Shown here: one piece after another, positions 1 to 64,000 of the stretch
How positions within the stretch are numbered: position 1 is the first letter of the stretch
How the letters are laid out: every line of letters starts with the position of its first letter
Virus record (IMG/VR): IMGVR_UViG_3300027749_000046
Source of the DNA: a virus
Length of the DNA: 64,000 bases
Direction: 5' to 3' (one strand)
The notes under the pieces: generated by a model
Seen by the model: the letters and a program-made list of their open reading frames with translations, nothing else
The model's database searches: none
What the model was told of the DNA's origin: nothing
Position numbers and translations under genes: made by a program

Positions 1-1362
1 GATTACCTTGCGGTAGTAGAAGTTGCTGTTTGGCGAGAGAACGCCCGAACCAGCTGTAAGACCCTGAGCAAAAGGATTCGCCACGATACCGTAACGAGTC
101 TTGAAGCCGATCTTTGGCTGGAAGGACATCTGATCGACCGCACGAACCATCTGTAGGGGAACGTATGGGCAGTAGAATAGACCAGCGTCGAATGCAGACG
201 AGCCCTTGTAGCCGACGGTGAGGTAGTTACCACCGGTTGCATATGGATCGATGTACACGCGGAGACGACCGTTGAGAACACCAGCGAAGGTGTTGCCTGT
301 ATCGTCGACCTGGAGGTTGTTGCTGTTGAGAGCAGGAGCGTAGTCAAGAACACCGGCCATCTGAAGGGCAGACGCAACGTCTGACGAGCAGATAACGATG
401 TTACCCTTACCACGACGTGTTGTCTTGGCAATCTGGTTAGCTTCGCGCTCTAGCTGGAACATAAGACCCTTGAACTTCTCAACTGACCAACGACCGTTTG
501 AGTCGGTATCAAGATCGAACACGCCGGCTGTCGTTGTGTTGTCTTGTGCGCCGAGGACGCCGGTGATGTTGATCTCGCGGATAACTTCGCGGTTGATTTC
601 CGCGAGAATTTCTGCCGAGAGGATGTTCGAGAGCTCGGTCTCAGCGTCAAGGCCGTGAATTGCCTTGAGATCCTGAGCGAGTTCCATCGTGTACTCAGCC
701 TTGAGGGCGCGAGTCTTAGCGGTAACGGTTACCTTCTCGATCGAGAAAGCCATCTGAGCGAAGTCGCTTGCACCCGAGTTGTTCGAGCCGAGAGCTTCAC
801 CAGTTGCAGTCGACATACCAAACGAGGTATTGTAGAATGCGGTGTTGACCATGGCAGTGGTGTTGGTCTGACCTGGGATCGAGTTGTTGGCACCGATGTT
901 GTTGCCCTGACCGAAGGTCGTGTTACCAGCGACGACGGTTGAGAACGCGGTGTTGACTTCGTTGTAGAAGGTTTCGCCACCGGTCTGGTTGGCATAGCGC
1001 GAGCGCATTGCGAAGATAAGGCCGGTAGGACCAGTCATCGGCTGAACGCCGCAGACGTCATATGCCATTAGGTTAGGCATTGCACGACGTACGAGCGAGA
1101 TGAGAACTGGATCGAATGTGTCGATGCCGCCAGCGCCTGCTGTCGAGCTCGATGCACCCATGAAGTTTACAGCAGATGGAGCGATACCAGCTTCTGTAAG
1201 TGTCTGATAGTCACCGTGAGCGCCAGCCTCGCGGAGGGCCTTCTCGGTGTTCTCGAGCATAACTGCAGTGACCGAACGACGATGACGATCGGCAATTGGG
1301 TTAAGATCTGAGTGGTCCAGAATTGGAGCCCACTTGTTTTGAATTTCCTCAGCTAGATACAT
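1..1362 (-). CDS. gp23: Major capsid protein (T4 gp23 homolog), 3' end truncated by the window edge; absent from the ORF track
   Basis: Manual translation from the ATG at 1362 (SD AAGGGAG) gives MYLAEEIQNKWAPILDH...DPVLISLVRRAMPNLMAYDVCGVQPMTGPTGLIFAMRSRY...MAFSIEKVTVTAKTRALKAEY...QPKIGFKTRYGIVANPF...NFYYRKVI; directly downstream of gp22. Confidence 0.98.
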   Translation of the reverse strand, partial: MYLAEEIQNKWAPILDHSDLNPIADRHRRSVTAVMLENTEKALREAGAHGDYQTLTEAGIAPSAVNFMGASSSTAGAGGIDTFDPVLISLVRRAMPNLMAYDVCGVQPMTGPTGLIFAMRSRYANQTGGETFYNEVNTAFSTVVAGNTTFGQGNNIGANNSIPGQTNTTAMVNTAFYNTSFGMSTATGEALGSNNSGASDFAQMAFSIEKVTVTAKTRALKAEYTMELAQDLKAIHGLDAETELSNILSAEILAEINREVIREINITGVLGAQDNTTTAGVFDLDTDSNGRWSVEKFKGLMFQLEREANQIAKTTRRGKGNIVICSSDVASALQMAGVLDYAPALNSNNLQVDDTGNTFAGVLNGRLRVYIDPYATGGNYLTVGYKGSSAFDAGLFYCPYVPLQMVRAVDQMSFQPKIGFKTRYGIVANPFAQGLTAGSGVLSPNSNFYYRKVI

Positions 1363-1393
1363 TTGTTTCTCCCTTGTGCTTTAGGAACTGTTA

Positions 1394-1401
1394 TATTTAT
1401 T
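1394..1401 (-). promoter_or_regulatory. T4-type late (gp55-dependent) promoter, AATAAATA variant, for gp23
   Basis: One mismatch to TATAAATA, in the short gp22-gp23 gap. Confidence 0.7.
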
Positions 1402-1406
1402 AAAAG

Positions 1407-2723
1407 TTATTTCTTAATAGTTCTCGCGATCGCCTGAACGTACTTGCTCACAGACGGATCTGAAGACATAGTATTCTTCTCTGGCTCTTCAAAGCTCTCT
1501 GTCATTATGTTAGACTCGAGTTTTGGAGTCTTGAAGTAAGTCTCCTTGATGATGTCAAGCTTTCTGGCATACTTCTCGACGTCGCCGTCGAACTCAATGC
1601 CTTCCGCGAGAGCACGGAATCTCTCTTGTTGTGTGAGAGCTAAACCTGAGATAGCTTCCACAAATACTTCTCTCATACCTGTGTTTACCATTTCTCTCTT
1701 AAGCTCTACATTCTCAACGATAACGCCGTTGAGCATGTCTTCTAGCTCTTCTACCTTGGTCGCGAGAGACTCGACTACGTCTACCTTATCAGAAGGAAGA
1801 TCGAAGTAGTGCTCAGCGAAGAGATTCTTGAGTCCGCCGATGAACTCATCCATGAGCTCATTGCGCAGGGTAGAGTCGATGGCAACTTGATTCTCAGTCA
1901 TGAACTGCTCTACGACGTAGTCGAGATAGGTATCAAGACCATTTGTAAGCTCTTCTGCGATCTCTGATACTTCTTCTTCTAGTATCTCGGCATATGCCTC
2001 TTCAAGGCGAACTTGCTCGGTGATTACGCGAGCAGATACTGCAGCCTCGAATAGAGTAGAAACTTTCTCTTTGAACTCTTCAGTGAGATCCTGTCCTTCA
2101 AACATATCTTCGACGTCTTCTCTAACAGAGATCATAGGCATTGGCATATTAGCTGTTGGACCAGATTTGCCGACTGCGTATGAGCCCTTCATGCGAATTG
2201 ACGCCTCGTTGCTCTTCTCATTTGAATTAGGTGAGAGATAAGAAGCTTCCTTGCCGATGAGAGCCATAGCCTGATCGAAAAATCTCGTGCAATCGTCTTT
2301 ACTCATGCCGGCCATATAACCGGAGAGTGAGTTCATCATGCCGATCTTAGAAGCTGAGAGGGCCTTTGGATCGCTGACTGCGCGAGCTGCTGGGTGTAGC
2401 GAGTCCTCAGCCGAGGTTCCTTCGTACATCTGAGCTTCTTCAGCGGAGATTTTTCTCTGCTTTGACATAGGAAGCGATGCTCTAGTTTCATCTTCGCGTT
2501 CTTGTTCTTCTTTGTTGCGAGCGTACTTATCAAACTTTTTAGCTTGATTTTTATAGATTTTCGAAGCTGCTGTGCCTGATTTGGTGCCATTATCGAGATC
2601 ATACGCTTGTGTCAATGCTTTATGTCTAGCGCGCGCTGCAAGTTTCGAAGAAACTTCATTAATCTGAGCTTCATCGGCCTGTAGCAGTTCGTGCATTTCT
2701 TGGTTATCTTCTAAGTTTGACAT
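1407..2723 (-). CDS. gp22: Prohead core scaffolding protein (gp22) with N-terminal extension
   Basis: LTEEFKEKVSTLFEAAV...LDTYLDYVVEQFMTENQVAID...FIGGLKNLFAEHY...KLDIIKETYF; lies between gp21 and gp23. Confidence 0.93.
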   Translation of the reverse strand: MSNLEDNQEMHELLQADEAQINEVSSKLAARARHKALTQAYDLDNGTKSGTAASKIYKNQAKKFDKYARNKEEQEREDETRASLPMSKQRKISAEEAQMYEGTSAEDSLHPAARAVSDPKALSASKIGMMNSLSGYMAGMSKDDCTRFFDQAMALIGKEASYLSPNSNEKSNEASIRMKGSYAVGKSGPTANMPMPMISVREDVEDMFEGQDLTEEFKEKVSTLFEAAVSARVITEQVRLEEAYAEILEEEVSEIAEELTNGLDTYLDYVVEQFMTENQVAIDSTLRNELMDEFIGGLKNLFAEHYFDLPSDKVDVVESLATKVEELEDMLNGVIVENVELKREMVNTGMREVFVEAISGLALTQQERFRALAEGIEFDGDVEKYARKLDIIKETYFKTPKLESNIMTESFEEPEKNTMSSDPSVSKYVQAIARTIKK

Positions 2724-2750
2724 TATGGTTTCTCCATTAGAACTTTGAAT

Positions 2751-2758
2751 TATTTATA
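2751..2758 (-). promoter_or_regulatory. T4 late promoter TATAAATA for gp22
   Basis: Exact consensus in the gp21-gp22 gap. Confidence 0.8.
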
Positions 2759-2763
2759 ATAGA

Positions 2764-3435
2764 TCAATCTTTGATAACTGCGAGTGCTGAAAGATAGTTC
2801 TCAAATATATCTAACTGCATCTGTTCAAGTTGATTGCGATCTGTGTTGTGAATTACTTTCTTCATGCTATTTAGCTTCTGCTCAAGCCACGTGTCTCTTA
2901 CAGGATCATATAGCCAGTCCACGTTCTCCATGATACCCTGAACGAAAGCTCCAGGAGCCGATGGATCGGCCACGATGTCCGCTGCGGTGGCAAGACGGAA
3001 GTCAGCGCCGACTACCATGGCGCCGTCTTTACCTGGTGATAGAGATCCGAGGCCTCGCGACGAGACACCGAGACTCGCACCTGACTTCATCAGTCCCTTT
3101 GCGATGTTACCCATCGGTGTGTCGGTAAGCTTTGCCTTGCCGATGAAGTGATTGCCGTCTCTCTTTAGATCGATGATCATGTGCGACACGCGATCGAGAT
3201 TGATCTGCGGGCCCTGTGGATGACCGAGCTCACCGTATGCGCGATTCTGCTTTACGGTATCTTTCATGTAGCGCTCGACTTCAGGCTCCATGACGTGCAT
3301 TGGATACACGCGGCCGTTCTTGTTCTTCGTCTCGGCGACGAGAAACACACCCCTGATGTAGTGCTCTTTCTCGCCGGACTCTCTGGCCTCGGTGAGATAC
3401 TCTACGCTCTCGACTAGTTCTGTGATGAGCTTCAT
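2764..3435 (-). CDS. gp21: Prohead core protease (gp21)
   Basis: MKLITE, NKNGRVYP, RAYGELGHP, LGVSSRGLGS, DIVADPSAPGAFVQGIME motifs. Confidence 0.97.
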   Translation of the reverse strand: MKLITELVESVEYLTEARESGEKEHYIRGVFLVAETKNKNGRVYPMHVMEPEVERYMKDTVKQNRAYGELGHPQGPQINLDRVSHMIIDLKRDGNHFIGKAKLTDTPMGNIAKGLMKSGASLGVSSRGLGSLSPGKDGAMVVGADFRLATAADIVADPSAPGAFVQGIMENVDWLYDPVRDTWLEQKLNSMKKVIHNTDRNQLEQMQLDIFENYLSALAVIKD

Positions 3436-3445
3436 CTTAGCTTCC

Positions 3446-3724
3446 TTAGTTCTTATAGGCTACAGCTACAGCGCTTAGTGAAGTATCTGTGCTGTTTGAA
3501 GTTAATATATCAGTCGCGCCTTTCTGCACAATTACAGCATCACCACCGACAATGGACATAGTCCAGTTGATATTAGTGTTTGTTGTGTCTTTGCAGGTTA
3601 TTAGCGCTTTAGTAGTAACCGCAGAAGAGTGAGTAAGTCTTACTAGAGTGTTATTACCATACGAACTAAAAGTAGTAGTATTGCAACTTATTTCTGTGCC
3701 TAATGGCTTTACGATAGCAGACAT
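3446..3724 (-). CDS. Small hypothetical virion protein (beta-rich)
   Basis: 92-aa ORF tightly packed in the head operon; contains four N-x-S/T (NTT, NNT, NWT, NST). Confidence 0.75.
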   Translation of the reverse strand: MSAIVKPLGTEISCNTTTFSSYGNNTLVRLTHSSAVTTKALITCKDTTNTNINWTMSIVGGDAVIVQKGATDILTSNSTDTSLSAVAVAYKN

Positions 3725-3726
3725 TT

Positions 3727-6027
3727 TTATACCCTCGATATGTCTAGATTGTAAGCTGGAATTGTATTTACTGGTCCCGAGCGAGTGTAGTTCATCGGTG
3801 TATCTGCGGGAGCAGACTCATCTTCATCGTGATCGCCATAGACCATGTAGTCGTGAACAGAAGACACCATCTCTTTTGCCTGAGCGATCTTTGCCTGAAC
3901 CCAAGGCTCGATGTGCATCTTGTCCGGCATGCTCATTACCAAGTGCATCGCCTTGTTAGAGAGAGCGCGAAGCTCTGTCTTGACCATATCGACCGCCTCG
4001 TCCTCGTATACGTCATAGGACTCTCTCATTGAGGGAGTATAGCTGCATTCGGTGCACATCATCCTACCTTCGGTCATCTTATAGTGACCTTTGCCGCACT
4101 CCTCGCACATCATCTTCTCTTTGATCATATGCTTGCCTCTAGGCATTACTTCTTCTTTAACGCCTTTCTTCTGCTTCTGCTTCATCAAGGCGGCCTTGGC
4201 AAGGTGCTTAGCCTCAGAGTGTCCACCCTCGCGCGTGTGTCTTACCGGCTTCTTGTCTGCGTCAAATGGTGCATTATCTATGTCTGACTTTTCTTCTCTA
4301 ACAGCAGCACTGACTACCTTGCGACGATTCTTTAGATAGCTGTCGGTTGAATCTACCTTGCCGTCGTTGTTGATGTCATCGTCTTCTCTGCCAACCGGAT
4401 CGAGTCGCAGCTGTCTGGACTTATTATAGCGATCTTTTGCACCGGCTCTTTGATTCTTAATAGAACCCAGCGCTTCATTAAATTCAGCTTCTTCATTGCG
4501 CTGCTTGGCGTAGTAAGCTGCGACAGCCTGCTTCATGCGCTCTTTTCTCGACTTGCCTGCAAACTTAGGGTTATCTGAGTGAACAAAGTCGTGAATCCAA
4601 GACCCGATAGGTGTCTTCTTGGTGAGGACCTCATCGATCTGCTCGATCTCTTCCTTGGCAACTCTCTTGCGAAGACCCGCTCGAGTTCCGGCAAATGTAG
4701 CAGAAACTCCCTGCGTAAACCTTGGATCGACTACCGCCGTCGTGCCTCTAGCCTTTTCGCCACCCCGCATGGCTTTCTTGATAGCGCCGCGAGGAATGTT
4801 AGATACTGTACCGGTCTCGATCTTATGGATCTTGTCTTTAGCACTAGCTACCGCCTGAGCTGCCAATGCTGCCATTTCAGCCTTAGTCATCTCGTCGATC
4901 TGATCAACTTCTTCTTTAAGTTTTGCTATAGCATCACCGATAGTTGATGAATCTGGCATTGATATAATTTGTTTGTATTTTTCTTTAGATTTTATAAAAT
5001 CCGGATGATTTCTTTTCATATTATCAGGAATACCCATATGAGTATGAAATTTATATTCATTTCCTCCAAATGCAGCGTATACAGCTTTTCTATAATCAGG
5101 TTCATTAGCCTGCTGCTCTTCTCTTATGCCGAGCTTCTTTCGTATGGCAGCTTGATTGTCGGACGAAGAGCCAGGAGGTCCACCGATCTTATCATTTGGA
5201 TTCATGCCACCGAGCGAGCTTATATCTCCAGGAGTTGGTAGAGCTACTGGACCACTGATGGTAGGCTGAATGCGCTTACTGACGTCTACTTCTTTGACGA
5301 TCCTGCGGGTTGGATCGGCGCGCAGGGTACCGCGGTTTAGAACAACTCTAGTAGAAGTCTTGCCAGGAATCATCGAGCCGATCTGAGCAGACACGGCGTC
5401 TTTCTGATTTTGAGTTGCCTCACTCATATTACCTGCATCTCTAACTAGCTTTGCATCGCGAGCTGCTTTGGCTGCCTTATATGCATCGCTCTTATGCCAC
5501 TCGTCGTTCTCTTTGTCGCGCTGATATCCTGCAGGATCATAGCGGCGCTTGATCTCTTTAGCAGCTCTATCCATAGAATCGTCTTGCATATCTTTAAGAT
5601 CTTGAGCTGCATCTACTCTTTTTTGAAATTCTTTATCAAAATTTCTTCGAGTATCTACTACAGCATCGTTCTTAGCGTTGCTTCTAGCGATCATATCTTT
5701 TGTATTCTTCTTGACAGTTTCTGGATCATAATCATCTTCTTCTGAGTCGTCCGCTGCCTCGTAGACGTCTTGATCTTTGCCTCTCTTGTGACCGTGTCGT
5801 GGTTCTTTCTTCTTGTCGTCGAGTGCGTACTTGATGTTAGATGCAGAGTACAGATCAGGCCCGTTGCCCTTGCGGCTCGCCCACTTCTCTGTCTTGTGCT
5901 TGGCCACGAACTTCTGCTCATCGCCCATCTTTGGATCGTAGTCTACACCTGGGTTCGTGCCGGTTGAACCCGGAACTACCTTAGATGACTTCACGCCCAT
6001 GAGGACGTCGCTGAGCTTCTTGGCCAT
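3727..6027 (-). CDS. Large charged prohead-core/internal protein (gp68 position), modular
   Basis: 766 aa, K/E/D-rich, between the gp67-like gene and gp21; repeated (K/R)EE..QIDE junctions, an EF-hand-like loop and a CxxC...CxxC motif. Confidence 0.75.
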   Translation of the reverse strand: MAKKLSDVLMGVKSSKVVPGSTGTNPGVDYDPKMGDEQKFVAKHKTEKWASRKGNGPDLYSASNIKYALDDKKKEPRHGHKRGKDQDVYEAADDSEEDDYDPETVKKNTKDMIARSNAKNDAVVDTRRNFDKEFQKRVDAAQDLKDMQDDSMDRAAKEIKRRYDPAGYQRDKENDEWHKSDAYKAAKAARDAKLVRDAGNMSEATQNQKDAVSAQIGSMIPGKTSTRVVLNRGTLRADPTRRIVKEVDVSKRIQPTISGPVALPTPGDISSLGGMNPNDKIGGPPGSSSDNQAAIRKKLGIREEQQANEPDYRKAVYAAFGGNEYKFHTHMGIPDNMKRNHPDFIKSKEKYKQIISMPDSSTIGDAIAKLKEEVDQIDEMTKAEMAALAAQAVASAKDKIHKIETGTVSNIPRGAIKKAMRGGEKARGTTAVVDPRFTQGVSATFAGTRAGLRKRVAKEEIEQIDEVLTKKTPIGSWIHDFVHSDNPKFAGKSRKERMKQAVAAYYAKQRNEEAEFNEALGSIKNQRAGAKDRYNKSRQLRLDPVGREDDDINNDGKVDSTDSYLKNRRKVVSAAVREEKSDIDNAPFDADKKPVRHTREGGHSEAKHLAKAALMKQKQKKGVKEEVMPRGKHMIKEKMMCEECGKGHYKMTEGRMMCTECSYTPSMRESYDVYEDEAVDMVKTELRALSNKAMHLVMSMPDKMHIEPWVQAKIAQAKEMVSSVHDYMVYGDHDEDESAPADTPMNYTRSGPVNTIPAYNLDISRV

Positions 6028-6029
6028 TT

Positions 6030-6269
6030 TTATTCCTCTTCTCCGATATCTTCGTCTTCTTCGTCGCCCCAGTCGTCATCCTCATCTGTGTCTTCTGGAT
6101 CATAGTCTGCGGCAAACATGCTCTGAGATAACTCTAGCTTTCTGTCGTCTACCGCAGCGGTGATCCGATCTAAGATCAGAGAGTTGAACACGTCGCCGAA
6201 CTCAATTGGCTTCTCTGCAGCGCTGTAGTTGAGTAAGTCGCTTGCTGTATATTTATTATCTTCGGACAT
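6030..6269 (-). CDS. Small acidic prohead core protein (gp67-like)
   Basis: Immediately after the portal, acidic C-terminal tail; start chosen at MSEDNKY (ATG at 6269) because GGAG precedes it. Confidence 0.7.
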   Translation of the reverse strand: MSEDNKYTASDLLNYSAAEKPIEFGDVFNSLILDRITAAVDDRKLELSQSMFAADYDPEDTDEDDDWGDEEDEDIGEEE

Positions 6270-6280
6270 CTGAGTCTCCA

Positions 6281-7990
6281 TTACTTATTTTTTGCTACTA
6301 TCTGTGCGACCGACTTCAGCTCGGCCTCGTCTCTAAGTGATTTATTCTTCTTGTTCATGAGAAGATTATATCTAGCCTTTGCATTTGCGATCTTCTTCAG
6401 TCGAGCGCTATGCTCATCGTCAGGAGCTGCATTTGAGTCTAATCCGCCGCCCTGCTGTTGTCCATCTTCAGGAGGCGCATTGGGATCGGGCTGAGGCTGA
6501 GGATTGAATATAGGATCCTGCTGCTCCTGCATGATCTGCTGTCTGATCTCTTGTATTTCCTCGTCGGTCTGCATGAGTATGTGCTTTAGCGCCCACTCAC
6601 GTGAGTAGAAAGTTCCTAGTAGAGGAGTCACTGCGTTGAACGTATTGATCCTGTTCGTGAGGATCTCAGAGTCCTTGAGCTCGGTGAAGTAGTTATCACC
6701 GGAGAAGATATACTTGACGTCGCCAGATATATTCTTCCAGTCTTCAATCGTCATCACGCCCTTGAGTACCAGCTGCTTCCCGAGTATCTCGGTGAACATC
6801 TGCGCGAACTTTGCCCTCAGGCGAGTTACGAACCTGCCGAACTTGATCTCATCGCGTGTGATCTCAGTTGCCCTACCGAGCGAGAACAGAGCGTCGCTGT
6901 TCAGTCGGTTGATCGGAACGTTCAGTGTCTGATAGAGCTTCTTCTGGAAGTAGAGCACGTCGTCCATCTGACCGAGATTCTGACCACCGGGAAGCGTGGT
7001 AACTTCCGTACCGCGACCGCCCTCGCGACGGGGAATCCAGTAGTCCTCGAGCATCGTCATGAACTTGCGGTCGTCGCGAACCTCGCCGGTGTTGCCGTCG
7101 TAGATCAGGCGGTTCTTGTGCTTGACCATGATCTCACGAACGTACTGCTCGGCCTTCATCTTAGGGAGGTTACCGATGTCGATGTACCAGATACGACGCT
7201 CAGGTGCTCTAGCCAGACGATAGATGACCAGCGAGTCTTCCAGAGTGCGGAGCTGATTGAGGGCCTTGATGCCCTTGTGCATGTAGGAGAGAACCATCGT
7301 TCCCTGAGTATCCGTGAGTCCGGATGTAGTATAGACGATCGCGTCCTTTGCGATCTTAAGACCCGTGGTCGATGGACCTACCGACTTATTGCCGTAGTTG
7401 AAACCGCGGTCGTTGAATATGTAGTACTCGTTCTGTACTTTCTGGATGACGGCCTCGCCCTGCTCGCCGCCCTTGACTCTGCGCTTGCTGACTTCGCGAA
7501 TCTTACGGATCTTACGAGGATCGATATAGCGAAGTTCCTTGATTCCCTCGCGTGGATTCTTCTCATCGATCATGACGTGATAGTAGAGTCGGCCGTCGAT
7601 ATACCAGCGGCGATAGATCTCATAGGCATGGCGTCCAAAGTCGAGGATATTGAGGCAGTTCTTGAACTCGTCGAGCATGACTTTCTTGATCTGGTCTGAC
7701 ACCTCGATGTCGTCTAGGACGATCTTTACGATATCGTCTTCCTCGATATTCATCGTCTCGTTGACGATCTCGTCGATGGCCGCGTCGACCTCAGGCTGCA
7801 GTGACATCTCGCGGTACTTGGTGACGAGCTCTGCTTCTGTTCTGATAGTACCGTCTAGATCTAGATAAGTTCCATAAGACCCCGTGGCAGATACTACCGC
7901 GGCGCCGTCGTCTTGCTCGGCGGGCACAAACGAGGGTCTTACCTCGCCTTCTACTTTTCGCTTAAATTCAAATCCAAAGAGTTCCGCCAT
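6281..7990 (-). CDS. gp20: Portal vertex protein (gp20)
   Basis: MAELFGFEF, RRWYIDGRLYYH, LEDSLVIYRLARAPERRIWYIDIGNLPKMKAEQY, MLEDYWIPRREGGRGTEVTTLPGGQNLG. Confidence 0.98.
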   Translation of the reverse strand: MAELFGFEFKRKVEGEVRPSFVPAEQDDGAAVVSATGSYGTYLDLDGTIRTEAELVTKYREMSLQPEVDAAIDEIVNETMNIEEDDIVKIVLDDIEVSDQIKKVMLDEFKNCLNILDFGRHAYEIYRRWYIDGRLYYHVMIDEKNPREGIKELRYIDPRKIRKIREVSKRRVKGGEQGEAVIQKVQNEYYIFNDRGFNYGNKSVGPSTTGLKIAKDAIVYTTSGLTDTQGTMVLSYMHKGIKALNQLRTLEDSLVIYRLARAPERRIWYIDIGNLPKMKAEQYVREIMVKHKNRLIYDGNTGEVRDDRKFMTMLEDYWIPRREGGRGTEVTTLPGGQNLGQMDDVLYFQKKLYQTLNVPINRLNSDALFSLGRATEITRDEIKFGRFVTRLRAKFAQMFTEILGKQLVLKGVMTIEDWKNISGDVKYIFSGDNYFTELKDSEILTNRINTFNAVTPLLGTFYSREWALKHILMQTDEEIQEIRQQIMQEQQDPIFNPQPQPDPNAPPEDGQQQGGGLDSNAAPDDEHSARLKKIANAKARYNLLMNKKNKSLRDEAELKSVAQIVAKNK

Positions 7991-8008
7991 TTATTACTTC
8001 TTTCAATT

Positions 8009-8034
8009 AAAAAGGGGCTACGAATAGCCCCTTT
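8009..8034 (-). terminator. Rho-independent terminator after gp19
   Basis: Minus strand reads AAAGGGGCTA-TTCG-TAGCCCCTTT followed by TT (UUCG tetraloop). Confidence 0.85.
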
Positions 8035-8080
8035 GTCTTGTAAGTTGAGGCCATAATATATATATACTTGCTTCAGATAG

Positions 8081-8680
8081 TTATATGCCTACTTGTCCAG
8101 CGTAGCGGTCGATGCTGTAAGGTGTAGCCTCGCCTGCCTGCGTTGGGATGAAGTAGTCGTAGGTAAAGTTACACGTAAAGCGCTCGATCTGGTTTGTATT
8201 ATCCCAGCCAAGTGATATAGCCGAGATATCAGTTGGGAATAGACCGTGGAACTCATACTGGCGAATCACGTCGCCGCCCTTGCCGAACTGAGTGACGATA
8301 GTGCCGTCTGACTTATATCCAACCGCAGCAGATGGGCTCGTAACGAGTCTTCTGTTACCGGCTAGAGTATTAAGCGAGTTATGCCATGTCTCGAGTAGAG
8401 CGCGAACTGCAAAGTCCTCGTCGTTGATGACCGTGATCGACCAGTCTTGGAACGTGCGGTCGCCTGCCATCTTGATAGATCTTCCGAAGTATGGAATTGA
8501 GATAGAACCGATAGAAGAACCAGGAAGTTCTGCAGACTCGCAGAGGAAAGTTACCTTGCTTCTTGAGTTCTGATTTAGATTCAATCCGCCTGGTGTGGCT
8601 AGCTGGATCTCGAACAGGGAAGATCTAGCTCCCCCGTACTGTACGCCGCTGGCCTTGAAGTTATTGATATTAAAGGACAT
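8081..8680 (-). CDS. gp19: Tail tube protein (gp19)
   Basis: GGARSSLFEI, FLCESAELPGS, YFGRSIKMAGDRTFQDWSITVINDEDF, FPTDISAISLGWD. Confidence 0.96.
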   Translation of the reverse strand: MSFNINNFKASGVQYGGARSSLFEIQLATPGGLNLNQNSRSKVTFLCESAELPGSSIGSISIPYFGRSIKMAGDRTFQDWSITVINDEDFAVRALLETWHNSLNTLAGNRRLVTSPSAAVGYKSDGTIVTQFGKGGDVIRQYEFHGLFPTDISAISLGWDNTNQIERFTCNFTYDYFIPTQAGEATPYSIDRYAGQVGI

Positions 8681-8701
8681 CTTTTTTCTCCCTCTTTCCT
8701 T

Positions 8702-8709
8702 TATTTATT
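8702..8709 (-). promoter_or_regulatory. Late promoter (AATAAATA) for gp19
   Basis: Overlaps the gp18 stop codon, upstream of a strong SD (GAGGGAG). Confidence 0.65.
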
Positions 8710-10888
8710 AGAACTGGCCAACGACTTCGGAGAATTGAACACCTGTTCTTACAGCAACGAAGTTGAGCTGTATGAAGTTGATCGAGCGAGCAGGCTTGAT
8801 ATAGATATCGCCCCAGAACTCATTGCGATCAATTCTCTCAGGTGTGTTGTTCGTATCGTCGCAGACCACGAGGAAGTCAGTGATGCCGCGACGGCCCTTG
8901 ATGTCCCTGAGGTATGGATTTACAAGGCTGGTAAACTGAGCCCTAGTGAACTGATCGTTGAACTCGAACAGCGTGAACTTGGCAGATGTCGAGATCGCCT
9001 TCTCGAGAACGATGAAGAGACGGCGAACGTTGATGCGGTCGAACGCAGAAGGCTTAGCCAGATGGGTCTTATCGCCGTACAGGACAGTTCCCTGACCTGG
9101 GAAAGACACCACCGGATTGACACCCTGAGGATAGAGCTGATCGCGAGCAGCCTTATTTGGATTGTAGGCGAGCTTGATTAGGTTCTTGATCTGACCGCGG
9201 TTGAAACCAGCAGGAGAGTACCATGGGTCTCTCTGGTTGTCAGTACGCACGCACAGACCAGCAGTATCGCCATTGAGAGGCACGTAGCGATAGATATCGT
9301 TGTAGCGATCGTACATGTACTTGTATCCGGAGTCCATGACTGCGTATGAGCTTGATCTGATCGCCTGACTGAAGGCGATGATGTTCGTCATCTCATATCC
9401 AATCTGATTCACTACGTCGGCGTAGCGAGGTGATACGAATACGATGCAGTCTTTTCTCTGCTCAGCGATATTGTCGATGAGATAGTTGGCGAGATTTACG
9501 TTTGTTGACTTACCGGTTAGAACAAGCGAGATGTCTATATTCTCAGCCGATGCATACAGATCGTAAGACCTCGTGATGTCAGTGAGAGGCATAGTTGTCT
9601 CATCGGCGCCGTTTGTTCCCTGCCAGAATTCATGCGTCTGAGGCTTGGTGAGAGAAGTTCCAGTAGCTGTAGCCACGCTTACTGCAGTATTAGATGGAGC
9701 ACTGCTGTCGTCGTTGATCATGTACACGTACTGAGACTGCTCATTGATCACGTTCTTAACATAGATCGTCGCGCCGTCAGGAGACTTGGAGTCGGTAGCA
9801 CGCGATAGGTGAGGGTACACCTCTAGGATAGTATTTGGAACACCGGTGATAGTACCGTCGTGGTCTGCTACTACAACGTGAATCTCGTCGAGCTGAGCAC
9901 TTGTATTTGCGATCTGAGCAGCCGTGTTGCCGAAGTTCGCCACGTAGTTTGACCTGCCAGGAGCTTTATCTACGTTAGGTGAGTACTCCCAGTTGCGCTG
10001 GAATGTAGTAGTAGAGTAGTCAGCGGCTAGGCGATACGTATCGTAGAAGCTGATCACGAACGTGGTCCAGTTTGTCGTATTTGAATAACCAGTTCTGTAT
10101 GAACCGTTTGAGTACGCGCCGTTCGAGGCCTGCATGTTGTTCGCTATTGCGTTGGGTGCAGTTATAGAAGATATCTGCAGGTACTGAGTTCCGATAGTCG
10201 AGTTACCAACTAGAATTCTATCCCCTACAGTAAGAGCATTGATTGCCGTTTGAGCTTGAGCATAGGTCTTTGTGATATCGCCTGATGCGCCTGGTCCAAC
10301 TATCACTGTAGCTACGTTTGAGTTCTGAGCCATGTAGAAGACACTCGACGTGGCATTTGTCTCTGCTGCGTTGGCGCTCGGCACAGTAACGTTGCTCTGG
10401 AATGCATTGGCACCCTCGCAGACGGATATCTTGAGGGCATTTCCAAGGGCACCTGGATACCTGGCGACGTAGTAGAAGTCAGATGGGAATGTATAGGATG
10501 CATTGGCTACCTTCGCGATGTAGTCATCGTGGTTCTTTATGGTGCCAAGAGCTAGATTTGTATTGGTCTGAGCCGTGTTATCAGTAAAGCTCGCCATCGC
10601 AGTGTAGGCGACATTTGAGCCGGTAGTCGTGTTCGCTGAGCGAGTCACATAGAGTTGATTGCCGTAACCAAGGAAGCTGGCCGCGGTGAACCAAGTCTCT
10701 GCGTTGAATGTCGTGGGCTTACCGAATCTCGTTGCGAGTGTCGTCTCGTTGTCGATGAACACTCTCTCGTCGATTGGACCCCATAGAAAAGGCCCTGCGA
10801 TTACACCCTGTGTTGTGGCTACTGCTGGGACGATAGTCGTTAGGTCAATTTCCGTTATATTGACGCCAGGACTTACTTGGAATGGCAT
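8708..10888 (-). CDS. gp18: Tail sheath protein (gp18)
   Basis: MPFQVSPGVNITEIDLT...PWYSPAGFNRGQIKN...AFDRINVRRLFIVLEKAI...IYIKPARSINFIQLNFVAVRTGVQFSEVVG. Confidence 0.98.
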   Translation of the reverse strand: MPFQVSPGVNITEIDLTTIVPAVATTQGVIAGPFLWGPIDERVFIDNETTLATRFGKPTTFNAETWFTAASFLGYGNQLYVTRSANTTTGSNVAYTAMASFTDNTAQTNTNLALGTIKNHDDYIAKVANASYTFPSDFYYVARYPGALGNALKISVCEGANAFQSNVTVPSANAAETNATSSVFYMAQNSNVATVIVGPGASGDITKTYAQAQTAINALTVGDRILVGNSTIGTQYLQISSITAPNAIANNMQASNGAYSNGSYRTGYSNTTNWTTFVISFYDTYRLAADYSTTTFQRNWEYSPNVDKAPGRSNYVANFGNTAAQIANTSAQLDEIHVVVADHDGTITGVPNTILEVYPHLSRATDSKSPDGATIYVKNVINEQSQYVYMINDDSSAPSNTAVSVATATGTSLTKPQTHEFWQGTNGADETTMPLTDITRSYDLYASAENIDISLVLTGKSTNVNLANYLIDNIAEQRKDCIVFVSPRYADVVNQIGYEMTNIIAFSQAIRSSSYAVMDSGYKYMYDRYNDIYRYVPLNGDTAGLCVRTDNQRDPWYSPAGFNRGQIKNLIKLAYNPNKAARDQLYPQGVNPVVSFPGQGTVLYGDKTHLAKPSAFDRINVRRLFIVLEKAISTSAKFTLFEFNDQFTRAQFTSLVNPYLRDIKGRRGITDFLVVCDDTNNTPERIDRNEFWGDIYIKPARSINFIQLNFVAVRTGVQFSEVVGQF

Positions 10889-10931
10889 GGGATGTCTCCT
10901 TTCATGCAGAAATAACTGATATGCTTTTGGA

Positions 10932-10939
10932 TATTTATA
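10932..10939 (-). promoter_or_regulatory. T4 late promoter TATAAATA for gp18
   Basis: Exact consensus in the gp17-gp18 gap. Confidence 0.8.
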
Positions 10940-10951
10940 ACTTGCTCGTTC

Positions 10952-12580
10952 TCAACGCATCAGCCAGTTCGCCTGCTCACCCTCTATAATCATGTCTTTA
11001 TCAGGATCAAACCCATCGTCCATGAATCCAAATGGCAGGAGATCTCCCATCATCTCCTCGTCCGTCTTTTCTCTGAGTCTCATGAGTGTATTTATGTCCG
11101 TCAGATCTCTAAAGTAGTTCTGATCTGACATCCATCCGAACAATACCAATGGCATAACTAAGTCATCATGTGCACCTGACTCAGCCTCGTAGCTCTCTCT
11201 TTTCTTAGAGAAAGTGGATAACTCTCGTATGGTCTCGAAGTCGTTTATTATAAGCTGGTTCTGCTCTATAAGCATCTTGAGCATCGAGCAGCCTACCGCC
11301 TTAACTGTCTTGGAAGTCCTGACTCCTCGCTCTTGTCCATGACCACCGAATCCGCTGGATATCTTCTTGCCCCTAGGAGTGTGTTCGGTATAGAGGATGT
11401 TAGGATACTCGAACTCAAACAGGAGGTCTCTCGCGACTTGATCGCCAACGTCATTGAGCTCGACTAGAACACCTGCGTTGTTATAGAGCTTGCATATGTT
11501 GTTCACGACGCTCGCATAGTCCATCGTCGTGATGACATTACTCCTATAGGTGCAGACCTGATTGTAAGGCATGGATGTCACGTCTATGATCTGGAAGCAC
11601 GAGTAGTCAAGTCCCTTACCCTGTGAAACGTCTACTACACAGACGTAGTAGTGTCCCTTCTCTGGCTTTGCGTACTGACTGAGTCCCTCGTGCTGAGCCA
11701 AAGGCATCTGATACGTGAGCTCCTTGAGCTTCCAGCCTGCTATCAGGGTACCGGAAGAACCCATGAACTCGACTTCCATCTCCTGAGCAAACTTCTCAGT
11801 GTCGCCGTTCATACCAGATAGAACTTGCGCCTTCCACTCCTCATTGCGGCCGGGAATGTCGTACCACATGACCTTTATAGGATTGTAGCTATTTCTACCC
11901 TCGACGGCACCTATCCACGTCTTATAGAAGTGGTTCAAGCCGAGAGGCGTAGACACGAGCACCACCTTGGTCGTATTACCTGAAGTGATGGTAGGAAAGA
12001 CCGACGTGAAGAACTCATCCCAGTTCTCGATGTGCGCGGCCTCGTCGATGAAGAGCAGATTGATGGTATAACCACGGATGGCGTCCGCTGACGTAGCGCC
12101 GGCTATAACTCGAGACTGATTCTCGAGCTCGAATGAACCCTTGTTCCACTCGACGACACCCTGCTGCAGCCACTTGGGGAGATGCTGGTAGGCCAGCTGC
12201 ACTCGACCGAGGATCTCTCGAGCGGTGTCTCCTTTGTTGGCGAGAAGTGCCACTGTCTTCTCTGAGTGGAATATGATGTACCACAGTATGAACGCGCATG
12301 TGGTCGTCGACTTGCCGGCCTGTCGAGCGGTCGCTATGATCGTATACCTGTTGTCAGACATCGACTGCAGCATGTTCTTCTGGTAGTCGTACAGGTTGAA
12401 GTTTATCAAACCCTTGTCGACGTTGATGATCTTCATGTACTTCTCGGTGAAGTACACTACGTCCTGAGAGCACTTTAGGTACTCCTGTATTAGATCTGGA
12501 GTCCAGTCGACCGCGATGCCAGTTCTCTTGATGTTCGCGTTGCCGTTGTATCCCTTGTAGTTGGCAATATTGTCAACCAT
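10952..12580 (-). CDS. gp17: Terminase large subunit (gp17)
   Basis: Walker A ARQAGKSTT, Walker B LLFIDEAAH, VSTPLGLNHFY, nuclease motifs DVSQGKGLDYS and HDDLVM. Confidence 0.98.
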   Translation of the reverse strand: MVDNIANYKGYNGNANIKRTGIAVDWTPDLIQEYLKCSQDVVYFTEKYMKIINVDKGLINFNLYDYQKNMLQSMSDNRYTIIATARQAGKSTTTCAFILWYIIFHSEKTVALLANKGDTAREILGRVQLAYQHLPKWLQQGVVEWNKGSFELENQSRVIAGATSADAIRGYTINLLFIDEAAHIENWDEFFTSVFPTITSGNTTKVVLVSTPLGLNHFYKTWIGAVEGRNSYNPIKVMWYDIPGRNEEWKAQVLSGMNGDTEKFAQEMEVEFMGSSGTLIAGWKLKELTYQMPLAQHEGLSQYAKPEKGHYYVCVVDVSQGKGLDYSCFQIIDVTSMPYNQVCTYRSNVITTMDYASVVNNICKLYNNAGVLVELNDVGDQVARDLLFEFEYPNILYTEHTPRGKKISSGFGGHGQERGVRTSKTVKAVGCSMLKMLIEQNQLIINDFETIRELSTFSKKRESYEAESGAHDDLVMPLVLFGWMSDQNYFRDLTDINTLMRLREKTDEEMMGDLLPFGFMDDGFDPDKDMIIEGEQANWLMR

Positions 12581-12989
12581 TCTTCATGTCCGCTATCATC
12601 TTCTGCAGTTCAGCGGTGCTGCCGACAAACATGTTGTTGTTTATGGTCTTGGCCTGAGAGCCGACTGGTCTGTCGGCATCGTTGAGCTGGCGTATGCTCT
12701 TCTGGATATCCATGAGATCTTTGTTGGCATCGAGTATCGTCTTCATGACGGTGGCCACAACCTCGTAGGCACGGGGATGCTGCGACTGGTCCGCTATCTG
12801 CCCGAGGTTCTGCATTGCCTCCATGCCAGTCTCGATCACCCGATATATGTTTGATCTTGCGTAGTCGAAGTCCTTAGTCGCGCTGTCGTCGTGCGCTTGC
12901 ACCAGCATGTCATGAACTATGCCGTCTTTTACAAGAGGATTCATACCTAGAGCTGAGCTTATGGGATCATTGTTTGCTTGGTCACTCAT
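12573..12989 (-). CDS. gp16: Terminase small subunit (gp16)
   Basis: DFDYARSNIY...QHPRAYEVVA...NNNMFVGSTAELQKMI; overlaps the gp17 start. Confidence 0.93.
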   Translation of the reverse strand: MSDQANNDPISSALGMNPLVKDGIVHDMLVQAHDDSATKDFDYARSNIYRVIETGMEAMQNLGQIADQSQHPRAYEVVATVMKTILDANKDLMDIQKSIRQLNDADRPVGSQAKTINNNMFVGSTAELQKMIADMKNG

Positions 12990-13813
12990 TCTATCTCGTT
13001 CACGTTTATTACAAATCCAAAGTCATCGGCTATAGTTATCTGGTCTACTGGTATAGAAAGTGAAGAATTACCGGTAGGCATGCCGTTTGCAGTGAGACCC
13101 GGCTGTATGTGCACGTTATAGTGACTGAGTAGCTGAGTGTTGGCTGACTTGATCTCATCTGTAGTGGCAACGTAGAAGTTCGTGTTCGCGTACTTTATGA
13201 TCTTGCTCGACTTGACTGGACCGTAGATGTATCCCTTGAGAGTGAAGGTGAGAGTCCAAGTCAGACTCCTCCTCGTCTTAAAGCTCTCTTCGTACTGGTC
13301 GTTGAGACGAACTGTATTCAAGATAATCGGTATGTCCATGACTACGTTCATCTCTGGTATCAGCTTAACTGTGCTCGTCCAGTCTGGAGTAAAGAACGGC
13401 AGTATCTGCTCGATGATCTTTGTGCCATCCTCGGCGTTCTTTACCATTATATTTAGCTCAAAGTCTATATTGTATGGTACGGGATTGTACTGATAGCTGA
13501 TGGCATTTGGACTGGCAGAGTTGGCAGTCACAATCTTATTGACAGTAGGGAGCTTCCTGCTTCCATCGTATGATATCGACTTCATCTCGAATGACATGAT
13601 CGGCAGCTGTACTGCGAACTGCCTGTCTATATTAGGGTCTGCTATAACGCGAGCTAGCATCTTGTCTTTTGGACCGTAGGCAAGCGGTACCTTAAGCACG
13701 GAGGTCACACTTCCGGCTTTACTCTTTCTGATGATGTGAACATCATTGAACAGGGTGCCGAATAAGATGACGTACTTGCGTATTGTGTCGAAATAAAATG
13801 TCTGGCCGAACAT
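12986..13813 (-). CDS. gp15: Tail sheath stabilizer / completion protein (gp15)
   Basis: FYFDTIRKYVILFGTLFND, VPLAYGPKDK, PVPYNIDFEL, QILPFFTP. Confidence 0.95.
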   Translation of the reverse strand: MFGQTFYFDTIRKYVILFGTLFNDVHIIRKSKAGSVTSVLKVPLAYGPKDKMLARVIADPNIDRQFAVQLPIMSFEMKSISYDGSRKLPTVNKIVTANSASPNAISYQYNPVPYNIDFELNIMVKNAEDGTKIIEQILPFFTPDWTSTVKLIPEMNVVMDIPIILNTVRLNDQYEESFKTRRSLTWTLTFTLKGYIYGPVKSSKIIKYANTNFYVATTDEIKSANTQLLSHYNVHIQPGLTANGMPTGNSSLSIPVDQITIADDFGFVINVNEIE

Positions 13814-14547
13814 CAGAATACTCCCATCTCAGAGAAGGGATCTTTCTCAGTGAAGTCGACAAACCCATTCGACTCGGTCTGAACATCGCCTATGACGTCT
13901 ATATTCGCCTGACTAGATGCTCCCTCAAATGTCTCTACGACAAGATAGTCACTGTCTTCTGTCATCAGGTAGTTTCCGTCTTCATCTAGTATCGTCCAGT
14001 CGAGAACATTCTCGCTGAACTTTGTCTGCATGATGTCTATCTCAGGGATGCCGGTGTTGAATACCTCACTCGAGTACTCGAATAACTCGCATGTCATCTC
14101 GTAGGTCTGCAGGGCTCCGAGCTGATAGAACATCTCGAACTTGTTCGTGAACTTGATCTGGAAGCACTTCCTGTTGAGCGGGAAGTATATGAGATCGCCC
14201 TCGTTCGGTCTGATCTGACCTGTTATAGTCTGGATCTCCTCGTTGAACGTCCTCTGCGCGACCGAGAACACCACCTGATCTCTGATCTCAAGACCGAACT
14301 TGCTCATGAAGTTGCCGTCGCCTGAGAACCCGTCGATGGACTTTATATACATGCAGACGAGTATGGCTTTCTCATATCGCGATGAGTCGTCTTCCGTATA
14401 TAGATCGTCTTTATTAGCGATCACGCGAGGAATGTAGTACATGTCCTGCCCATAGATCGAGATGGCCTCCACTACGAGGTCCTCGAGCAGACGCTGCTCC
14501 TGTGAGCTCTGGAAATTATTGAAGAAGAAGCTCGACATGCCTGCCAT
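13813..14547 (-). CDS. gp14: Neck protein (gp14)
   Basis: EQRLLEDLVVEAISIYGQDMYYIPR, SKFGLEIRD, RPNEGDLIYFP, CELFEYS, DFTEKDPF. Confidence 0.95.
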   Translation of the reverse strand: MAGMSSFFFNNFQSSQEQRLLEDLVVEAISIYGQDMYYIPRVIANKDDLYTEDDSSRYEKAILVCMYIKSIDGFSGDGNFMSKFGLEIRDQVVFSVAQRTFNEEIQTITGQIRPNEGDLIYFPLNRKCFQIKFTNKFEMFYQLGALQTYEMTCELFEYSSEVFNTGIPEIDIMQTKFSENVLDWTILDEDGNYLMTEDSDYLVVETFEGASSQANIDVIGDVQTESNGFVDFTEKDPFSEMGVF

Positions 14548-14548
14548 G

Positions 14549-15289
14549 TTAATATATCATGTCGCTGACTGGAATGCTGTAGCTCTCGATCATCTCTTTC
14601 TCAAGCGCGGCTCTCTCTTGAACCGCCTCGTTGTAGATCTGCTGGCCGTTGAACGTCATGCCACCCGGTAGCTGCATTCCCTGGTACTTCTTGATGTTCT
14701 CTCCCCACTGCTGCTTTATCAGGCACGTGGCGTACCTAGCGAGCCAGCGATCGCCCCAGGTCTTGGTGTATACGTCTGGATCGATCACCTGATAGGCCTC
14801 GACGATGAGGTAGTTACCTACACTCAGCTTTCCCCAGTCCATGTCGATGTATAGCTTATTGACGTGTCGATTATAGCGGATAGGCTGCTTGCCGACGAGA
14901 ATCTGCTCTAGAAACTGAATGTGCGTCAATGCCATGACGTACGGTACCATCGACACGGATGTCAGAGTGTACAAGTCGTTGAGGGCGATCTGATAGCGGA
15001 TGTTGAACAGGTTGTTGGTGTTGAGAGAAGCGCCGACGTCAAAGATGTTTATCACGCCGATGATGTTGTCCGGCATCGTGATGTACTTGTTGTCTATGTC
15101 GGTCTGAGTTACAGGCCACTTGTAGTAAGTCTTATCGGTACCGTCGAAGTGATAGTCTGCAAAGTACAGGAGTGCCTCAGAGATGCGGTCGTCTACCTGA
15201 TCGTCGTCGACGTTGATCTCGATGACGGGCTTACCCAGCTTGCGCAGGCAGTACTGCTTGAATGATTCTCTACTGGTAGGTATAGCCAT
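14549..15289 (-). CDS. gp13: Neck protein (gp13)
   Basis: YCLRKLGKPVIEINVDDDQVDDRI, KQQWGENIKKYQGMQLPGGMTFNG. Confidence 0.96.
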   Translation of the reverse strand: MAIPTSRESFKQYCLRKLGKPVIEINVDDDQVDDRISEALLYFADYHFDGTDKTYYKWPVTQTDIDNKYITMPDNIIGVINIFDVGASLNTNNLFNIRYQIALNDLYTLTSVSMVPYVMALTHIQFLEQILVGKQPIRYNRHVNKLYIDMDWGKLSVGNYLIVEAYQVIDPDVYTKTWGDRWLARYATCLIKQQWGENIKKYQGMQLPGGMTFNGQQIYNEAVQERAALEKEMIESYSIPVSDMIY

Positions 15290-15309
15290 AAGTAACTCCT
15301 GTTTATCAG

Positions 15310-15317
15310 TATTTATA
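15310..15317 (-). promoter_or_regulatory. T4 late promoter TATAAATA for the gp13 operon
   Basis: Exact consensus in the 30-bp gap. Confidence 0.8.
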
Positions 15318-15319
15318 AG

Positions 15320-16894
15320 TTACTTGATAACATACACGCGAACTTCGCCGCGAGATCCTGGTTGATTAGTAATGCCGCAGCCGCCGCCGCCTGGAGTACT
15401 AGAACCCGTAGTGCCATTGGCACCGTATCCGCCAAATATAGAAATACCAACGCCTGCGGTTGTTGTGCCCATGCCGCCGCCGCCGCCAAAGACAGAATTT
15501 CCAGCAGCTCCTGTCATAGCCGCACCTCCGGCTCCACCAAATATAGATGTTCCACCATTGCCGGCAACACCTCCGCTGGTACCGCCGCCGCCACCACCAC
15601 CGAACGTGCTAATACCTCCAGCAGTACCAGAAGCACCGCCAAGTGGTCCTCCAGCTGTTCCGCGGCCGCCGTTGTTAAATGTACCGCCCCCTCCGCCGCC
15701 AAGTCCAGTACTGCCTGCTCCGCCGCCTCCGTACGCTAATAAAGTTCCAAAGCTAGAATTACTCCCGTTTGCTCCAGCCGTGCCGCCTGATCCAACTGTC
15801 ACACTAGCAGAAGTTGCTATAGAGCTGTTAGACAATAGAAACATTCCCTGTTCATATCCACCGCCACCACCACCTGAGTTATTAGTCGAGTTATTTCCAC
15901 CACCGCCGCCACCCCACATCATTACAAACACTGTTTCATTTCCAGATAAAAACGGCCGTATAAAGTTATTCGTGTCATTTAACGGATTAATCCAAGTTTG
16001 CGTAGTGGTTGAATCCGTAAAGATCTGAGTATTGACTATGGCACCTAGAGGAACAGATGCTCCTGGAAAGCCAATTCCATTCCAAGTAACACCGCTTAGA
16101 GTGAGAGATGGAACAGATATGCCATAGGGAGTTATGATGCTGGTATTACCGGTGTTAAACGTGTTAGAATTTACGTTGACTGTTCCGTATGTGCCAGTGC
16201 CAACTCTAATGGTCGTTGTATCACTGAATGCAAAGTTAGAAAAATCAGAAGTAAAAGTACTAGACCCAGGAGGCGCGTACGAGAATGTAAACCCACTTCC
16301 GCTAAACTCACAATTCATTATAATTCTTATTCCATAGTACTGACCCGCAACAAGATTAGCTGTAGCTATATTTGGTCCAGCACTTGAGTTGATGTTTAAG
16401 TTCGAGTACAAAGCATTGGCACTTTGAAGATACTGGTTAGTGCTGTTAGCAATGCCTAGACCGGCATTTGCTCCTAAAAATATACCTATTAAGTTATAAG
16501 CATAACTTGCGTCTGTAGACAGATTAAAAGACCACTGACCTGTTGTTCTCGGCAGCAAGTATCCAGTCCACATATAAGAAGTTGAAATCTGTACTCCATC
16601 AAGAGTATCAGAGCTATTATTCAAGCTTCTGAAGTCAAAATAAGTGGTATAACCTATGTTATTAGCATAGTAGTTGCTGTCGAAGATATGATTTATATTT
16701 CCATCCCCATACCAGCCGATACCTTGCTGTGCGTACTCTGTGAATAAAAGACCATTACTGAGAGGGCCAGAAGCGACCACAGACGGGCCAATAGACGTAT
16801 TATTAGTATTAGCTATAGTCAAGCCATTAAAAGATAAGCTTGAAGAAGTTATGACAGAGTTAGATATATTTGCATTGGCTACTATTAATTGCAT
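15320..16894 (-). CDS. Fibre-tip/adhesin with PA14/GLEYA-like lectin domain and C-terminal glycine-rich (gp38-like polyglycine) domain
   Basis: WTGYLLPRTTGQWSFNLSTD...LVAGQYYGIRI...FSYAPPG (PA14-like); QIFT...MWGGGGGG...GSRGEVRVY glycine-rich domain. Confidence 0.7.
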   Translation of the reverse strand: MQLIVANANISNSVITSSSLSFNGLTIANTNNTSIGPSVVASGPLSNGLLFTEYAQQGIGWYGDGNINHIFDSNYYANNIGYTTYFDFRSLNNSSDTLDGVQISTSYMWTGYLLPRTTGQWSFNLSTDASYAYNLIGIFLGANAGLGIANSTNQYLQSANALYSNLNINSSAGPNIATANLVAGQYYGIRIIMNCEFSGSGFTFSYAPPGSSTFTSDFSNFAFSDTTTIRVGTGTYGTVNVNSNTFNTGNTSIITPYGISVPSLTLSGVTWNGIGFPGASVPLGAIVNTQIFTDSTTTQTWINPLNDTNNFIRPFLSGNETVFVMMWGGGGGGNNSTNNSGGGGGGYEQGMFLLSNSSIATSASVTVGSGGTAGANGSNSSFGTLLAYGGGGAGSTGLGGGGGGTFNNGGRGTAGGPLGGASGTAGGISTFGGGGGGGTSGGVAGNGGTSIFGGAGGAAMTGAAGNSVFGGGGGMGTTTAGVGISIFGGYGANGTTGSSTPGGGGCGITNQPGSRGEVRVYVIK

Positions 16895-16898
16895 CTTA

Positions 16899-18467
16899 TT
16901 ATCCTACGTGTGTTATCCATACTCTGACCTCGCCGCGCGCACCTGCGCTATATGTGCTGACACCAGTGCCGCCTCCACCTGGAATACCTGCAAGTTGAGA
17001 CGTATTAGCGCCCTTTCCTCCAAAAGTCGAAGTAGTAACAGCAAGAGCGCCTGTACCACCGCCTCCACCGTATATACTAGATCCGCCGGCATTGACACCA
17101 GTGCCGCCTCCGCCTCCTCCGTATACAGACCAACCGGCTGCGGTCGTATTATTAGATCCAGCGCCGCCGCCGAATGTAGAATTTGAAGAAGTGCTATTAC
17201 CTCCTAGGGGACTTCCTCCAGTAACAACAGTGCTGTTACCTATTGCGCCCGCTGAAAAAGTACCGCCTCCAGATCCACCCGAAGATCCTGTGGTAGAATT
17301 TGCAAATCCACCGCCGCCGCCATATGCTGTGATAGAGAAAGTAGTGTTTGCATAGAAGATAGAGTTACCGCCAATACCTCCGTTTGCACCTGTAGTGCCT
17401 GCTGCCCCGCCTAGTCCCACTACAACGTTACAAGTGGCATTGCACTGGCTAGCTAGAAGATTAACCACAGTGCATCCGCCACCGCCGCCGCCGTTGTTTA
17501 TGGTATTAGCAGACCCGCCACCACCACCACCCCACATCATTATTGTGATCAAGTCGCCGCTCGTCGTATTAGCTGGTTTAGTCCAAGTTCCATTCGCCGT
17601 GAACACCTGGTAGTTCGATGTATTACCAAGAGGTGCAGAGGGGAAAGACGTGTAGTTCGTTCCGTTGATAGTTATGCTGTTTGTTGATAGTCCGCTGGAA
17701 TTTATAACAGAATTGCCAGCTGCTATAGAAGTGCTATTAATAACAACGTTGCCTACTGATATATTTTGATACGTCGTAATAGAAAGTGTCGGAGTATAAC
17801 TTGACGGAGAAGTTCCAATTTCTAGCTGTGGACCCCAGATATACATTCCTGAAGTTCCATCGCCGGTGTATGTCTGATAAATTCCAGATACATCTGTTAA
17901 GTAGTACGAGAATACTAAATTCTGCTGGTTACTAACAGTAAACGGAACATAGACTCTATACCAACCGTTTCCAACATAAGTTGTATTTCCAAAGTAATTG
18001 CCGATAGCTGAACCATATGAAGTAGTAGTATAATACGCTCCGTTATTGAGAAGATCAAAATTATATCCAAGGCCATCAGTATAAGATATATCTTCGCACA
18101 TAAGTTCCGCATAGCGCTTCTCTGCTGCCTTAAAGTACATGCTGAAGCAGATAGGAGTTGTGCCTGGCCAGCTTGGAAATGAAGATTGAGATACAGGGTT
18201 ATTATAGTAAGATATATTGTGCCTGCTGTAGCTCGTGTCTTCTGTCAATTTATAGGCGGTGAGAGTTCCATCGGGAGCGATAGTCGCGTTGGCTGTTAAT
18301 GTAACACCAGTTTGATTCCATGCTGCGCCGCTGAATGTCTTACTATATAAAAATCTATTCTCTCCGCCGCCTGCAGATATGGTCTGAGTGCTCGTAGTAT
18401 TACCTATTACGAGAGTATTGGCTTGTATAGAACCGACATATACAGTCGTGGCATTTACCTGTGACAT
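16899..18467 (-). CDS. Fibre-tip/adhesin with CBM-like jelly-roll insert and glycine-rich domain
   Basis: NRFLYSKTFSGAAW...APDGTLTAYKL...GNGWYRV...YTGDGTSGMYIWGPQLE...SYTPT insert; QVFTANGTWTKP...MWGGGGGG...GARGEVRVW. Confidence 0.7.
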   Translation of the reverse strand: MSQVNATTVYVGSIQANTLVIGNTTSTQTISAGGGENRFLYSKTFSGAAWNQTGVTLTANATIAPDGTLTAYKLTEDTSYSRHNISYYNNPVSQSSFPSWPGTTPICFSMYFKAAEKRYAELMCEDISYTDGLGYNFDLLNNGAYYTTTSYGSAIGNYFGNTTYVGNGWYRVYVPFTVSNQQNLVFSYYLTDVSGIYQTYTGDGTSGMYIWGPQLEIGTSPSSYTPTLSITTYQNISVGNVVINSTSIAAGNSVINSSGLSTNSITINGTNYTSFPSAPLGNTSNYQVFTANGTWTKPANTTSGDLITIMMWGGGGGGSANTINNGGGGGGCTVVNLLASQCNATCNVVVGLGGAAGTTGANGGIGGNSIFYANTTFSITAYGGGGGFANSTTGSSGGSGGGTFSAGAIGNSTVVTGGSPLGGNSTSSNSTFGGGAGSNNTTAAGWSVYGGGGGGTGVNAGGSSIYGGGGGTGALAVTTSTFGGKGANTSQLAGIPGGGGTGVSTYSAGARGEVRVWITHVG

Positions 18468-19516
18468 TAGTAGAGCTTCCTTAGTGTGTAGACACGAACT
18501 TCACCGCGTGCCCCGGTCGTGTTTGTCAATCCCGAACCTCCACCCCCAGGAACTGCAGCAGCCACCGAAGAATTTGCGCCAGATCCACCATAGATTGATT
18601 GGCCGCCGGTACCAGTAGTTCCCGCTCCACCGCCGCCTCCATATATAGATTGGCCGCCGGCGCCAGTAGTACCAGATCCACCTCCACCGCCATAAACTGA
18701 ACCACCGGCTGCAGTTGCAGAAATTGTACCGCCGCCCCCACCAAATGTTGAATTATTAGACGCCGCAGAACCACCGACTGCGCCAAGAGGACCGCCACCG
18801 GTATTAGCAGTGCCCGCACTACTCCAGCCGCCACCACCGCCGCCTACAGTAGTATTCGCTGCGCCGCCACCGTATGCAGTTAGTAGATTGCCGATGATGT
18901 CAGAAATAGAGCTATTACCACCAGCGATACCAGCAGTGCCGCCGCCCCCAACAACTACGTTAGCAGTGTAACCAGCACCCGCGCCACCAAGACCCGGACC
19001 TTGATCGCCATAGATACCATATACCATAGCACCGCCACCACCGCCAAAACCAGTAGTTGTATTACCACCAGCCCCTCCGCCCCACATGTAGACAAAGTAC
19101 AACTCGTGGCCCGTATTAGCCCAAGCCGGCCTCGTCCATTGTCCATTCGCGGTGAATATCTGTGTGTTGACCAACTCAGTTGTAAAGCTGAAATTAGTCA
19201 ATAAAGAATTAGCCCCTATTCCATTCGCGGTGAATAGATGTCCTCCGCTGTTATAGCGATTATATGCGTTTGAGGCATAGTAAGAAGCAGCGTTTGTATA
19301 TCCGCCGACGTAGATAGATGGAGTCACTATAGTGGAAGACAAGATAACATTGGAAGTAGAATTACCGACTACTATCGAAGTAGTATTCGTTGTTATATTG
19401 TTAGATATAGGAATATACGAAGTAGAATTAATTGTGAGATTAGAAATACCCCCTAACACCAGAGTATTTGCGTTTAGATATGTTACAGTCAGAGTTGATA
19501 GCTGAAGTGTCGACAT
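18467..19516 (-). CDS. Fibre-tip/adhesin, glycine-rich domain only
   Basis: QIFTANGQWTRP...MWGGGAGG...GARGEVRVY; paralog of the two downstream genes. Confidence 0.7.
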   Translation of the reverse strand: MSTLQLSTLTVTYLNANTLVLGGISNLTINSTSYIPISNNITTNTTSIVVGNSTSNVILSSTIVTPSIYVGGYTNAASYYASNAYNRYNSGGHLFTANGIGANSLLTNFSFTTELVNTQIFTANGQWTRPAWANTGHELYFVYMWGGGAGGNTTTGFGGGGGAMVYGIYGDQGPGLGGAGAGYTANVVVGGGGTAGIAGGNSSISDIIGNLLTAYGGGAANTTVGGGGGGWSSAGTANTGGGPLGAVGGSAASNNSTFGGGGGTISATAAGGSVYGGGGGSGTTGAGGQSIYGGGGGAGTTGTGGQSIYGGSGANSSVAAAVPGGGGSGLTNTTGARGEVRVYTLRKLY

Positions 19517-19519
19517 TCT

Positions 19520-20227
19520 TTATCCCGTCTTATATTCGAATATACCAGTATTTATAGGTTTGATACCAGTTAAGATCTCTACTAAAGCGCCTTGAGTTCC
19601 CGCATGGTTGAATGGAACTGCTGGATCGCACCAGATATCTAGACCGGACTCGATAGCTCGCTTGCAGAACACGTAGTCCTCACCCCAGAACTCACCGTCT
19701 ATCAGCTCGGTGTTGAAGAATGCATACCCGTCTTCTATCTCTCCTAGTATGTTCACCACGCTGTAGTAGAGCTTGGAGTGGAACTCCTGCATCTTCTCTA
19801 CTGCAGATCTCGTCATCATGAGAAATCCAGCCGGCACCCCTAGCATCTTGAGCAGGTTGCCCTCGGACTCTATCGCTCCATTCTCTATCGTCTTCGGTAT
19901 GAACAGGAACTTCTTTCCCACGTCGGCGTTCGTTCTAGCCGGATACACGCCCGCCACTATGTCCCTATCATAATTCAGAAACTTGAGAGGCGCCTCTGGA
20001 TGCCAGGCTAAGTCGCTGTCGATGCAAAGCAAGTGAGTGCAGTCGGACTCGACAAATGCTTGAACTATCTCGTTGCGCTCTCTGGCGAGTATAGAGCCGG
20101 TCGTAGGAAGCAGGAGCTCCGTCTTTACTTTTGCTTGGTCTAGTATATAGAGGCTTCGAGTTAGAGATAGAACATATGCGTTGTCAACTTTACCGTGGTG
20201 GCATGGCGTTGCGATCATAAGCTTCAT
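19520..20227 (-). CDS. GT-A fold (GT2-like) glycosyltransferase
   Basis: N-terminal IATP strand, ARERN helix, THLLCIDSD (DxD), DIVAGVYP, GFLMMTR, GEDYVFC...G.DIWCD....H motifs. Confidence 0.85.
   Translation of the reverse strand: MKLMIATPCHHGKVDNAYVLSLTRSLYILDQAKVKTELLLPTTGSILARERNEIVQAFVESDCTHLLCIDSDLAWHPEAPLKFLNYDRDIVAGVYPARTNADVGKKFLFIPKTIENGAIESEGNLLKMLGVPAGFLMMTRSAVEKMQEFHSKLYYSVVNILGEIEDGYAFFNTELIDGEFWGEDYVFCKRAIESGLDIWCDPAVPFNHAGTQGALVEILTGIKPINTGIFEYKTG
19549..19556 (-). promoter_or_regulatory. Probable late promoter TATAAATA in the 3' end of the glycosyltransferase gene, serving the glycine-rich tip genes
   Basis: Exact consensus about 33 bp upstream of the ATG at 19516. Confidence 0.55.
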
Positions 20228-20242
20228 AATATAAGTTCTCCA

Positions 20243-21721
20243 TCATGTCTTTATGTATATGTATGTGTTTCCATAGTTAGCAGTCGCAGTGTCATAAACT
20301 GGAATCCCTCTAGCTGTGCCGTAGTACTCTTCTAAGAAAGGCGGCGTGATGAACTGCGTGTTGGAGTTATAAGGTATAACTTTGCTATAGATAGTATTGC
20401 CTAACCCCTGCGAAGAGCCTCCAACTACCACATATACGTTGTTACCATATGAGATATTTAAAGCTCCCCATGAACCTAAACCACCATAACCACTACCGCT
20501 GCTAACAACTCCGCACGCTTTAGTAAGTATAGAAGACGAGATATTTGTCCACGTTATGCCGTCTGTAGACGTCTGTGTGCTGCTCATTCCGCCGCCGCCA
20601 TATGATGGACCTAAGCCGCCGATGGACTGTGCGCCAAGAGCAAAGAATCTACCGTTCACGAACTTTATGGTGCTTATGCCTGTATAGCTATTTGCCGTCT
20701 GTCGCGCAGTCCAGTTAACACCGTCTGTTGATGTCTGTACCCATCCTCTACTGTAATAAAGACTTGCGTCAAGAACAAACGTACCATTTCCATAATCGCC
20801 AGTGTAGTGTGTATTATTATTAGCAATATAAGCATAATCACCGTCAAATGCTCCGGTTCTAGTAGTCCAAGTAATAAGATCCGTGCTAGTTGATATGCTT
20901 GGTCTTCCAACGCTATTAGCGCTGGCGCAAACATACACGCCATTTCCATACATCAAGGCACCGTAGACCCAGCTATTAGAAATCGTGAAAGGTATAGTAT
21001 ACGCGCTACTCCAAGTTGTTCCGTCTGTAGACTTAATGGTATTGGCAGACGACCCCGACGTCGTTCCATTTAGATATGAACTTACAACGAATGTATTATT
21101 AACTATATAAACTTGACCTGTGTTTCCAGTTCCTAAAGTTATTCCTGCTGCGGTGTACGCTGATGAAGTTGCATTAGACCAAGTAATAGCGTCTGTAGAA
21201 TTATATACGTTTAGACCAACATCAGAGTATACGAACTTGCCGTTTCCGTACGCTATTGCCGTGCCGCTGTATCCTACCGGATAAACTGCGCTTTGCGTCC
21301 ATGTTATACCATCGGTTGATCTTAAGTATAATGAATTGCCTCCAATTATTGTAGCTACAAAAACGCCGTTTCCGTATACGATACAGTTCGCCCCATACAC
21401 AGATGGGTTGGGGACTGTCCCCGATGAAAATGGATTAGATACCCATGAGTTTGAAGAAGAGACAATTGTGGAGAGATTTGGATAGTCGACACTATTATAC
21501 GGGGTGTTGCTCACTGATATATATCCAGCAGGCGCGGTACTGTTTGCGCTTAGAAGATAAGTACCCGTAGAGTTGTACTGAGAAGATGAAGCCGCGCTCA
21601 CGAGAGACTGAGTGTTCGTGGCAATTCCGTTTGCAGTTATGGTCACACTATTATTCGAGAAGTTCACGCCGTTGACGCTACCGCTGTCAAAGTAGATTGA
21701 GTTGGTCTGAAGTATCGACAT
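20243..21721 (-). CDS. Fibre-tip protein with Asp-box/BNR-like beta-propeller repeats
   Basis: Repeated (I/V)xYGNGxFV...STDGITWT units. Confidence 0.72.
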   Translation of the reverse strand: MSILQTNSIYFDSGSVNGVNFSNNSVTITANGIATNTQSLVSAASSSQYNSTGTYLLSANSTAPAGYISVSNTPYNSVDYPNLSTIVSSSNSWVSNPFSSGTVPNPSVYGANCIVYGNGVFVATIIGGNSLYLRSTDGITWTQSAVYPVGYSGTAIAYGNGKFVYSDVGLNVYNSTDAITWSNATSSAYTAAGITLGTGNTGQVYIVNNTFVVSSYLNGTTSGSSANTIKSTDGTTWSSAYTIPFTISNSWVYGALMYGNGVYVCASANSVGRPSISTSTDLITWTTRTGAFDGDYAYIANNNTHYTGDYGNGTFVLDASLYYSRGWVQTSTDGVNWTARQTANSYTGISTIKFVNGRFFALGAQSIGGLGPSYGGGGMSSTQTSTDGITWTNISSSILTKACGVVSSGSGYGGLGSWGALNISYGNNVYVVVGGSSQGLGNTIYSKVIPYNSNTQFITPPFLEEYYGTARGIPVYDTATANYGNTYIYIKT

Positions 21722-23208
21722 TATGTTGCCCTCAAGTATGATATTTGATCTCCAGCAGTAACTTTAGTACGCAGCTTGAAGTAAGTCTGCGGGTCGTATG
21801 AGAATAGATTACTTCCAAAGGTAGTACCTAAAGATCTAAATGTCCCATTTAGATAAGCATTAGCTGTACTGTAGATATAAGGGCCGGAAGTCAGACCGGC
21901 ATTACCGTCTAAAAGATACCCAATAGTAGAAGTATTAGTCGGAATTATATAAGATCCTAAAGATCCCTGATAGATTATAGAACCATTAACAGAAGCAATA
22001 CAACCGCCTATAGACGGGCTTAGAACACCATTAGAATAAAAATTCGCGCTATTGTCAGCCGATGTAATGTTAGTACTTCCTGTTATGTGAATTGTATTAA
22101 TACTGGAGAGATATAGAAAATTCTGACTTCCAGTCTGCAAATTTACCATAGAAGGTAAAATTGTATTTGTACTGCTGGTGGTAGAGGTGCCGTCTAGATT
22201 AGACACAGTCCAGGTAGTACCGTTCGTGGACCTGCATATCCTCAATCCGCCGCTCCCTCCACCAGAAGGAGGTCCATACCCTACGGCCACAAAGTATCCG
22301 TTCGCGTATCCGACGTTAGTAAACACGCAATTGCTGGTAAATGGATTAGTTCTATTTGTCCAAGTTATTCCGTTTGTTGATGTCTGTATACTTCCTATTG
22401 ACGTAAGAGGAAATGAGTATACTGCACTAATACCAAGTGCTCCGGTATTACCACCTACAGCCACGAAGACACCATTCCCATAGGCAACAGAGTAAGGCTC
22501 TGTAGATGTATTTGCCAGAGTTCTAAGGGTCCAAGAAGACCCATTAGAAGAAGTCTGCAGTGTAGATGATCCATTTAACGAGTTCGAAACTGCTTGAGCT
22601 ATAATGAAGACGCCGTTTCCATATGCAAGAGCACCTGGATTATAATAATTACTAGCTGAGGTCATATTAGGAGAGCTTGTGGTGTAAGTCCACGTTACAG
22701 AGTCTGCGCTGTAGTATACAGCATTAGCATTTAATCCCCCTGATAATCCATCATATCCAATTCCCACGTATACGTTATTTCCAAAAACATAATCAAATAT
22801 TGCGCATGACTGTGGCGCGGTAGTAGTGTTGGCTAACAATACCACCGGAGTATATAAAAGTAGATCTGCATATGAGTAGGCATAGGTATTATAGTAACCC
22901 AGCCAAGTTGAGTTCGCATTCTTATTCTGCAGGATACCAGTGGGAATTAGATTGGCATTAGTAAAAGTTGCGCCGCTTGGGAAGATTACATACTCATTGA
23001 TCTTGGTCTCGTTTACGGCAGAGCCGTTGAAGTAAGCCGCAGTGGAGTTGACAACCATATTTGCTGAGGATACAGAAGTAGAGTTGATGATGTATGTCTG
23101 CGTGTTCGCAACTATATTGAGCGTCTGGTTAGTAGGACTCGACGTATTAGCGTATATCCTGTTGTTACCAGAAGAGTCGAAACTTAAGTTTGATACTACT
23201 ATGGTCAT
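21721..23208 (-). CDS. Fibre-tip protein with beta-propeller repeats (paralog)
   Basis: AYGNGVFV...QTSTNGITWT repeats; TAATG-type coupling to both neighbours. Confidence 0.72.
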   Translation of the reverse strand: MTIVVSNLSFDSSGNNRIYANTSSPTNQTLNIVANTQTYIINSTSVSSANMVVNSTAAYFNGSAVNETKINEYVIFPSGATFTNANLIPTGILQNKNANSTWLGYYNTYAYSYADLLLYTPVVLLANTTTAPQSCAIFDYVFGNNVYVGIGYDGLSGGLNANAVYYSADSVTWTYTTSSPNMTSASNYYNPGALAYGNGVFIIAQAVSNSLNGSSTLQTSSNGSSWTLRTLANTSTEPYSVAYGNGVFVAVGGNTGALGISAVYSFPLTSIGSIQTSTNGITWTNRTNPFTSNCVFTNVGYANGYFVAVGYGPPSGGGSGGLRICRSTNGTTWTVSNLDGTSTTSSTNTILPSMVNLQTGSQNFLYLSSINTIHITGSTNITSADNSANFYSNGVLSPSIGGCIASVNGSIIYQGSLGSYIIPTNTSTIGYLLDGNAGLTSGPYIYSTANAYLNGTFRSLGTTFGSNLFSYDPQTYFKLRTKVTAGDQISYLRAT

Positions 23209-24650
23209 CAGCTGCTCCTCACGTATATATAAGTATTTGTCATTATATCAGTTGTTGGGATCGCGTTAGATGTGTTCCATCCTGTATACTGCGCTATCTT
23301 GTTGTTTCTTCCATAAAATCTAGAGAACACGGTATTTGTGACGTACGCGTATGGCAGAGTCGGTACGTATATCTCGGTGCTAGCAAGAGTAGTTAGGACG
23401 TAGGGGGTGCTAGCAATCGTTCCGACAGAGGCCAGCATATTTAAAGTAGGCGAGTAGGCAATACCGGCTACAGCATACGATGCAGTATTAGACAATACAC
23501 CCAGAAGATTACTTCCCATATAATCCCAAGTATTACCATCAGTCGTTCTATATGCAACCCCAGAAGTACCTAGCGCGTAGAAGTAACCATTGGCATATGT
23601 AACTGCTGATAAATAACTATAGAAACCCGTCGAAGTCCATGTAGTCCCGTTTGTAGATCTAGCGCTATAATTGGTATATCCGACGGCTAAGAAGACTCCA
23701 TTACCGTACGCCACAGAATATAAGTTTGAAGATATAGGGGAAGTTTGCTGTGTCCATGACGTGCCGTTAGTAGATGACTGAATGGTTCCATTGGATCCAA
23801 CAGACACGAATACGCCGTTTCCATAGGCTATAGAAAAACCAGCATAGTTATTAGCGGAAGTTCTGCGCGTCCACGTGGTGCTGTCTGTAGAAGTCCACAC
23901 ACCATTCCCAGCATAATTGCCAAGGCTGTTAGCTTGTTTAGTAGTAGCAACGTACACACCGTTGCCATATGCCACGCTCTGTGGATAAGAATTCGAACCT
24001 GTCACAGCTTGCACATAAGTCCACGTAACTGCGTCTGTAGAACTCAATATAACACCGCTTGAAGTCGCGAGGTTAGAGTTATTAGACGCGCCGACGGCCA
24101 CGTACTTGTCGTTTCCATATGCTACACCGAGTAGCAAGCAGTTGGCACCAGCGCCACTAACGCTTCTGTTAGTCCACGTTAGTCCGTCTGGAGAAGTCTG
24201 TATCATCCCGGCATTTCCGGTACTAACAGAATTACCTCCTACCATGACGAATTGGTTATTTCCCCACGTGATAGACTGAATACTATTTGCTAAACTCGCG
24301 TTCGCGTGCGTTCTTTGATTCCAAATGACACCAAAGTCAGGCTGGTTGTTCTGAAGTACGGGATAGAGAGTAGCCCACTGAGAAGACGCGCTATTTATGA
24401 TGGCGCTGGCATTCACGCAGTTGGCTAGAGTAGTCGCATTGCTGCTGAAGACGTAGGTTCCAATAGCTTGACCGGGAGGGACGAGAGGAACTATCTGCTT
24501 CGTGGTGTTGTTTCCGACAGATAGAGACGTTGTGTTTACTCCGAGTAGAACAGTATTAGACTGGAATATTGTTACGTTTACGCCGTCGAAGTGTATTCGA
24601 TTATTTCCGGTCGGCTCTAGGTGTACGTTGGCTACTACTATTGTGCTCAT
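23208..24650 (-). CDS. Fibre-tip protein with beta-propeller repeats (paralog)
   Basis: About six VAYGNGVF...S(T/P)(D/N)GxxWT repeats. Confidence 0.72.
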   Translation of the reverse strand: MSTIVVANVHLEPTGNNRIHFDGVNVTIFQSNTVLLGVNTTSLSVGNNTTKQIVPLVPPGQAIGTYVFSSNATTLANCVNASAIINSASSQWATLYPVLQNNQPDFGVIWNQRTHANASLANSIQSITWGNNQFVMVGGNSVSTGNAGMIQTSPDGLTWTNRSVSGAGANCLLLGVAYGNDKYVAVGASNNSNLATSSGVILSSTDAVTWTYVQAVTGSNSYPQSVAYGNGVYVATTKQANSLGNYAGNGVWTSTDSTTWTRRTSANNYAGFSIAYGNGVFVSVGSNGTIQSSTNGTSWTQQTSPISSNLYSVAYGNGVFLAVGYTNYSARSTNGTTWTSTGFYSYLSAVTYANGYFYALGTSGVAYRTTDGNTWDYMGSNLLGVLSNTASYAVAGIAYSPTLNMLASVGTIASTPYVLTTLASTEIYVPTLPYAYVTNTVFSRFYGRNNKIAQYTGWNTSNAIPTTDIMTNTYIYVRSS

Positions 24651-24667
24651 GATATCTCTCTATTCAA

Positions 24668-25297
24668 TTATACGCCGATCGCTAGATAATATACGTTAGC
24701 AGTTGTTGTTGTTGAAGACGATCTAAGGTTAGCAGAAGTTAAACCAGATGCAGAAACATATGGTACGTTAGCGCCAGCTAATACAGTATTATCTCTAGCA
24801 GACATTGTTATTGAATAAACAGCTGTTGTAAATGGCGTAGGCCATGTAGTAATACTTGTCGTATTACACACTAATGTTCCCCACTGCAGCAGCAGTCCGT
24901 TTGGAAGACGGGTATAGCCGTTTGCTGTGATCGATGATGTACCGAGTGCGAGACTGTTGCCGGTTACTGCCACCTGACCATTACCGTAAACGCTCATGAA
25001 CGTAGAAGTCGCGTTGACAAATGAGGCCACAGTGCCAGTGTTCGACTGAACGTATATGCCTGTGCCGGTATTCGAGACAAACTGACCGCCTACGCTGGTA
25101 TTAGACTGACCATATAAACCATAGCCAGTGCTTGAGTAAGCAACAACAGCGTGATCTGCTTGACTGTTATTGCCTACTACCATCCTACCAGTGTTCGACC
25201 ACAGGGAAATACCTGGATTGCCGGTGTTTCCAGTAGATATCGACAAGTCGGTGGTGCCGTTTGCTGTTCTTATATTTGTCGTGCTTAGAGTGCTCAT
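24668..25297 (-). CDS. Short fibre-tip protein with NGYTRLPNGLLLQWG C-terminal fibre domain
   Basis: C-terminal domain ending YLAIGV is paralogous to the C-terminus of 29357..31042. Confidence 0.7.
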   Translation of the reverse strand: MSTLSTTNIRTANGTTDLSISTGNTGNPGISLWSNTGRMVVGNNSQADHAVVAYSSTGYGLYGQSNTSVGGQFVSNTGTGIYVQSNTGTVASFVNATSTFMSVYGNGQVAVTGNSLALGTSSITANGYTRLPNGLLLQWGTLVCNTTSITTWPTPFTTAVYSITMSARDNTVLAGANVPYVSASGLTSANLRSSSTTTTANVYYLAIGV

Positions 25298-25307
25298 CTC
25301 ATTTTCC

Positions 25308-28300
25308 TTAGACTATGACCCATCTTGATCCAGTTTGTATAGTAACGTCCGCATTCAGAGTTATAGGTCCGGCGGACATATAGTTATAGGCGGTCTGCGC
25401 CGTGTAGTTAGTATTGACTGTCTTACCGCTGATGAAGAAATTGGTGTCTGAACCAGCTCCAGTACCAGTACCAATTCCAGGATTGGTCGTCATTGTCGAT
25501 CCGTCTGAGAACTTAATACCGCTCGCTGTGAACTCGAGTTGACCAGCTACAGTAAGCTTAGATGCCGGCGCGCTGTTGCCTATGCCTATATTACCGTTGG
25601 CATAGATACCAGCAAAAGTAGCAGTAGCATTAGCAAATAGTGCTACTATACCTGTGTTTGACTGTGCATAAAGACCATATCCAGTATTTGATATACCATA
25701 GATGCCACCACCGCCGCCTCCATTTACACCGCCAATGCCCTGTACGCCATAAGAAGAATTTGATTGACCATACACGCCAACGCTGGAGTTTGATAGACCA
25801 CTAATAGCAATTACTGCAGCTGTCGTTGAGCCGGCAGTAATTGTAGCAGAATTAACTGAAGTGGCATTAACAACACCGGTATAAACACCGGCAGAGTTAA
25901 CAACTGTAGATGTACCTACCGTATAAGACGCAGAGTTAATCGTTGTGGCATTAACAACACCGGTATAAACACCAGTGGAGTTAGCAACTGTAGATGTACC
26001 TACCGTATAAGAATAAGCATTCACCGAACCGGTAGCAAGAATGCTAGCTACTGTAGAGTTACCACCAGGTGTTATCTGTACATTACCTGCAGAGTTAGCT
26101 ATATTTATGATCGATGTAGTCTGAGTGGTGGTGCTGTTACCAATCGATAAAGAGCCGGTATTTGATATAGTTACAGTCGGTAGTGTCGTTGTGTTACCGG
26201 CGTATGAGATAGAAGTATTTGATATAGTTAAGACTGTGCCGACAGTATAAGATGCAGAGTTAACACCAGCAACAGATATATTAGAAGAATTTATCGCAGT
26301 ATTAACATCAGCTGCCTGAAGTGATGTTAATGCGATATTTGTACCATCGCCGCGAAGATAGTAAGCTGCGGTTGCGCCACCTGCGAGAGCATTGAGCGCA
26401 GCCTGTCTTGTGGTTGCACTAGTACCACCTTGTGCAAAACCAACAGCCGTGAAACCCGTGGCCAATGAGCCAGAAGCAAGAGCACCGGTACCAGTTATAC
26501 CGGTATATGAACCTGTTAGCTGTCCATTTGGTAATGTACCGGTTGTTATATTTGTAGCATTTGAGTAGTAAGAAGCAAGCTGGCCATTTAGATATGTTGT
26601 GTTATTTGAAGTTCCAGAATAAGATGTAGAGTTGAGTATGGTAACTGTAGAGTTACTTATTGTTATAGAGTTAGCCGCAATAGATCCAGGTACTGTACTA
26701 TTAGCTGATATACTAATAGAAGTTGAATTTACAACAAACGCGCCTAACGAGCCATATGGCTGAAGAAATGCCTGTAGGCTGCCTGTGGTAGTATTAGCGG
26801 ATGTAGTGTCGATAGTAGAAGACGTATTTGGATTATTCTTTGTTCCAAATATTCTATATACTGGATTGCTGTTTGAAGATGAAGCCGCTATCCTAGCCAC
26901 GCCAGAGTACCAAGTTACAGTTGAGTTGCCAGCAGGAGAGAAGAAGCCGGTGTCTACTACATCAGTATTAGTATTATTAAGGCCAAGCTCAATGATATTA
27001 TCATTTACTATGAGGTTCTGTGTGTTAACAGTGAGTGTTGTACCGAGAATTGTTAGATTTCCAGATATAGTAGCGTCACCTGTTACACTCAGGGAATTAG
27101 ACGTTATATTATTCACGTAGGCATTCGCTGCAGTGATATTTCCCGCAAATACTGTGCCCGTGCTGCTCATTGTCTGACGTATAATACCGCCGCTGACCAG
27201 TGACAGCTGGCCGTTAGCTGGATTATACATACCCGTATCTGAGTTTGCAGCAAATGAGTAAGATGGTGATCCAGCAGTTCCAGGATTAGCTAGAACAGTA
27301 TTAGCGCTTATGTTATTACTGAGAGTTAAGTTTTTATTTGCGCTGTTGAATGTGAACGCAGCGTCTCCACCGAATGATCCCGAGCTGTTGTACTGCACCT
27401 GCGTGTTAGATCCACCGGCACTGAACAGTGTCGTGCTCGTCATGGTGGTCCCATCTGGGAACTTAACACCGCCTGTTGTAGACTCGATAATACCAGCTAC
27501 AGTCAGCTTAGAACCAGGGGTTGTATTACTGACGCCAACTCTGCTGTTGGTGGTGTCAACAAATAACAGGCTCGTATTGAAGCTCGAGTTTGGTCCTGCT
27601 ACTGTGATGCCGTTTGAGAAGTTGCCAGATGATCCAAATACGGTCCACCTGCTTGTACTATTACCGAGAGCGTACGCATTTGTAGAAGGAATAATATCGC
27701 CAGTACCAGTGCCCGTGTACGTAATGGCGCCTGTTACTATAAGATCGCCGCCTACTCTAAGAGTACCAGTAATATTAGCAGAAGCTCCAGTCGCGTTAAA
27801 GCTATTGGTCGTGATATTATTTGTGGATATTGTTAGAGAAGTTACGTTACCTGTTAAGTTGCCTGTTATAGTAGTAGCAGCGACGTTGCCAGTTAAGTTG
27901 CCTGTTATAGTAGTGGCAGTAACGTTACCTACAAGATTACCGGAGATGTTAGTTGCATTTACGTTGGTAGCTATGACGGTATTTGTATACACATTAGCCG
28001 AAGCGTTTACCACGGTTGCAGAGACATTGCCAATCAAGATACCTGTTAAGTTGCCTGTTATAGTACTGGCAGTAACGTTACCTACAAGATTACCGGAGAT
28101 GTTAGTTGCATTTACGTTGGTAGCTATGACGGTATTTACGTTTACAGCTGTGGCATTGAGGTTTGCGGTGGCGTTGATATTACCGAATGCTCCATTTCCA
28201 GAAGCAGAGATATTACCCTCAACGCGAAGCTTGTCAGCAGGAGCACTATTACCTATACCAACTCTGCTGTTTACTGAGTCGACAAAGAGAGTATTACCAG

Positions 28301-28904
28301 CTACGTTTAAGTTGGCACTCGTGATGTTGATTGTGTTTGTGGATGTGGAAGATCCACCGATGATGTAGAATCCAGAAGAGTTGCTTAATAAACGAGTATC
28401 ATAGTCATCAGCTAGAGGGGTCTTAAAGTCGATGTATCCGCCGTTCGATCCGCCGATCTCAATTCTACCTTGATTGTTCGAGTCGTTAGTTATGATAACT
28501 TGGCCATTAACGGTGGAGTTCGCCGAGTAAACAGAGATGCTCGTTGAGTTCATCGTCACGTTGGCGATGCTGTTGCCTATCGTAGCTCCAAAAGTGGTGA
28601 TCTGAACGTTCGCGCCGACATTTGCAGATGTACTAGCGTATATGGTACCAGTGTTGGTCTGGTTTGTGATGTTAAGCGCCGATACGGCAGCCAGCTGTGT
28701 AACGTTGAGGTTGCCGGTGTTAGTAGTAGCGGTGACCGTGAGGTTCGAGGCAAGAGCGACATTGCCAGATACGTTCGCTGTTCCAACTACTGAGAAAGTT
28801 GCGTCTGGGGAAGCCGTATTGACACCAACTTTGCCGGCTGTAGCTACAATTAGACTGGTGTTTACTATGATGCCGTTCTTAACGACAAAGTCTTTATCAG
28901 ACAT
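25308..28904 (-). CDS. Long tail-fibre-like protein (1198 aa)
   Basis: MSDKDFVVKNG start, repeated VGIGNSAP.xKL.V.G modules, N/S/T/G/A/V-rich, internal tandem duplications. Confidence 0.8.
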   Translation of the reverse strand: MSDKDFVVKNGIIVNTSLIVATAGKVGVNTASPDATFSVVGTANVSGNVALASNLTVTATTNTGNLNVTQLAAVSALNITNQTNTGTIYASTSANVGANVQITTFGATIGNSIANVTMNSTSISVYSANSTVNGQVIITNDSNNQGRIEIGGSNGGYIDFKTPLADDYDTRLLSNSSGFYIIGGSSTSTNTINITSANLNVAGNTLFVDSVNSRVGIGNSAPADKLRVEGNISASGNGAFGNINATANLNATAVNVNTVIATNVNATNISGNLVGNVTASTITGNLTGILIGNVSATVVNASANVYTNTVIATNVNATNISGNLVGNVTATTITGNLTGNVAATTITGNLTGNVTSLTISTNNITTNSFNATGASANITGTLRVGGDLIVTGAITYTGTGTGDIIPSTNAYALGNSTSRWTVFGSSGNFSNGITVAGPNSSFNTSLLFVDTTNSRVGVSNTTPGSKLTVAGIIESTTGGVKFPDGTTMTSTTLFSAGGSNTQVQYNSSGSFGGDAAFTFNSANKNLTLSNNISANTVLANPGTAGSPSYSFAANSDTGMYNPANGQLSLVSGGIIRQTMSSTGTVFAGNITAANAYVNNITSNSLSVTGDATISGNLTILGTTLTVNTQNLIVNDNIIELGLNNTNTDVVDTGFFSPAGNSTVTWYSGVARIAASSSNSNPVYRIFGTKNNPNTSSTIDTTSANTTTGSLQAFLQPYGSLGAFVVNSTSISISANSTVPGSIAANSITISNSTVTILNSTSYSGTSNNTTYLNGQLASYYSNATNITTGTLPNGQLTGSYTGITGTGALASGSLATGFTAVGFAQGGTSATTRQAALNALAGGATAAYYLRGDGTNIALTSLQAADVNTAINSSNISVAGVNSASYTVGTVLTISNTSISYAGNTTTLPTVTISNTGSLSIGNSTTTQTTSIINIANSAGNVQITPGGNSTVASILATGSVNAYSYTVGTSTVANSTGVYTGVVNATTINSASYTVGTSTVVNSAGVYTGVVNATSVNSATITAGSTTAAVIAISGLSNSSVGVYGQSNSSYGVQGIGGVNGGGGGGIYGISNTGYGLYAQSNTGIVALFANATATFAGIYANGNIGIGNSAPASKLTVAGQLEFTASGIKFSDGSTMTTNPGIGTGTGAGSDTNFFISGKTVNTNYTAQTAYNYMSAGPITLNADVTIQTGSRWVIV
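25861..26012. repeat. Intragenic direct repeat, 2 x about 68 bp, 84-bp period
   Basis: 25861-25928 vs 25945-26012, about 4 mismatches; encodes SYTVGTSTV(A/V)NSxGVYTGVVNAT twice. Confidence 0.85.
27892..28137. repeat. Intragenic direct repeat, 2 x 93 bp, 153-bp period
   Basis: 27892-27984 vs 28045-28137, one mismatch; encodes NTVIATNVNATNISGNLVGNVTAxTITGNLT twice. Confidence 0.9.
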
Positions 28905-28938
28905 ACTGGTTCCCTTTCCCCAGGATTATTTTAATTAT

Positions 28939-29355
28939 TTATACGATGACTATCCTCGTACCGCTTGTTACTGTGAGAGTAAAGCCGGTATTTACCGTAT
29001 AGGGACCCGCTATTATAGTGTTGACGTTTGCGGGCGTGGTGTAGCTGTAGAGCAAGTTCTGTGGGTTCTGAAATCCAAGCGAAGAGAAAGTAGATACGGA
29101 GTTCATAGTGCTGTTGACGGTGGAGTTACCTATCGTCATGTTCTGCTGGTCGTTATTCCAGACAAAGTTGGTATTACCGTTCATATTTCCAGAGCTGTTG
29201 AACTGTATGCTCGTGTTAGAGCCACCAGCAGTCTGATAAGGACCGGTTGCAACCGCCCAGTAGCTGTAGTTGTTTATGTAGACGTAGGTGAGACCGGACG
29301 TGGCATCGCTGAATACTTGACCATTTGCTGGTGATGATGGGAAGTCTAAAGCCAT
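28939..29355 (-). CDS. Small fibre adaptor-like protein
   Basis: MALDFPSSPANGQ start; C-terminus AGPYTV...SGTRIVIV resembles the 1198-aa C-terminus (AGPITL...GSRWVIV). Confidence 0.7.
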   Translation of the reverse strand: MALDFPSSPANGQVFSDATSGLTYVYINNYSYWAVATGPYQTAGGSNTSIQFNSSGNMNGNTNFVWNNDQQNMTIGNSTVNSTMNSVSTFSSLGFQNPQNLLYSYTTPANVNTIIAGPYTVNTGFTLTVTSGTRIVIV

Positions 29356-29356
29356 C

Positions 29357-31042
29357 TTATACTCCTATCGCCTGCCACTGACAGAGATTCGTCGCGGCAA
29401 CAGCCTGTGAGCTTCTTACCTGCAGAACAGTCGTGTTAGCACCCGCGGCATATCCATAGAAGCCCGTTAGTCCAGAAGTAACCGACCAGTTGTATATAGT
29501 GGTGAATGCTGTGGAGAACGTGATGTTGCCCACAGAAGTATTAGCCAGTATGTTACCCCACTGCATCAGCAGTCCATTTGGAAGACGCGTGTAACCGTTG
29601 TTAGCTACGATAGATGAAGTACCAAGGGTAAATGTGTTTGTCTGCACGGTCGCGTTGGTTGATATCTGTAGCGGAACTGCTATGTTAAGGTTACTGGTGT
29701 TGTTGTTACCGAATACAGACCAAATTGCTCTCTGCTGGTTCAGCGTGTTAGTTGAGTAGAACACAAAGTTATCGTCGTTCTGCTGTATGAAGTATACGTT
29801 AGATCCACCAGCCACAGGCGTGAATGTTAATTTCTGATTATTAAGAGTAGAAGAGAAGCCTGCATTAGAGAACACGCCGCTTGAGTTCGCCACTATACCG
29901 GTACCTACAGTATGTGATGCAGCATTGATAGAGCCAGTTGTAGTTATAGCATTGTATGTTATATTACTAAAAACAGTAGAGTTGCCGACGGCAATAGCAG
30001 TGGTGTTGATAAGTGATCCACCAACGGTGCTAGCGTTGGCGTATGTACCAACTTGAATATTAGCAGAAGCATTAACGACAGAAGATACGACGTTGCCGGT
30101 AAGAATACCGGTTACGTTTGCTGTAACAGTCGTCGTGGTAATTGCCGTCGAGTTTACTACAGAGTTTACTGTTGAGTTACCGACGTTGAACGATGCAGCC
30201 ACCGCGTTCGCAGCCAAGACTATACCATATGGGTTGATGGTCAAGTTAGCGCTGCTGTTCGCTATATACACGGAGCTCGAGTTCATGGTGGCATTACCAG
30301 CCGAGTTCTGAACTGAGACGTAGCTCGCGCCGTTGCCGACAAGTATCAAGCTGAACGGGTTGATCGATGCATTTCCTATTGTGTTGCCAACGTATACTGT
30401 AGTGGCGTTAGCCAGCATGGTAGTCCCGACTGTATAAGATGTGGCATTCACGGTGCTGACGTTTACGGTCGTAGTGTTAATAGTCGTCGCGCCGACGTTT
30501 AGTACGGCGGTCGTCTTATTGAAAGTGAGAGAAGCCGATCCGTTAGAGTAGCCAGAATCGCTGAACTGGATGTACGTATTACCGCCTTTGGCAGCCAAAG
30601 TACCGCCACCAATCGCTGCCTCTACCCACTGATTAGACGTGCCGTCTGTGTAGTAAACAAGCGCTTTACCGATGTCGCTATTCCAGTACATCTGACCGTT
30701 CTGTGGTGAAGTTGGAAGAGTATTCTGCACCGCCACTACAGTAGTTGTAGTACCCCAGTAAGTACTCGTGCCGTTGGATACAAGAGCGTATCCAGAAGTA
30801 CCATTACTTCCGTTTGCAGACAAAGTCTTTATGGTGATGGTATTACTAACATTGACGTTGGTGTTGTTCGCACCGATCTCTATGAGAAGAGTGCCGTCCG
30901 ACGTGTACAAGATCCTGTCGGTCATATTCAGCGCGAGCTCACCCGCGTTTATGTACTGACTATTAGAAGAGTTAGTAGTATTAGGAGTCCTACCAGAGGT
31001 ACTACTTCTCTTCACTTGAATTATGTTACTGCCTACGGCCAT
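29357..31042 (-). CDS. Tail fibre protein with gp36/gp37-like N-terminus
   Basis: IQVKRSSTSGRTP...GELALNMTDRILYT resembles the T4 gp37 N-terminal IQFKRS...GELAINLKDRTIFT motif. Confidence 0.75.
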   Translation of the reverse strand: MAVGSNIIQVKRSSTSGRTPNTTNSSNSQYINAGELALNMTDRILYTSDGTLLIEIGANNTNVNVSNTITIKTLSANGSNGTSGYALVSNGTSTYWGTTTTVVAVQNTLPTSPQNGQMYWNSDIGKALVYYTDGTSNQWVEAAIGGGTLAAKGGNTYIQFSDSGYSNGSASLTFNKTTAVLNVGATTINTTTVNVSTVNATSYTVGTTMLANATTVYVGNTIGNASINPFSLILVGNGASYVSVQNSAGNATMNSSSVYIANSSANLTINPYGIVLAANAVAASFNVGNSTVNSVVNSTAITTTTVTANVTGILTGNVVSSVVNASANIQVGTYANASTVGGSLINTTAIAVGNSTVFSNITYNAITTTGSINAASHTVGTGIVANSSGVFSNAGFSSTLNNQKLTFTPVAGGSNVYFIQQNDDNFVFYSTNTLNQQRAIWSVFGNNNTSNLNIAVPLQISTNATVQTNTFTLGTSSIVANNGYTRLPNGLLMQWGNILANTSVGNITFSTAFTTIYNWSVTSGLTGFYGYAAGANTTVLQVRSSQAVAATNLCQWQAIGV

Positions 31043-31074
31043 GTGGCATTCCTTCTATCGGTATATACCGAGGA

Positions 31075-31290
31075 TTAAAAGTCGCTATCTTTGGTCTTCA
31101 CTATCTTCTTATTATGAAGAGTTTCAAACTTAGATAGCTTCTCAGATAGTTCTTCAATTATCTTTATGTCGTCAGCAATCTTCTTCTGCATGATCTCAAT
31201 GTGTGTCTGATACAGAAGCTCAGCCCTTACATGCTCGTCTATCTTCTTAGCCATCTTCTCAATATAAGCATTGATAAATTCTTGGTCCAT
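31075..31290 (-). CDS. Small coiled-coil hypothetical protein (possible fibre chaperone)
   Basis: 71 aa, charged and helical, SD GAGG; sits between fibre genes. Confidence 0.7.
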   Translation of the reverse strand: MDQEFINAYIEKMAKKIDEHVRAELLYQTHIEIMQKKIADDIKIIEELSEKLSKFETLHNKKIVKTKDSDF

Positions 31291-31310
31291 AGTTAATCCT
31301 CACTTTTTAG

Positions 31311-31339
31311 TTGACAAATTACAAATAGCTTGTTATAAT
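31311..31339 (+). promoter_or_regulatory. Perfect sigma70 promoter, antisense to the late fibre operon
   Basis: TTGACA (31311-31316), 17-nt spacer ending in TGT, TATAAT (31334-31339); includes the extended -10 TG. Confidence 0.7.
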
Positions 31340-31351
31340 AGATTTATATCT

Positions 31352-33883
31352 TTAGAATGCACCACCGTCGAGTGAGCCGTAGGCAGGAAGGTTGTTGGTA
31401 ACCTGTAGTACCTGACCATTTGATCCAATACCAAGCTTAGATAAAGCAGTAGTTCCTGATGCGTAGAGCACGTCACCTATTGTGTACGACGTCTGACCAG
31501 TACCACCAGATCCAGCAACGAGACCTGTTGTCAGAGTCAAGCTGTTAGCAGTGAAGTTGACGTTGACTGTGCTGTTTGCTGTTATTGTAACCGCCAGTGA
31601 GTTGGCTACAAATGCGCCTGAAAGCCCGTATGGAAGGAGGTAAGCTTGGAGAGATCCTATGGTATAAGCCGTAGCTGTATTATCTACGATTGTCGTAGGC
31701 TCTGTATTCGAAGCAAAGATCTTGTACAGTGGATTTGTATTAGAAGACCCACTGTGATCTCTGTAAAAACCACTGTACAGAGTAGTACCAGTATTACCAA
31801 ACGAGCCGTAGAAGCCAATGTCGTAAACATCAGTGAACGTCGTGGTAGAAGCTTCCGAGTCTGCAAGCTTGATCATAGGATCTTTTACTTGCAGCGAAGT
31901 AGTGTCGATGGTAGTTAAAGTTCCCTGAACAGTCAAGTTACCAGAGATTGTAGCATCGCGCACTCGAAGCAGAGAAGACGTCATGTCGACATTTGCGCCT
32001 GTGATGGATACGCTGCCGCCTAGAGTAGTGCTGCCATTTACAGAGAGCTTATCTGCGGGAGCGCTGTTACCTATTCCAAAGTTACCATTTGATACGTGGA
32101 ATGCGGCAGTTCCAATAGTCACAGTATTCGTACTAGAAGTTAAGTTTGCAGCTGATAGCGCATTATTAACAATTAATGAGTTAGCTGTTAATGCGCCTTC
32201 AACACGAAGTTTATCTGTAGGCGCACTGTTACCTATGCCAACGTTGCCGTTAGATACAAAGTAAGAGCCCGTGCCGATTGTTACTGTGTTTGTCTGAACA
32301 TATAATGAAGCAGCATTTACGACAGTTGAGTTAGCGCTAAAGCTAGTTGAGTTCACACCGCTGGTGTTTACTGATGTAGCACCAATAGTTAATGCGATTG
32401 ATGTGAGGTTTGCGATGGTAGTCGAGTTTGCGACTTGAACTTGAGTGCCTGAGATATTCGTATTAACGGTCGTGTTAGTTCCAACAACAAGCTGAGTGGT
32501 GCTCAAGAATACGTTGCTGCTTGGACCTACTGCCGTGCTATTTACGTATGCGGTGCCTATTACTAGGTTTGCCGCAGAGAGATTAGCAGTAGAAGTAGAG
32601 TTGGTAACTTGAAACAACGTGTTGTTTACTGTGGCGTTTGTACCAAGAAAAAGAGTATTCGCTAAAGTTACGTTGTTTGTTGCCTTCGCGAATGTAAAGC
32701 CAGCTGCACCAGCGAGAGTACCACCGTCGTTGTACTGCATCTGAGTTGTACTGCCGGCAACCGTTGCGGCTGCCGAAGACCAGTATACAGTTCCCGTGCT
32801 ACCGCCCGATGCGAGTACCTGACCTGCAGTGCCTATAGTTCCGTTTGTCTGTATTGTATTACCGGAAAGAACTAAGTTGGCAGCAAGCGTAGTACTACCA
32901 CCAATGTACATCGCTCCGGATACGTTCGCGGTGCCAGTTACTTGGAGCTTTGCATTAGGGTTTGTGTTGCCTATACCGACGTTTGCTCCCGCATCGATGC
33001 GCATCACCTCATTTGTAGCGAGGGTACCGTTGGCAAAGAACTGAATTGACTTGGCTGAGGCCGTACCGATAGCCATGGTGCCATTGGCAGCATAAAGATA
33101 TCCATCGTCTGCGCCGTTGATCGTCCACGTGGTATTTGACCATCCAGAGCCGTTGATACCAAGATCGACGTAGTTAGTGGTGTCGGTGTAGTTGTCCGCA
33201 TTTATAATATAATCAGCAGAAGAAGAAGGTCCGGTGTTACTGTTGGTGAGCTGCACCTGTGCGTAGTTGTTAGCGTTTCCGTGCCAGTGCTGAAGCTGCT
33301 GGCCGCCGCCGGTTACATATCCCAACTGCACGTTGACGGAAGAATTACCAACCGTAATAGCGCCGGTTATGTAGTCGTAATTAAAGTTAGAGGCACCGGT
33401 GTTTATACCGCTGTTATTGAACAAGAAGTTGCCGTTCGCTCCAACCGCGGCACCTGTTCTACCGGCGACGTATGTGACGATAGAAGCAGAAGTGACGATC
33501 TCATTGCCTGTGCCGCCACCAGAAGTATTACTTCCTATAACAGACGAGTTAGCAAAGCTAGATACGGAGTTGATGAGAGGCGCAGTTATTGTACCAGAAG
33601 AAGTTGTCTGAATAACAAGACCCTGCGTGTACACGCTTGAGTTAAACGAGTTTGAATCGAGTATGACCACCGCGTTTGCGGTCTGGACACCTGGATTTCC
33701 TGCGTTATCTAGGTAGCCGTACTTAGAACCGCCGATCTTTAAAGCGGTTGCGCCTATACCTGTCTGAGCTCCTATGAAGAAGCTGTTAGATGCGTAAGAG
33801 TAAGCCAGCTCACCAGCGTTTAGCGTAGTTGTAGGAGTAGAAGTACTACTACTTCTTTTTATCTGAATAAGATTATTGGCCAT
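31352..33883 (-). CDS. Tail fibre protein (843 aa)
   Basis: IQIKRS...GELAYS N-terminus, VGIGN..P..KL.V modules, C-terminal LDGGAF. Confidence 0.8.
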   Translation of the reverse strand: MANNLIQIKRSSSTSTPTTTLNAGELAYSYASNSFFIGAQTGIGATALKIGGSKYGYLDNAGNPGVQTANAVVILDSNSFNSSVYTQGLVIQTTSSGTITAPLINSVSSFANSSVIGSNTSGGGTGNEIVTSASIVTYVAGRTGAAVGANGNFLFNNSGINTGASNFNYDYITGAITVGNSSVNVQLGYVTGGGQQLQHWHGNANNYAQVQLTNSNTGPSSSADYIINADNYTDTTNYVDLGINGSGWSNTTWTINGADDGYLYAANGTMAIGTASAKSIQFFANGTLATNEVMRIDAGANVGIGNTNPNAKLQVTGTANVSGAMYIGGSTTLAANLVLSGNTIQTNGTIGTAGQVLASGGSTGTVYWSSAAATVAGSTTQMQYNDGGTLAGAAGFTFAKATNNVTLANTLFLGTNATVNNTLFQVTNSTSTANLSAANLVIGTAYVNSTAVGPSSNVFLSTTQLVVGTNTTVNTNISGTQVQVANSTTIANLTSIALTIGATSVNTSGVNSTSFSANSTVVNAASLYVQTNTVTIGTGSYFVSNGNVGIGNSAPTDKLRVEGALTANSLIVNNALSAANLTSSTNTVTIGTAAFHVSNGNFGIGNSAPADKLSVNGSTTLGGSVSITGANVDMTSSLLRVRDATISGNLTVQGTLTTIDTTSLQVKDPMIKLADSEASTTTFTDVYDIGFYGSFGNTGTTLYSGFYRDHSGSSNTNPLYKIFASNTEPTTIVDNTATAYTIGSLQAYLLPYGLSGAFVANSLAVTITANSTVNVNFTANSLTLTTGLVAGSGGTGQTSYTIGDVLYASGTTALSKLGIGSNGQVLQVTNNLPAYGSLDGGAF

Positions 33884-33921
33884 CCTGGCGTTTCCTTTTT
33901 ATAGAACTTCTTATTATGACC

Positions 33922-33929
33922 TATTTATT
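33922..33929 (-). promoter_or_regulatory. Late promoter (AATAAATA) for the fibre genes
   Basis: In the intergenic gap upstream of 33883. Confidence 0.65.
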
Positions 33930-33941
33930 CCAAAAAACCAC

Positions 33942-34196
33942 TCAAAAAGTACCACCATCTATATTCACGACCGTTACCGGTAATATCTTTACGTCATACT
34001 TGTTCGTTGTTGAATTGTATACTAAAGTAGATCCATTGTCAGGATTGCTCTCTACTACATCTAGAAGATTATGAACGTAGTTCTGGCTGATTTGAACTGA
34101 CTTGAGAACGAGATCTGGATTAGACTGAGTTGAGGTCAGCGAGTACGTATTTGCCTTTATTATAGTCGGACGCTGTACGGTTACCGATATAGTCAT
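33942..34196 (-). CDS. Small fibre connector-like protein
   Basis: 84 aa; LLDV...NGSTLVYN and C-terminal IDGGTF. Confidence 0.7.
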   Translation of the reverse strand: MTISVTVQRPTIIKANTYSLTSTQSNPDLVLKSVQISQNYVHNLLDVVESNPDNGSTLVYNSTTNKYDVKILPVTVVNIDGGTF

Positions 34197-34522
34197 TATC
34201 TAGTTACCCTGGGAGTTACTGTGACTATACCCTCTACTACTCTCGATATCGTGTTGGCTGCATCCGTGAGGAAGATATCGTAGACGTATCTTCCAGACTC
34301 TAGATTAGAAGTCTGATTCGCTGTTAGAGCTAGAGTAACGGATCCATTGCTGATATTAGCGGTGAATACAACTGTGGCATTCGAGCTGCTGTACCACTTG
34401 CGAATCTGAGAGTTGGCTGTGTAGCCAACTGTATCTAATGGATCACCATTCTCATCTTTGAGATCGACAATGGTGTTGAATGTGGTACCTTGGTCTATTA
34501 CTATGTTAGCCTTCGTAGCCAT
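34196..34522 (-). CDS. Conserved T4-like virion structural protein (Ig-like adaptor)
   Basis: ANIVIDQGTTF...GYTANSQIRKWYSS...GRYVYDI...RVVEGIVTVTP. Confidence 0.8.
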   Translation of the reverse strand: MATKANIVIDQGTTFNTIVDLKDENGDPLDTVGYTANSQIRKWYSSSNATVVFTANISNGSVTLALTANQTSNLESGRYVYDIFLTDAANTISRVVEGIVTVTPRVTR

Positions 34523-34526
34523 ATTT

Positions 34527-35156
34527 TTACACCGATACTAGAGTCTTGCTTATAATGAGATTTGTGTTCGTAGAAGTTGGAGTGAATAGTATGTTTACGT
34601 TTCCTGAAGCTATATTAGCAGAGAACGTTCCAATGGTGTTGTTGCTCAGTAGAGTCGCGTACTCTGTCAAGTAGACATTACCACCGCTCTGTAGAACCAG
34701 TATCTCAGTCGTCTGGTAGTTATTGACTACGTTATCGTCCACGCTTATGACATACTTTCCAGATCTATAGGTGCTGGTGCTGAAAGTGTCGATAGATACA
34801 GTAGAAGTTCCTGTAGTTGCAACGTTAGAAGACGCCATGTAAGTTAGGCCTTGACCTATGGTCAGGCTACCGTTTACAGATACAGTGTTACCTGTAAAAT
34901 TCGTGTTTGATAGAACACTGATCGCGGCGTTTGTCTGTACATTTCCGCCCCTGATACTAGTTGCGGCGATGGTATTTGAGCTAAAGATTCCGCTGACAAA
35001 TGCATTGCCCGAGGTGAGATCGCCGTTTGCAGTAAGTCCCGCGGTAACGACCACTGTGGTCAGTGCTGAAATGGCGTTATTTGTCTTTGCTATCCATCCC
35101 GTGAAAGTATCAGATGAGACATTTACTGATGGGAGTACTGCTGTGTTAACTGCCAT
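34527..35156 (-). CDS. Virion structural / fibre attachment protein
   Basis: N-terminal DTFTGWIAKTN; C-terminal DTFSTSTYRSGKYVI...YQTTEILV...YLTEYA domain. Confidence 0.7.
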   Translation of the reverse strand: MAVNTAVLPSVNVSSDTFTGWIAKTNNAISALTTVVVTAGLTANGDLTSGNAFVSGIFSSNTIAATSIRGGNVQTNAAISVLSNTNFTGNTVSVNGSLTIGQGLTYMASSNVATTGTSTVSIDTFSTSTYRSGKYVISVDDNVVNNYQTTEILVLQSGGNVYLTEYATLLSNNTIGTFSANIASGNVNILFTPTSTNTNLIISKTLVSV

Positions 35157-35367
35157 TATTTACCGCCTGTGCTATTATTCTTAACATGTCTTTTATCTCA
35201 GAGACATCACCCTTTAGAGTATTCATCTCTGATCTTAGATTATTAAGCTCAACTGCCCTGTTTATCTGTTCTCTATACAATTTGAGCTCATCCATATTCA
35301 TATTTATAACGGCGTTTGTGCTCATATCTCGCATCAAACCTGGAACGTTAGTCTTAGCGTATTTCAT
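35146..35367 (-). CDS. Small conserved coiled-coil protein
   Basis: PGLMRDMSTNAVIN...EMNTLKGDVSEIKDML; the usual neighbour of DUF4815 genes in T4-like phages. Confidence 0.75.
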   Translation of the reverse strand: MKYAKTNVPGLMRDMSTNAVINMNMDELKLYREQINRAVELNNLRSEMNTLKGDVSEIKDMLRIIAQAVNNGS

Positions 35368-38300
35368 TATGCAGAGACACCTATAGCTCTTATACTCGCC
35401 ACCATCGGCACGACAGATGGGTATTTAGCGAGCAATACAATCTTAAACTGCATTGTATCATAAGTATCAAACGTAACGTTATTGCCGTTGTAGTATCTCA
35501 CGACATTGTTGTTGTTCTTATTTGTGAAAGCTTGATACGGAGTACCACGCGCCGTGACATATCCAGTTGACGACAGCGCCTCTGCTCTGCCTACCAGCGA
35601 TATATTCAGTCCCGAGCCAACTACGCCGTACTGAGTTAGTACTGAATCGTTGATGTTAATAGAGGTATCGCTGTCTATAGTATTGACCACCGCTATCTGA
35701 TAGTTAGTAGGAAATAGAGGTGATGAGATCTTAACGATATCGCCTACCCTGTAGTCCAGACCAAACGTAGTTCCAATTCCAACTATATTCGTGCTGCCGT
35801 TTGCGGCTGTAACTACTCCCTGAGAAGTAAATACTACTGGCGGAGATGCAGGAAAGCCAAGCTGGTACTCTACTATATTTGATAGGTCTGTCGAGCTCGA
35901 GTATCTACTCTGGTTGGTCTTGTACTCTAGAAGCGTCCAGTCTTTATCATCGAATGGTTCTGGATCGTCTTTATTGTGAATCTTTACGTATACATACACG
36001 TCTGTATCTATAGGGCGATACGCATTTACATATGCTACGACGTCTTCTGCCGACTGATTATTAGCAAAATTTATCTTTGTAGTTATGTGCTTGGCTACTG
36101 CGTTACCGTGTCTAGTATTCTCAAGTGTCGCGTCATTGTTGATGTAGTACGAAGCGGCATACACGTCCGCATAAGAAGTAACGGGCACCTCGAAGTCGTT
36201 ATTTGAGGTGGCAGTAATCGTAAGAACAGTCTTGTTGTTTGCAGTCAGAGATCCGTTGTTAGCTATAACGACACCCTCTTGATATACCTCATTTGATCTC
36301 GACATAACCATGAGCGTGTTGCCAAAGTTAGTAAGAGTATTGGCACTTGGGTTAATAGTCAAACCGACTGGAGTCGGATGGTCTATACCATTATAGCCAC
36401 CATAGGTTACCGTACCATTTGAAGCTCTAAACCAAGGGGTAGAATACTTTATATCTATAGATAAAATACTCTTGGATTTATTAGTACTAACCGAAGGCAC
36501 TAACTTGCTTAGTTCTTGATCTACCATAACGGTATTACTGAATACTATACCGCTGTGCTCAGAACGCAGGGTAGAACCAACACTGAAGAAGAGATTAGCA
36601 CCCGTACCGCTTGATGCAGCATTAGATGAATTCTTTATGTTGTACTTCACATTTGTGACTGTGTCGTAGCTGTAGAATCCATATCCAGGATTAGTTATCG
36701 AGGTGTTAACAATAGCACCTGTGTTATTTGTTATTACGTTTGCGTAGGCGTTGACTGATTTAGAATATCCATTACCCGCGTATATCTCGATGAAGTCTGT
36801 GTTTGAGTATCCGGATCCAGTAGCGCTCTCTGTGTTTGCTCCTGGCGTGAGAGTGAGAACTGACGCGCTGTTTGCATACACGAACTGACCGGCAGATGAA
36901 GTTATGATATCGCCTATGTCTACAAACTGAGTGAGAGCAGTTCCGACGAACGTATTAGAACCAAATCCCATGCCCCTCAGAACTGCTTGTCTTCCGTTCT
37001 TCTTTGTGAGATTCGCAGGCATATCTCTCAGAGACCAGTTTATACCATCTGTTGATACCATGGTGTAAGAAGCGTGCTTTGTACCCATTCCGCCGGAAGC
37101 CATGAACACGCCGTCGCCGTATGTAACTCCGAATAGATATGAAACGCTTTTCTCAGGTGTAACGGCCCTGAATGTCCAGGTAGATCCGTCCGAAGACGTC
37201 TGTATTCCGGCTGTTCCTACAGCCACGAATAGACCATTTCCATAAGCTACGTCAAAGAACTGACCGATAGGTCCTGCGGTATCTCTAGTAGCAACTGTCC
37301 ATGTAGTTCCATTTGTAGACTTAACGAAATTATTATCGCCTACTGCAACGTATACTCCATTTCCATAGGCTGCACCCCTGAGTGCTCCATCTGTATTTGA
37401 AGTTGCCCAAGAGCGCTGAGTCCAAGTTATAGTATCTGTAGAAGATAAGACATAAGATCTTATTCTATCGTATCCAAACCGTCCAACTGCAATGTACACA
37501 CCGTTTCCATAAGCAGCTCCTCTAAGAGTATAGAGACCATCTTGATTAGGAGTTGTGGCTTGAGTCCATGTAACTGCGTTGTTTGTAGAGGTCCAGATAT
37601 TGCTGCTTCCGCCGACAGCAAAGAAAATTCCATTACCATATGAAACCGCATAGAAAGATGTATTAGAAGAAGTATTCTGATATCTCGATGTCCAAGTAGC
37701 TGCATTATTAGAAGACTGAATTGTTAGGTTCTCACCGACTGCGACAAACGCGCCGTTGCCGTATTGCACGTCGTACATCGGTGTAGAGACCGCGCCGTTA
37801 GACACAGCAAATATATTCTGGTAAGAGACTATAGGAAGATTGAGTGAGATGTACTCGATTGTATTGTTGACAAATCTAACTGTCGAGTTTGCATTGGAGT
37901 TTGTCATATAGAATGCGTCGTACAGCTTCTTCACGCCATCGAGAGGCGGAGAATCCAGCTGATCATAGTCCCAGTCAGGCGGATGATGGAAGCGATTATC
38001 AGCAAAGTAGAACTGACCAACTGGAGATATACACATCTTAGCGGTGTTATCTGAGAATGTAGGGTTAGTATCTACGGTAATCTGTGTGTTCGAGTCGATG
38101 CTGACAATCTTTCTTACGTCTGTATCGCTTCTATACGGGTCATACTGCCAAGAGCCGGTTGGATACTTGAACTTAGGCCTGTTATTGAAAGATCTGGTGT
38201 CAGTCCCCATATAGTTATTTTGAACGAGGACGATGTACATGTCGTTGTTTGGATTAGCCTTATACAGGCTGTTGAAGTTTATACTGCCGTCACTCTTGAT

Positions 38301-39131
38301 GATACGCGAGCTGGAATTTACTATGAGATTACCCGGTACGATAGGAGTAACCTGATAGATAAGATCGCCTGATGCTATGTCTCCATCCTTATATCCAACG
38401 GTAGTTATCTGTGAGTTTCCACCGTTCTTTGAGTATCTTCCACCTGCAGTTTCATAGGAGTTATATCTGTCATATACTACGAATTCTTGTGGATTCTTAT
38501 TTTTTATGAAAGACACAGTGTATGGATTAACAGCGGCGTTTGCGCCTGATGTAGATATATTATATCTTCCAACATACGCCGTGAACATAAGATCTTCGTT
38601 AGTTACTGGAATCCAGTCTATTCCAACGCCGCCAGATCCCTTCTTGTACTCGTAGTAGGCGCCGATGTTTCTTGCAAAAGATCCAGGCGACTTGGTGCTC
38701 GTTCCAACTATAACGTCATTCTGTCTGCATGTCCAGAGAAAGAAGTCTTCATTTCCATCGTAGGCTATGACAAATGCATACATGGCGCCTGTTGTAGCTA
38801 CAACTGGATTGTTGAACTTAAAGTTTGTCTTTACCCAGTTTGCCTGAGGTGTCGTTGGCGCGTTAATATTAATTCCAGCATACTCAACTCGAGCCACACC
38901 GTATCTGTCTATGTTATCAAGATCTGGTACGCTGTTGCCCTTGGTAGGAACAAAATAGACAGTAACACCGGGATTTGTAATACCAGATTTATTATTGGTG
39001 GCAGTTGGTTTTGCCTCAAAATACAGATCTACGCTAGTAACAATCACTTGCTCTGCATTCTGTACCACAGAGCTATCAATATAGAAAGTCTGTGCCAGAT
39101 TAAATAGTGTAGGCGCTGGTACCGTCATCAA
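35367..39131 (-). CDS. Baseplate-associated structural protein, DUF4815/VrlC C-terminal-half-like, with beta-propeller insert
   Basis: LAQTFYID...VTSVDLYFEAKP; AKHITTKINF...YRP..TDVYVYVK...FKIVLL...IRAIGVS; internal AYGNG repeats. Confidence 0.7.
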   Translation of the reverse strand: MMTVPAPTLFNLAQTFYIDSSVVQNAEQVIVTSVDLYFEAKPTATNNKSGITNPGVTVYFVPTKGNSVPDLDNIDRYGVARVEYAGININAPTTPQANWVKTNFKFNNPVVATTGAMYAFVIAYDGNEDFFLWTCRQNDVIVGTSTKSPGSFARNIGAYYEYKKGSGGVGIDWIPVTNEDLMFTAYVGRYNISTSGANAAVNPYTVSFIKNKNPQEFVVYDRYNSYETAGGRYSKNGGNSQITTVGYKDGDIASGDLIYQVTPIVPGNLIVNSSSRIIKSDGSINFNSLYKANPNNDMYIVLVQNNYMGTDTRSFNNRPKFKYPTGSWQYDPYRSDTDVRKIVSIDSNTQITVDTNPTFSDNTAKMCISPVGQFYFADNRFHHPPDWDYDQLDSPPLDGVKKLYDAFYMTNSNANSTVRFVNNTIEYISLNLPIVSYQNIFAVSNGAVSTPMYDVQYGNGAFVAVGENLTIQSSNNAATWTSRYQNTSSNTSFYAVSYGNGIFFAVGGSSNIWTSTNNAVTWTQATTPNQDGLYTLRGAAYGNGVYIAVGRFGYDRIRSYVLSSTDTITWTQRSWATSNTDGALRGAAYGNGVYVAVGDNNFVKSTNGTTWTVATRDTAGPIGQFFDVAYGNGLFVAVGTAGIQTSSDGSTWTFRAVTPEKSVSYLFGVTYGDGVFMASGGMGTKHASYTMVSTDGINWSLRDMPANLTKKNGRQAVLRGMGFGSNTFVGTALTQFVDIGDIITSSAGQFVYANSASVLTLTPGANTESATGSGYSNTDFIEIYAGNGYSKSVNAYANVITNNTGAIVNTSITNPGYGFYSYDTVTNVKYNIKNSSNAASSGTGANLFFSVGSTLRSEHSGIVFSNTVMVDQELSKLVPSVSTNKSKSILSIDIKYSTPWFRASNGTVTYGGYNGIDHPTPVGLTINPSANTLTNFGNTLMVMSRSNEVYQEGVVIANNGSLTANNKTVLTITATSNNDFEVPVTSYADVYAASYYINNDATLENTRHGNAVAKHITTKINFANNQSAEDVVAYVNAYRPIDTDVYVYVKIHNKDDPEPFDDKDWTLLEYKTNQSRYSSSTDLSNIVEYQLGFPASPPVVFTSQGVVTAANGSTNIVGIGTTFGLDYRVGDIVKISSPLFPTNYQIAVVNTIDSDTSININDSVLTQYGVVGSGLNISLVGRAEALSSTGYVTARGTPYQAFTNKNNNNVVRYYNGNNVTFDTYDTMQFKIVLLAKYPSVVPMVASIRAIGVSA

Positions 39132-39158
39132 TAATTTCCTCTTAATTAGAACTATTTG

Positions 39159-39166
39159 TATTTATT
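39159..39166 (-). promoter_or_regulatory. Late promoter (AATAAATA)
   Basis: Intergenic, between the two DUF4815-like halves. Confidence 0.6.
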
Positions 39167-39200
39167 GCGCGTTCAGATGATTATTCAAAAGTAGACGCTA

Positions 39201-42200
39201 TCAAGTGTCATCGCCTTCACCTACAGCAGTTCCAAGTCCATTTTCTTGGTTTGCAAATCCATAATCAGTTTTATTATCTTGACTATTATTCTCAGGTCCG
39301 CGATTATCCCATGCTCGGCCATTGTCACCAAGACCATTAGAAGTTTCTTCAGGAGGTGGCGGTAGAGGAGCGAGTCTAGTCGCGGGAAGACTAAATGCAC
39401 CTACAGAAGAATTATCGCTGCTCTTAACTAGAACTACCTTTTTTGTAGGATTGACATTTGTATTCTTATACAGATTATTATATGCGTACTCATCTATATT
39501 AATCATGATAAAGAAATTTGCACTGCCGCTGGCATCAGTCTGCACTTGATCTGTAACTTGACTTACCGATGTGCTTGCTGGTAGACTATCGCTCGATAGA
39601 AGTATAGCTGAGTTTGACAGTAGCTTATCATCTAGGTATATGCTGTGCTTTGTAAGAGGCTTGAGACTCTTCATCTTTATACTTACTTTTTGTCCGTACC
39701 AGATTAGAGCATTCTTATTGTCATATCTTGGTATCACTAAAGTATCAGGATCTACACTTACAGCAACGCCATTATAGATAGTAGCATCAATACCGCCCTT
39801 TGTAGCCCCAGTTGCTATATTCTGAGATACAACGCTGTACTCTTGGATATACGTAATTTTATTATTTCCGGTGTGATTTATGAGCACAGGAAGATCTGCC
39901 GGCGTGATCATACCATTTGATACTCTGGCATTATACTCGACATTATTAATATCGGTAAATGAGTAGTTTGAGAATGTATCTGTAAAGAACCCAAACTTAA
40001 ATCTATTGATACTTGGAGAAATAGAGCTCGGTATGGTAGTGTCTTTTATAGAAGTTTCCAACATCGTAAGACCAGTGTAGTACTCTAATGCGCGTATTCT
40101 TTTCTCAAGAGTTCCTATGTCTCGCATAGTATAAGCTATTGGCTGTATGCTATTTCTATTGGAGACATAGTTAGTCGTAATAGAGTGATTTTGTGATCTA
40201 ATGAAACTGTATTTCTCAGTTGCTATTCTCGTGTTAATAATATTATTAAGATTTGTAGATCTATGCAGGGGTATAGATGGATACGGCGGATTAACAACGT
40301 TACTTATAACCATAGTATTGCTTGGCGTACGAGGATTTGGTAGGCGTGTTCCCTCAGCGCTCTGGCCTTTGACTAGAGATATCTTTCCAGTAGTATCAAC
40401 TATCACGTTATCTCTTCTTCCTAAGAAGTGAGACTGATTGAAAGTTACGCCTGAACCCGGTACCGGAAATTTCTTATCAGACGTATAACTACCGAACGAT
40501 AGACTATATACTGGATTTACGTTTGCAGCAGCTGCATTGCTAGTTATCACAGCGGTGTTTACTGCGCTCGGTCTAAAGTCTATCTGGTCGATCAAATCAT
40601 AGTATCTTCCACTCGAAGCGTACATCTCAGGTATCTCAAGCGTATTATAGCTGGACCCAATACTCGACAAGTTCGATGAGTCAGTTGAGAACCGCGTGCT
40701 CAAGTTGGCGCTGACGTAAGATGATACCGTGTGTAGACTTCCGGCTGTCGTAGAGGCGTCAAATTGAACTAGAAGCCAGTTGGTAGTAGACAGACTCAAG
40801 CTTGATGTTGACTTCTTGTGGATATAGCCAAGATCATAGAAGTCTTCATTCTGGTTGTGATCGATATAGAACTCATTGGTAACATCTGAGCTGCTGGTTG
40901 ATACGTTAGAGTTGTCTGCCAGATATACATTCTTGAGGCGGAATATATCCGGAACACCTAGGCACCAAGGTCCATTTATTCCAGCTGCGTTATTAGCTAG
41001 TCTGATCTTTACAAAGCTGTCTCTGTTAGCTGTCTTTGCGTCTGCAGCCACACCGTTTCTATTGACGTTGTAGACCACAGAGACGTTTGCTGCAGAGGTC
41101 GCTGTAGTATTAACGTTGAGACTTACCGTGAGTATAGTACCGTTTGTATTGACATTTGCTACAAAATTATCTCTCTGAAGAGCTGGAGAAGACAGAGGTA
41201 TAGCCACGTTCTTTGGAAAGTATCTCGCCATACTGGCTGCTGAGTTTGAGAAAGATAGCTTGGAGTCCACATATAGGAAGCTATTATTGACTACAGCAGT
41301 TACTTTCTTTATGTCGTATACTGTTGAGTTCGCATAGAAGTAAACATAATCGCCGGCTATGAGGCCGCTGGTGGCACTTGCAAATACAGTACTCGTTCCA
41401 TATACGTTGGATGTACCGTCTGCGTTATTTGCAGCACTGGTTACGTTTGCAGTTCCCGCGAGGTCTGGAGTTATTCTCAAGCCTGCATTGAGCGGAGTTA
41501 TGATAATATCATTCTTTTGATCAAAGGTAAGAGTAGTACCGCCTACGTATTGAAACACCTCATTGGGAGAAGAAAGAAGACTTATCTGGAGCGAACCTGT
41601 ATTTGAGAGAGTTATTCCGTTATTTACGGTTCTATAGAGATAATTTAGATTGCTCACGGCGAGAGTTGATTTTGTTCCTGTATTAAACAGCATCTTATTA
41701 ACGCCGTTTATACCTCTTACTAGATTAGCTATACTTGTATTGCTAGATGCATTATAAGCCAGTAGTACGTCGGCCACACCCTTTACGGTACCGTTGTAGT
41801 TAATACCCTTTACCGAGCTGAAGTTGGCTCCAGCAATCATATTAAGATTAAAGAGATACAGTCTATATACTGCGCCGCTGAATCCGGGAGTACCAGATAC
41901 GTGAAGCATCTGACGAATATTCGCAGTGCCAATCTTATTACCAGAGTATCCAGAAGGAGGTATTGTACCTGCAGAAATTGCCGCAGTATTAGATAGATAT
42001 CCATACGCTTTGTCATAGAGATCTATTGAATCACCCGTGCTAAACATAAAGGTGCCTGCGACTTGACTGATGTCGACGTAGTTCTCATAGGATACGTTTA
42101 TACCAGATCCATTACTCGAGCTGTAGTCGATTGCCTTGATATTATCAAATGCGTAGTTGAAGAGAGTAGATACCCTAAAGCCAGATACGTATGCAGTACC

Positions 42201-43691
42201 TGGATCTACGACTATGGTGTATGTATTTGCATCAAGAGAAGTATTAGCAGGAGATTTTGTTGTAGTTAAAAACCTATCTGTAACATAGTCGCCCGCGCTC
42301 TCTGCTGTGCGAAGAGCCATCTCGTCTTCTATAGCATTATACTGCGTTACTCTATTCTGCTTGTATGGATAACCCTCCGAGAACTCAACTATGCTGAGAA
42401 AATCTGTATTTGTAGAGGCAATATCAGTATTTGATACAACGAGAACAGGCTTTATCTTAAGTCTGTCTGCACCAGGAGCCATTGAATTTGGAGTTCCGGT
42501 GGAGTTGTCGAGAAGATTTGTATCTGCATTATAGTCAACGATCGTCTCGACAGCGCCAAATCCAATTGAGACGTTATTAGGATAAGAGTTATACATGCTT
42601 ACCACCGTTGTCTGCGGGTCGACATTCAAGAAGTATCCGTTCTTGTAGATAACTCCAGAGGTAACACCAAAGGCATATCCATTGCCAATTGCATTCGCTG
42701 TGCTTGCGATCTTAATCTGACTTATATAATTGTAAGCGATAAGAGCGAGAGTACCATAGTTACCGCCTGTGGTATAGTTCTGTCTGATTGTAACATACGG
42801 TGGAACATAGTAGTTTGATCCGCCGTTGATTATAGAAAGATTCTGAATAGCGCCGATCGTGCTGTCTGTAATTATAGATGCCGTAGCGCCTGCGCCGATG
42901 ATCTCGTCGACTCCGGCCGCAGCGCCTGAAGACCCGCCGAGTATAGAATAACCGGGAACGAACTGCCACTTTGCTAGTGACACGCTCGTATTAGTGAGGT
43001 CTGTCTGAACTGGCTTGAGTGAGAGTATTGACTTTCCGGGAATAGTAGTCGTATCAATACCGTTGATGACAGCGCGACTGTTAGTCGTCGACTGCGTTAT
43101 TGTCTCGCCGTTGCTGAACGCCGTAGAAGAAGTAAGATTAGCGAGAATTGCTGGAACTATGACTACGGTGTCTGTATTAGCCCATCCTGTTGACCCATTT
43201 GTGATGGAGGTCTTACTTAGACTATTATTGCTGTCGTATATTACAATGGTATCGCCAGACGAGAAAGAAGTAAGATTGCCTGATGTGCCGCTGTTGATAT
43301 AGCGCATGTAGATTGTGTTGAGATTAGGATCTTGAGACTCATATCCGTCTGCAGAGTTTATAACTTGAGCGCGCAGATTGTTAGTTGGATTGCGAGCAAA
43401 GTGTCCAACGTATAGAGCAGGAGCAGCTAGAGTGCCATCGGTCTCTTTATCGAGAAGCTTTGCATACGGGTAGTTATCAAAGAATACGAAATTACAACCG
43501 TTGATTATAGTGCCGCGTCTATAGATGTTATTACCAAACTGCTCTATCTGATTCTGCAGTATGGCCTGAAGCTGGTTGAGCTCTCTTGTTTGAACGGCAA
43601 CAGACGGCTTGAATAGAATCCTATAGTATTCATTTGCTGGATCATAATCATCATAGTATGGAGCAACATCTAGATTTGTAGTAATAGGCAT
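39201..43691 (-). CDS. DUF4815/VrlC-like large virion structural protein (N-terminal half)
   Basis: TNLDVAPYYDDYD...YYRILFKPSVAVQTRELNQLQAILQNQIEQFG, APGADRLKI, YTMRDIGTLEKRIRALEYYT, RFKFGFFTDTF. Confidence 0.85.
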   Translation of the reverse strand: MPITTNLDVAPYYDDYDPANEYYRILFKPSVAVQTRELNQLQAILQNQIEQFGNNIYRRGTIINGCNFVFFDNYPYAKLLDKETDGTLAAPALYVGHFARNPTNNLRAQVINSADGYESQDPNLNTIYMRYINSGTSGNLTSFSSGDTIVIYDSNNSLSKTSITNGSTGWANTDTVVIVPAILANLTSSTAFSNGETITQSTTNSRAVINGIDTTTIPGKSILSLKPVQTDLTNTSVSLAKWQFVPGYSILGGSSGAAAGVDEIIGAGATASIITDSTIGAIQNLSIINGGSNYYVPPYVTIRQNYTTGGNYGTLALIAYNYISQIKIASTANAIGNGYAFGVTSGVIYKNGYFLNVDPQTTVVSMYNSYPNNVSIGFGAVETIVDYNADTNLLDNSTGTPNSMAPGADRLKIKPVLVVSNTDIASTNTDFLSIVEFSEGYPYKQNRVTQYNAIEDEMALRTAESAGDYVTDRFLTTTKSPANTSLDANTYTIVVDPGTAYVSGFRVSTLFNYAFDNIKAIDYSSSNGSGINVSYENYVDISQVAGTFMFSTGDSIDLYDKAYGYLSNTAAISAGTIPPSGYSGNKIGTANIRQMLHVSGTPGFSGAVYRLYLFNLNMIAGANFSSVKGINYNGTVKGVADVLLAYNASSNTSIANLVRGINGVNKMLFNTGTKSTLAVSNLNYLYRTVNNGITLSNTGSLQISLLSSPNEVFQYVGGTTLTFDQKNDIIITPLNAGLRITPDLAGTANVTSAANNADGTSNVYGTSTVFASATSGLIAGDYVYFYANSTVYDIKKVTAVVNNSFLYVDSKLSFSNSAASMARYFPKNVAIPLSSPALQRDNFVANVNTNGTILTVSLNVNTTATSAANVSVVYNVNRNGVAADAKTANRDSFVKIRLANNAAGINGPWCLGVPDIFRLKNVYLADNSNVSTSSSDVTNEFYIDHNQNEDFYDLGYIHKKSTSSLSLSTTNWLLVQFDASTTAGSLHTVSSYVSANLSTRFSTDSSNLSSIGSSYNTLEIPEMYASSGRYYDLIDQIDFRPSAVNTAVITSNAAAANVNPVYSLSFGSYTSDKKFPVPGSGVTFNQSHFLGRRDNVIVDTTGKISLVKGQSAEGTRLPNPRTPSNTMVISNVVNPPYPSIPLHRSTNLNNIINTRIATEKYSFIRSQNHSITTNYVSNRNSIQPIAYTMRDIGTLEKRIRALEYYTGLTMLETSIKDTTIPSSISPSINRFKFGFFTDTFSNYSFTDINNVEYNARVSNGMITPADLPVLINHTGNNKITYIQEYSVVSQNIATGATKGGIDATIYNGVAVSVDPDTLVIPRYDNKNALIWYGQKVSIKMKSLKPLTKHSIYLDDKLLSNSAILLSSDSLPASTSVSQVTDQVQTDASGSANFFIMINIDEYAYNNLYKNTNVNPTKKVVLVKSSDNSSVGAFSLPATRLAPLPPPPEETSNGLGDNGRAWDNRGPENNSQDNKTDYGFANQENGLGTAVGEGDDT

Positions 43692-43703
43692 CTTCTATCC
43701 TTC

Positions 43704-45734
43704 TTAAAACTCAAGAGTGAGCTTGAATGTTTCCGTCTGATCGCTTCTTCTATTTACTGCGTCGATATTCTCGATGTACAGTATATCTCCGCTTCCATAG
43801 ACTATCTCTGGATAGTATTTATTAGTAGGAGTAAATATGGCTCCAGAATTAGTTCCCCTTACGGTATTAGACGCCCCTAAGTTAAATGTGCCGATAGCTT
43901 GGGTAACATAGAGTCTATTGTAACTCCCGTAGTTTACAAGAGAGTTATACACTGCATTTGCGGTGAATGTATCAGTAGATGGAGTTATAATCTCATTATT
44001 AACAAAAGTACCAGAATTTAAAGTTCCATCATACGAGAACATCTGCACGAAAGTATCAAAACTCTTAGTCTGATTGCTTCTTGAAACTGTGTTGACAGTG
44101 GCCTTGCAACCCGTTTGACTTCCAACTATCAGATCTGAGTTGGAGAAGATGCCATATGAGTTTGTGACCTGAATTGCTCCAGTTGTAGCTTGAATAACAT
44201 AGCCGGAAGAATCAGAATCAGGAAGCGAGATGCTAGCGGAGGTATCAGTGAATATAGAGTTGGTAGTAAGAGTTAAGTAAGTGCTATTTCCTACGCTGTT
44301 TACGGTACTAAGTTGATAAGTAGTGCTGTCGTTGGATACTAAGTAGATCATATCGCCAGAATTAAACTGATTGTTAAAGTCTGTACCGCTACCAGTTACA
44401 GCTGTGCTGTATAGATTTATAGTAGCAGTTCCTACTATCTTTACTGGGTTTATTCTAAATACTTTCTCTCCTATAGAGAACGCACTGGACACCGCAGTCA
44501 GAGTCATGCTCACATTAGAGAACAGAGGATTCTTCATGATTCCTATTTGACTATAGGAGGCGTTAGCCACTATCGTATTGCCCTCGCTGTTTGCAAGATT
44601 AACGCCGATAGTTGCGTACTTCGCACCTAGTTCTGCAAATATATTAGCGCCATGACCGTCTTTTGGCGGGAGTATCGGACGAATACTAGCTTGTCTAAAG
44701 TTGCTAGAAGAAACTACTATTGGACTTGCATTTACCACTGCAGTTGCATACTTAAAGTCTCTGCCACGGCTTAGCATCTTTATAGAAGACACGCTATTAC
44801 CAGAGTAAGAGTTTATTATAGCAATTGCATATGCATTTATAGACTGAGTGTAATCTCCTATAATCTCTACTGCGGGATACAACTCATATTGAGAAGTATT
44901 ATCTGGATTTATAGGAAATGTAGAATCAAGAACTACAAACTTCTTAGTGCTATTGGCAAATGATGCCAGTACTTTCTGATACTGCCCTTGACCAGTTCCA
45001 GAAGTTATATGAAGGTAGCAGCCGGTATAGGCATTATTCGTGGTGGACGCAGAATTTGATAGGGCGTATACCAGACTGTTAGCGTTTAGTCTCGTATCGC
45101 TGACTGAGAATGTTCCCGTTAGATAGTTAAAGTATCCAGACCCACCGTCCACGACTTTTACTATGTCTATAGAACCAGGAACTGCCGCTGCAGTAACGCT
45201 CGTGTTCTCAAATACAGGAAAATAATCAGTAGTCATAAACTTATTTGTCTGACTCTGAGAAGATGTGCACATGTACTTCCACTTGTAACCATCAGACGTC
45301 TGATATATCTCATCATTTGCAGTTACTTGCGATATACTCGGCGATATAGTAGAGGCAGTATTACCGTTGTTGTCTACACACTTAAATACGTGCTTGTACG
45401 TTCCCTCTGTTACTATAGCATAGAATTCTTCATTAAAGATATTAGCATCTACATCGTCGTACATCGCGTATACCGTATTTGACTGATAGTCGTATCTTGG
45501 TATACTGAGGGCTACGTCAGAACTATAGATCTTCTTTCCATAGAGCATATTTCTATATGCATCTGATAGAGTATCATGTGTGTCATCATATGCCGTCTGT
45601 ATGGTATTAAATGGCACGCTGTATCCAGCAAAGAAATAATACCTATTATCAGCGGTCGTATCAAACGACATGATAAAGTTCTTTGCGTTATTTAGACCAT
45701 AATTCGTAGTTATTAGTTTTTGTGATTGTGACAT
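43704..45734 (-). CDS. gp8: Baseplate wedge subunit (gp8-like)
   Basis: IPRYDY...YAMYDD...VFKCVDN...TSDGYKWKYM; GHGANIFAELGA; SGDILYIENI...QTETFKLTLEF. Confidence 0.85.
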   Translation of the reverse strand: MSQSQKLITTNYGLNNAKNFIMSFDTTADNRYYFFAGYSVPFNTIQTAYDDTHDTLSDAYRNMLYGKKIYSSDVALSIPRYDYQSNTVYAMYDDVDANIFNEEFYAIVTEGTYKHVFKCVDNNGNTASTISPSISQVTANDEIYQTSDGYKWKYMCTSSQSQTNKFMTTDYFPVFENTSVTAAAVPGSIDIVKVVDGGSGYFNYLTGTFSVSDTRLNANSLVYALSNSASTTNNAYTGCYLHITSGTGQGQYQKVLASFANSTKKFVVLDSTFPINPDNTSQYELYPAVEIIGDYTQSINAYAIAIINSYSGNSVSSIKMLSRGRDFKYATAVVNASPIVVSSSNFRQASIRPILPPKDGHGANIFAELGAKYATIGVNLANSEGNTIVANASYSQIGIMKNPLFSNVSMTLTAVSSAFSIGEKVFRINPVKIVGTATINLYSTAVTGSGTDFNNQFNSGDMIYLVSNDSTTYQLSTVNSVGNSTYLTLTTNSIFTDTSASISLPDSDSSGYVIQATTGAIQVTNSYGIFSNSDLIVGSQTGCKATVNTVSRSNQTKSFDTFVQMFSYDGTLNSGTFVNNEIITPSTDTFTANAVYNSLVNYGSYNRLYVTQAIGTFNLGASNTVRGTNSGAIFTPTNKYYPEIVYGSGDILYIENIDAVNRRSDQTETFKLTLEF

Positions 45735-48283
45735 TATGCATAATACCTGGTACTAGATGATGATCCATTGGCTATTGTTATAGTAGATAAATTTATCATA
45801 GAAGGCTGATTTATCAATGACTTTTTTGAAACCTGAGAGAAGTACTTTGTGCCAGCCACATGAAGAACTTGCTTTAGCATCTCCACGTACTTATCTAGAT
45901 TAATCGGAGTCTTTATAACATATGAGAAGTCTTGATAGTAGTTTCCATCATATAGGTATTTATTGTCACTCAAGAAACCGCCGTTTGTTCTATTATAACC
46001 AGAACCGGTTCCCTGCTTGTTAGCATAACCCTCTGCAATTCCAGATCTTAATCCATCTAGGGAAGTAAATGTAACGTTCTCACCATTTATGTATCCGAAT
46101 CCAGAGTCGACCACTTCAAGTTCATTTACTGCGCCGTTTGCGTTGCTGACGGATGTTCCTATCACGTCGTTTAAGCCTGCAAATGGGCTGTCTTGATAGT
46201 TCCATAGAGCAAGATCGGCAGTAAATCCAGAGTCTTGACCGACTATCTTGTGACTGGTATCAGTAAATCCATAGACAAAACGATCCTCGAAAGTTATTCT
46301 CCTGATATAGGCATTAGTTGAGTTTGCAAACTTGACTATGCCCTGACCGCCGCCGTTGCTCTGCTTTATGATCTCACCGGTATAGAACGTACCAGTTGCA
46401 TTGCTTAGAGTAAAGAAGAAATCTTTCTTCTGCAGGGGAGCTACCAACGGCTCGTATATCGACACGAATGGGGCATATGTGTATAGAGATCCTGGATTAA
46501 TACCAGTGAGAGATGCTACAGTTCCTAGACTATAGTGAGTAAAGTTGAGAGCCGAAGATAGAAGAAAACTTGCATTCGCATGATGAAGTGCGGCGCCGTA
46601 GTCGGATGCATTGAGAGCTACATTTCGGTATGGGTATATGTAGTCTGTTATAATAACATCTTCTTGATTTGTCAAGCTGCCTATCTGAAAAGTAGCTCCA
46701 GAACCAGATGGTATGCTACTTACAGTTCCATTTATATTACTTATAGGATCATACACGTAATTTCCAGCAAGATCATAGAAAGTATTATTTGTCGTTATAA
46801 TACCTATGTCAAACGCAATGGTATTTACAGAAGCAGTGATGACCGGACCATTCGCAGATGTATACTGATCGCTGTATATATTATTTCCGCTGACAAATAT
46901 ACCATTTGTATTATTAAGAAATAAAGTACCTGACAATCCGGAAACCGTGGTGCTCCTTACAACGCCGTTCGCCGTTTGATTACCCAAGCTATCTAATTGA
47001 AAAATATTAGATCCAACAGCAAAGTTACCGTACACCGCATTTGCATAATTTATAGAAGTATTCGTAGATAGTCCTATGACTTGTCCCTGCGCGGTCAGGT
47101 CTATAAATCCAGAGTTAACAAGATTTGCAGTCACCACATTTCCGGCATTATAAAATACCACGTTTGACTGGAGATTGCCGCTAGTCGTAGATACAAGAAG
47201 ATAACCAGAAATATTATTAGAAGTAGTTATGCTCAGTATATTTCCCTTGCCGGTAACAGAGCCGTTTGCGGCGTATGTAATGAGGTTATCGCCTACCACA
47301 AATTTTGCATTTGCAGTAGATCCATTACTGTACTTTAAGTAGTTGTACTGAACGTTTGCAATAGGCTGAACTACCGTCTCAATACTATTTAAGAAGCTGC
47401 TGTTTACCGCGTACGTAGTTGTATTTGCAAGTCTCAGTACTTTATCGGAAATAAGCACCTGTGCATCAGAAGCGTATCCCCAGCCGCCGTCTATCAGATT
47501 AAAGTTAACCTGACCATTGAGTATGGTGAGACTCTTTACGCGAGCCTTGCCCTGTTGGCCGCCGGCCTCGCTGAGATTTACTATATCTCCAATCTTAAAG
47601 TCTTTACCTCTGTCAGATGTGACTCCGAGGGCAGTAAGAGACCCTGTTACGATTGGATTATTATTGATAACTGTATTGCTATTATAGAGAGATATAGTCT
47701 CGCCTGTTATGAAGTCTTTAGTTAGACCCGATATGTAGAATATATCGATGTACTTTCCCTTGATTCTTCTGGTAACTACGTACTCGACGAACGCAAGAGC
47801 ACCAGATGTAAGTCCCTGGATCTCTTGGTTAACAAAAAGCTTGTTTTCTTGACTTGGAGTTACCTCTAGATAAGTCGGAATAAACCACGCTGCATCTGAA
47901 GTTCTAAAGACATCATTTCCCGGATAATAGGTCTCTACGTCTTGACCATATACCAGCTTGAAGAAAAGATTAATGGCTCTCTCTGTGCCCTTAGATCTAT
48001 AGAGATCTAGACTGTGCTTTACTAGAAGCTTCGTGTCTGTTGCAGTATCAAACTGGATGTTCTTTAGATACTTCTCTTTGAAGTGAACTAAGAAAGTATC
48101 TACAGTAGTGTCTATATCGCCGTAGTCAAGAATTCTTCTTGCATGATATGTTGCGTTTCCTGGCGACTCAAGCCACTCGTAGTAGGCCTTTATGAATCTT
48201 ATAAAATCAGGTCCATATATCCTGTATATATCAGGAAATTGACTTGGTATGAACGAAGATATCTTCTTGTTTATAACAGACAT
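45734..48283 (-). CDS. gp7: Baseplate wedge initiator (gp7-like)
   Basis: QFPDIYR...FIRFIKAYYEWLE, LYRSKGTERA, YYQDFSYVIK...LHVAGTKYF; between gp6 and gp8. Confidence 0.75.
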   Translation of the reverse strand: MSVINKKISSFIPSQFPDIYRIYGPDFIRFIKAYYEWLESPGNATYHARRILDYGDIDTTVDTFLVHFKEKYLKNIQFDTATDTKLLVKHSLDLYRSKGTERAINLFFKLVYGQDVETYYPGNDVFRTSDAAWFIPTYLEVTPSQENKLFVNQEIQGLTSGALAFVEYVVTRRIKGKYIDIFYISGLTKDFITGETISLYNSNTVINNNPIVTGSLTALGVTSDRGKDFKIGDIVNLSEAGGQQGKARVKSLTILNGQVNFNLIDGGWGYASDAQVLISDKVLRLANTTTYAVNSSFLNSIETVVQPIANVQYNYLKYSNGSTANAKFVVGDNLITYAANGSVTGKGNILSITTSNNISGYLLVSTTSGNLQSNVVFYNAGNVVTANLVNSGFIDLTAQGQVIGLSTNTSINYANAVYGNFAVGSNIFQLDSLGNQTANGVVRSTTVSGLSGTLFLNNTNGIFVSGNNIYSDQYTSANGPVITASVNTIAFDIGIITTNNTFYDLAGNYVYDPISNINGTVSSIPSGSGATFQIGSLTNQEDVIITDYIYPYRNVALNASDYGAALHHANASFLLSSALNFTHYSLGTVASLTGINPGSLYTYAPFVSIYEPLVAPLQKKDFFFTLSNATGTFYTGEIIKQSNGGGQGIVKFANSTNAYIRRITFEDRFVYGFTDTSHKIVGQDSGFTADLALWNYQDSPFAGLNDVIGTSVSNANGAVNELEVVDSGFGYINGENVTFTSLDGLRSGIAEGYANKQGTGSGYNRTNGGFLSDNKYLYDGNYYQDFSYVIKTPINLDKYVEMLKQVLHVAGTKYFSQVSKKSLINQPSMINLSTITIANGSSSSTRYYA

Positions 48284-48286
48284 CTA

Positions 48287-50116
48287 TTATTCTCTTATCG
48301 CCTGGATAACCAGGTTAATTTCATTTGCTTCTAGATTCAATATGTCGTTCTGACCTGCGTATATGTCTTTCTCTGCCGATATGGCGTATATCTTAAGTTC
48401 TGGACCAGAGTAAAGATCTATATTAAAGTTCACGAGATTCACTATGCCCTTAGCGTAGTCCACCGTTCCAATTGTCTTTATGGTCTCGTGGTTTAACCCA
48501 TTTGACTTTACTATCCTCACGTTACCATCCGCGTCGTCCTCGAGATAAGCAGACTGTCCTTGGTACGTGAACTCGGTAGAGTATATGGTGTGGAGATCTG
48601 TTATAGGATGCACTGCACCTATTGGAAATAGAGTATCAAGAAGAGGCACGTTGAAGTTGACTGTTATATTCTGTGCGACACCAAATTTAGGATATATCTT
48701 CTTGTACATGTAGATCTCTGTCTCGTTGCCAACTACGCTGACGTCGGAAGAGTCTATGGTCTTTGCGAGCTGGCTGTATCTCAAGACAGAATTAAACTTA
48801 TTGAGATTGTTGTTATTATATGAGATGATGGAATTCTTTACTAGAGTTGCTATCTCAGACGGTGTATTCTTTGTCAGGTTAACGTTATATCTGACTACTG
48901 AGTTTATACTATAGTAGATATGAGAAGGAGATATGAATATAGGCTGCGTCGTGAGAGGCATCCTAGGCTTTAGGAAGTCGTAGTAAGCCTGTTTCTTTGA
49001 GTCTGGAAATCCCTGTACATTGGATATATCCACGGACACAATTACCTTGCCGTATCTCGGCGGTGAGAGTGTCTCTCCCCCGTATATAGCAACCACGTTG
49101 ATCTCTGGGAATTGGCTCTTCAGTAGAGTCTCATAGTCTGCAGTGGAGACGGCGCGCTCTTGAGTCTGAAAATACCTAGGCGCATTGAATTTTACTGAGC
49201 TCACTGATTCTTTCTCAGTTCCGCCCTGCGCCGCGTTATTGGTAACAACTGTCATCTGACTGTAGAGAGTGCTATCGGTTATGTCCTGATTTATAGTAAA
49301 TCCCTTGGCACCGTTTGTCTCCATGCCGCTTGATATTCTATACTGCACGAGTATGGTGGCACCATCCTGTGGTCTGCGACCAATGACTCCATCGCCGAAC
49401 ACGATCTCGAACATACCTGTCTCTGCGCCCTGAACGAAGTATGCCTTGGAAGCCGCGTTGAGATCTAGAAGAGTTGACTTCTTTAGATATGGAATATAGT
49501 TAATACCGTTGTCCTCGACGGATGTTACAGTTATCGTTGAAGTGTCTACCATGCTGTTTGTCATGATAAATCTCTGATTGAGATCAGAATAGTTCATGAC
49601 AAATGTGTCTGATACGTAGGCACCCTCGTATATATCCAGCGGCCCTATAGACCAGTTAGTTATGATATTGCTGCTAGAGTCAATATACGTATTTGTAGAG
49701 TGATAGACCTGAGTTGAGTCGGTATAGAAATTATACGAATTGAGGCCAACGCGAGCCGTGAAGCTAGTTCCCTTAGGTATAATTATGGTGCCGCTGTTGT
49801 TCTTTGTCTGGAAGCTCAGGCCTACAGTGGCTTTAGCAGACCCCGCAGATCTCGGAAGATAGTTGAGCTCTTTTGCGTGTGAGAATACGCTGGTCTCTAG
49901 CTGAGCAGTGTCTAAGAAAGCCTCGGATGCTACCATGTTGAGATAGAAAGAGTTCAAGTAGGTGTTGTAGGACAGTATGTCCAGCAGCACATTGAAGTTA
50001 GAGCCCGTGAAGTCGTAGTCCTTGAAGCGATCTTGCGAGGATAAGTAATTTACCATCGACGCCTTGAGGGTGTCGAAGTCCAACGAGGTGAGGTCTATAG
50101 TAGAATTTGCTGCCAT
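48287..50116 (-). CDS. gp6: Baseplate wedge subunit (gp6)
   Basis: LDFDTLKAS...FKDYDFTGS...LLDILSYNTY; FGDGVIG; QERAVSTADYE; PPRYGKV. Confidence 0.95.
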   Translation of the reverse strand: MAANSTIDLTSLDFDTLKASMVNYLSSQDRFKDYDFTGSNFNVLLDILSYNTYLNSFYLNMVASEAFLDTAQLETSVFSHAKELNYLPRSAGSAKATVGLSFQTKNNSGTIIIPKGTSFTARVGLNSYNFYTDSTQVYHSTNTYIDSSSNIITNWSIGPLDIYEGAYVSDTFVMNYSDLNQRFIMTNSMVDTSTITVTSVEDNGINYIPYLKKSTLLDLNAASKAYFVQGAETGMFEIVFGDGVIGRRPQDGATILVQYRISSGMETNGAKGFTINQDITDSTLYSQMTVVTNNAAQGGTEKESVSSVKFNAPRYFQTQERAVSTADYETLLKSQFPEINVVAIYGGETLSPPRYGKVIVSVDISNVQGFPDSKKQAYYDFLKPRMPLTTQPIFISPSHIYYSINSVVRYNVNLTKNTPSEIATLVKNSIISYNNNNLNKFNSVLRYSQLAKTIDSSDVSVVGNETEIYMYKKIYPKFGVAQNITVNFNVPLLDTLFPIGAVHPITDLHTIYSTEFTYQGQSAYLEDDADGNVRIVKSNGLNHETIKTIGTVDYAKGIVNLVNFNIDLYSGPELKIYAISAEKDIYAGQNDILNLEANEINLVIQAIRE

Positions 50117-50118
50117 CT

Positions 50119-50541
50119 TTATCTAACTTTGCTGAGTGATATATCTAGCTGAGCTGTGCGCTGGCTATTTATTATTGAGAAGAGTATGTTTACATAGTAA
50201 GTTTGATCTGCTTCGCTTGGATTAACATAAAGATTAAGCAAATTTGCTCTAGGCTCATAGTTCTTTATGGTATTAGTTATCTCTGTGTGAAGCGCAAACG
50301 AAGTGAGTTCATCGAGCGGCTCGAACAGCAGCTTGTATATGCCGGAGCCTATGTTTGAGTCAAATAGTCTCTCACCTGGAGCAGTCAATATCAAGTTTCT
50401 TATGGACTGCTTTATCGCCTCCTCATTGAGCAGACGAGACAAATTACCAGTAACCGGAGAGATATCCAGATTTATAGGAATATCACTGAAGAGCTCTTGT
50501 ACATTATTGAGTGGAGTAAGCTTATCTGCTCTTGTTGACAT
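50119..50541 (-). CDS. gp25: Baseplate wedge subunit (gp25)
   Basis: AIKQSIRNLILTAPGERLFDSNIGS...LLFE...IKNYEPR. Confidence 0.95.
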   Translation of the reverse strand: MSTRADKLTPLNNVQELFSDIPINLDISPVTGNLSRLLNEEAIKQSIRNLILTAPGERLFDSNIGSGIYKLLFEPLDELTSFALHTEITNTIKNYEPRANLLNLYVNPSEADQTYYVNILFSIINSQRTAQLDISLSKVR

Positions 50542-50544
50542 CTC

Positions 50545-50850
50545 TTATCCTGAGTATATGTTTAGCGAACCAGATGATATAGTCTCACCGTTGTAGCTGT
50601 CATTTAGTCTGCCTATACCTAGGCTGTTGACGAATACAGTAGACGAGTTAGTAGAAAGATATACGATGTGAGGAACGCAGCTATCTCCTGATGGTACATT
50701 ATGTACTGCGGACGCATCACCATTTCTCACTGCGCCCTTTCCATTGAAGAATACATTTGTAGAACACTGGTCAGTAACTGTGGTGGCGTCACAGCCATGA
50801 TTAGTATTTATACTGTCTGTCCCACTTCCTCTGGCTATCGGCTGACCCAT
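50545..50850 (-). CDS. PAAR-type spike tip protein (gp5.4-like)
   Basis: PIARG, HGC, NVFFNGKGAVRNGD..H, STVFVNS.GIGRLND; follows the gp5 C-terminal gene. Confidence 0.85.
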   Translation of the reverse strand: MGQPIARGSGTDSINTNHGCDATTVTDQCSTNVFFNGKGAVRNGDASAVHNVPSGDSCVPHIVYLSTNSSTVFVNSLGIGRLNDSYNGETISSGSLNIYSG

Positions 50851-50859
50851 ATTACTTCC

Positions 50860-51579
50860 TCACGGGTTAAAATCAATTCTAGTAGCAACTGCCTTTATAC
50901 TACCGTCTGTCATAGTTATTGTAGAAGATCCTATGTTGAGTACTATGTTGTCTTTGGTCATTGTGAGAGTAGATCCACCGACCTTCAGAGTTATCTTGGT
51001 CTCACTCTCAAGGAGCATATCGCTCTTGCTGTGAGTAGTCATAGTCTTGCCTATACTCTCAGAGACATAGCCCTTGACCTGCGTCTCTATGTCTCCGCCT
51101 ATCTTGTTGTTATTATCGGTCTTTACGTCTACGTTTAAGTTACCCTTCACGCGAGACATCTGGTTACCTCTCACCGTAGAGAATACCTGACCGTCTACAA
51201 AGCTCACCGAGTTCTTATGAATAGAAGTAATATGATCGCCGCCGACAGATCTCGTAACGTCACCGACTATCTCCTCGTGGACGTCACCTCCAACCAACTC
51301 GCGGTAGTTGCCGCTGATCTTAGTATCGCTGTTGTTGTCAACCGTGGTGGTCATGCCGCCTTTGACATACTTCATGTCGTTGCCGGTTACGAGCTCGGCT
51401 TTTCTTCCATCGGGAGATATCTCATAGTAACTTCCGGTCCTATGGGCTATTCTTATTCTCTCACTTCCGGGAGTATTATCGAACTCAAGTTCGTGTCCAC
51501 CCTCATACAGTACTTTATTGTTGTATGGGTACTGGGCGTTGTACTTTGTCTTAGGATGACGTGTATCTGGAGCTGCCAT
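50860..51579 (-). CDS. gp5: gp5 C-terminal beta-helix needle as a stand-alone gene
   Basis: YPYN...GHELEFDNTPGSERIRIAHRTGSYYEISPDG followed by VxGD/N octapeptide repeats. Confidence 0.85.
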   Translation of the reverse strand: MAAPDTRHPKTKYNAQYPYNNKVLYEGGHELEFDNTPGSERIRIAHRTGSYYEISPDGRKAELVTGNDMKYVKGGMTTTVDNNSDTKISGNYRELVGGDVHEEIVGDVTRSVGGDHITSIHKNSVSFVDGQVFSTVRGNQMSRVKGNLNVDVKTDNNNKIGGDIETQVKGYVSESIGKTMTTHSKSDMLLESETKITLKVGGSTLTMTKDNIVLNIGSSTITMTDGSIKAVATRIDFNP

Positions 51580-52793
51580 TATCTATTCTTTCTCGGTATA
51601 TTAGTGGAGAAATTTGTATTTCCAACTTCAACGGATGTAACTACGGCCGAGTTAGTAATTCCATTAGATGTTACTTGTATCTTCTGCTGATTTGTAATAT
51701 TCGGGTTCATCAGATTCAACTGATTATTTCTAGGTATATTGAGAGGTCTGTCAGTTATAGAGAGAATATGAATATTACTCGATGCAGTATTGATGAACAC
51801 GGCGTTAACTGATACGTCAGAGAGCAGTATTCCTCCCTGCCCGCCGACATTTCCACCGAGTCCACCAGGCCCGCCGTTGCTACCCAGTGGAAGCGATGGA
51901 GGTAGAGGAGGATACAGCGGGGGAGTTGAAGGAGTTGCAGGAGGGTTGGCTGGAACTGCAGGCTGCAGAACATATCCAGCGCAGCTTAGTGCCCTAGACA
52001 AAGCAGAGAATGCGTTCAGCAGTCCGAGGGCATCAGCAATGGCCGCAAATAGAGACTCGATCATGTCTAGTATCTTACTCATGAAGTCAAAGCTACCAAT
52101 ACCGCGCTTACCAATCGTCGTGGGTAAGTTAAGATCTTTAAAGAGCTCGTCGATGAGTGTCTTAAGAAGACCGCATATGTTGAGGTTACCTAGTATCTCG
52201 TCTATAAGCTTGCTCATGCATATAGAGCTGAGACTTGGTACCACACCACCGCTCAACTCAGCTGCTGCAGCGTTCGCGAGAGAACTTATAGCTTTAAATG
52301 GATCTAGAACTCCATTTAGTAGATTGGTTAGAGACTGGCCGGCTAGAGCGGCGAGACCCGCTAGGTTACCTAGGCCGCCTGATGCAGAGCCGATAGGGCC
52401 GCATGGATTAGAGCAGAAAGTATTAATCAACGCGTTGTAAAGAGATGAAGTAAGAATGCTCTCGAACTCCTTGAGAGCATTCTCAACGCCGCTCAAGAGA
52501 GATCCGAGGATATCGCCTATGTTGAATCCATTTGCTAGAGAGCTTATAGCCTGCATGAGATTCTGTATGGCGTGCATTGCATTCAGGGCCGCGCGAATGA
52601 CACCGCTGAGATTACAGGCGTCGAGACTGATTAGAGTATCTAGAAGCTTCTTGCCGTCAAATGGAACTGCTCCTATAGTCGCCATAGTTCCAGATAGTAG
52701 ATTCTGAGCTCCATGCTCGATGATGCTTATCCCGTTTAATATAGGGTTAACATCTTTTCCGCCCATCAGCGGTAGATCATTCTGCGCTACCAT
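51579..52793 (-). CDS. Hypothetical Leu/Gly/Cys-rich protein in the gp5 middle-domain position
   Basis: 404 aa between the gp5-N and gp5-C genes; hydrophobic helices and a Pro-rich linker; no lysozyme motif recognised. Confidence 0.7.
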   Translation of the reverse strand: MVAQNDLPLMGGKDVNPILNGISIIEHGAQNLLSGTMATIGAVPFDGKKLLDTLISLDACNLSGVIRAALNAMHAIQNLMQAISSLANGFNIGDILGSLLSGVENALKEFESILTSSLYNALINTFCSNPCGPIGSASGGLGNLAGLAALAGQSLTNLLNGVLDPFKAISSLANAAAAELSGGVVPSLSSICMSKLIDEILGNLNICGLLKTLIDELFKDLNLPTTIGKRGIGSFDFMSKILDMIESLFAAIADALGLLNAFSALSRALSCAGYVLQPAVPANPPATPSTPPLYPPLPPSLPLGSNGGPGGLGGNVGGQGGILLSDVSVNAVFINTASSNIHILSITDRPLNIPRNNQLNLMNPNITNQQKIQVTSNGITNSAVVTSVEVGNTNFSTNIPRKNR

Positions 52794-52802
52794 GTATTAA
52801 CC

Positions 52803-53156
52803 TCAGGCTTTTATCTGGCCGCCGGTGGCGCCAGAAGTTGCATCTTTGGAAGTATTTGACTTATATATCGTGCCGAATACAACTGGTATCTGCTTGTCTT
52901 TATCCATCCAGAATCCAACTACAGTGGCTCCCTCTGTGACGAATGTAGGAGAAGTACCAATGTTATTATGACTCGAGCTCGTGATAGGAAGCACTGGGTA
53001 GGCCCACGGCAGATCTGTATCCGGTAAGTTTGTCTCGTCGTCGTGATAGCCGTAGATTCTAATCTTCAGCTTACCAGATTGAGTATCATCATTTTTTCTA
53101 TCTACTACTTTTGCCAAGAACCAATCGAATGTGGTCCCCATGTGTCTCTCTGTCAT
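52803..53156 (-). CDS. gp5: gp5 N-terminal OB-fold domain as a stand-alone gene
   Basis: WFLAKVVDR...GKLKIRIYGYH...LPDTDLPWA...GATVVGFWMD...PVVFGTI. Confidence 0.85.
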   Translation of the reverse strand: MTERHMGTTFDWFLAKVVDRKNDDTQSGKLKIRIYGYHDDETNLPDTDLPWAYPVLPITSSSHNNIGTSPTFVTEGATVVGFWMDKDKQIPVVFGTIYKSNTSKDATSGATGGQIKA

Positions 53157-54382
53157 TGTGCATCCTCTTTATAAGATCCCTTGATTCCCTCTATTGCGCA
53201 CGTGTATCTTGGCTTTGATCTAGGAGGTCCAATCATATGCCTAACTGCGGATATCAAGTACTTTCCCGATATGAACTTCTCTTCTGAGCTCGCGCCCGTA
53301 GAGAAGCCGGGATTAGTTATATTAGACTGGAATCCCATTCCAGCAGTGAGCTCTGAGTCTCCAATAACGTGAATCATGAGACTTCCCTGAGCTACTTGAG
53401 ATAAGAAAGCTCTCTGATTAGCCATCGTATCAGGTAAGAAAGTATCTGGCTTATGACTGTCTATTGGTATAGTGCTGTATACCGCAAAGCTATCGCTATT
53501 ATCATCAAAGAACTTTTGATTATTAGTCGACTTCATAGCGCCTTCTGCGGAGCTCATTCCAGCCAGCTTACCACCGCCGTACGGCTGGGTGTCTGTCTTT
53601 TCATAGCTCGTGTTGGCTATATTGAACTTTCTCGTTTGAACTTTTGGCTTGAGCAGCGTAGTATCGTACTGCTGTGGCTGATTGTAGCCTATTATATTTC
53701 TAAATGAGGGCTTGAAGAAGTCACCTCTTACCGTGATGTCGTTGGTGAATACCCTATCGCCGACGTCAATTTCCTTGAATAACTTCTCTAGGGACTTATA
53801 GTGATAGCCCTTTTGATTCTCAAACAAAAGGAAAGCCGATGACTTATCTTCAGAAGATATACTTCTCTTTCTCATCATATTTATGGCGTCAAAAGGTCTC
53901 AGACTCTGTATCAACAGCGGCTGCACTCCCTTGGTCTCCTGCACGTCGATGCTCTTCTGAGTCTTAAGCTGATTTGTGAGTACGTCCTTGACCATGTTTG
54001 ATATATTCGTGTTGTACGACTTCGTCATGTGCGTGAACTTATTCTTCTGAACTTCTTTAGAAGCGCACACGAGGGTATAAGATCTCGATTGGAGGGTTAC
54101 TTCTGAAACGCTGTTCTTCATTGATATGAGAGCAAACTCGTATTTTGCAGAGCTCTTTCCAGGCGTCTTAAATTCTAAGGTTACCGTCTCACCGCCGACG
54201 AGAGGCAGAATACTCGCCATGTTGCTGTTGTCTCTTATAGAGATCTCGGCGTATATTCCAGGAAAGAATATTGACTCGTACACAGACATAAACAACAGGA
54301 GCTCAGTTGCATTGACAGTCCCATTTTTGGACTTAAGACTGATGGTGTCTATCTCCACTTCACCTTCTACGGCTGGCATCAT
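53153..54382 (-). CDS. Baseplate hub protein (gp27-like position)
   Basis: YESIF...LPLVGGE, FENQKGYHYKSLE.L, SGKYLISAVRH; between gp53 and gp5. Confidence 0.65.
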   Translation of the reverse strand: MMPAVEGEVEIDTISLKSKNGTVNATELLLFMSVYESIFFPGIYAEISIRDNSNMASILPLVGGETVTLEFKTPGKSSAKYEFALISMKNSVSEVTLQSRSYTLVCASKEVQKNKFTHMTKSYNTNISNMVKDVLTNQLKTQKSIDVQETKGVQPLLIQSLRPFDAINMMRKRSISSEDKSSAFLLFENQKGYHYKSLEKLFKEIDVGDRVFTNDITVRGDFFKPSFRNIIGYNQPQQYDTTLLKPKVQTRKFNIANTSYEKTDTQPYGGGKLAGMSSAEGAMKSTNNQKFFDDNSDSFAVYSTIPIDSHKPDTFLPDTMANQRAFLSQVAQGSLMIHVIGDSELTAGMGFQSNITNPGFSTGASSEEKFISGKYLISAVRHMIGPPRSKPRYTCAIEGIKGSYKEDAQ

Positions 54383-54383
54383 A

Positions 54384-55295
54384 TCAAGAGAGCTCCGCTT
54401 TTAAGTTCTTTGTTACACTATTATATAGACTCTTGTCTAGGACTTTAACTGTATTCTTATCGCTGTTCTTTTCTGTCTCATAGTCATACGCGTATACCGG
54501 CGCCCAGTATGTGTACTCTCCCTGATTTATACTCCATATCGGCGTGGTATTTGCTACTGTTATACTCTGGGTGTAGCCAGAAGACAACCCATTTATATTC
54601 ATGCCGGTCGTTATAGAAGCAGTAGACAAGTTGTTCTTGAGAGTTACCACCGTGCTGTTCGAGTAGACTACCTCTCCAGTTCCAATTAAATTTACGTTAG
54701 AAGAATCATACACCTTGGCTAACTCGCCTGCGGTATAAGAAGTACCGGTGTTCGACGCGTTCACGCCATATGTAACTACGTAGTTTGTAGTTGAAATGAG
54801 CTCTTCTGGCTTTCTCTCGTAGTATATTATTTTCTCAAAGTTATCAAAAACTGGTCTCCAGTACTTCTTTAGATCTACCGGAATGACAGTACCGTTCATC
54901 ACGACACCTACGTCGAGAAGATCATAGGCAGCTTTATCTATTCTTCTCTCGTCCTCGTACCAGTTAGATCTGAAGAAAAGTATCTTCTGCTGTGATATCT
55001 CTATGCTTCCATACTTGTCTATTAGATAAGAGTTTAATGTATCTTGACTCAGCTTCCAGTCGTAGTAGGGATCTACGACTCCATTTGACATGTATATAAT
55101 CCAAGATGCATAAGCGTCTTGATAGTACTTCTCGGCTATATAGTCTGGTCTCTGATCATTAATTATAGTATAGTCATAGTAGGTATATGGACTGTACTTT
55201 GCCGTCTGAGATATCACGACTCTGCTCAGCAGATTGCGAACTGTATTATTTGCGTATGTTATCTTCTGAAACTTATCGAAGTACTTCTCAGACAT
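54384..55295 (-). CDS. gp53: Baseplate wedge protein (gp53)
   Basis: YFDKF..ITY, RPDYIAEKYY....WII..N.VVDPYYDW, YLIDKYGS, YDYETEKN. Confidence 0.9.
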   Translation of the reverse strand: MSEKYFDKFQKITYANNTVRNLLSRVVISQTAKYSPYTYYDYTIINDQRPDYIAEKYYQDAYASWIIYMSNGVVDPYYDWKLSQDTLNSYLIDKYGSIEISQQKILFFRSNWYEDERRIDKAAYDLLDVGVVMNGTVIPVDLKKYWRPVFDNFEKIIYYERKPEELISTTNYVVTYGVNASNTGTSYTAGELAKVYDSSNVNLIGTGEVVYSNSTVVTLKNNLSTASITTGMNINGLSSGYTQSITVANTTPIWSINQGEYTYWAPVYAYDYETEKNSDKNTVKVLDKSLYNSVTKNLKAELS

Positions 55296-55306
55296 TAATA
55301 TCTTCC

Positions 55307-56305
55307 TTATTGACCAACTGATTGTATAGCGCTATCCACATTCTGTATTACTCTAGCTCCAAGGGAGCCCGAGGCGCCTATGTTCTGTTCTGCTCCTTCT
55401 ATATCGTCTGAAGTCCAGATCTGAACTTCTTGAAATGATATAGAGAGCTCTATTGTAGTCGGCGCATTGCTTGTTACAAAGAACGAGGGTGTTGGATTTG
55501 GTGAGTAGTTGATGACTATGCCTGTAACTACAGCGGGCTTAAACTTATACATGTTATCGCCTTCTGGAGACAGCGATATATTGACCATGTCTGGAATAGT
55601 GAATATAGGATTACCTGCTACTATAGTTGGAAGGGAGTGTTTCTTAAATGTGTTTATTATATTACGAAGAGAAGCTGTTTCTTCTATACTCTGCGGATTA
55701 AATCTCCACTTGAATGAGTGGGACTTTAGATCCATACCCTTAAACAATAGAGTTAAGTAGGGATTCTGAGCTACGCCGAGATCTTGAAGTACGGCCCCAG
55801 TAAGACCAGGTGCAGCAACTGAAGCAGCTATAATACCACCATATACGCCTAATCCTGCTACGGTAACAGCAACATCTTTAGCAATACCCTTATAATCGTA
55901 TGAGTCGCCAGATCTATAGTGCTCTAGACCGCCGTATTTATTTTCTACTGTATCTAGAAGATAACCGGCTGCGCCGAGTTCCGTCGCAGAGTAGCTAGGC
56001 TTATAACTATCCACTAGATTATTTGGTATTGGAAGAGCCACGCGGGGACCAGAAACTGTTCTAATTGGATCTTTTGCAGAAGCTCTATTATATGCAACAA
56101 AGCTAAAGAGCATCTTATACTTACCAATATCTGATGGAAAGTAGTCAACCGCGCCGCTGCTTGTATTATTCACAACTACATTAGGGTCTGAGTTGTTATT
56201 ATTTTTGTTTATACCGGTATTATACACGGTATTATTATTGGTGGGAGGATTCACCGTTGGCGATTGTATATTGTGAGCTGCTAGTGTTATATCGCCCGTG
56301 ATCAT
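55307..56305 (-). CDS. gp48: Baseplate tail-tube cap (gp48-like)
   Basis: ALPIPNNL.D, NPYLTLLFKGMDLKSHSFKWRFNPQS.EE, INYSP, LSISFQE. Confidence 0.8.
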   Translation of the reverse strand: MITGDITLAAHNIQSPTVNPPTNNNTVYNTGINKNNNNSDPNVVVNNTSSGAVDYFPSDIGKYKMLFSFVAYNRASAKDPIRTVSGPRVALPIPNNLVDSYKPSYSATELGAAGYLLDTVENKYGGLEHYRSGDSYDYKGIAKDVAVTVAGLGVYGGIIAASVAAPGLTGAVLQDLGVAQNPYLTLLFKGMDLKSHSFKWRFNPQSIEETASLRNIINTFKKHSLPTIVAGNPIFTIPDMVNISLSPEGDNMYKFKPAVVTGIVINYSPNPTPSFFVTSNAPTTIELSISFQEVQIWTSDDIEGAEQNIGASGSLGARVIQNVDSAIQSVGQ

Positions 56306-56316
56306 TCTGGTTCCTT

Positions 56317-56324
56317 AATAAATA
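56317..56324 (+). promoter_or_regulatory. Late promoter (AATAAATA) for gp4
   Basis: Ends 6 nt before the gp4 ATG, in the 24-bp divergent gap. Confidence 0.7.
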
Positions 56325-56329
56325 GTGGT

Positions 56330-56770
56330 ATGGCTCATAAAGGATTCTTTAAACCTAGAAACCCCTCTAAATACAGGGGAAATCCATCTAACATTATTTA
56401 TCGGTCCGGCTGGGAACTTAAGTTCATGATGTGGCTCGATGAGCATAAAGACGTGTTTGAATGGAGTTCTGAGGAGTTCTTTATACCCTATCGCAGTCCT
56501 GTAGACGGAAGAATACACAGGTACTTTCCGGACTTCTACGTGAAGAAGAAGAGCGCAGACGGTAAAATAGAGAGTCTAGTCATAGAGGTAAAACCCCTGC
56601 ACCAGACGCAAGAGCCAAAGAAGCAGTCTAAGCCCTCGAGAAGATACATCAATGAAGTCATGACTTGGGGAGTAAATGAATCAAAGTGGAAGGCCGCTAA
56701 TGAGTACTGTCTAGATCGCGGATGGCAGTTCAGATTAATAACCGAGAGAGAACTAGGAATTAAATTCTAA
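56330..56770 (+). CDS. gp4: Head completion nuclease (gp4, TnsA-like)
   Basis: FKPRNPSKYRGNP.NIIYRSGWE, WSSEE..IPY.SPVDGRIHRYFPDF, IEVKP, NESKWKAA. Confidence 0.95.
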   Translation: MAHKGFFKPRNPSKYRGNPSNIIYRSGWELKFMMWLDEHKDVFEWSSEEFFIPYRSPVDGRIHRYFPDFYVKKKSADGKIESLVIEVKPLHQTQEPKKQSKPSRRYINEVMTWGVNESKWKAANEYCLDRGWQFRLITERELGIKF

Positions 56771-57375
56771 TGGCAGAGTATTCATTTCAGTCACTAGCGC
56801 AAAAGGGCTCATCGGGAGCAAAGACCCCGAGCTCTATGCAGGCCACCAAGTGGTTTGGTGACGTCGCGAAGAGCATAAACAACGTCAACATAAGTAAGCT
56901 GCAGAAGTCTGAGCCGGGAAGACTCGTAGACAATATAACCAGCAGCTCAATAGGCCGCATGTACTCGTTCTTCTATGATCCAAAGCTCAAGCACACACTA
57001 CCCTACTACGACAGGTATCCTCTCGTATTTCCAATCGAGCTCTATAGCGATGGCTTCCTGGGAATAAACATGCACTATCTACCGCCGTTTCTACGCGCAA
57101 AACTGATGGACGCTCTCTATACTACTATAAATAATACTAAATTCGACGATACGACTAAGATAGTAGTTTCTTATAATATACTCAATGGCGCTTCTAGATT
57201 TAAGTACTTTAAGCCGTGTATAAAGAGATACCTACACAGTCACGTAAAGTCAAAGTACATGGACATAAGTCCAACACACTGGGATATGGCACTCATGCTG
57301 CCGACAGAGAGATTCGTAGGGGCTGACGCTGGAACCGTTCAGGGTGAATCAGCAGACAAGATAAGCAGGAAGTAA
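56770..57375 (+). CDS. gp2: DNA end protector protein (gp2)
   Basis: GRMYSFFYDPKLK..LPYYDRYPLVFP, GINMHYLP, KPCIKRYL. Confidence 0.93.
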   Translation: MAEYSFQSLAQKGSSGAKTPSSMQATKWFGDVAKSINNVNISKLQKSEPGRLVDNITSSSIGRMYSFFYDPKLKHTLPYYDRYPLVFPIELYSDGFLGINMHYLPPFLRAKLMDALYTTINNTKFDDTTKIVVSYNILNGASRFKYFKPCIKRYLHSHVKSKYMDISPTHWDMALMLPTERFVGADAGTVQGESADKISRK

Positions 57376-58127
57376 TGCCAGTAAGTATCAACCAGTTCAA
57401 GTCAAATCTCCAGCAGGGAGTTCTCGTTCCCAATAGGTTCGAGGTGACTATAACTCCCGGCAGCCGAGTGTACAATAGTCTCAATAGGGCTGTATTCAAT
57501 CGCGTGTCCGGCTCAAACATTAGATTCTTTATCAACGGCGTTAATCATCCCGGTATATCAGCTCTAACCACAGATACTATGAGATATGGGTATGGTGTGC
57601 CGCAGAAGATGCCTTATGGAGTAAGATACACCGACCTATCAGTTTCTGCATTGATAGACAATGACGGCAAGATTCTAAATATGTTTAGAACTTGGATGAA
57701 GATGGTAGTCAACTATGACATACCAGAGAATCAAACTATAAATGATCGCACGGGCGTTAATCCTCAGCATAATCCATATGAGGTGGCTTATCACGATGAG
57801 TACACAACTAATCTCAGAATAAGTGTCTATGATACTAGCGATTTTGTCGTATCTGAGATCAACTTTGTCGAGGCGTATCCTATATCTATTGGAGACATAG
57901 GCCTAAACTGGAATGCAGGTAGTCAAGCTCTACTTTCAGTTACATTTGCCTACAAGTACTGGTATGGTTCGGGAAACAGCGCGCTTCCTATAAACAACAG
58001 TACCGGCAGTATTAAAGTAAGACTTGCTGGAGGTGACCAGCCTCAGCCGTCGAGCGATACCATACCCTATCCTGGATATAATAAATTAATATCGCCTATT
58101 CAGGGAACACCTATACCACCACCTTAA
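57375..58127 (+). CDS. Tail-tube-family baseplate initiator (gp54-like)
   Basis: gp19-like signatures PNRFEV, YPISIGDIGLNW, LSVTFAYKYW; position before gp26. Confidence 0.7.
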   Translation: MPVSINQFKSNLQQGVLVPNRFEVTITPGSRVYNSLNRAVFNRVSGSNIRFFINGVNHPGISALTTDTMRYGYGVPQKMPYGVRYTDLSVSALIDNDGKILNMFRTWMKMVVNYDIPENQTINDRTGVNPQHNPYEVAYHDEYTTNLRISVYDTSDFVVSEINFVEAYPISIGDIGLNWNAGSQALLSVTFAYKYWYGSGNSALPINNSTGSIKVRLAGGDQPQPSSDTIPYPGYNKLISPIQGTPIPPP

Positions 58128-58142
58128 TAATGGAGCTACATA

Positions 58143-58853
58143 ATGCCTCTACCTAAGATTGAGCACCCAATACTCGAGTGCATACAACCTTCTACAAACA
58201 AGCCTATAAAGTATCGTCAGATGCTGGTAAAAGAAGAGAAGATTCTTCTCATGGCAAAAGTATCGGACAACATCGCCGACATATACACCAGTATCAAGCA
58301 GGTAGTAAACAACTGCGTTCTAGAAGATAAGTTCGATGTAGACATGATACCGATCTTTGATCTTGAGTTTATCTTTCTAAAGATCAGGGCGGCTTCAGTA
58401 GACAACATCGCTAAGATAAGCTTTAAGGATAGCGAGGACGATAAGGTATACGACTTTGAGATTAATCTCGATGAGATCAAGGTGGTGTTTCCAGATAAGA
58501 TCGATCGCGTAGTAAAGGTAAACAAGCAGGTCGGCTTTACACTGAACTATCCAAACGGCAAGCAGTACGACAACATGGACTTCTTGACTGAGAAAGATAG
58601 AGCCTTTGAGCTCATGGTCATCGGCTGCATAGATAAGATCTTTGATGGAGATGAGATCATCGATCCGATAACCACTCCTAAAGAAGAGCTCTTTGAGTTC
58701 ATCGAGAGTCTAGACACAAAGACCTATGATAAAGTCAGAAGCTTCTTATCGTCAGTTCCATCAATCAGCCATACTCTTAATTATAAGAATTCACTCGGCA
58801 ATAAAAAAGAGATAGTGCTGAATACGTTAACTGATTTTTTTACGTTTCGTTGA
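58143..58853 (+). CDS. gp26: Baseplate hub assembly protein (gp26)
   Basis: MPLPKI..P, PST.K.IKYR..LVKEEKILLMA, FDLEFIFLKIRAASV; ends LTDFF. Confidence 0.9.
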   Translation: MPLPKIEHPILECIQPSTNKPIKYRQMLVKEEKILLMAKVSDNIADIYTSIKQVVNNCVLEDKFDVDMIPIFDLEFIFLKIRAASVDNIAKISFKDSEDDKVYDFEINLDEIKVVFPDKIDRVVKVNKQVGFTLNYPNGKQYDNMDFLTEKDRAFELMVIGCIDKIFDGDEIIDPITTPKEELFEFIESLDTKTYDKVRSFLSSVPSISHTLNYKNSLGNKKEIVLNTLTDFFTFR

Positions 58854-59026
58854 GTCATAATACACTAGATAATTACTACAAGACTATATTTGCTTTGACT
58901 CAACATCATAAATACTCTATTAGTGATTTAGAGAATCTCATAGTATTCGAGAGAGACATATATGTAGATATGCTCTCGAAGTATCTAAGAGATCTAGAAG
59001 AGAGGCAGAGCAAGAAAAATGGGTAA
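58841..59026 (+). CDS. gp51-like small ORF not in the track; probably made as a -1 frameshift extension of gp26
   Basis: Manual translation YVSLSHNTLDNYYKTIFALTQHHKYSISDLENLIVFERDIYVDMLSKYLRDLEERQSKKNG*; no ATG or SD at its 5' end; lies in the -1 frame from the T7 run at 58835-58841. Confidence 0.8.
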   Translation, partial: YVSLSHNTLDNYYKTIFALTQHHKYSISDLENLIVFERDIYVDMLSKYLRDLEERQSKKNG

Positions 59027-59486
59027 TCCTTTTGTAGACGAAGATGACGCTAACGCATCTCCGACTGTAGTGCTAAACAGCGCCGTAAGTCCATCTACTA
59101 TTATGGCTCAGCAGACTGTGCAGATGGCGTCAACTCAGGCCACTGCTCAGGCTCAAGCTTCTGTTGGTCTGGCTCAAGCAAATATTGACAATAAAGTCGT
59201 AGATGCTCAGCTGCAGAAGGAAGATGAGCACTGGGTAAAGTCATATTGGAGACCAGCAATGGGCTGGCTCTATATGGCTATCAACTTAATGGACTTCATT
59301 GTATTTCCCGCCATAAGCATGTTCATTCCGATTGTATATAAGGCATTTGGCGTGCCACTTGGTTATACCGCTTGGGTTCCACTGACTCTATCTAACGGTG
59401 GATTGATTCATCTTTCGTTTGCTGCTATTCTAGGCGTGGCTGCATACACCCGCGGGCAAGAGAAGCTAGCAAAAGTGAGCTCATAA
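59019..59486 (+). CDS. Holin-like membrane protein (GTA holin 3TM family)
   Basis: WRPAMGWLY...DFIVFP...W.PLTL..GG..H....AILGV.AYTRG.EK with hydrophobic segments. Confidence 0.75.
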   Translation: MGNPFVDEDDANASPTVVLNSAVSPSTIMAQQTVQMASTQATAQAQASVGLAQANIDNKVVDAQLQKEDEHWVKSYWRPAMGWLYMAINLMDFIVFPAISMFIPIVYKAFGVPLGYTAWVPLTLSNGGLIHLSFAAILGVAAYTRGQEKLAKVSS

Positions 59487-59489
59487 GAC

Positions 59490-61046
59490 ATGGTGGACAT
59501 ACCGGGCGGTATCTACAGGACAGTAACTGGTGCCGCCAAGGCAGTTGGCAGAGAGACTCTCGCCGGAGTAGTAGGTCCGCGCGGAGCCGACGCACTTATA
59601 AGAAACTTCTCAAGCGCAGCTGCTACTAACACGAGCGCCATGCAGGGAGTTATGCGCGCTGTAGTTGAGTCTAATAGATTAAACACTCAGATCTACAAGG
59701 AAGTTCGCTCTCAGAGTGTTCTTCTCGACAGCATGAACATGAATATGCTGGCGATAAAGAACGGCATAGCGAACTTGACATATCAATTGTCCGGCGGTGG
59801 AAATAGATCTACCAATGTAATATCACAGAGTGGAAACTCGGAAGACACAGGTCTGCTGGGTATGATTACATCTGGCGCAGTAGACTCTGTGGTACCAATT
59901 ATTGTTCCAGTTGTAGCCGCCGTGCTGGCCGGAATATTTGGGGCTAACTATAAAGATATAGTAAAATACTTAAAAAAAGACCCCTATGAAAAAGGCGGTA
60001 GCACAGGTCAAGAATCTCGTACTCGCAATAACTACGCTCGCGATCCAGAGACCGGTCAGTACTCAGAAGAAGCATTTAAGAAAGAGACGACAAGACCGGG
60101 TTTCAATCCCGACAACTTAGTATATGACTACAATAGCGATGTTAAGTCGGGTGCACCAGTTCCCCCTTATATAGAGAAGTACGTTGAGCAGCTCAGAGAC
60201 GAATCCAAAAAGAGGGGAGAAGAAACTCCTAAGTCAAGTACAAACTTAGGATTTAAGCAAGATATCTCTCCGACTCCATCACCCGATACGACAAAGTCAT
60301 CTGTTCTGGGCATGCCTATAGAGAGAGTCCATGAGCTCTATAAGAAGTTTGGTGCGCCCGGTCCATCTGGTTCAAATGGAATGCTTCCCGATAACGCTCT
60401 GACTACAGTAGATGGAACTAAAGCAGAATCAGCAACTGCCGCAGACTATCTCAAGATGAAAGAAGCAGCTGCGAAAGACGGCGTAAGCTGGGGTAAGCCG
60501 AGCGGTTATAGAACTTACGACGAGCAGGTAGCACTCGCTGAGCAGAAAGGAATATACGGGCACGGCGGACTGGCCGCTACTCCTGGAAGATCTAACCATG
60601 GTCTCGGCATGGCCTTTGACCTAAGCGGTATGAACGACAAGGCCTTCAAGTGGCTTGAGCAGCATGGTACAGACTATGGATTTAAGACTATACCAGGAGA
60701 AAAGTGGCACTGGGAGCATACAGCACAGAGACAAGCCGCTCTTGGAACAGGCGCCAGCAGGCAGGCGAGCGAAGAGTCATCAAGCAAAGTTGCAATGCTA
60801 GAGCCGGGCAATAGTACTGGCGATAATATAGCGAGTAACTCTATAAAGAGAGAAGAACAGCAAGCAGTATCTCCTTCAGTTATCATGCAGAGTTCTGCGT
60901 CCGATACAGATCACGCGAGAGCCAATCCTATAATGCCAAAAGGCGCAAATGATCCAAGTCCACACAGCGTGCCGGATGTGCATAGTAGGTCCATCATAGC
61001 GAGTCTGTTTGGCATGGACGCCGACCCTAGACTAGGAACTGCATAG
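59490..61046 (+). CDS. Tail/baseplate (gp29/tape-measure position) protein with M15 (VanY-like) peptidase domain
   Basis: SGYRTYDEQ...AATPGRSNHGLGMAFD...WL..HG..YGF....E.WHWE; one TM-like segment near the N-terminus. Confidence 0.8.
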   Translation: MVDIPGGIYRTVTGAAKAVGRETLAGVVGPRGADALIRNFSSAAATNTSAMQGVMRAVVESNRLNTQIYKEVRSQSVLLDSMNMNMLAIKNGIANLTYQLSGGGNRSTNVISQSGNSEDTGLLGMITSGAVDSVVPIIVPVVAAVLAGIFGANYKDIVKYLKKDPYEKGGSTGQESRTRNNYARDPETGQYSEEAFKKETTRPGFNPDNLVYDYNSDVKSGAPVPPYIEKYVEQLRDESKKRGEETPKSSTNLGFKQDISPTPSPDTTKSSVLGMPIERVHELYKKFGAPGPSGSNGMLPDNALTTVDGTKAESATAADYLKMKEAAAKDGVSWGKPSGYRTYDEQVALAEQKGIYGHGGLAATPGRSNHGLGMAFDLSGMNDKAFKWLEQHGTDYGFKTIPGEKWHWEHTAQRQAALGTGASRQASEESSSKVAMLEPGNSTGDNIASNSIKREEQQAVSPSVIMQSSASDTDHARANPIMPKGANDPSPHSVPDVHSRSIIASLFGMDADPRLGTA

Positions 61047-61047
61047 T

Positions 61048-62559
61048 ATGGCAGATTCACCAGGTGGGCTATATAGGACAACTACTGAAGATCAAATATC
61101 CTCTGCAACAAAGAGCTTTGCGGGACAGACAGCTTCATTTAGAAATGTATCTAGCGCTGTTACCACATCTAATAGAATAACTAATCAGGTCTATAAAGAA
61201 GTCAGAAATAATACCGCTCTTCTCAATAGTATAAACTTGAATATGATAGGTCTAAAGAACGGCATAGCGAACTTGAGCTATCATCTCTCTAGACAGACGT
61301 CAAATAAACCTGATACAATTGGTTCACAAAAAAGAGAAAATGGAAGAGGAATCACAGAGTACCTCATACCTGTTGCCGCTGGTGTTATAGCAGCTCTGGG
61401 ACTATCTTCTACTACAACTAATGCCAAAGACGATAAACCGCCACCAGAGAGCAGTGGTTCTACTGCGTCGCCTGATGTCAAAAAAAGTGATGTGCCGTCT
61501 GACGTTAAAAAGAGTGACACAACTGGACAAAGTATTCCTGCGCCAGAGGGTAGAACAGAAGCTCCAGCCGCAGCGCCTGTAAAGTCTCAGCCTGCTCAGT
61601 CGCTGCAAACACCAGCGAGTAAAGCGCCTGATGCAGAGAAAGTACAGCAAGCTCCTGCAGTGCCTGCACCAGCAAGTCCATCTGTACCCCCTATAGCTGC
61701 AACTCCACTTCCGCCTCTCAAAGAAGCTAAATCAGAGAAACCAGCGCCAGTTCAAGGGCCTCATACTCCTGGATCTCCATGGAATAAAGATCGTATAGAG
61801 GGAAAAGATATCCCTCCGCCCGCAGAGAAGCCAGTTCCTCTCCCTCCTGTAAGACCGCCAGAAGAGAAGAATGAGCCAGTTAAAAAAGATAAAGCTGCTG
61901 GTGATTCTAATTTAGTACGCATGAATAAACGCACATATGTGGGTAAGCCTGAATTTATATCCGCATCAGACATACTCAGCTATCTCATGGGTAAGACTGA
62001 TAGAGTTCATGCAATAGGTATCATTGCAAACATGGAGCGCGAGTCGAGCTTCAGTCCAAATGTTCTTGGGGATGATAAAACATCAGGGGGACTATTTCAG
62101 CACCATCTTGATAGATTCAAAGCGATGAAGGACTACGTGGGTCCAAACTGGACTAGTGATTGGAAGAAGCAGATCGACTATGCCTTCAATGAGAAACAAA
62201 TGAATGATTATCTGGCTAAGAAATTCAAGAATAGCGAGGCCGCGGCTTCTGAATTTGTTGATATATTTGAACGTCCTAAAGATGGGACAAAGGCAAAAAG
62301 CGGTGCTATAGCAAACGCAAAGAAATACGATAAGTCATCTGATGCTGGAGATACTCTCAATGATAGGTCTATGAATACAGAGGCTAATAGAACTGCAATG
62401 GCAAACAGACCCATCGTACTTCCTGTTCCAAGCCAGAGAGGCACGCAGATGACTGCCAATAGAGGTTCAGGCTCTGGAAGATCTGGTAGAAGTAATCCAC
62501 TCTTTGCCGGTGAGATCATCGGTCATCTGTTTGGATTGGATGACCATCAGGCTGCATAA
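61048..62559 (+). CDS. Paralogous tail protein with phage tail lysozyme-like domain and Pro-rich linker
   Basis: AIGIIANMERESSFSP...GLFQH...R...QIDY...E...AA..F...FERP; N-terminus paralogous to 59490..61046. Confidence 0.8.
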   Translation: MADSPGGLYRTTTEDQISSATKSFAGQTASFRNVSSAVTTSNRITNQVYKEVRNNTALLNSINLNMIGLKNGIANLSYHLSRQTSNKPDTIGSQKRENGRGITEYLIPVAAGVIAALGLSSTTTNAKDDKPPPESSGSTASPDVKKSDVPSDVKKSDTTGQSIPAPEGRTEAPAAAPVKSQPAQSLQTPASKAPDAEKVQQAPAVPAPASPSVPPIAATPLPPLKEAKSEKPAPVQGPHTPGSPWNKDRIEGKDIPPPAEKPVPLPPVRPPEEKNEPVKKDKAAGDSNLVRMNKRTYVGKPEFISASDILSYLMGKTDRVHAIGIIANMERESSFSPNVLGDDKTSGGLFQHHLDRFKAMKDYVGPNWTSDWKKQIDYAFNEKQMNDYLAKKFKNSEAAASEFVDIFERPKDGTKAKSGAIANAKKYDKSSDAGDTLNDRSMNTEANRTAMANRPIVLPVPSQRGTQMTANRGSGSGRSGRSNPLFAGEIIGHLFGLDDHQAA

Positions 62560-62582
62560 AAAAAGGGGGCCGAAGCCCCCTT
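62557..62582 (-). terminator. Rho-independent terminator for gp32, between convergent genes
   Basis: Minus strand reads AAGGGGGC-TTCG-GCCCCCTT followed by a T run; C(UUCG)G tetraloop. Confidence 0.9.
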
Positions 62583-62586
62583 AATC

Positions 62587-63501
62587 TTACCTAGCTGCTA
62601 GGTTCTTAAAGAACTCAAGACCCTCGTCATCTTCCTCGTCCAGCTTAGGCGCTGGAGCCGCCTTGAACTTAGGCGCAGGGGATTCATCCTTCCACGGGAG
62701 GTCGTCGTCCTCGGCCTTCGTACGGGCGATAGCGCGGGCTCCAGATGCAGAGCCGTCGGTACCGAGAACCTTGGCCAACTTGGCCGAGAGCTCCTCGTAC
62801 GTCTTGAAGTTCGACGGCGCGAGGAACTCCTGAAGAGAGCTCTCTTGCTTCCACAGTCCCTCGAGCTCTGAGTCGTCCTGCAGGAGAGGAGCTGACTTAG
62901 CGAACTCAGACTTATCGTAGTTGCGATAACCCTCAACCTGACGAATCTTGAGCTTGAAGTTCGCGCCGGCCCAGAAGTCAAACGGGTTGACCGCCTCTTC
63001 GTCTTGGAACTGTGGGTTCATCAGCTCGTTGAGCTTGTCGAAGATCTTCTTGCCGTACTTGAACAAGAATACCTTGCCCTCGTTATCGGGATTGCCCGGA
63101 TCGTTCACGACGTAGATGTTGCTGATGAAGTGAAGGCGGCGCTTCTGCTTGCGCGCGACTTCCTTGTCGGACTCAAGGCCAGAGTTCCAGAGCTTTGAGT
63201 TGTGCTCAGAGACTGGATCGTTCTTGCCGATAGTCGTGAGTGAGTTCTCGATGTACCACGTGCCGGTCGGGCCTTGGAAACCGTGATCCCAAACGCGAAC
63301 GAAGGGCATGTCTTCATTTGGAGGTGCTGGGAGGAAGCGGAATACGGCATAGCCATTGCCCGCCTTGTCTACTGTCGGCGACCAAAAGCGATCGTCCGAC
63401 TTGCGTTCCTGCTGATTAGTTGCAAGCTTGCTGAGGTCTGCTGCGAGCTTGTCGAGTCCAGACTTGCCGGACTGCTTCTTGAGTTGTGAAAAGTCTACCA
63501 T
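62587..63501 (-). CDS. gp32: Single-stranded DNA-binding protein (gp32)
   Basis: DDRFW.P.VDKAGNGYAVFRFLPAP, WYIENSLTTIG..DPV, FKYGKKIFDK, GANFKLKIR, acidic tail; start MVDFSQLKK has SD GGAG. Confidence 0.97.
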   Translation of the reverse strand: MVDFSQLKKQSGKSGLDKLAADLSKLATNQQERKSDDRFWSPTVDKAGNGYAVFRFLPAPPNEDMPFVRVWDHGFQGPTGTWYIENSLTTIGKNDPVSEHNSKLWNSGLESDKEVARKQKRRLHFISNIYVVNDPGNPDNEGKVFLFKYGKKIFDKLNELMNPQFQDEEAVNPFDFWAGANFKLKIRQVEGYRNYDKSEFAKSAPLLQDDSELEGLWKQESSLQEFLAPSNFKTYEELSAKLAKVLGTDGSASGARAIARTKAEDDDLPWKDESPAPKFKAAPAPKLDEEDDEGLEFFKNLAAR

Positions 63502-63565
63502 TGTATTCTCCGTATGTTGCGATGTATTTTCGTATGTATACACTGAGCTGAATGTCGCTCAATAT

Positions 63566-63573
63566 TATTTATA
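63566..63573 (-). promoter_or_regulatory. T4 late promoter TATAAATA upstream of gp32
   Basis: Exact consensus just after the gp59 stop. Confidence 0.7.
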
Positions 63574-63579
63574 CTATCA

Positions 63580-64000
63580 TCATTGCTGATATTTGTCAAC
63601 AATAATTTCTCTCATCTTTTCCTCGTCGTACTTGAGGAAAGGCTTGTACTTGGTGATAATGAGTTCTATCTCATCCCATATTGGATCACCTTCCATCTTA
63701 TTATTCCAGTATCTCAGACACTTTGCAACGTGAACTAATATCACGAGAGTCTCGAGCGATATCTCTCCGCGCATGTATAGCTTAAGCAGGTGCGGGTGCT
63801 GGCCGTCTTCTATCTTGAAGTTGCTGTCGAAGTCCTCGTTCAGCTTGGACAACTCAGACTTAAAGATATAGCTCAGAGACTGGATCTTCTTCTGCCACTC
63901 GTCGTGGATACGCTGGGCCTGCTCGTTGTATGCGATATCCTTAATCCACATCTTATTGTTATGGATCATATTGGACAGCATAAAGCTGTGCGGATCGGGA
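63580..64000 (-). CDS. gp59: Helicase loader (gp59-like), 5' end beyond the window
   Basis: W.KKIQSLSYIFKSEL, GQHP.LLKLY..GEISLETLVIL, KYKPFL; adjacent to gp32. Confidence 0.85.
   Translation of the reverse strand, partial: PDPHSFMLSNMIHNNKMWIKDIAYNEQAQRIHDEWQKKIQSLSYIFKSELSKLNEDFDSNFKIEDGQHPHLLKLYMRGEISLETLVILVHVAKCLRYWNNKMEGDPIWDEIELIITKYKPFLKYDEEKMREIIVDKYQQ

Follow-up and report, generated by a model that had tools for sequence, protein, structure and literature searches.

Asn-x-Ser/Thr excess in the tail fibres of an uncultured T4-like phage is decoupled from the glycosyltransferase of the fibre operon

A few long tail fibres of an uncultured T4-like phage carry an excess of N-x-S/T sequons, and a glycosyltransferase (GT) gene lies within the same operon; across related phages the two are decoupled. 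Considering this separation of GT and N-x-T-rich fibres, a virus-wide coat of N-linked sugar, as proposed in a sequence-only reading, is unsupported. Instead, we tentatively favor two separate features, a structural N-x-T element in the fibre shaft and a GT serving propeller receptor-binding proteins. The analysis covered a 104-kb contig; the window denotes the entire 64,000-nt stretch presented here (IMGVR_UViG_3300027749_000046).

Sequon excess was assessed as S/T at position +2 after Asn relative to the shuffled expectation (z), with shuffling across the whole protein and within blocks of 10, 15 and 30 residues. Thirteen proteins constituted the fibre-module pool and 78 proteins of the contig the non-fibre comparison set. 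The fibre and tip proteins concerned are:

15320-16894, minus strand: 524-aa glycine-rich tip protein with GLEYA/PA14 and Gly_rich_2 (Pfam)
16899-18467, minus strand: 522-aa glycine-rich tip protein with Gly_rich_2 (Pfam)
18467-19516, minus strand: 349-aa glycine-rich tip protein (Pfam)
24668-25297, minus strand: 209-aa Gp53-like_C tip protein (Pfam PF21882, E 4e-13)
25308-28904, minus strand: 1198-aa long fibre (N 12.5%, S+T 28.5%)
29357-31042, minus strand: 561-aa fibre ending in a Gp53-like domain (76 Asn, 35 of them in N-x-S/T)
31352-33883, minus strand: 843-aa N/S/T-rich fibre with marginal excess only (30 vs 24, z 1.4-1.5)

The excess is real, being strong in three fibre proteins (1198, 561 and 522 aa) and weaker in three others. 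Under global as well as block shuffles, the 1198-aa fibre has 66 N-x-S/T against 44 expected (z 4.4-4.5), the 561-aa fibre 35 against 21 (z 3.6-4.2; 6.2 per 100 aa, the earlier hand count being exact), and the 522-aa protein 23 against 12.5 (z 3.9). Weaker +2 excess, with z in the range 2.0-2.5, is found for the 349-aa (z 2.3) and 524-aa (z 2.0) tip proteins. The proposed D-x-S/T and Q-x-S/T controls were flat in the large fibres, and the check for N-P-S/T depletion returned a single N-P-S/T among 18 N-P. The other large fibres had been thought alike, which holds for the 1198-aa fibre but not for the 843-aa protein (z 1.4) or the three propeller proteins of about 490 aa described below (z 0.4-1.1). 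That the 209-aa tip is not enriched was correctly noted, with 5 sequons against 6 expected. The C-terminal part of the 1198-aa fibre matches the Bdellovibrio fibre Bd2133 (8ond, E 3e-5).

The fibre signal is directional and takes the form of N-x-T and N-[ST]-[ST]. For the 1198-aa fibre, triplet analysis gave z 5.3 for N-x-T and 0.5 for N-x-S. Thr is preferred at the third sequon position (157 T vs 94 S). Nearly the whole excess of the glycine-rich tip proteins at 15320-19516 is N-[ST]-[ST] (z 5.6, 5.3 and 3.1 in the three), with N[^STP][ST] being flat. Across the 13-protein pool, S/T is enriched at +1 nearly as at +2 (z 5-6 each), which triplet analysis attributes to N-[ST]-[ST], as N-[ST]-[not ST] is not enriched. 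The caveat originally raised, that i,i+2 alternation in beta-strands generates the triplets, fails as a general explanation, because T-x-N, T-x-T, N-x-N and S-x-S were all without enrichment in the triplet analysis and the fibres of T4 and S-SSM7 showed no sequon excess.

Further structural proteins are:

8708-10888, minus strand: gp18 tail sheath (Pfam Phage_sheath_1/1C)
35367-48283, minus strand: baseplate and periphery proteins (1254 aa, DUF4815, gp8-like and gp7-like; Pfam)
39201-43691, minus strand: DUF4815 protein of 1496 aa (Pfam)

Capsid-proximal, sheath and baseplate proteins, including their inserts, are not enriched, contrary to the envisaged virion-wide system. The sheath has 12 sequons against 10.6 expected (insert segments z 0.35), and the counts of the 1254-aa and DUF4815 proteins match composition (whole-protein z 0.0 and 0.2, N/S/T-rich segments z -0.7 and 0.1). 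Values for the gp8-like 676-aa protein are -1.7 and -1.4, while the gp7-like wedge (849 aa, 45734-48283) reaches z 2.15 across the whole protein under global shuffling and 0.6 in its N/S/T-rich segments; for gp6, shuffling detected no excess. The inserts of gp18, gp7-like, gp8-like and DUF4815, claimed to be sequon-rich, accordingly carry the number given by local composition (z -1.4 to +0.6). Analogously, the apparent sequon avoidance of internal proteins is compositional, the 78 non-fibre proteins having 137 against 151 expected (z -1.3), and this lack of avoidance argues against anything virion-wide.

The relation between sequons and GT was assessed in a fibre-anchored set of 105 distinct N/S/T-rich ORFs from the neighbourhood of genes related to the 1198-aa fibre, for which 63 related loci were recovered, and a GT-anchored set of 90 distinct N/S/T-rich ORFs adjoining GTs of the P0001 family, to which the GT of the window belongs. 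The former pool to z 25.7 at +2, with z of at least 3 in 25 of the 105 and up to 11.5; the 25 related fibres showing the excess come from 16 loci of uncultured phages. The long fibres fall within a nearly uncharged, N/S/T/G-rich family of shaft proteins of uncultured T4-like phages. Of the 90 GT-adjoining ORFs, only 2 show enrichment, and those outside L004/L005/L040 together give z -0.9; the excess thus tracks the fibre family and not, as had been supposed, the presence of the GT. Furthermore, three near-complete relatives (G001-G003) have no fibre-operon GT, yet their sequons are at least as dense (4.5-7.2 per 100 aa), their sole GT-A being located in the DNA-modification cluster. Equal density without glycosyltransferases had been named as refuting the glycosylation idea, and it is observed as far as the fibre-operon GT is concerned; however, every relative retains a GT-B and one or more GT-A paralogues, leaving room for phage-encoded glycosylation. 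Sequon-rich fibres with an adjoining GT-A do occur (L004/L094, L040, L097/L098).

These data bear on a narrower form of the earlier idea, restricted to the long fibres, in which Asn-x-Thr would be N-glycosylated in the cytoplasm by an A197-like GT-A, fibre-linked or paralogous and acting as an unconventional Asn-glycosyltransferase, or by an enzyme of the host, and phage GTs would lengthen the glycan. We consider this improbable. The directional N-x-T excess (z 4-12) in many independent fibres, absent from those of T4 and S-SSM7, is congruent with it, as are the GT-A genes adjoining some sequon-rich fibres and the three GTs and one nucleotide-sugar dehydratase of the genome. N and S/T(+2) are also co-conserved, with an odds ratio of 3.8-4.0 vs at most 2.1 at other offsets, which together with the preference for Thr and the scarcity of N-P-S/T would equally be expected of a true sequon. 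On the other hand, G001-G003 are sequon-rich without a fibre-linked GT, most GT-linked fibres lack the excess, and non-target proteins do not avoid sequons. GT41 and HMW1C_N gave no match at E <=1 in G000, G001, G002, G003, G005 and G019 (the sole HMW1C_N match in those genomes, at 12.8 bits, is under the cut-off), and STT3 (PF02516) none in G000, G001-G003 and G019. The priming NGT postulated outside the window is consequently missing from the 104-kb contig and from relatives 85-99% complete with sequon-rich fibres. Soluble GT-A enzymes are not known to form Asn-linked glycans on N-x-S/T, and a periplasmic N-glycosylation route would miss virions assembled in the cytoplasm.

The fibres do resemble HMW1C/NGT acceptors in their many N-x-S/T and in being adhesin-like, i.e. 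long and repetitive proteins of cytoplasmic synthesis that are exposed at the surface. The local enzyme is however a GT-A, whereas NGT has a GT-B fold, and no GT41 or HMW1C_N domain was found in the contig or near-complete relatives. Enrichment of acceptors beyond composition applies to three to six fibre proteins only, and sequon richness does not co-occur with the transferase across relatives.

A structural origin, the first half of our favored account, would require no glycosylation. Asn-x-Thr, with x small and often S/T/A, may be a conserved unit from which a repetitive, beta-rich shaft is built. It would probably form an Asx-turn or strand corner that places Asn and Thr on one face, and such a shaft could by itself yield a sequon-shaped excess. 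Around Asn, S/T is rarer than expected at -1 (z -10.7) and +3 (z -5.3) but commoner at -2 (z 8.9), and V/I/L are depleted at +2. Asn-Asn lags of 1-3 are avoided (z about -12), with spacing peaks at 4, 8, 12 and 16 (z 10.9, 3.7, 8.6 and 6.8), and repeats are visible in the fibre of the closest relative, e.g. VGANVxANATxLFVGNSTVN. The periodicity and the -1/+3 constraints point to structure and speak against N-glycosylation. In the 1198- and 561-aa fibres of the window itself, Asn periodicity is weak (z about 2) and the sequon flanks are diverse, a picture closer to isolated sequons than to a fixed repeat. Beta-solenoid and beta-helix proteins display Asn/Thr ladders and Asx-turns, regularly spaced on one face or corner, and polar and small residues alternate likewise in the fibres; as no fold could be assigned to these, the likeness is one of sequence statistics. 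The structural role is similarly read from residue statistics, since the AF2 model of a fibre repeat segment reached pLDDT 37 and the N-x-T-rich shaft had no sequence match in the PDB, with fold assignment giving none.

The second half of the account concerns the GT and its surroundings:

19520-20227, minus strand: P0001, 235-aa minimal GT-A glycosyltransferase, A197/Anp1-like (fold and motifs)
19549-19556, minus strand: T4-type late promoter motif TATAAATA located in the 3'-terminal part of the GT gene and preceding the glycine-rich tip genes
20243-21721, 21721-23208 and 23208-24650, minus strand: three paralogous tail proteins of about 490 aa, Asp-box/BNR-like beta-propeller (motifs)
28936-28943, minus strand: T4-type late promoter motif TATAAATA upstream of the gene for the 1198-aa fibre

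By its modeled fold, P0001 is a genuine minimal GT-A glycosyltransferase, with presumed activity, and the DxD gene is co-oriented with the tip genes as described earlier, at gaps of 3 and 15 bp. The AF2 model (pLDDT 90.7, pTM 0.88) best matches STIV A197 (2c0n; VIA Z 17.9, rmsd 2.4, 161 aa, 20% identity), followed by Mnn9, ColGalT1/LH3 and mimivirus R699; 96 PDB representatives have Z of at least 8, the top rows being nearly all GT-A enzymes, which were also the top Foldseek matches. D70-S-D72, E174, W181-G-E-D184 and H208 are invariant in 30 homologues (44-62% identity). Sequence searches recovered phrog_1574 (E 4e-21), in Pfam Anp1 alone at 13.4 bits, under the 28.8 cut-off, and nothing in a PDB profile search; membership in a named CAZy/Pfam family was not established by sequence. 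Like A197, P0001 consists of one DxD-bearing GT-A domain with nothing added, and the two fall in the same size class. For STIV, a virus with a glycosylated coat protein, A197 is essential (PMC10551542). The two differ in that STIV is an archaeal virus, their sequence similarity is lower than Pfam can capture, the acceptor of A197 is itself unproven, and P0001 is linked with a propeller protein of the tail rather than a capsid protein.

Between gp45 and a nucleotide kinase, the same genome encodes a paralogue of 284 aa with 24% identity (phrog_1574, E 2e-57); its DSD aligns with D70-S-D72, and it is kept at 75-80% identity in relatives. Its cluster comprises a thymidylate-synthase homologue with the dCMP-type Asp, a dCMP deaminase and a C5-methylase-like gene. 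That a paralogue sits in a DNA-modification cluster hints at P0001 being a second DNA glycosyltransferase, extending the sugar on a hydroxymethylcytosine-type base, with the fibre region as an insertion hot spot, and DNA sugar transfer is reported to take place late, before packaging (PMC13326640). We regard this as very improbable, slightly more so than N-glycosylation of the fibres. The characterized hmC/5hoC glycosyltransferases of PMC13326640 match GT-B type enzymes, and relatives with an equivalent DNA-modification cluster have no fibre-operon GT. Moreover, the P0001 subfamily is coupled to propellers also in complete terminal-repeat phages of about 40 kb, where the GT is the last gene of the tail operon; a search of these for a thymidylate-synthase homologue found none, arguing against a DNA-base substrate there.

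Coupling to the propeller is a recurrent property. The tail proteins of about 490 aa contain readable S-T-D-G-x-T-W repeats, and among 49 distinct loci, 38 have an ORF with at least three Asp-box motifs immediately upstream of the P0001-subfamily GT, the commonest propeller-GT gap being -4 bp. The unit starting from TATAAATA at 28936-28943 spans the tip, three propellers and the GT, with no other TATAAATA before the GT, so that P0001 is predicted from the sequence to be co-expressed late with the fibre genes.

The genomic setting has however also been interpreted in terms of the host. In pelagi- and cyanomyophages a host recognition cluster lies between VrlC and the neck genes, for which host O-chain modification was proposed without a test, from its GTs and sugar-nucleotide genes (Zaragoza-Solas et al. 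2020, PMC7029224). We assign the window to such a cluster by its DUF4815 side, fibres and GT: with DUF4815 at 39201-43691 and the fibres and GT downstream, it shares the position between a DUF4815/VrlC-type giant protein and the neck genes as well as the many fibres and glycosyltransferases, and the S-SSM7 layout is equal. One-to-one GT-propeller coupling and the N-x-T signature do not feature in PMC7029224. P0001 might modify a glycan of the host envelope (the O-chain, the LPS core or a capsule intermediate, on the cytoplasmic side) that is recognized by the adjoining propeller, masking the receptor on infected cells, blocking superinfection and keeping progeny off debris, with the N-x-T richness of the fibres unrelated and structural. 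S-SSM7 has heptose and epimerase genes at the same site, and a module moving across unrelated phages would be accounted for if a gene for receptor binding were linked to one modifying the same receptor. O-unit assembly typically employs small soluble GT-A enzymes. We nevertheless judge this rather unlikely, if clearly less so than N-glycosylation or DNA modification: the GT belongs to a late structural operon, often with a 4-bp overlap with the propeller stop codon and as the final tail-operon gene of the complete 40-kb phages, a position typical of fibre assembly factors and not of early host-takeover genes, and no membrane segment or Gtr-like partners were seen.

Under the favored account of two features, P0001 would be a soluble, Mn/DxD-type enzyme, transcribed late with the fibre genes, that most likely moves sugar from a nucleotide sugar onto the S/T-rich propeller tail-tip proteins during their synthesis, an O-link being likelier than an N-link. 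If true, this represents virion glycosylation of the mycobacteriophage kind, limited to host-recognition proteins. In mycobacteriophages, the phage encodes GTs, sometimes several with a methyltransferase, whose targets within the cytoplasm are its own structural proteins, and glycans are said to have been demonstrated by Freeman et al. in 2023 (cited through PMC12801897) on capsid and tail-tube subunits. The present case differs in its candidate substrates, which are receptor-binding proteins, in its enzyme family, and in that the phages are aquatic T4-like and 40-kb ones. Congruent with the mycobacteriophage arrangement, the phage GT lies in a late unit with fibre genes, and related fibre modules additionally carry a second GT-A, a GT-B, a methyltransferase and DUF4376.

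The window corresponds to bases 28213-92212 of a 104-kb IMG/VR contig that is estimated to be 61% complete. The source virus is a T4-like phage, with a major capsid gene of ~73% DNA identity to Synechococcus myophages, and the proteins that can be recognised in the window include the sheath, gp6, a gp7-like wedge, a gp8-like protein and the giant DUF4815 protein. Downstream of the DUF4815 protein sits a fibre-rich island, the counterpart of the 'host recognition cluster' of pelagi- and cyanomyophages, where glycosyltransferases (GTs) are already known (PMC7029224); S-SSM7 is arranged alike. The 13 fibre-module proteins of the island (15320-35156, minus strand) are nearly uncharged (D 2.1, E 0.7, K 0.9 and R 1.4%) and N, S, T and G together contribute about half of their residues, unlike the fibres of T4 and S-SSM7, where charged residues account for 10-20%.

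N-x-S/T sequons in window proteins compared with composition-shuffled sequences
25308-28904, minus strand: 1198-aa fibre; 66 observed, 44 expected; z 4.4
29357-31042: 561-aa fibre; 35 observed, 21 expected; z 3.7
16899-18467: 522-aa protein; 23 observed, 12.5 expected; z 3.9
18467-19516 and 15320-16894: two further proteins; z 2.0-2.5
45734-48283: gp7-like protein; z 2.15 (global shuffle)

The sequence-only reading had proposed that the entire virion is coated with N-glycans, on the basis of sequon density. Its hand count for the 561-aa fibre (35 sequons among 76 Asn) is exact, and each protein was then shuffled globally as well as within 10-, 15- and 30-residue blocks that keep the local composition. 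The excess is not significant for the 843-aa fibre, the three ~490-aa proteins and both 209-aa tips, and the sheath, gp6, gp8-like, DUF4815 and 1254-aa proteins lie at the shuffled expectation, and the same holds for their N/S/T-rich inserts when analysed separately (z -1.4 to +0.6). Nor is sequon avoidance seen in the contig's 78 non-fibre proteins (137 versus 151 expected, z -1.3), the low counts of which stem from a low Asn and Ser/Thr content. Thus, a virion-wide enrichment does not hold, and sequon counts in N/S/T-rich virion proteins call for local-composition and family controls before being read as glycosylation.

Pooling the fibre-module proteins shows S/T enrichment at +1 and +2 of Asn (z 5-6), and none at -1, -3, +3 or +4. 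The ambiguity between +1 and +2 is settled by the triplets, as N-[ST]-[ST] is enriched (z 3.3-5.6) and N-[ST]-[not ST] is not; N-x-T is likewise enriched (z 3.3-5.3), while N-x-S, T-x-N, T-x-T, N-x-N and S-x-S are not. Thr outnumbers Ser at +2 (157 versus 94), and a single N-P-S/T occurs among 18 N-P. Simple beta-strand alternation, which had been raised as a caveat to the glycosylation proposal, thus lacks explanatory power for the window, considering the flat T-x-N, T-x-T, N-x-N and S-x-S counts. Its rejection for the window also draws on N/S/T-rich fibres adjoining GTs elsewhere and on the T4 and S-SSM7 fibres, all without a +2 excess; T4 gp34-37 and ten S-SSM7 fibre-region proteins show no sequon excess. 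A single repeated motif was similarly discarded as the source in the window, the sequon flanks being diverse with no flanking residue above ~30%.

With relatives of the 1198-aa fibre as anchors, the loci contain 105 distinct N/S/T-rich ORFs, 25 of which, from 16 loci, reach z >= 3 (maximum 11.5) at densities of 3-9 sequons per 100 aa. Pooled over the 105 ORFs, the S/T signal peaks at +2 (z 25.7), followed by +1 (12.2), with depletion at -1 (-10.7) and +3 (-5.3); -2 is also raised (z 8.9), yet far below +2. In BLAST alignments among 30 of these fibres, Asn and the S/T at +2 tend to be conserved together (odds ratio 3.8-4.0, all other offsets 0.6-2.1). Distances of 1-3 residues between Asn are avoided, with peaks at lags 4, 8, 12 and 16, and the 1810/1951-aa fibre of the closest relative is visibly composed of repeats such as VGANVxANATxLFVGNSTVN. 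From the +2 excess, the co-conservation, the Asn spacing and these repeats, the Asn-x-Thr triplet is a selected unit of a repetitive shaft family, a family-wide signature that is new here. At +2, Thr is more frequently retained (59% versus 44%) and, when replaced, gives way to Ser slightly more often (30% versus 22% of changes), which is suggestive, although not decisive, of hydroxyl-specific substitution.

The data from the relatives fit a structural element and a true sequon alike. Constraints at neighbouring positions and the periodic Asn spacing favour structure, while the diverse flanks and weak periodicity of the fibres in the window leave room for the sequon reading. Strong, replicated and family-specific, the signature is the mark either of a repetitive fibre fold not recognised before or, with lower probability, of the first phage fibres to carry N-glycans. 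An AF2 monomer of locus L094 residues 1-520 (15 aligned segments) has a pLDDT of 37, too low for use, and neither the L094 segment nor the 561-aa fibre had a sequence match in the PDB. The sole PDB match of the 1198-aa fibre, over its residues 1096-1159, is to a tip domain of the Bdellovibrio fibre Bd2133 (PDB 8ond, E 3e-5), so this tip domain is common to phage fibres and fibres of a predatory bacterium. A 778-aa fibre lying directly downstream of a divergent GT-A (L097:2708-5044 / L098:7347-9683) displays Asn autocorrelation peaks at lags 17 and 34 (z 15), indicating a very regular 17-residue repeat, with S/T enrichment at +1 (z 7) exceeding that at +2 (z 4.5).

Glycosyltransferase genes of the contig
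19520-20227, minus strand: fibre-linked GT, 235 aa, termed P0001
G000:C1:13582-14436 (L001:13582-14436), minus strand: 284-aa A197-like GT-A paralogue, ~14 kb before the window start
G000:C1:100617-102619 (L003:8518-10520), minus strand: GT-B (Glycos_transf_1, 324 aa) with adjoining nucleotide-sugar 4,6-dehydratase/epimerase (338 aa), ~8.5 kb beyond the window end

The assignment of 19520-20227 as a glycosyltransferase was borne out, despite no Pfam family above threshold: the predicted fold is a GT-A domain (pLDDT 90.7), with STIV A197 as the best structural match (Z 17.9) ahead of Mnn9, ColGalT1/LH3 (collagen glycosyltransferases) and mimivirus R699, in line with Foldseek and Atlas ('putative Anp1'). 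D70-x-D72, E174, W181-G-E-D184 and H208 do not vary across 30 homologues. The gene lies 15 bp downstream of a propeller gene and belongs to a unit beginning at a TATAAATA motif at 28936, with a second TATAAATA within the 3' end of P0001; judged from this promoter consensus, the unit is probably expressed late.

P0001 has more than 400 metagenomic homologues, and neighbourhoods were compared at 80 IMG/VR loci. The subfamily (at least 40% identity) occurs both in T4-like contigs and in phages of ~40 kb, several of which are complete, with terminal repeats. Directly upstream of the GT, 38 of 49 distinct cases have an ORF with 3-27 Asp-box-like S-T-D-G-x-T-W motifs, the mark of a beta-propeller, most commonly at a gap of -4 bp; in the window three propeller paralogues precede P0001. 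Such a one-to-one GT-propeller module across unrelated phage types is new here, and the compact two-gene pair is directly testable by expression in E. coli. Some related modules carry extra genes, a second Anp1-like GT-A, a GT-B, a SAM methyltransferase and a DUF4376 protein, and cassettes of these following the fibre-linked GT (L008:10753-14074, L011:10693-12458, L059:10680-12523 and L058:8632-10091) end at a T4 neck protein gene.

The partner proteins of the GT are S/T-rich (27-33%) and not sequon-enriched (z -0.9 for the pool outside loci L004, L005 and L040), and three related genomes (G001-G003, 91-99% complete) have no GT of this subfamily, yet strongly sequon-rich fibres. GT and sequons are therefore decoupled in both directions, and the expected co-occurrence across relatives is not seen. 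Our leading, still tentative, reading is that the N-x-T triplet is a structural unit while the GT glycosylates propeller or tip proteins, probably on Ser/Thr; both the structural role and every statement on GT substrates are what we infer from these patterns. Alternatively, the GT could mask a host glycan recognised by the propeller, which we regard as possible though doubtful. Phage GTs are known to glycosylate the virions of mycobacteriophages, so far the only phages for which a phage-encoded form is known. If the GT decorates propeller or fibre proteins, such virion glycosylation would extend to abundant aquatic T4-like and 40-kb phages, and the modified proteins would be those deciding host range.

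A priming N-glycosyltransferase, as the sequence-only reading had envisaged, did not emerge: GT41, HMW1C_N and STT3 were not found in the contig or in four or five near-complete relatives, and a phage-encoded NGT or OST was rejected. That the long fibres are truly N-glycosylated, whether by an unconventional enzyme or by one of the host, is unlikely, and it is quite improbable that the N-x-Thr sites are true acceptors for a cytoplasmic enzyme outside GT41/STT3, for example an A197-like GT-A Asn-glycosyltransferase. Were the sites glycosylated, these T4-like phages would bear dozens to more than 100 N-linked sugars per fibre, which would make theirs the first bacteriophage virion with N-glycans and the enzyme a new N-glycosyltransferase class.

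The 284-aa paralogue (24% identity to P0001; phrog_1574, E 2e-57) is flanked by the gp45 clamp gene and a nucleotide-kinase-like gene. The cluster to which it belongs also holds genes for a C5-methylase-like protein, a dCMP deaminase and a thymidylate-synthase homologue; in a hand alignment, this homologue has Asp at the ThyA-N177 position (dCMP-type) and keeps D169. In three relatives (G002, G003 and G005), a counterpart of the paralogue with 75-80% identity occupies the same position. The paralogue is more likely than P0001 to be a DNA-modification enzyme, a candidate GT-A-fold DNA-base glycosyltransferase; in PMC13326640, DNA hmC/5hoC glycosyltransferases match GT-B type enzymes, unlike this GT-A protein. 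Because of the paralogue in this cluster, P0001 as a second DNA glycosyltransferase was considered and kept as a minor, very improbable rival. The complete 40-kb phages with the fibre-linked GT have no thymidylate-synthase homologue, which argues against a DNA-base substrate for the subfamily.

The GT-B and dehydratase pair lies next to RNase H, and a GT-B homologue is present in 4/4 relatives checked. In a 96%-complete relative (L152, G001:C1:104000-117000), many genes in the replication and modification region, including the GT paralogue, gp45 and a gp46-like gene, are split into two or three ORFs, which looks like frameshift-type assembly errors or decay.
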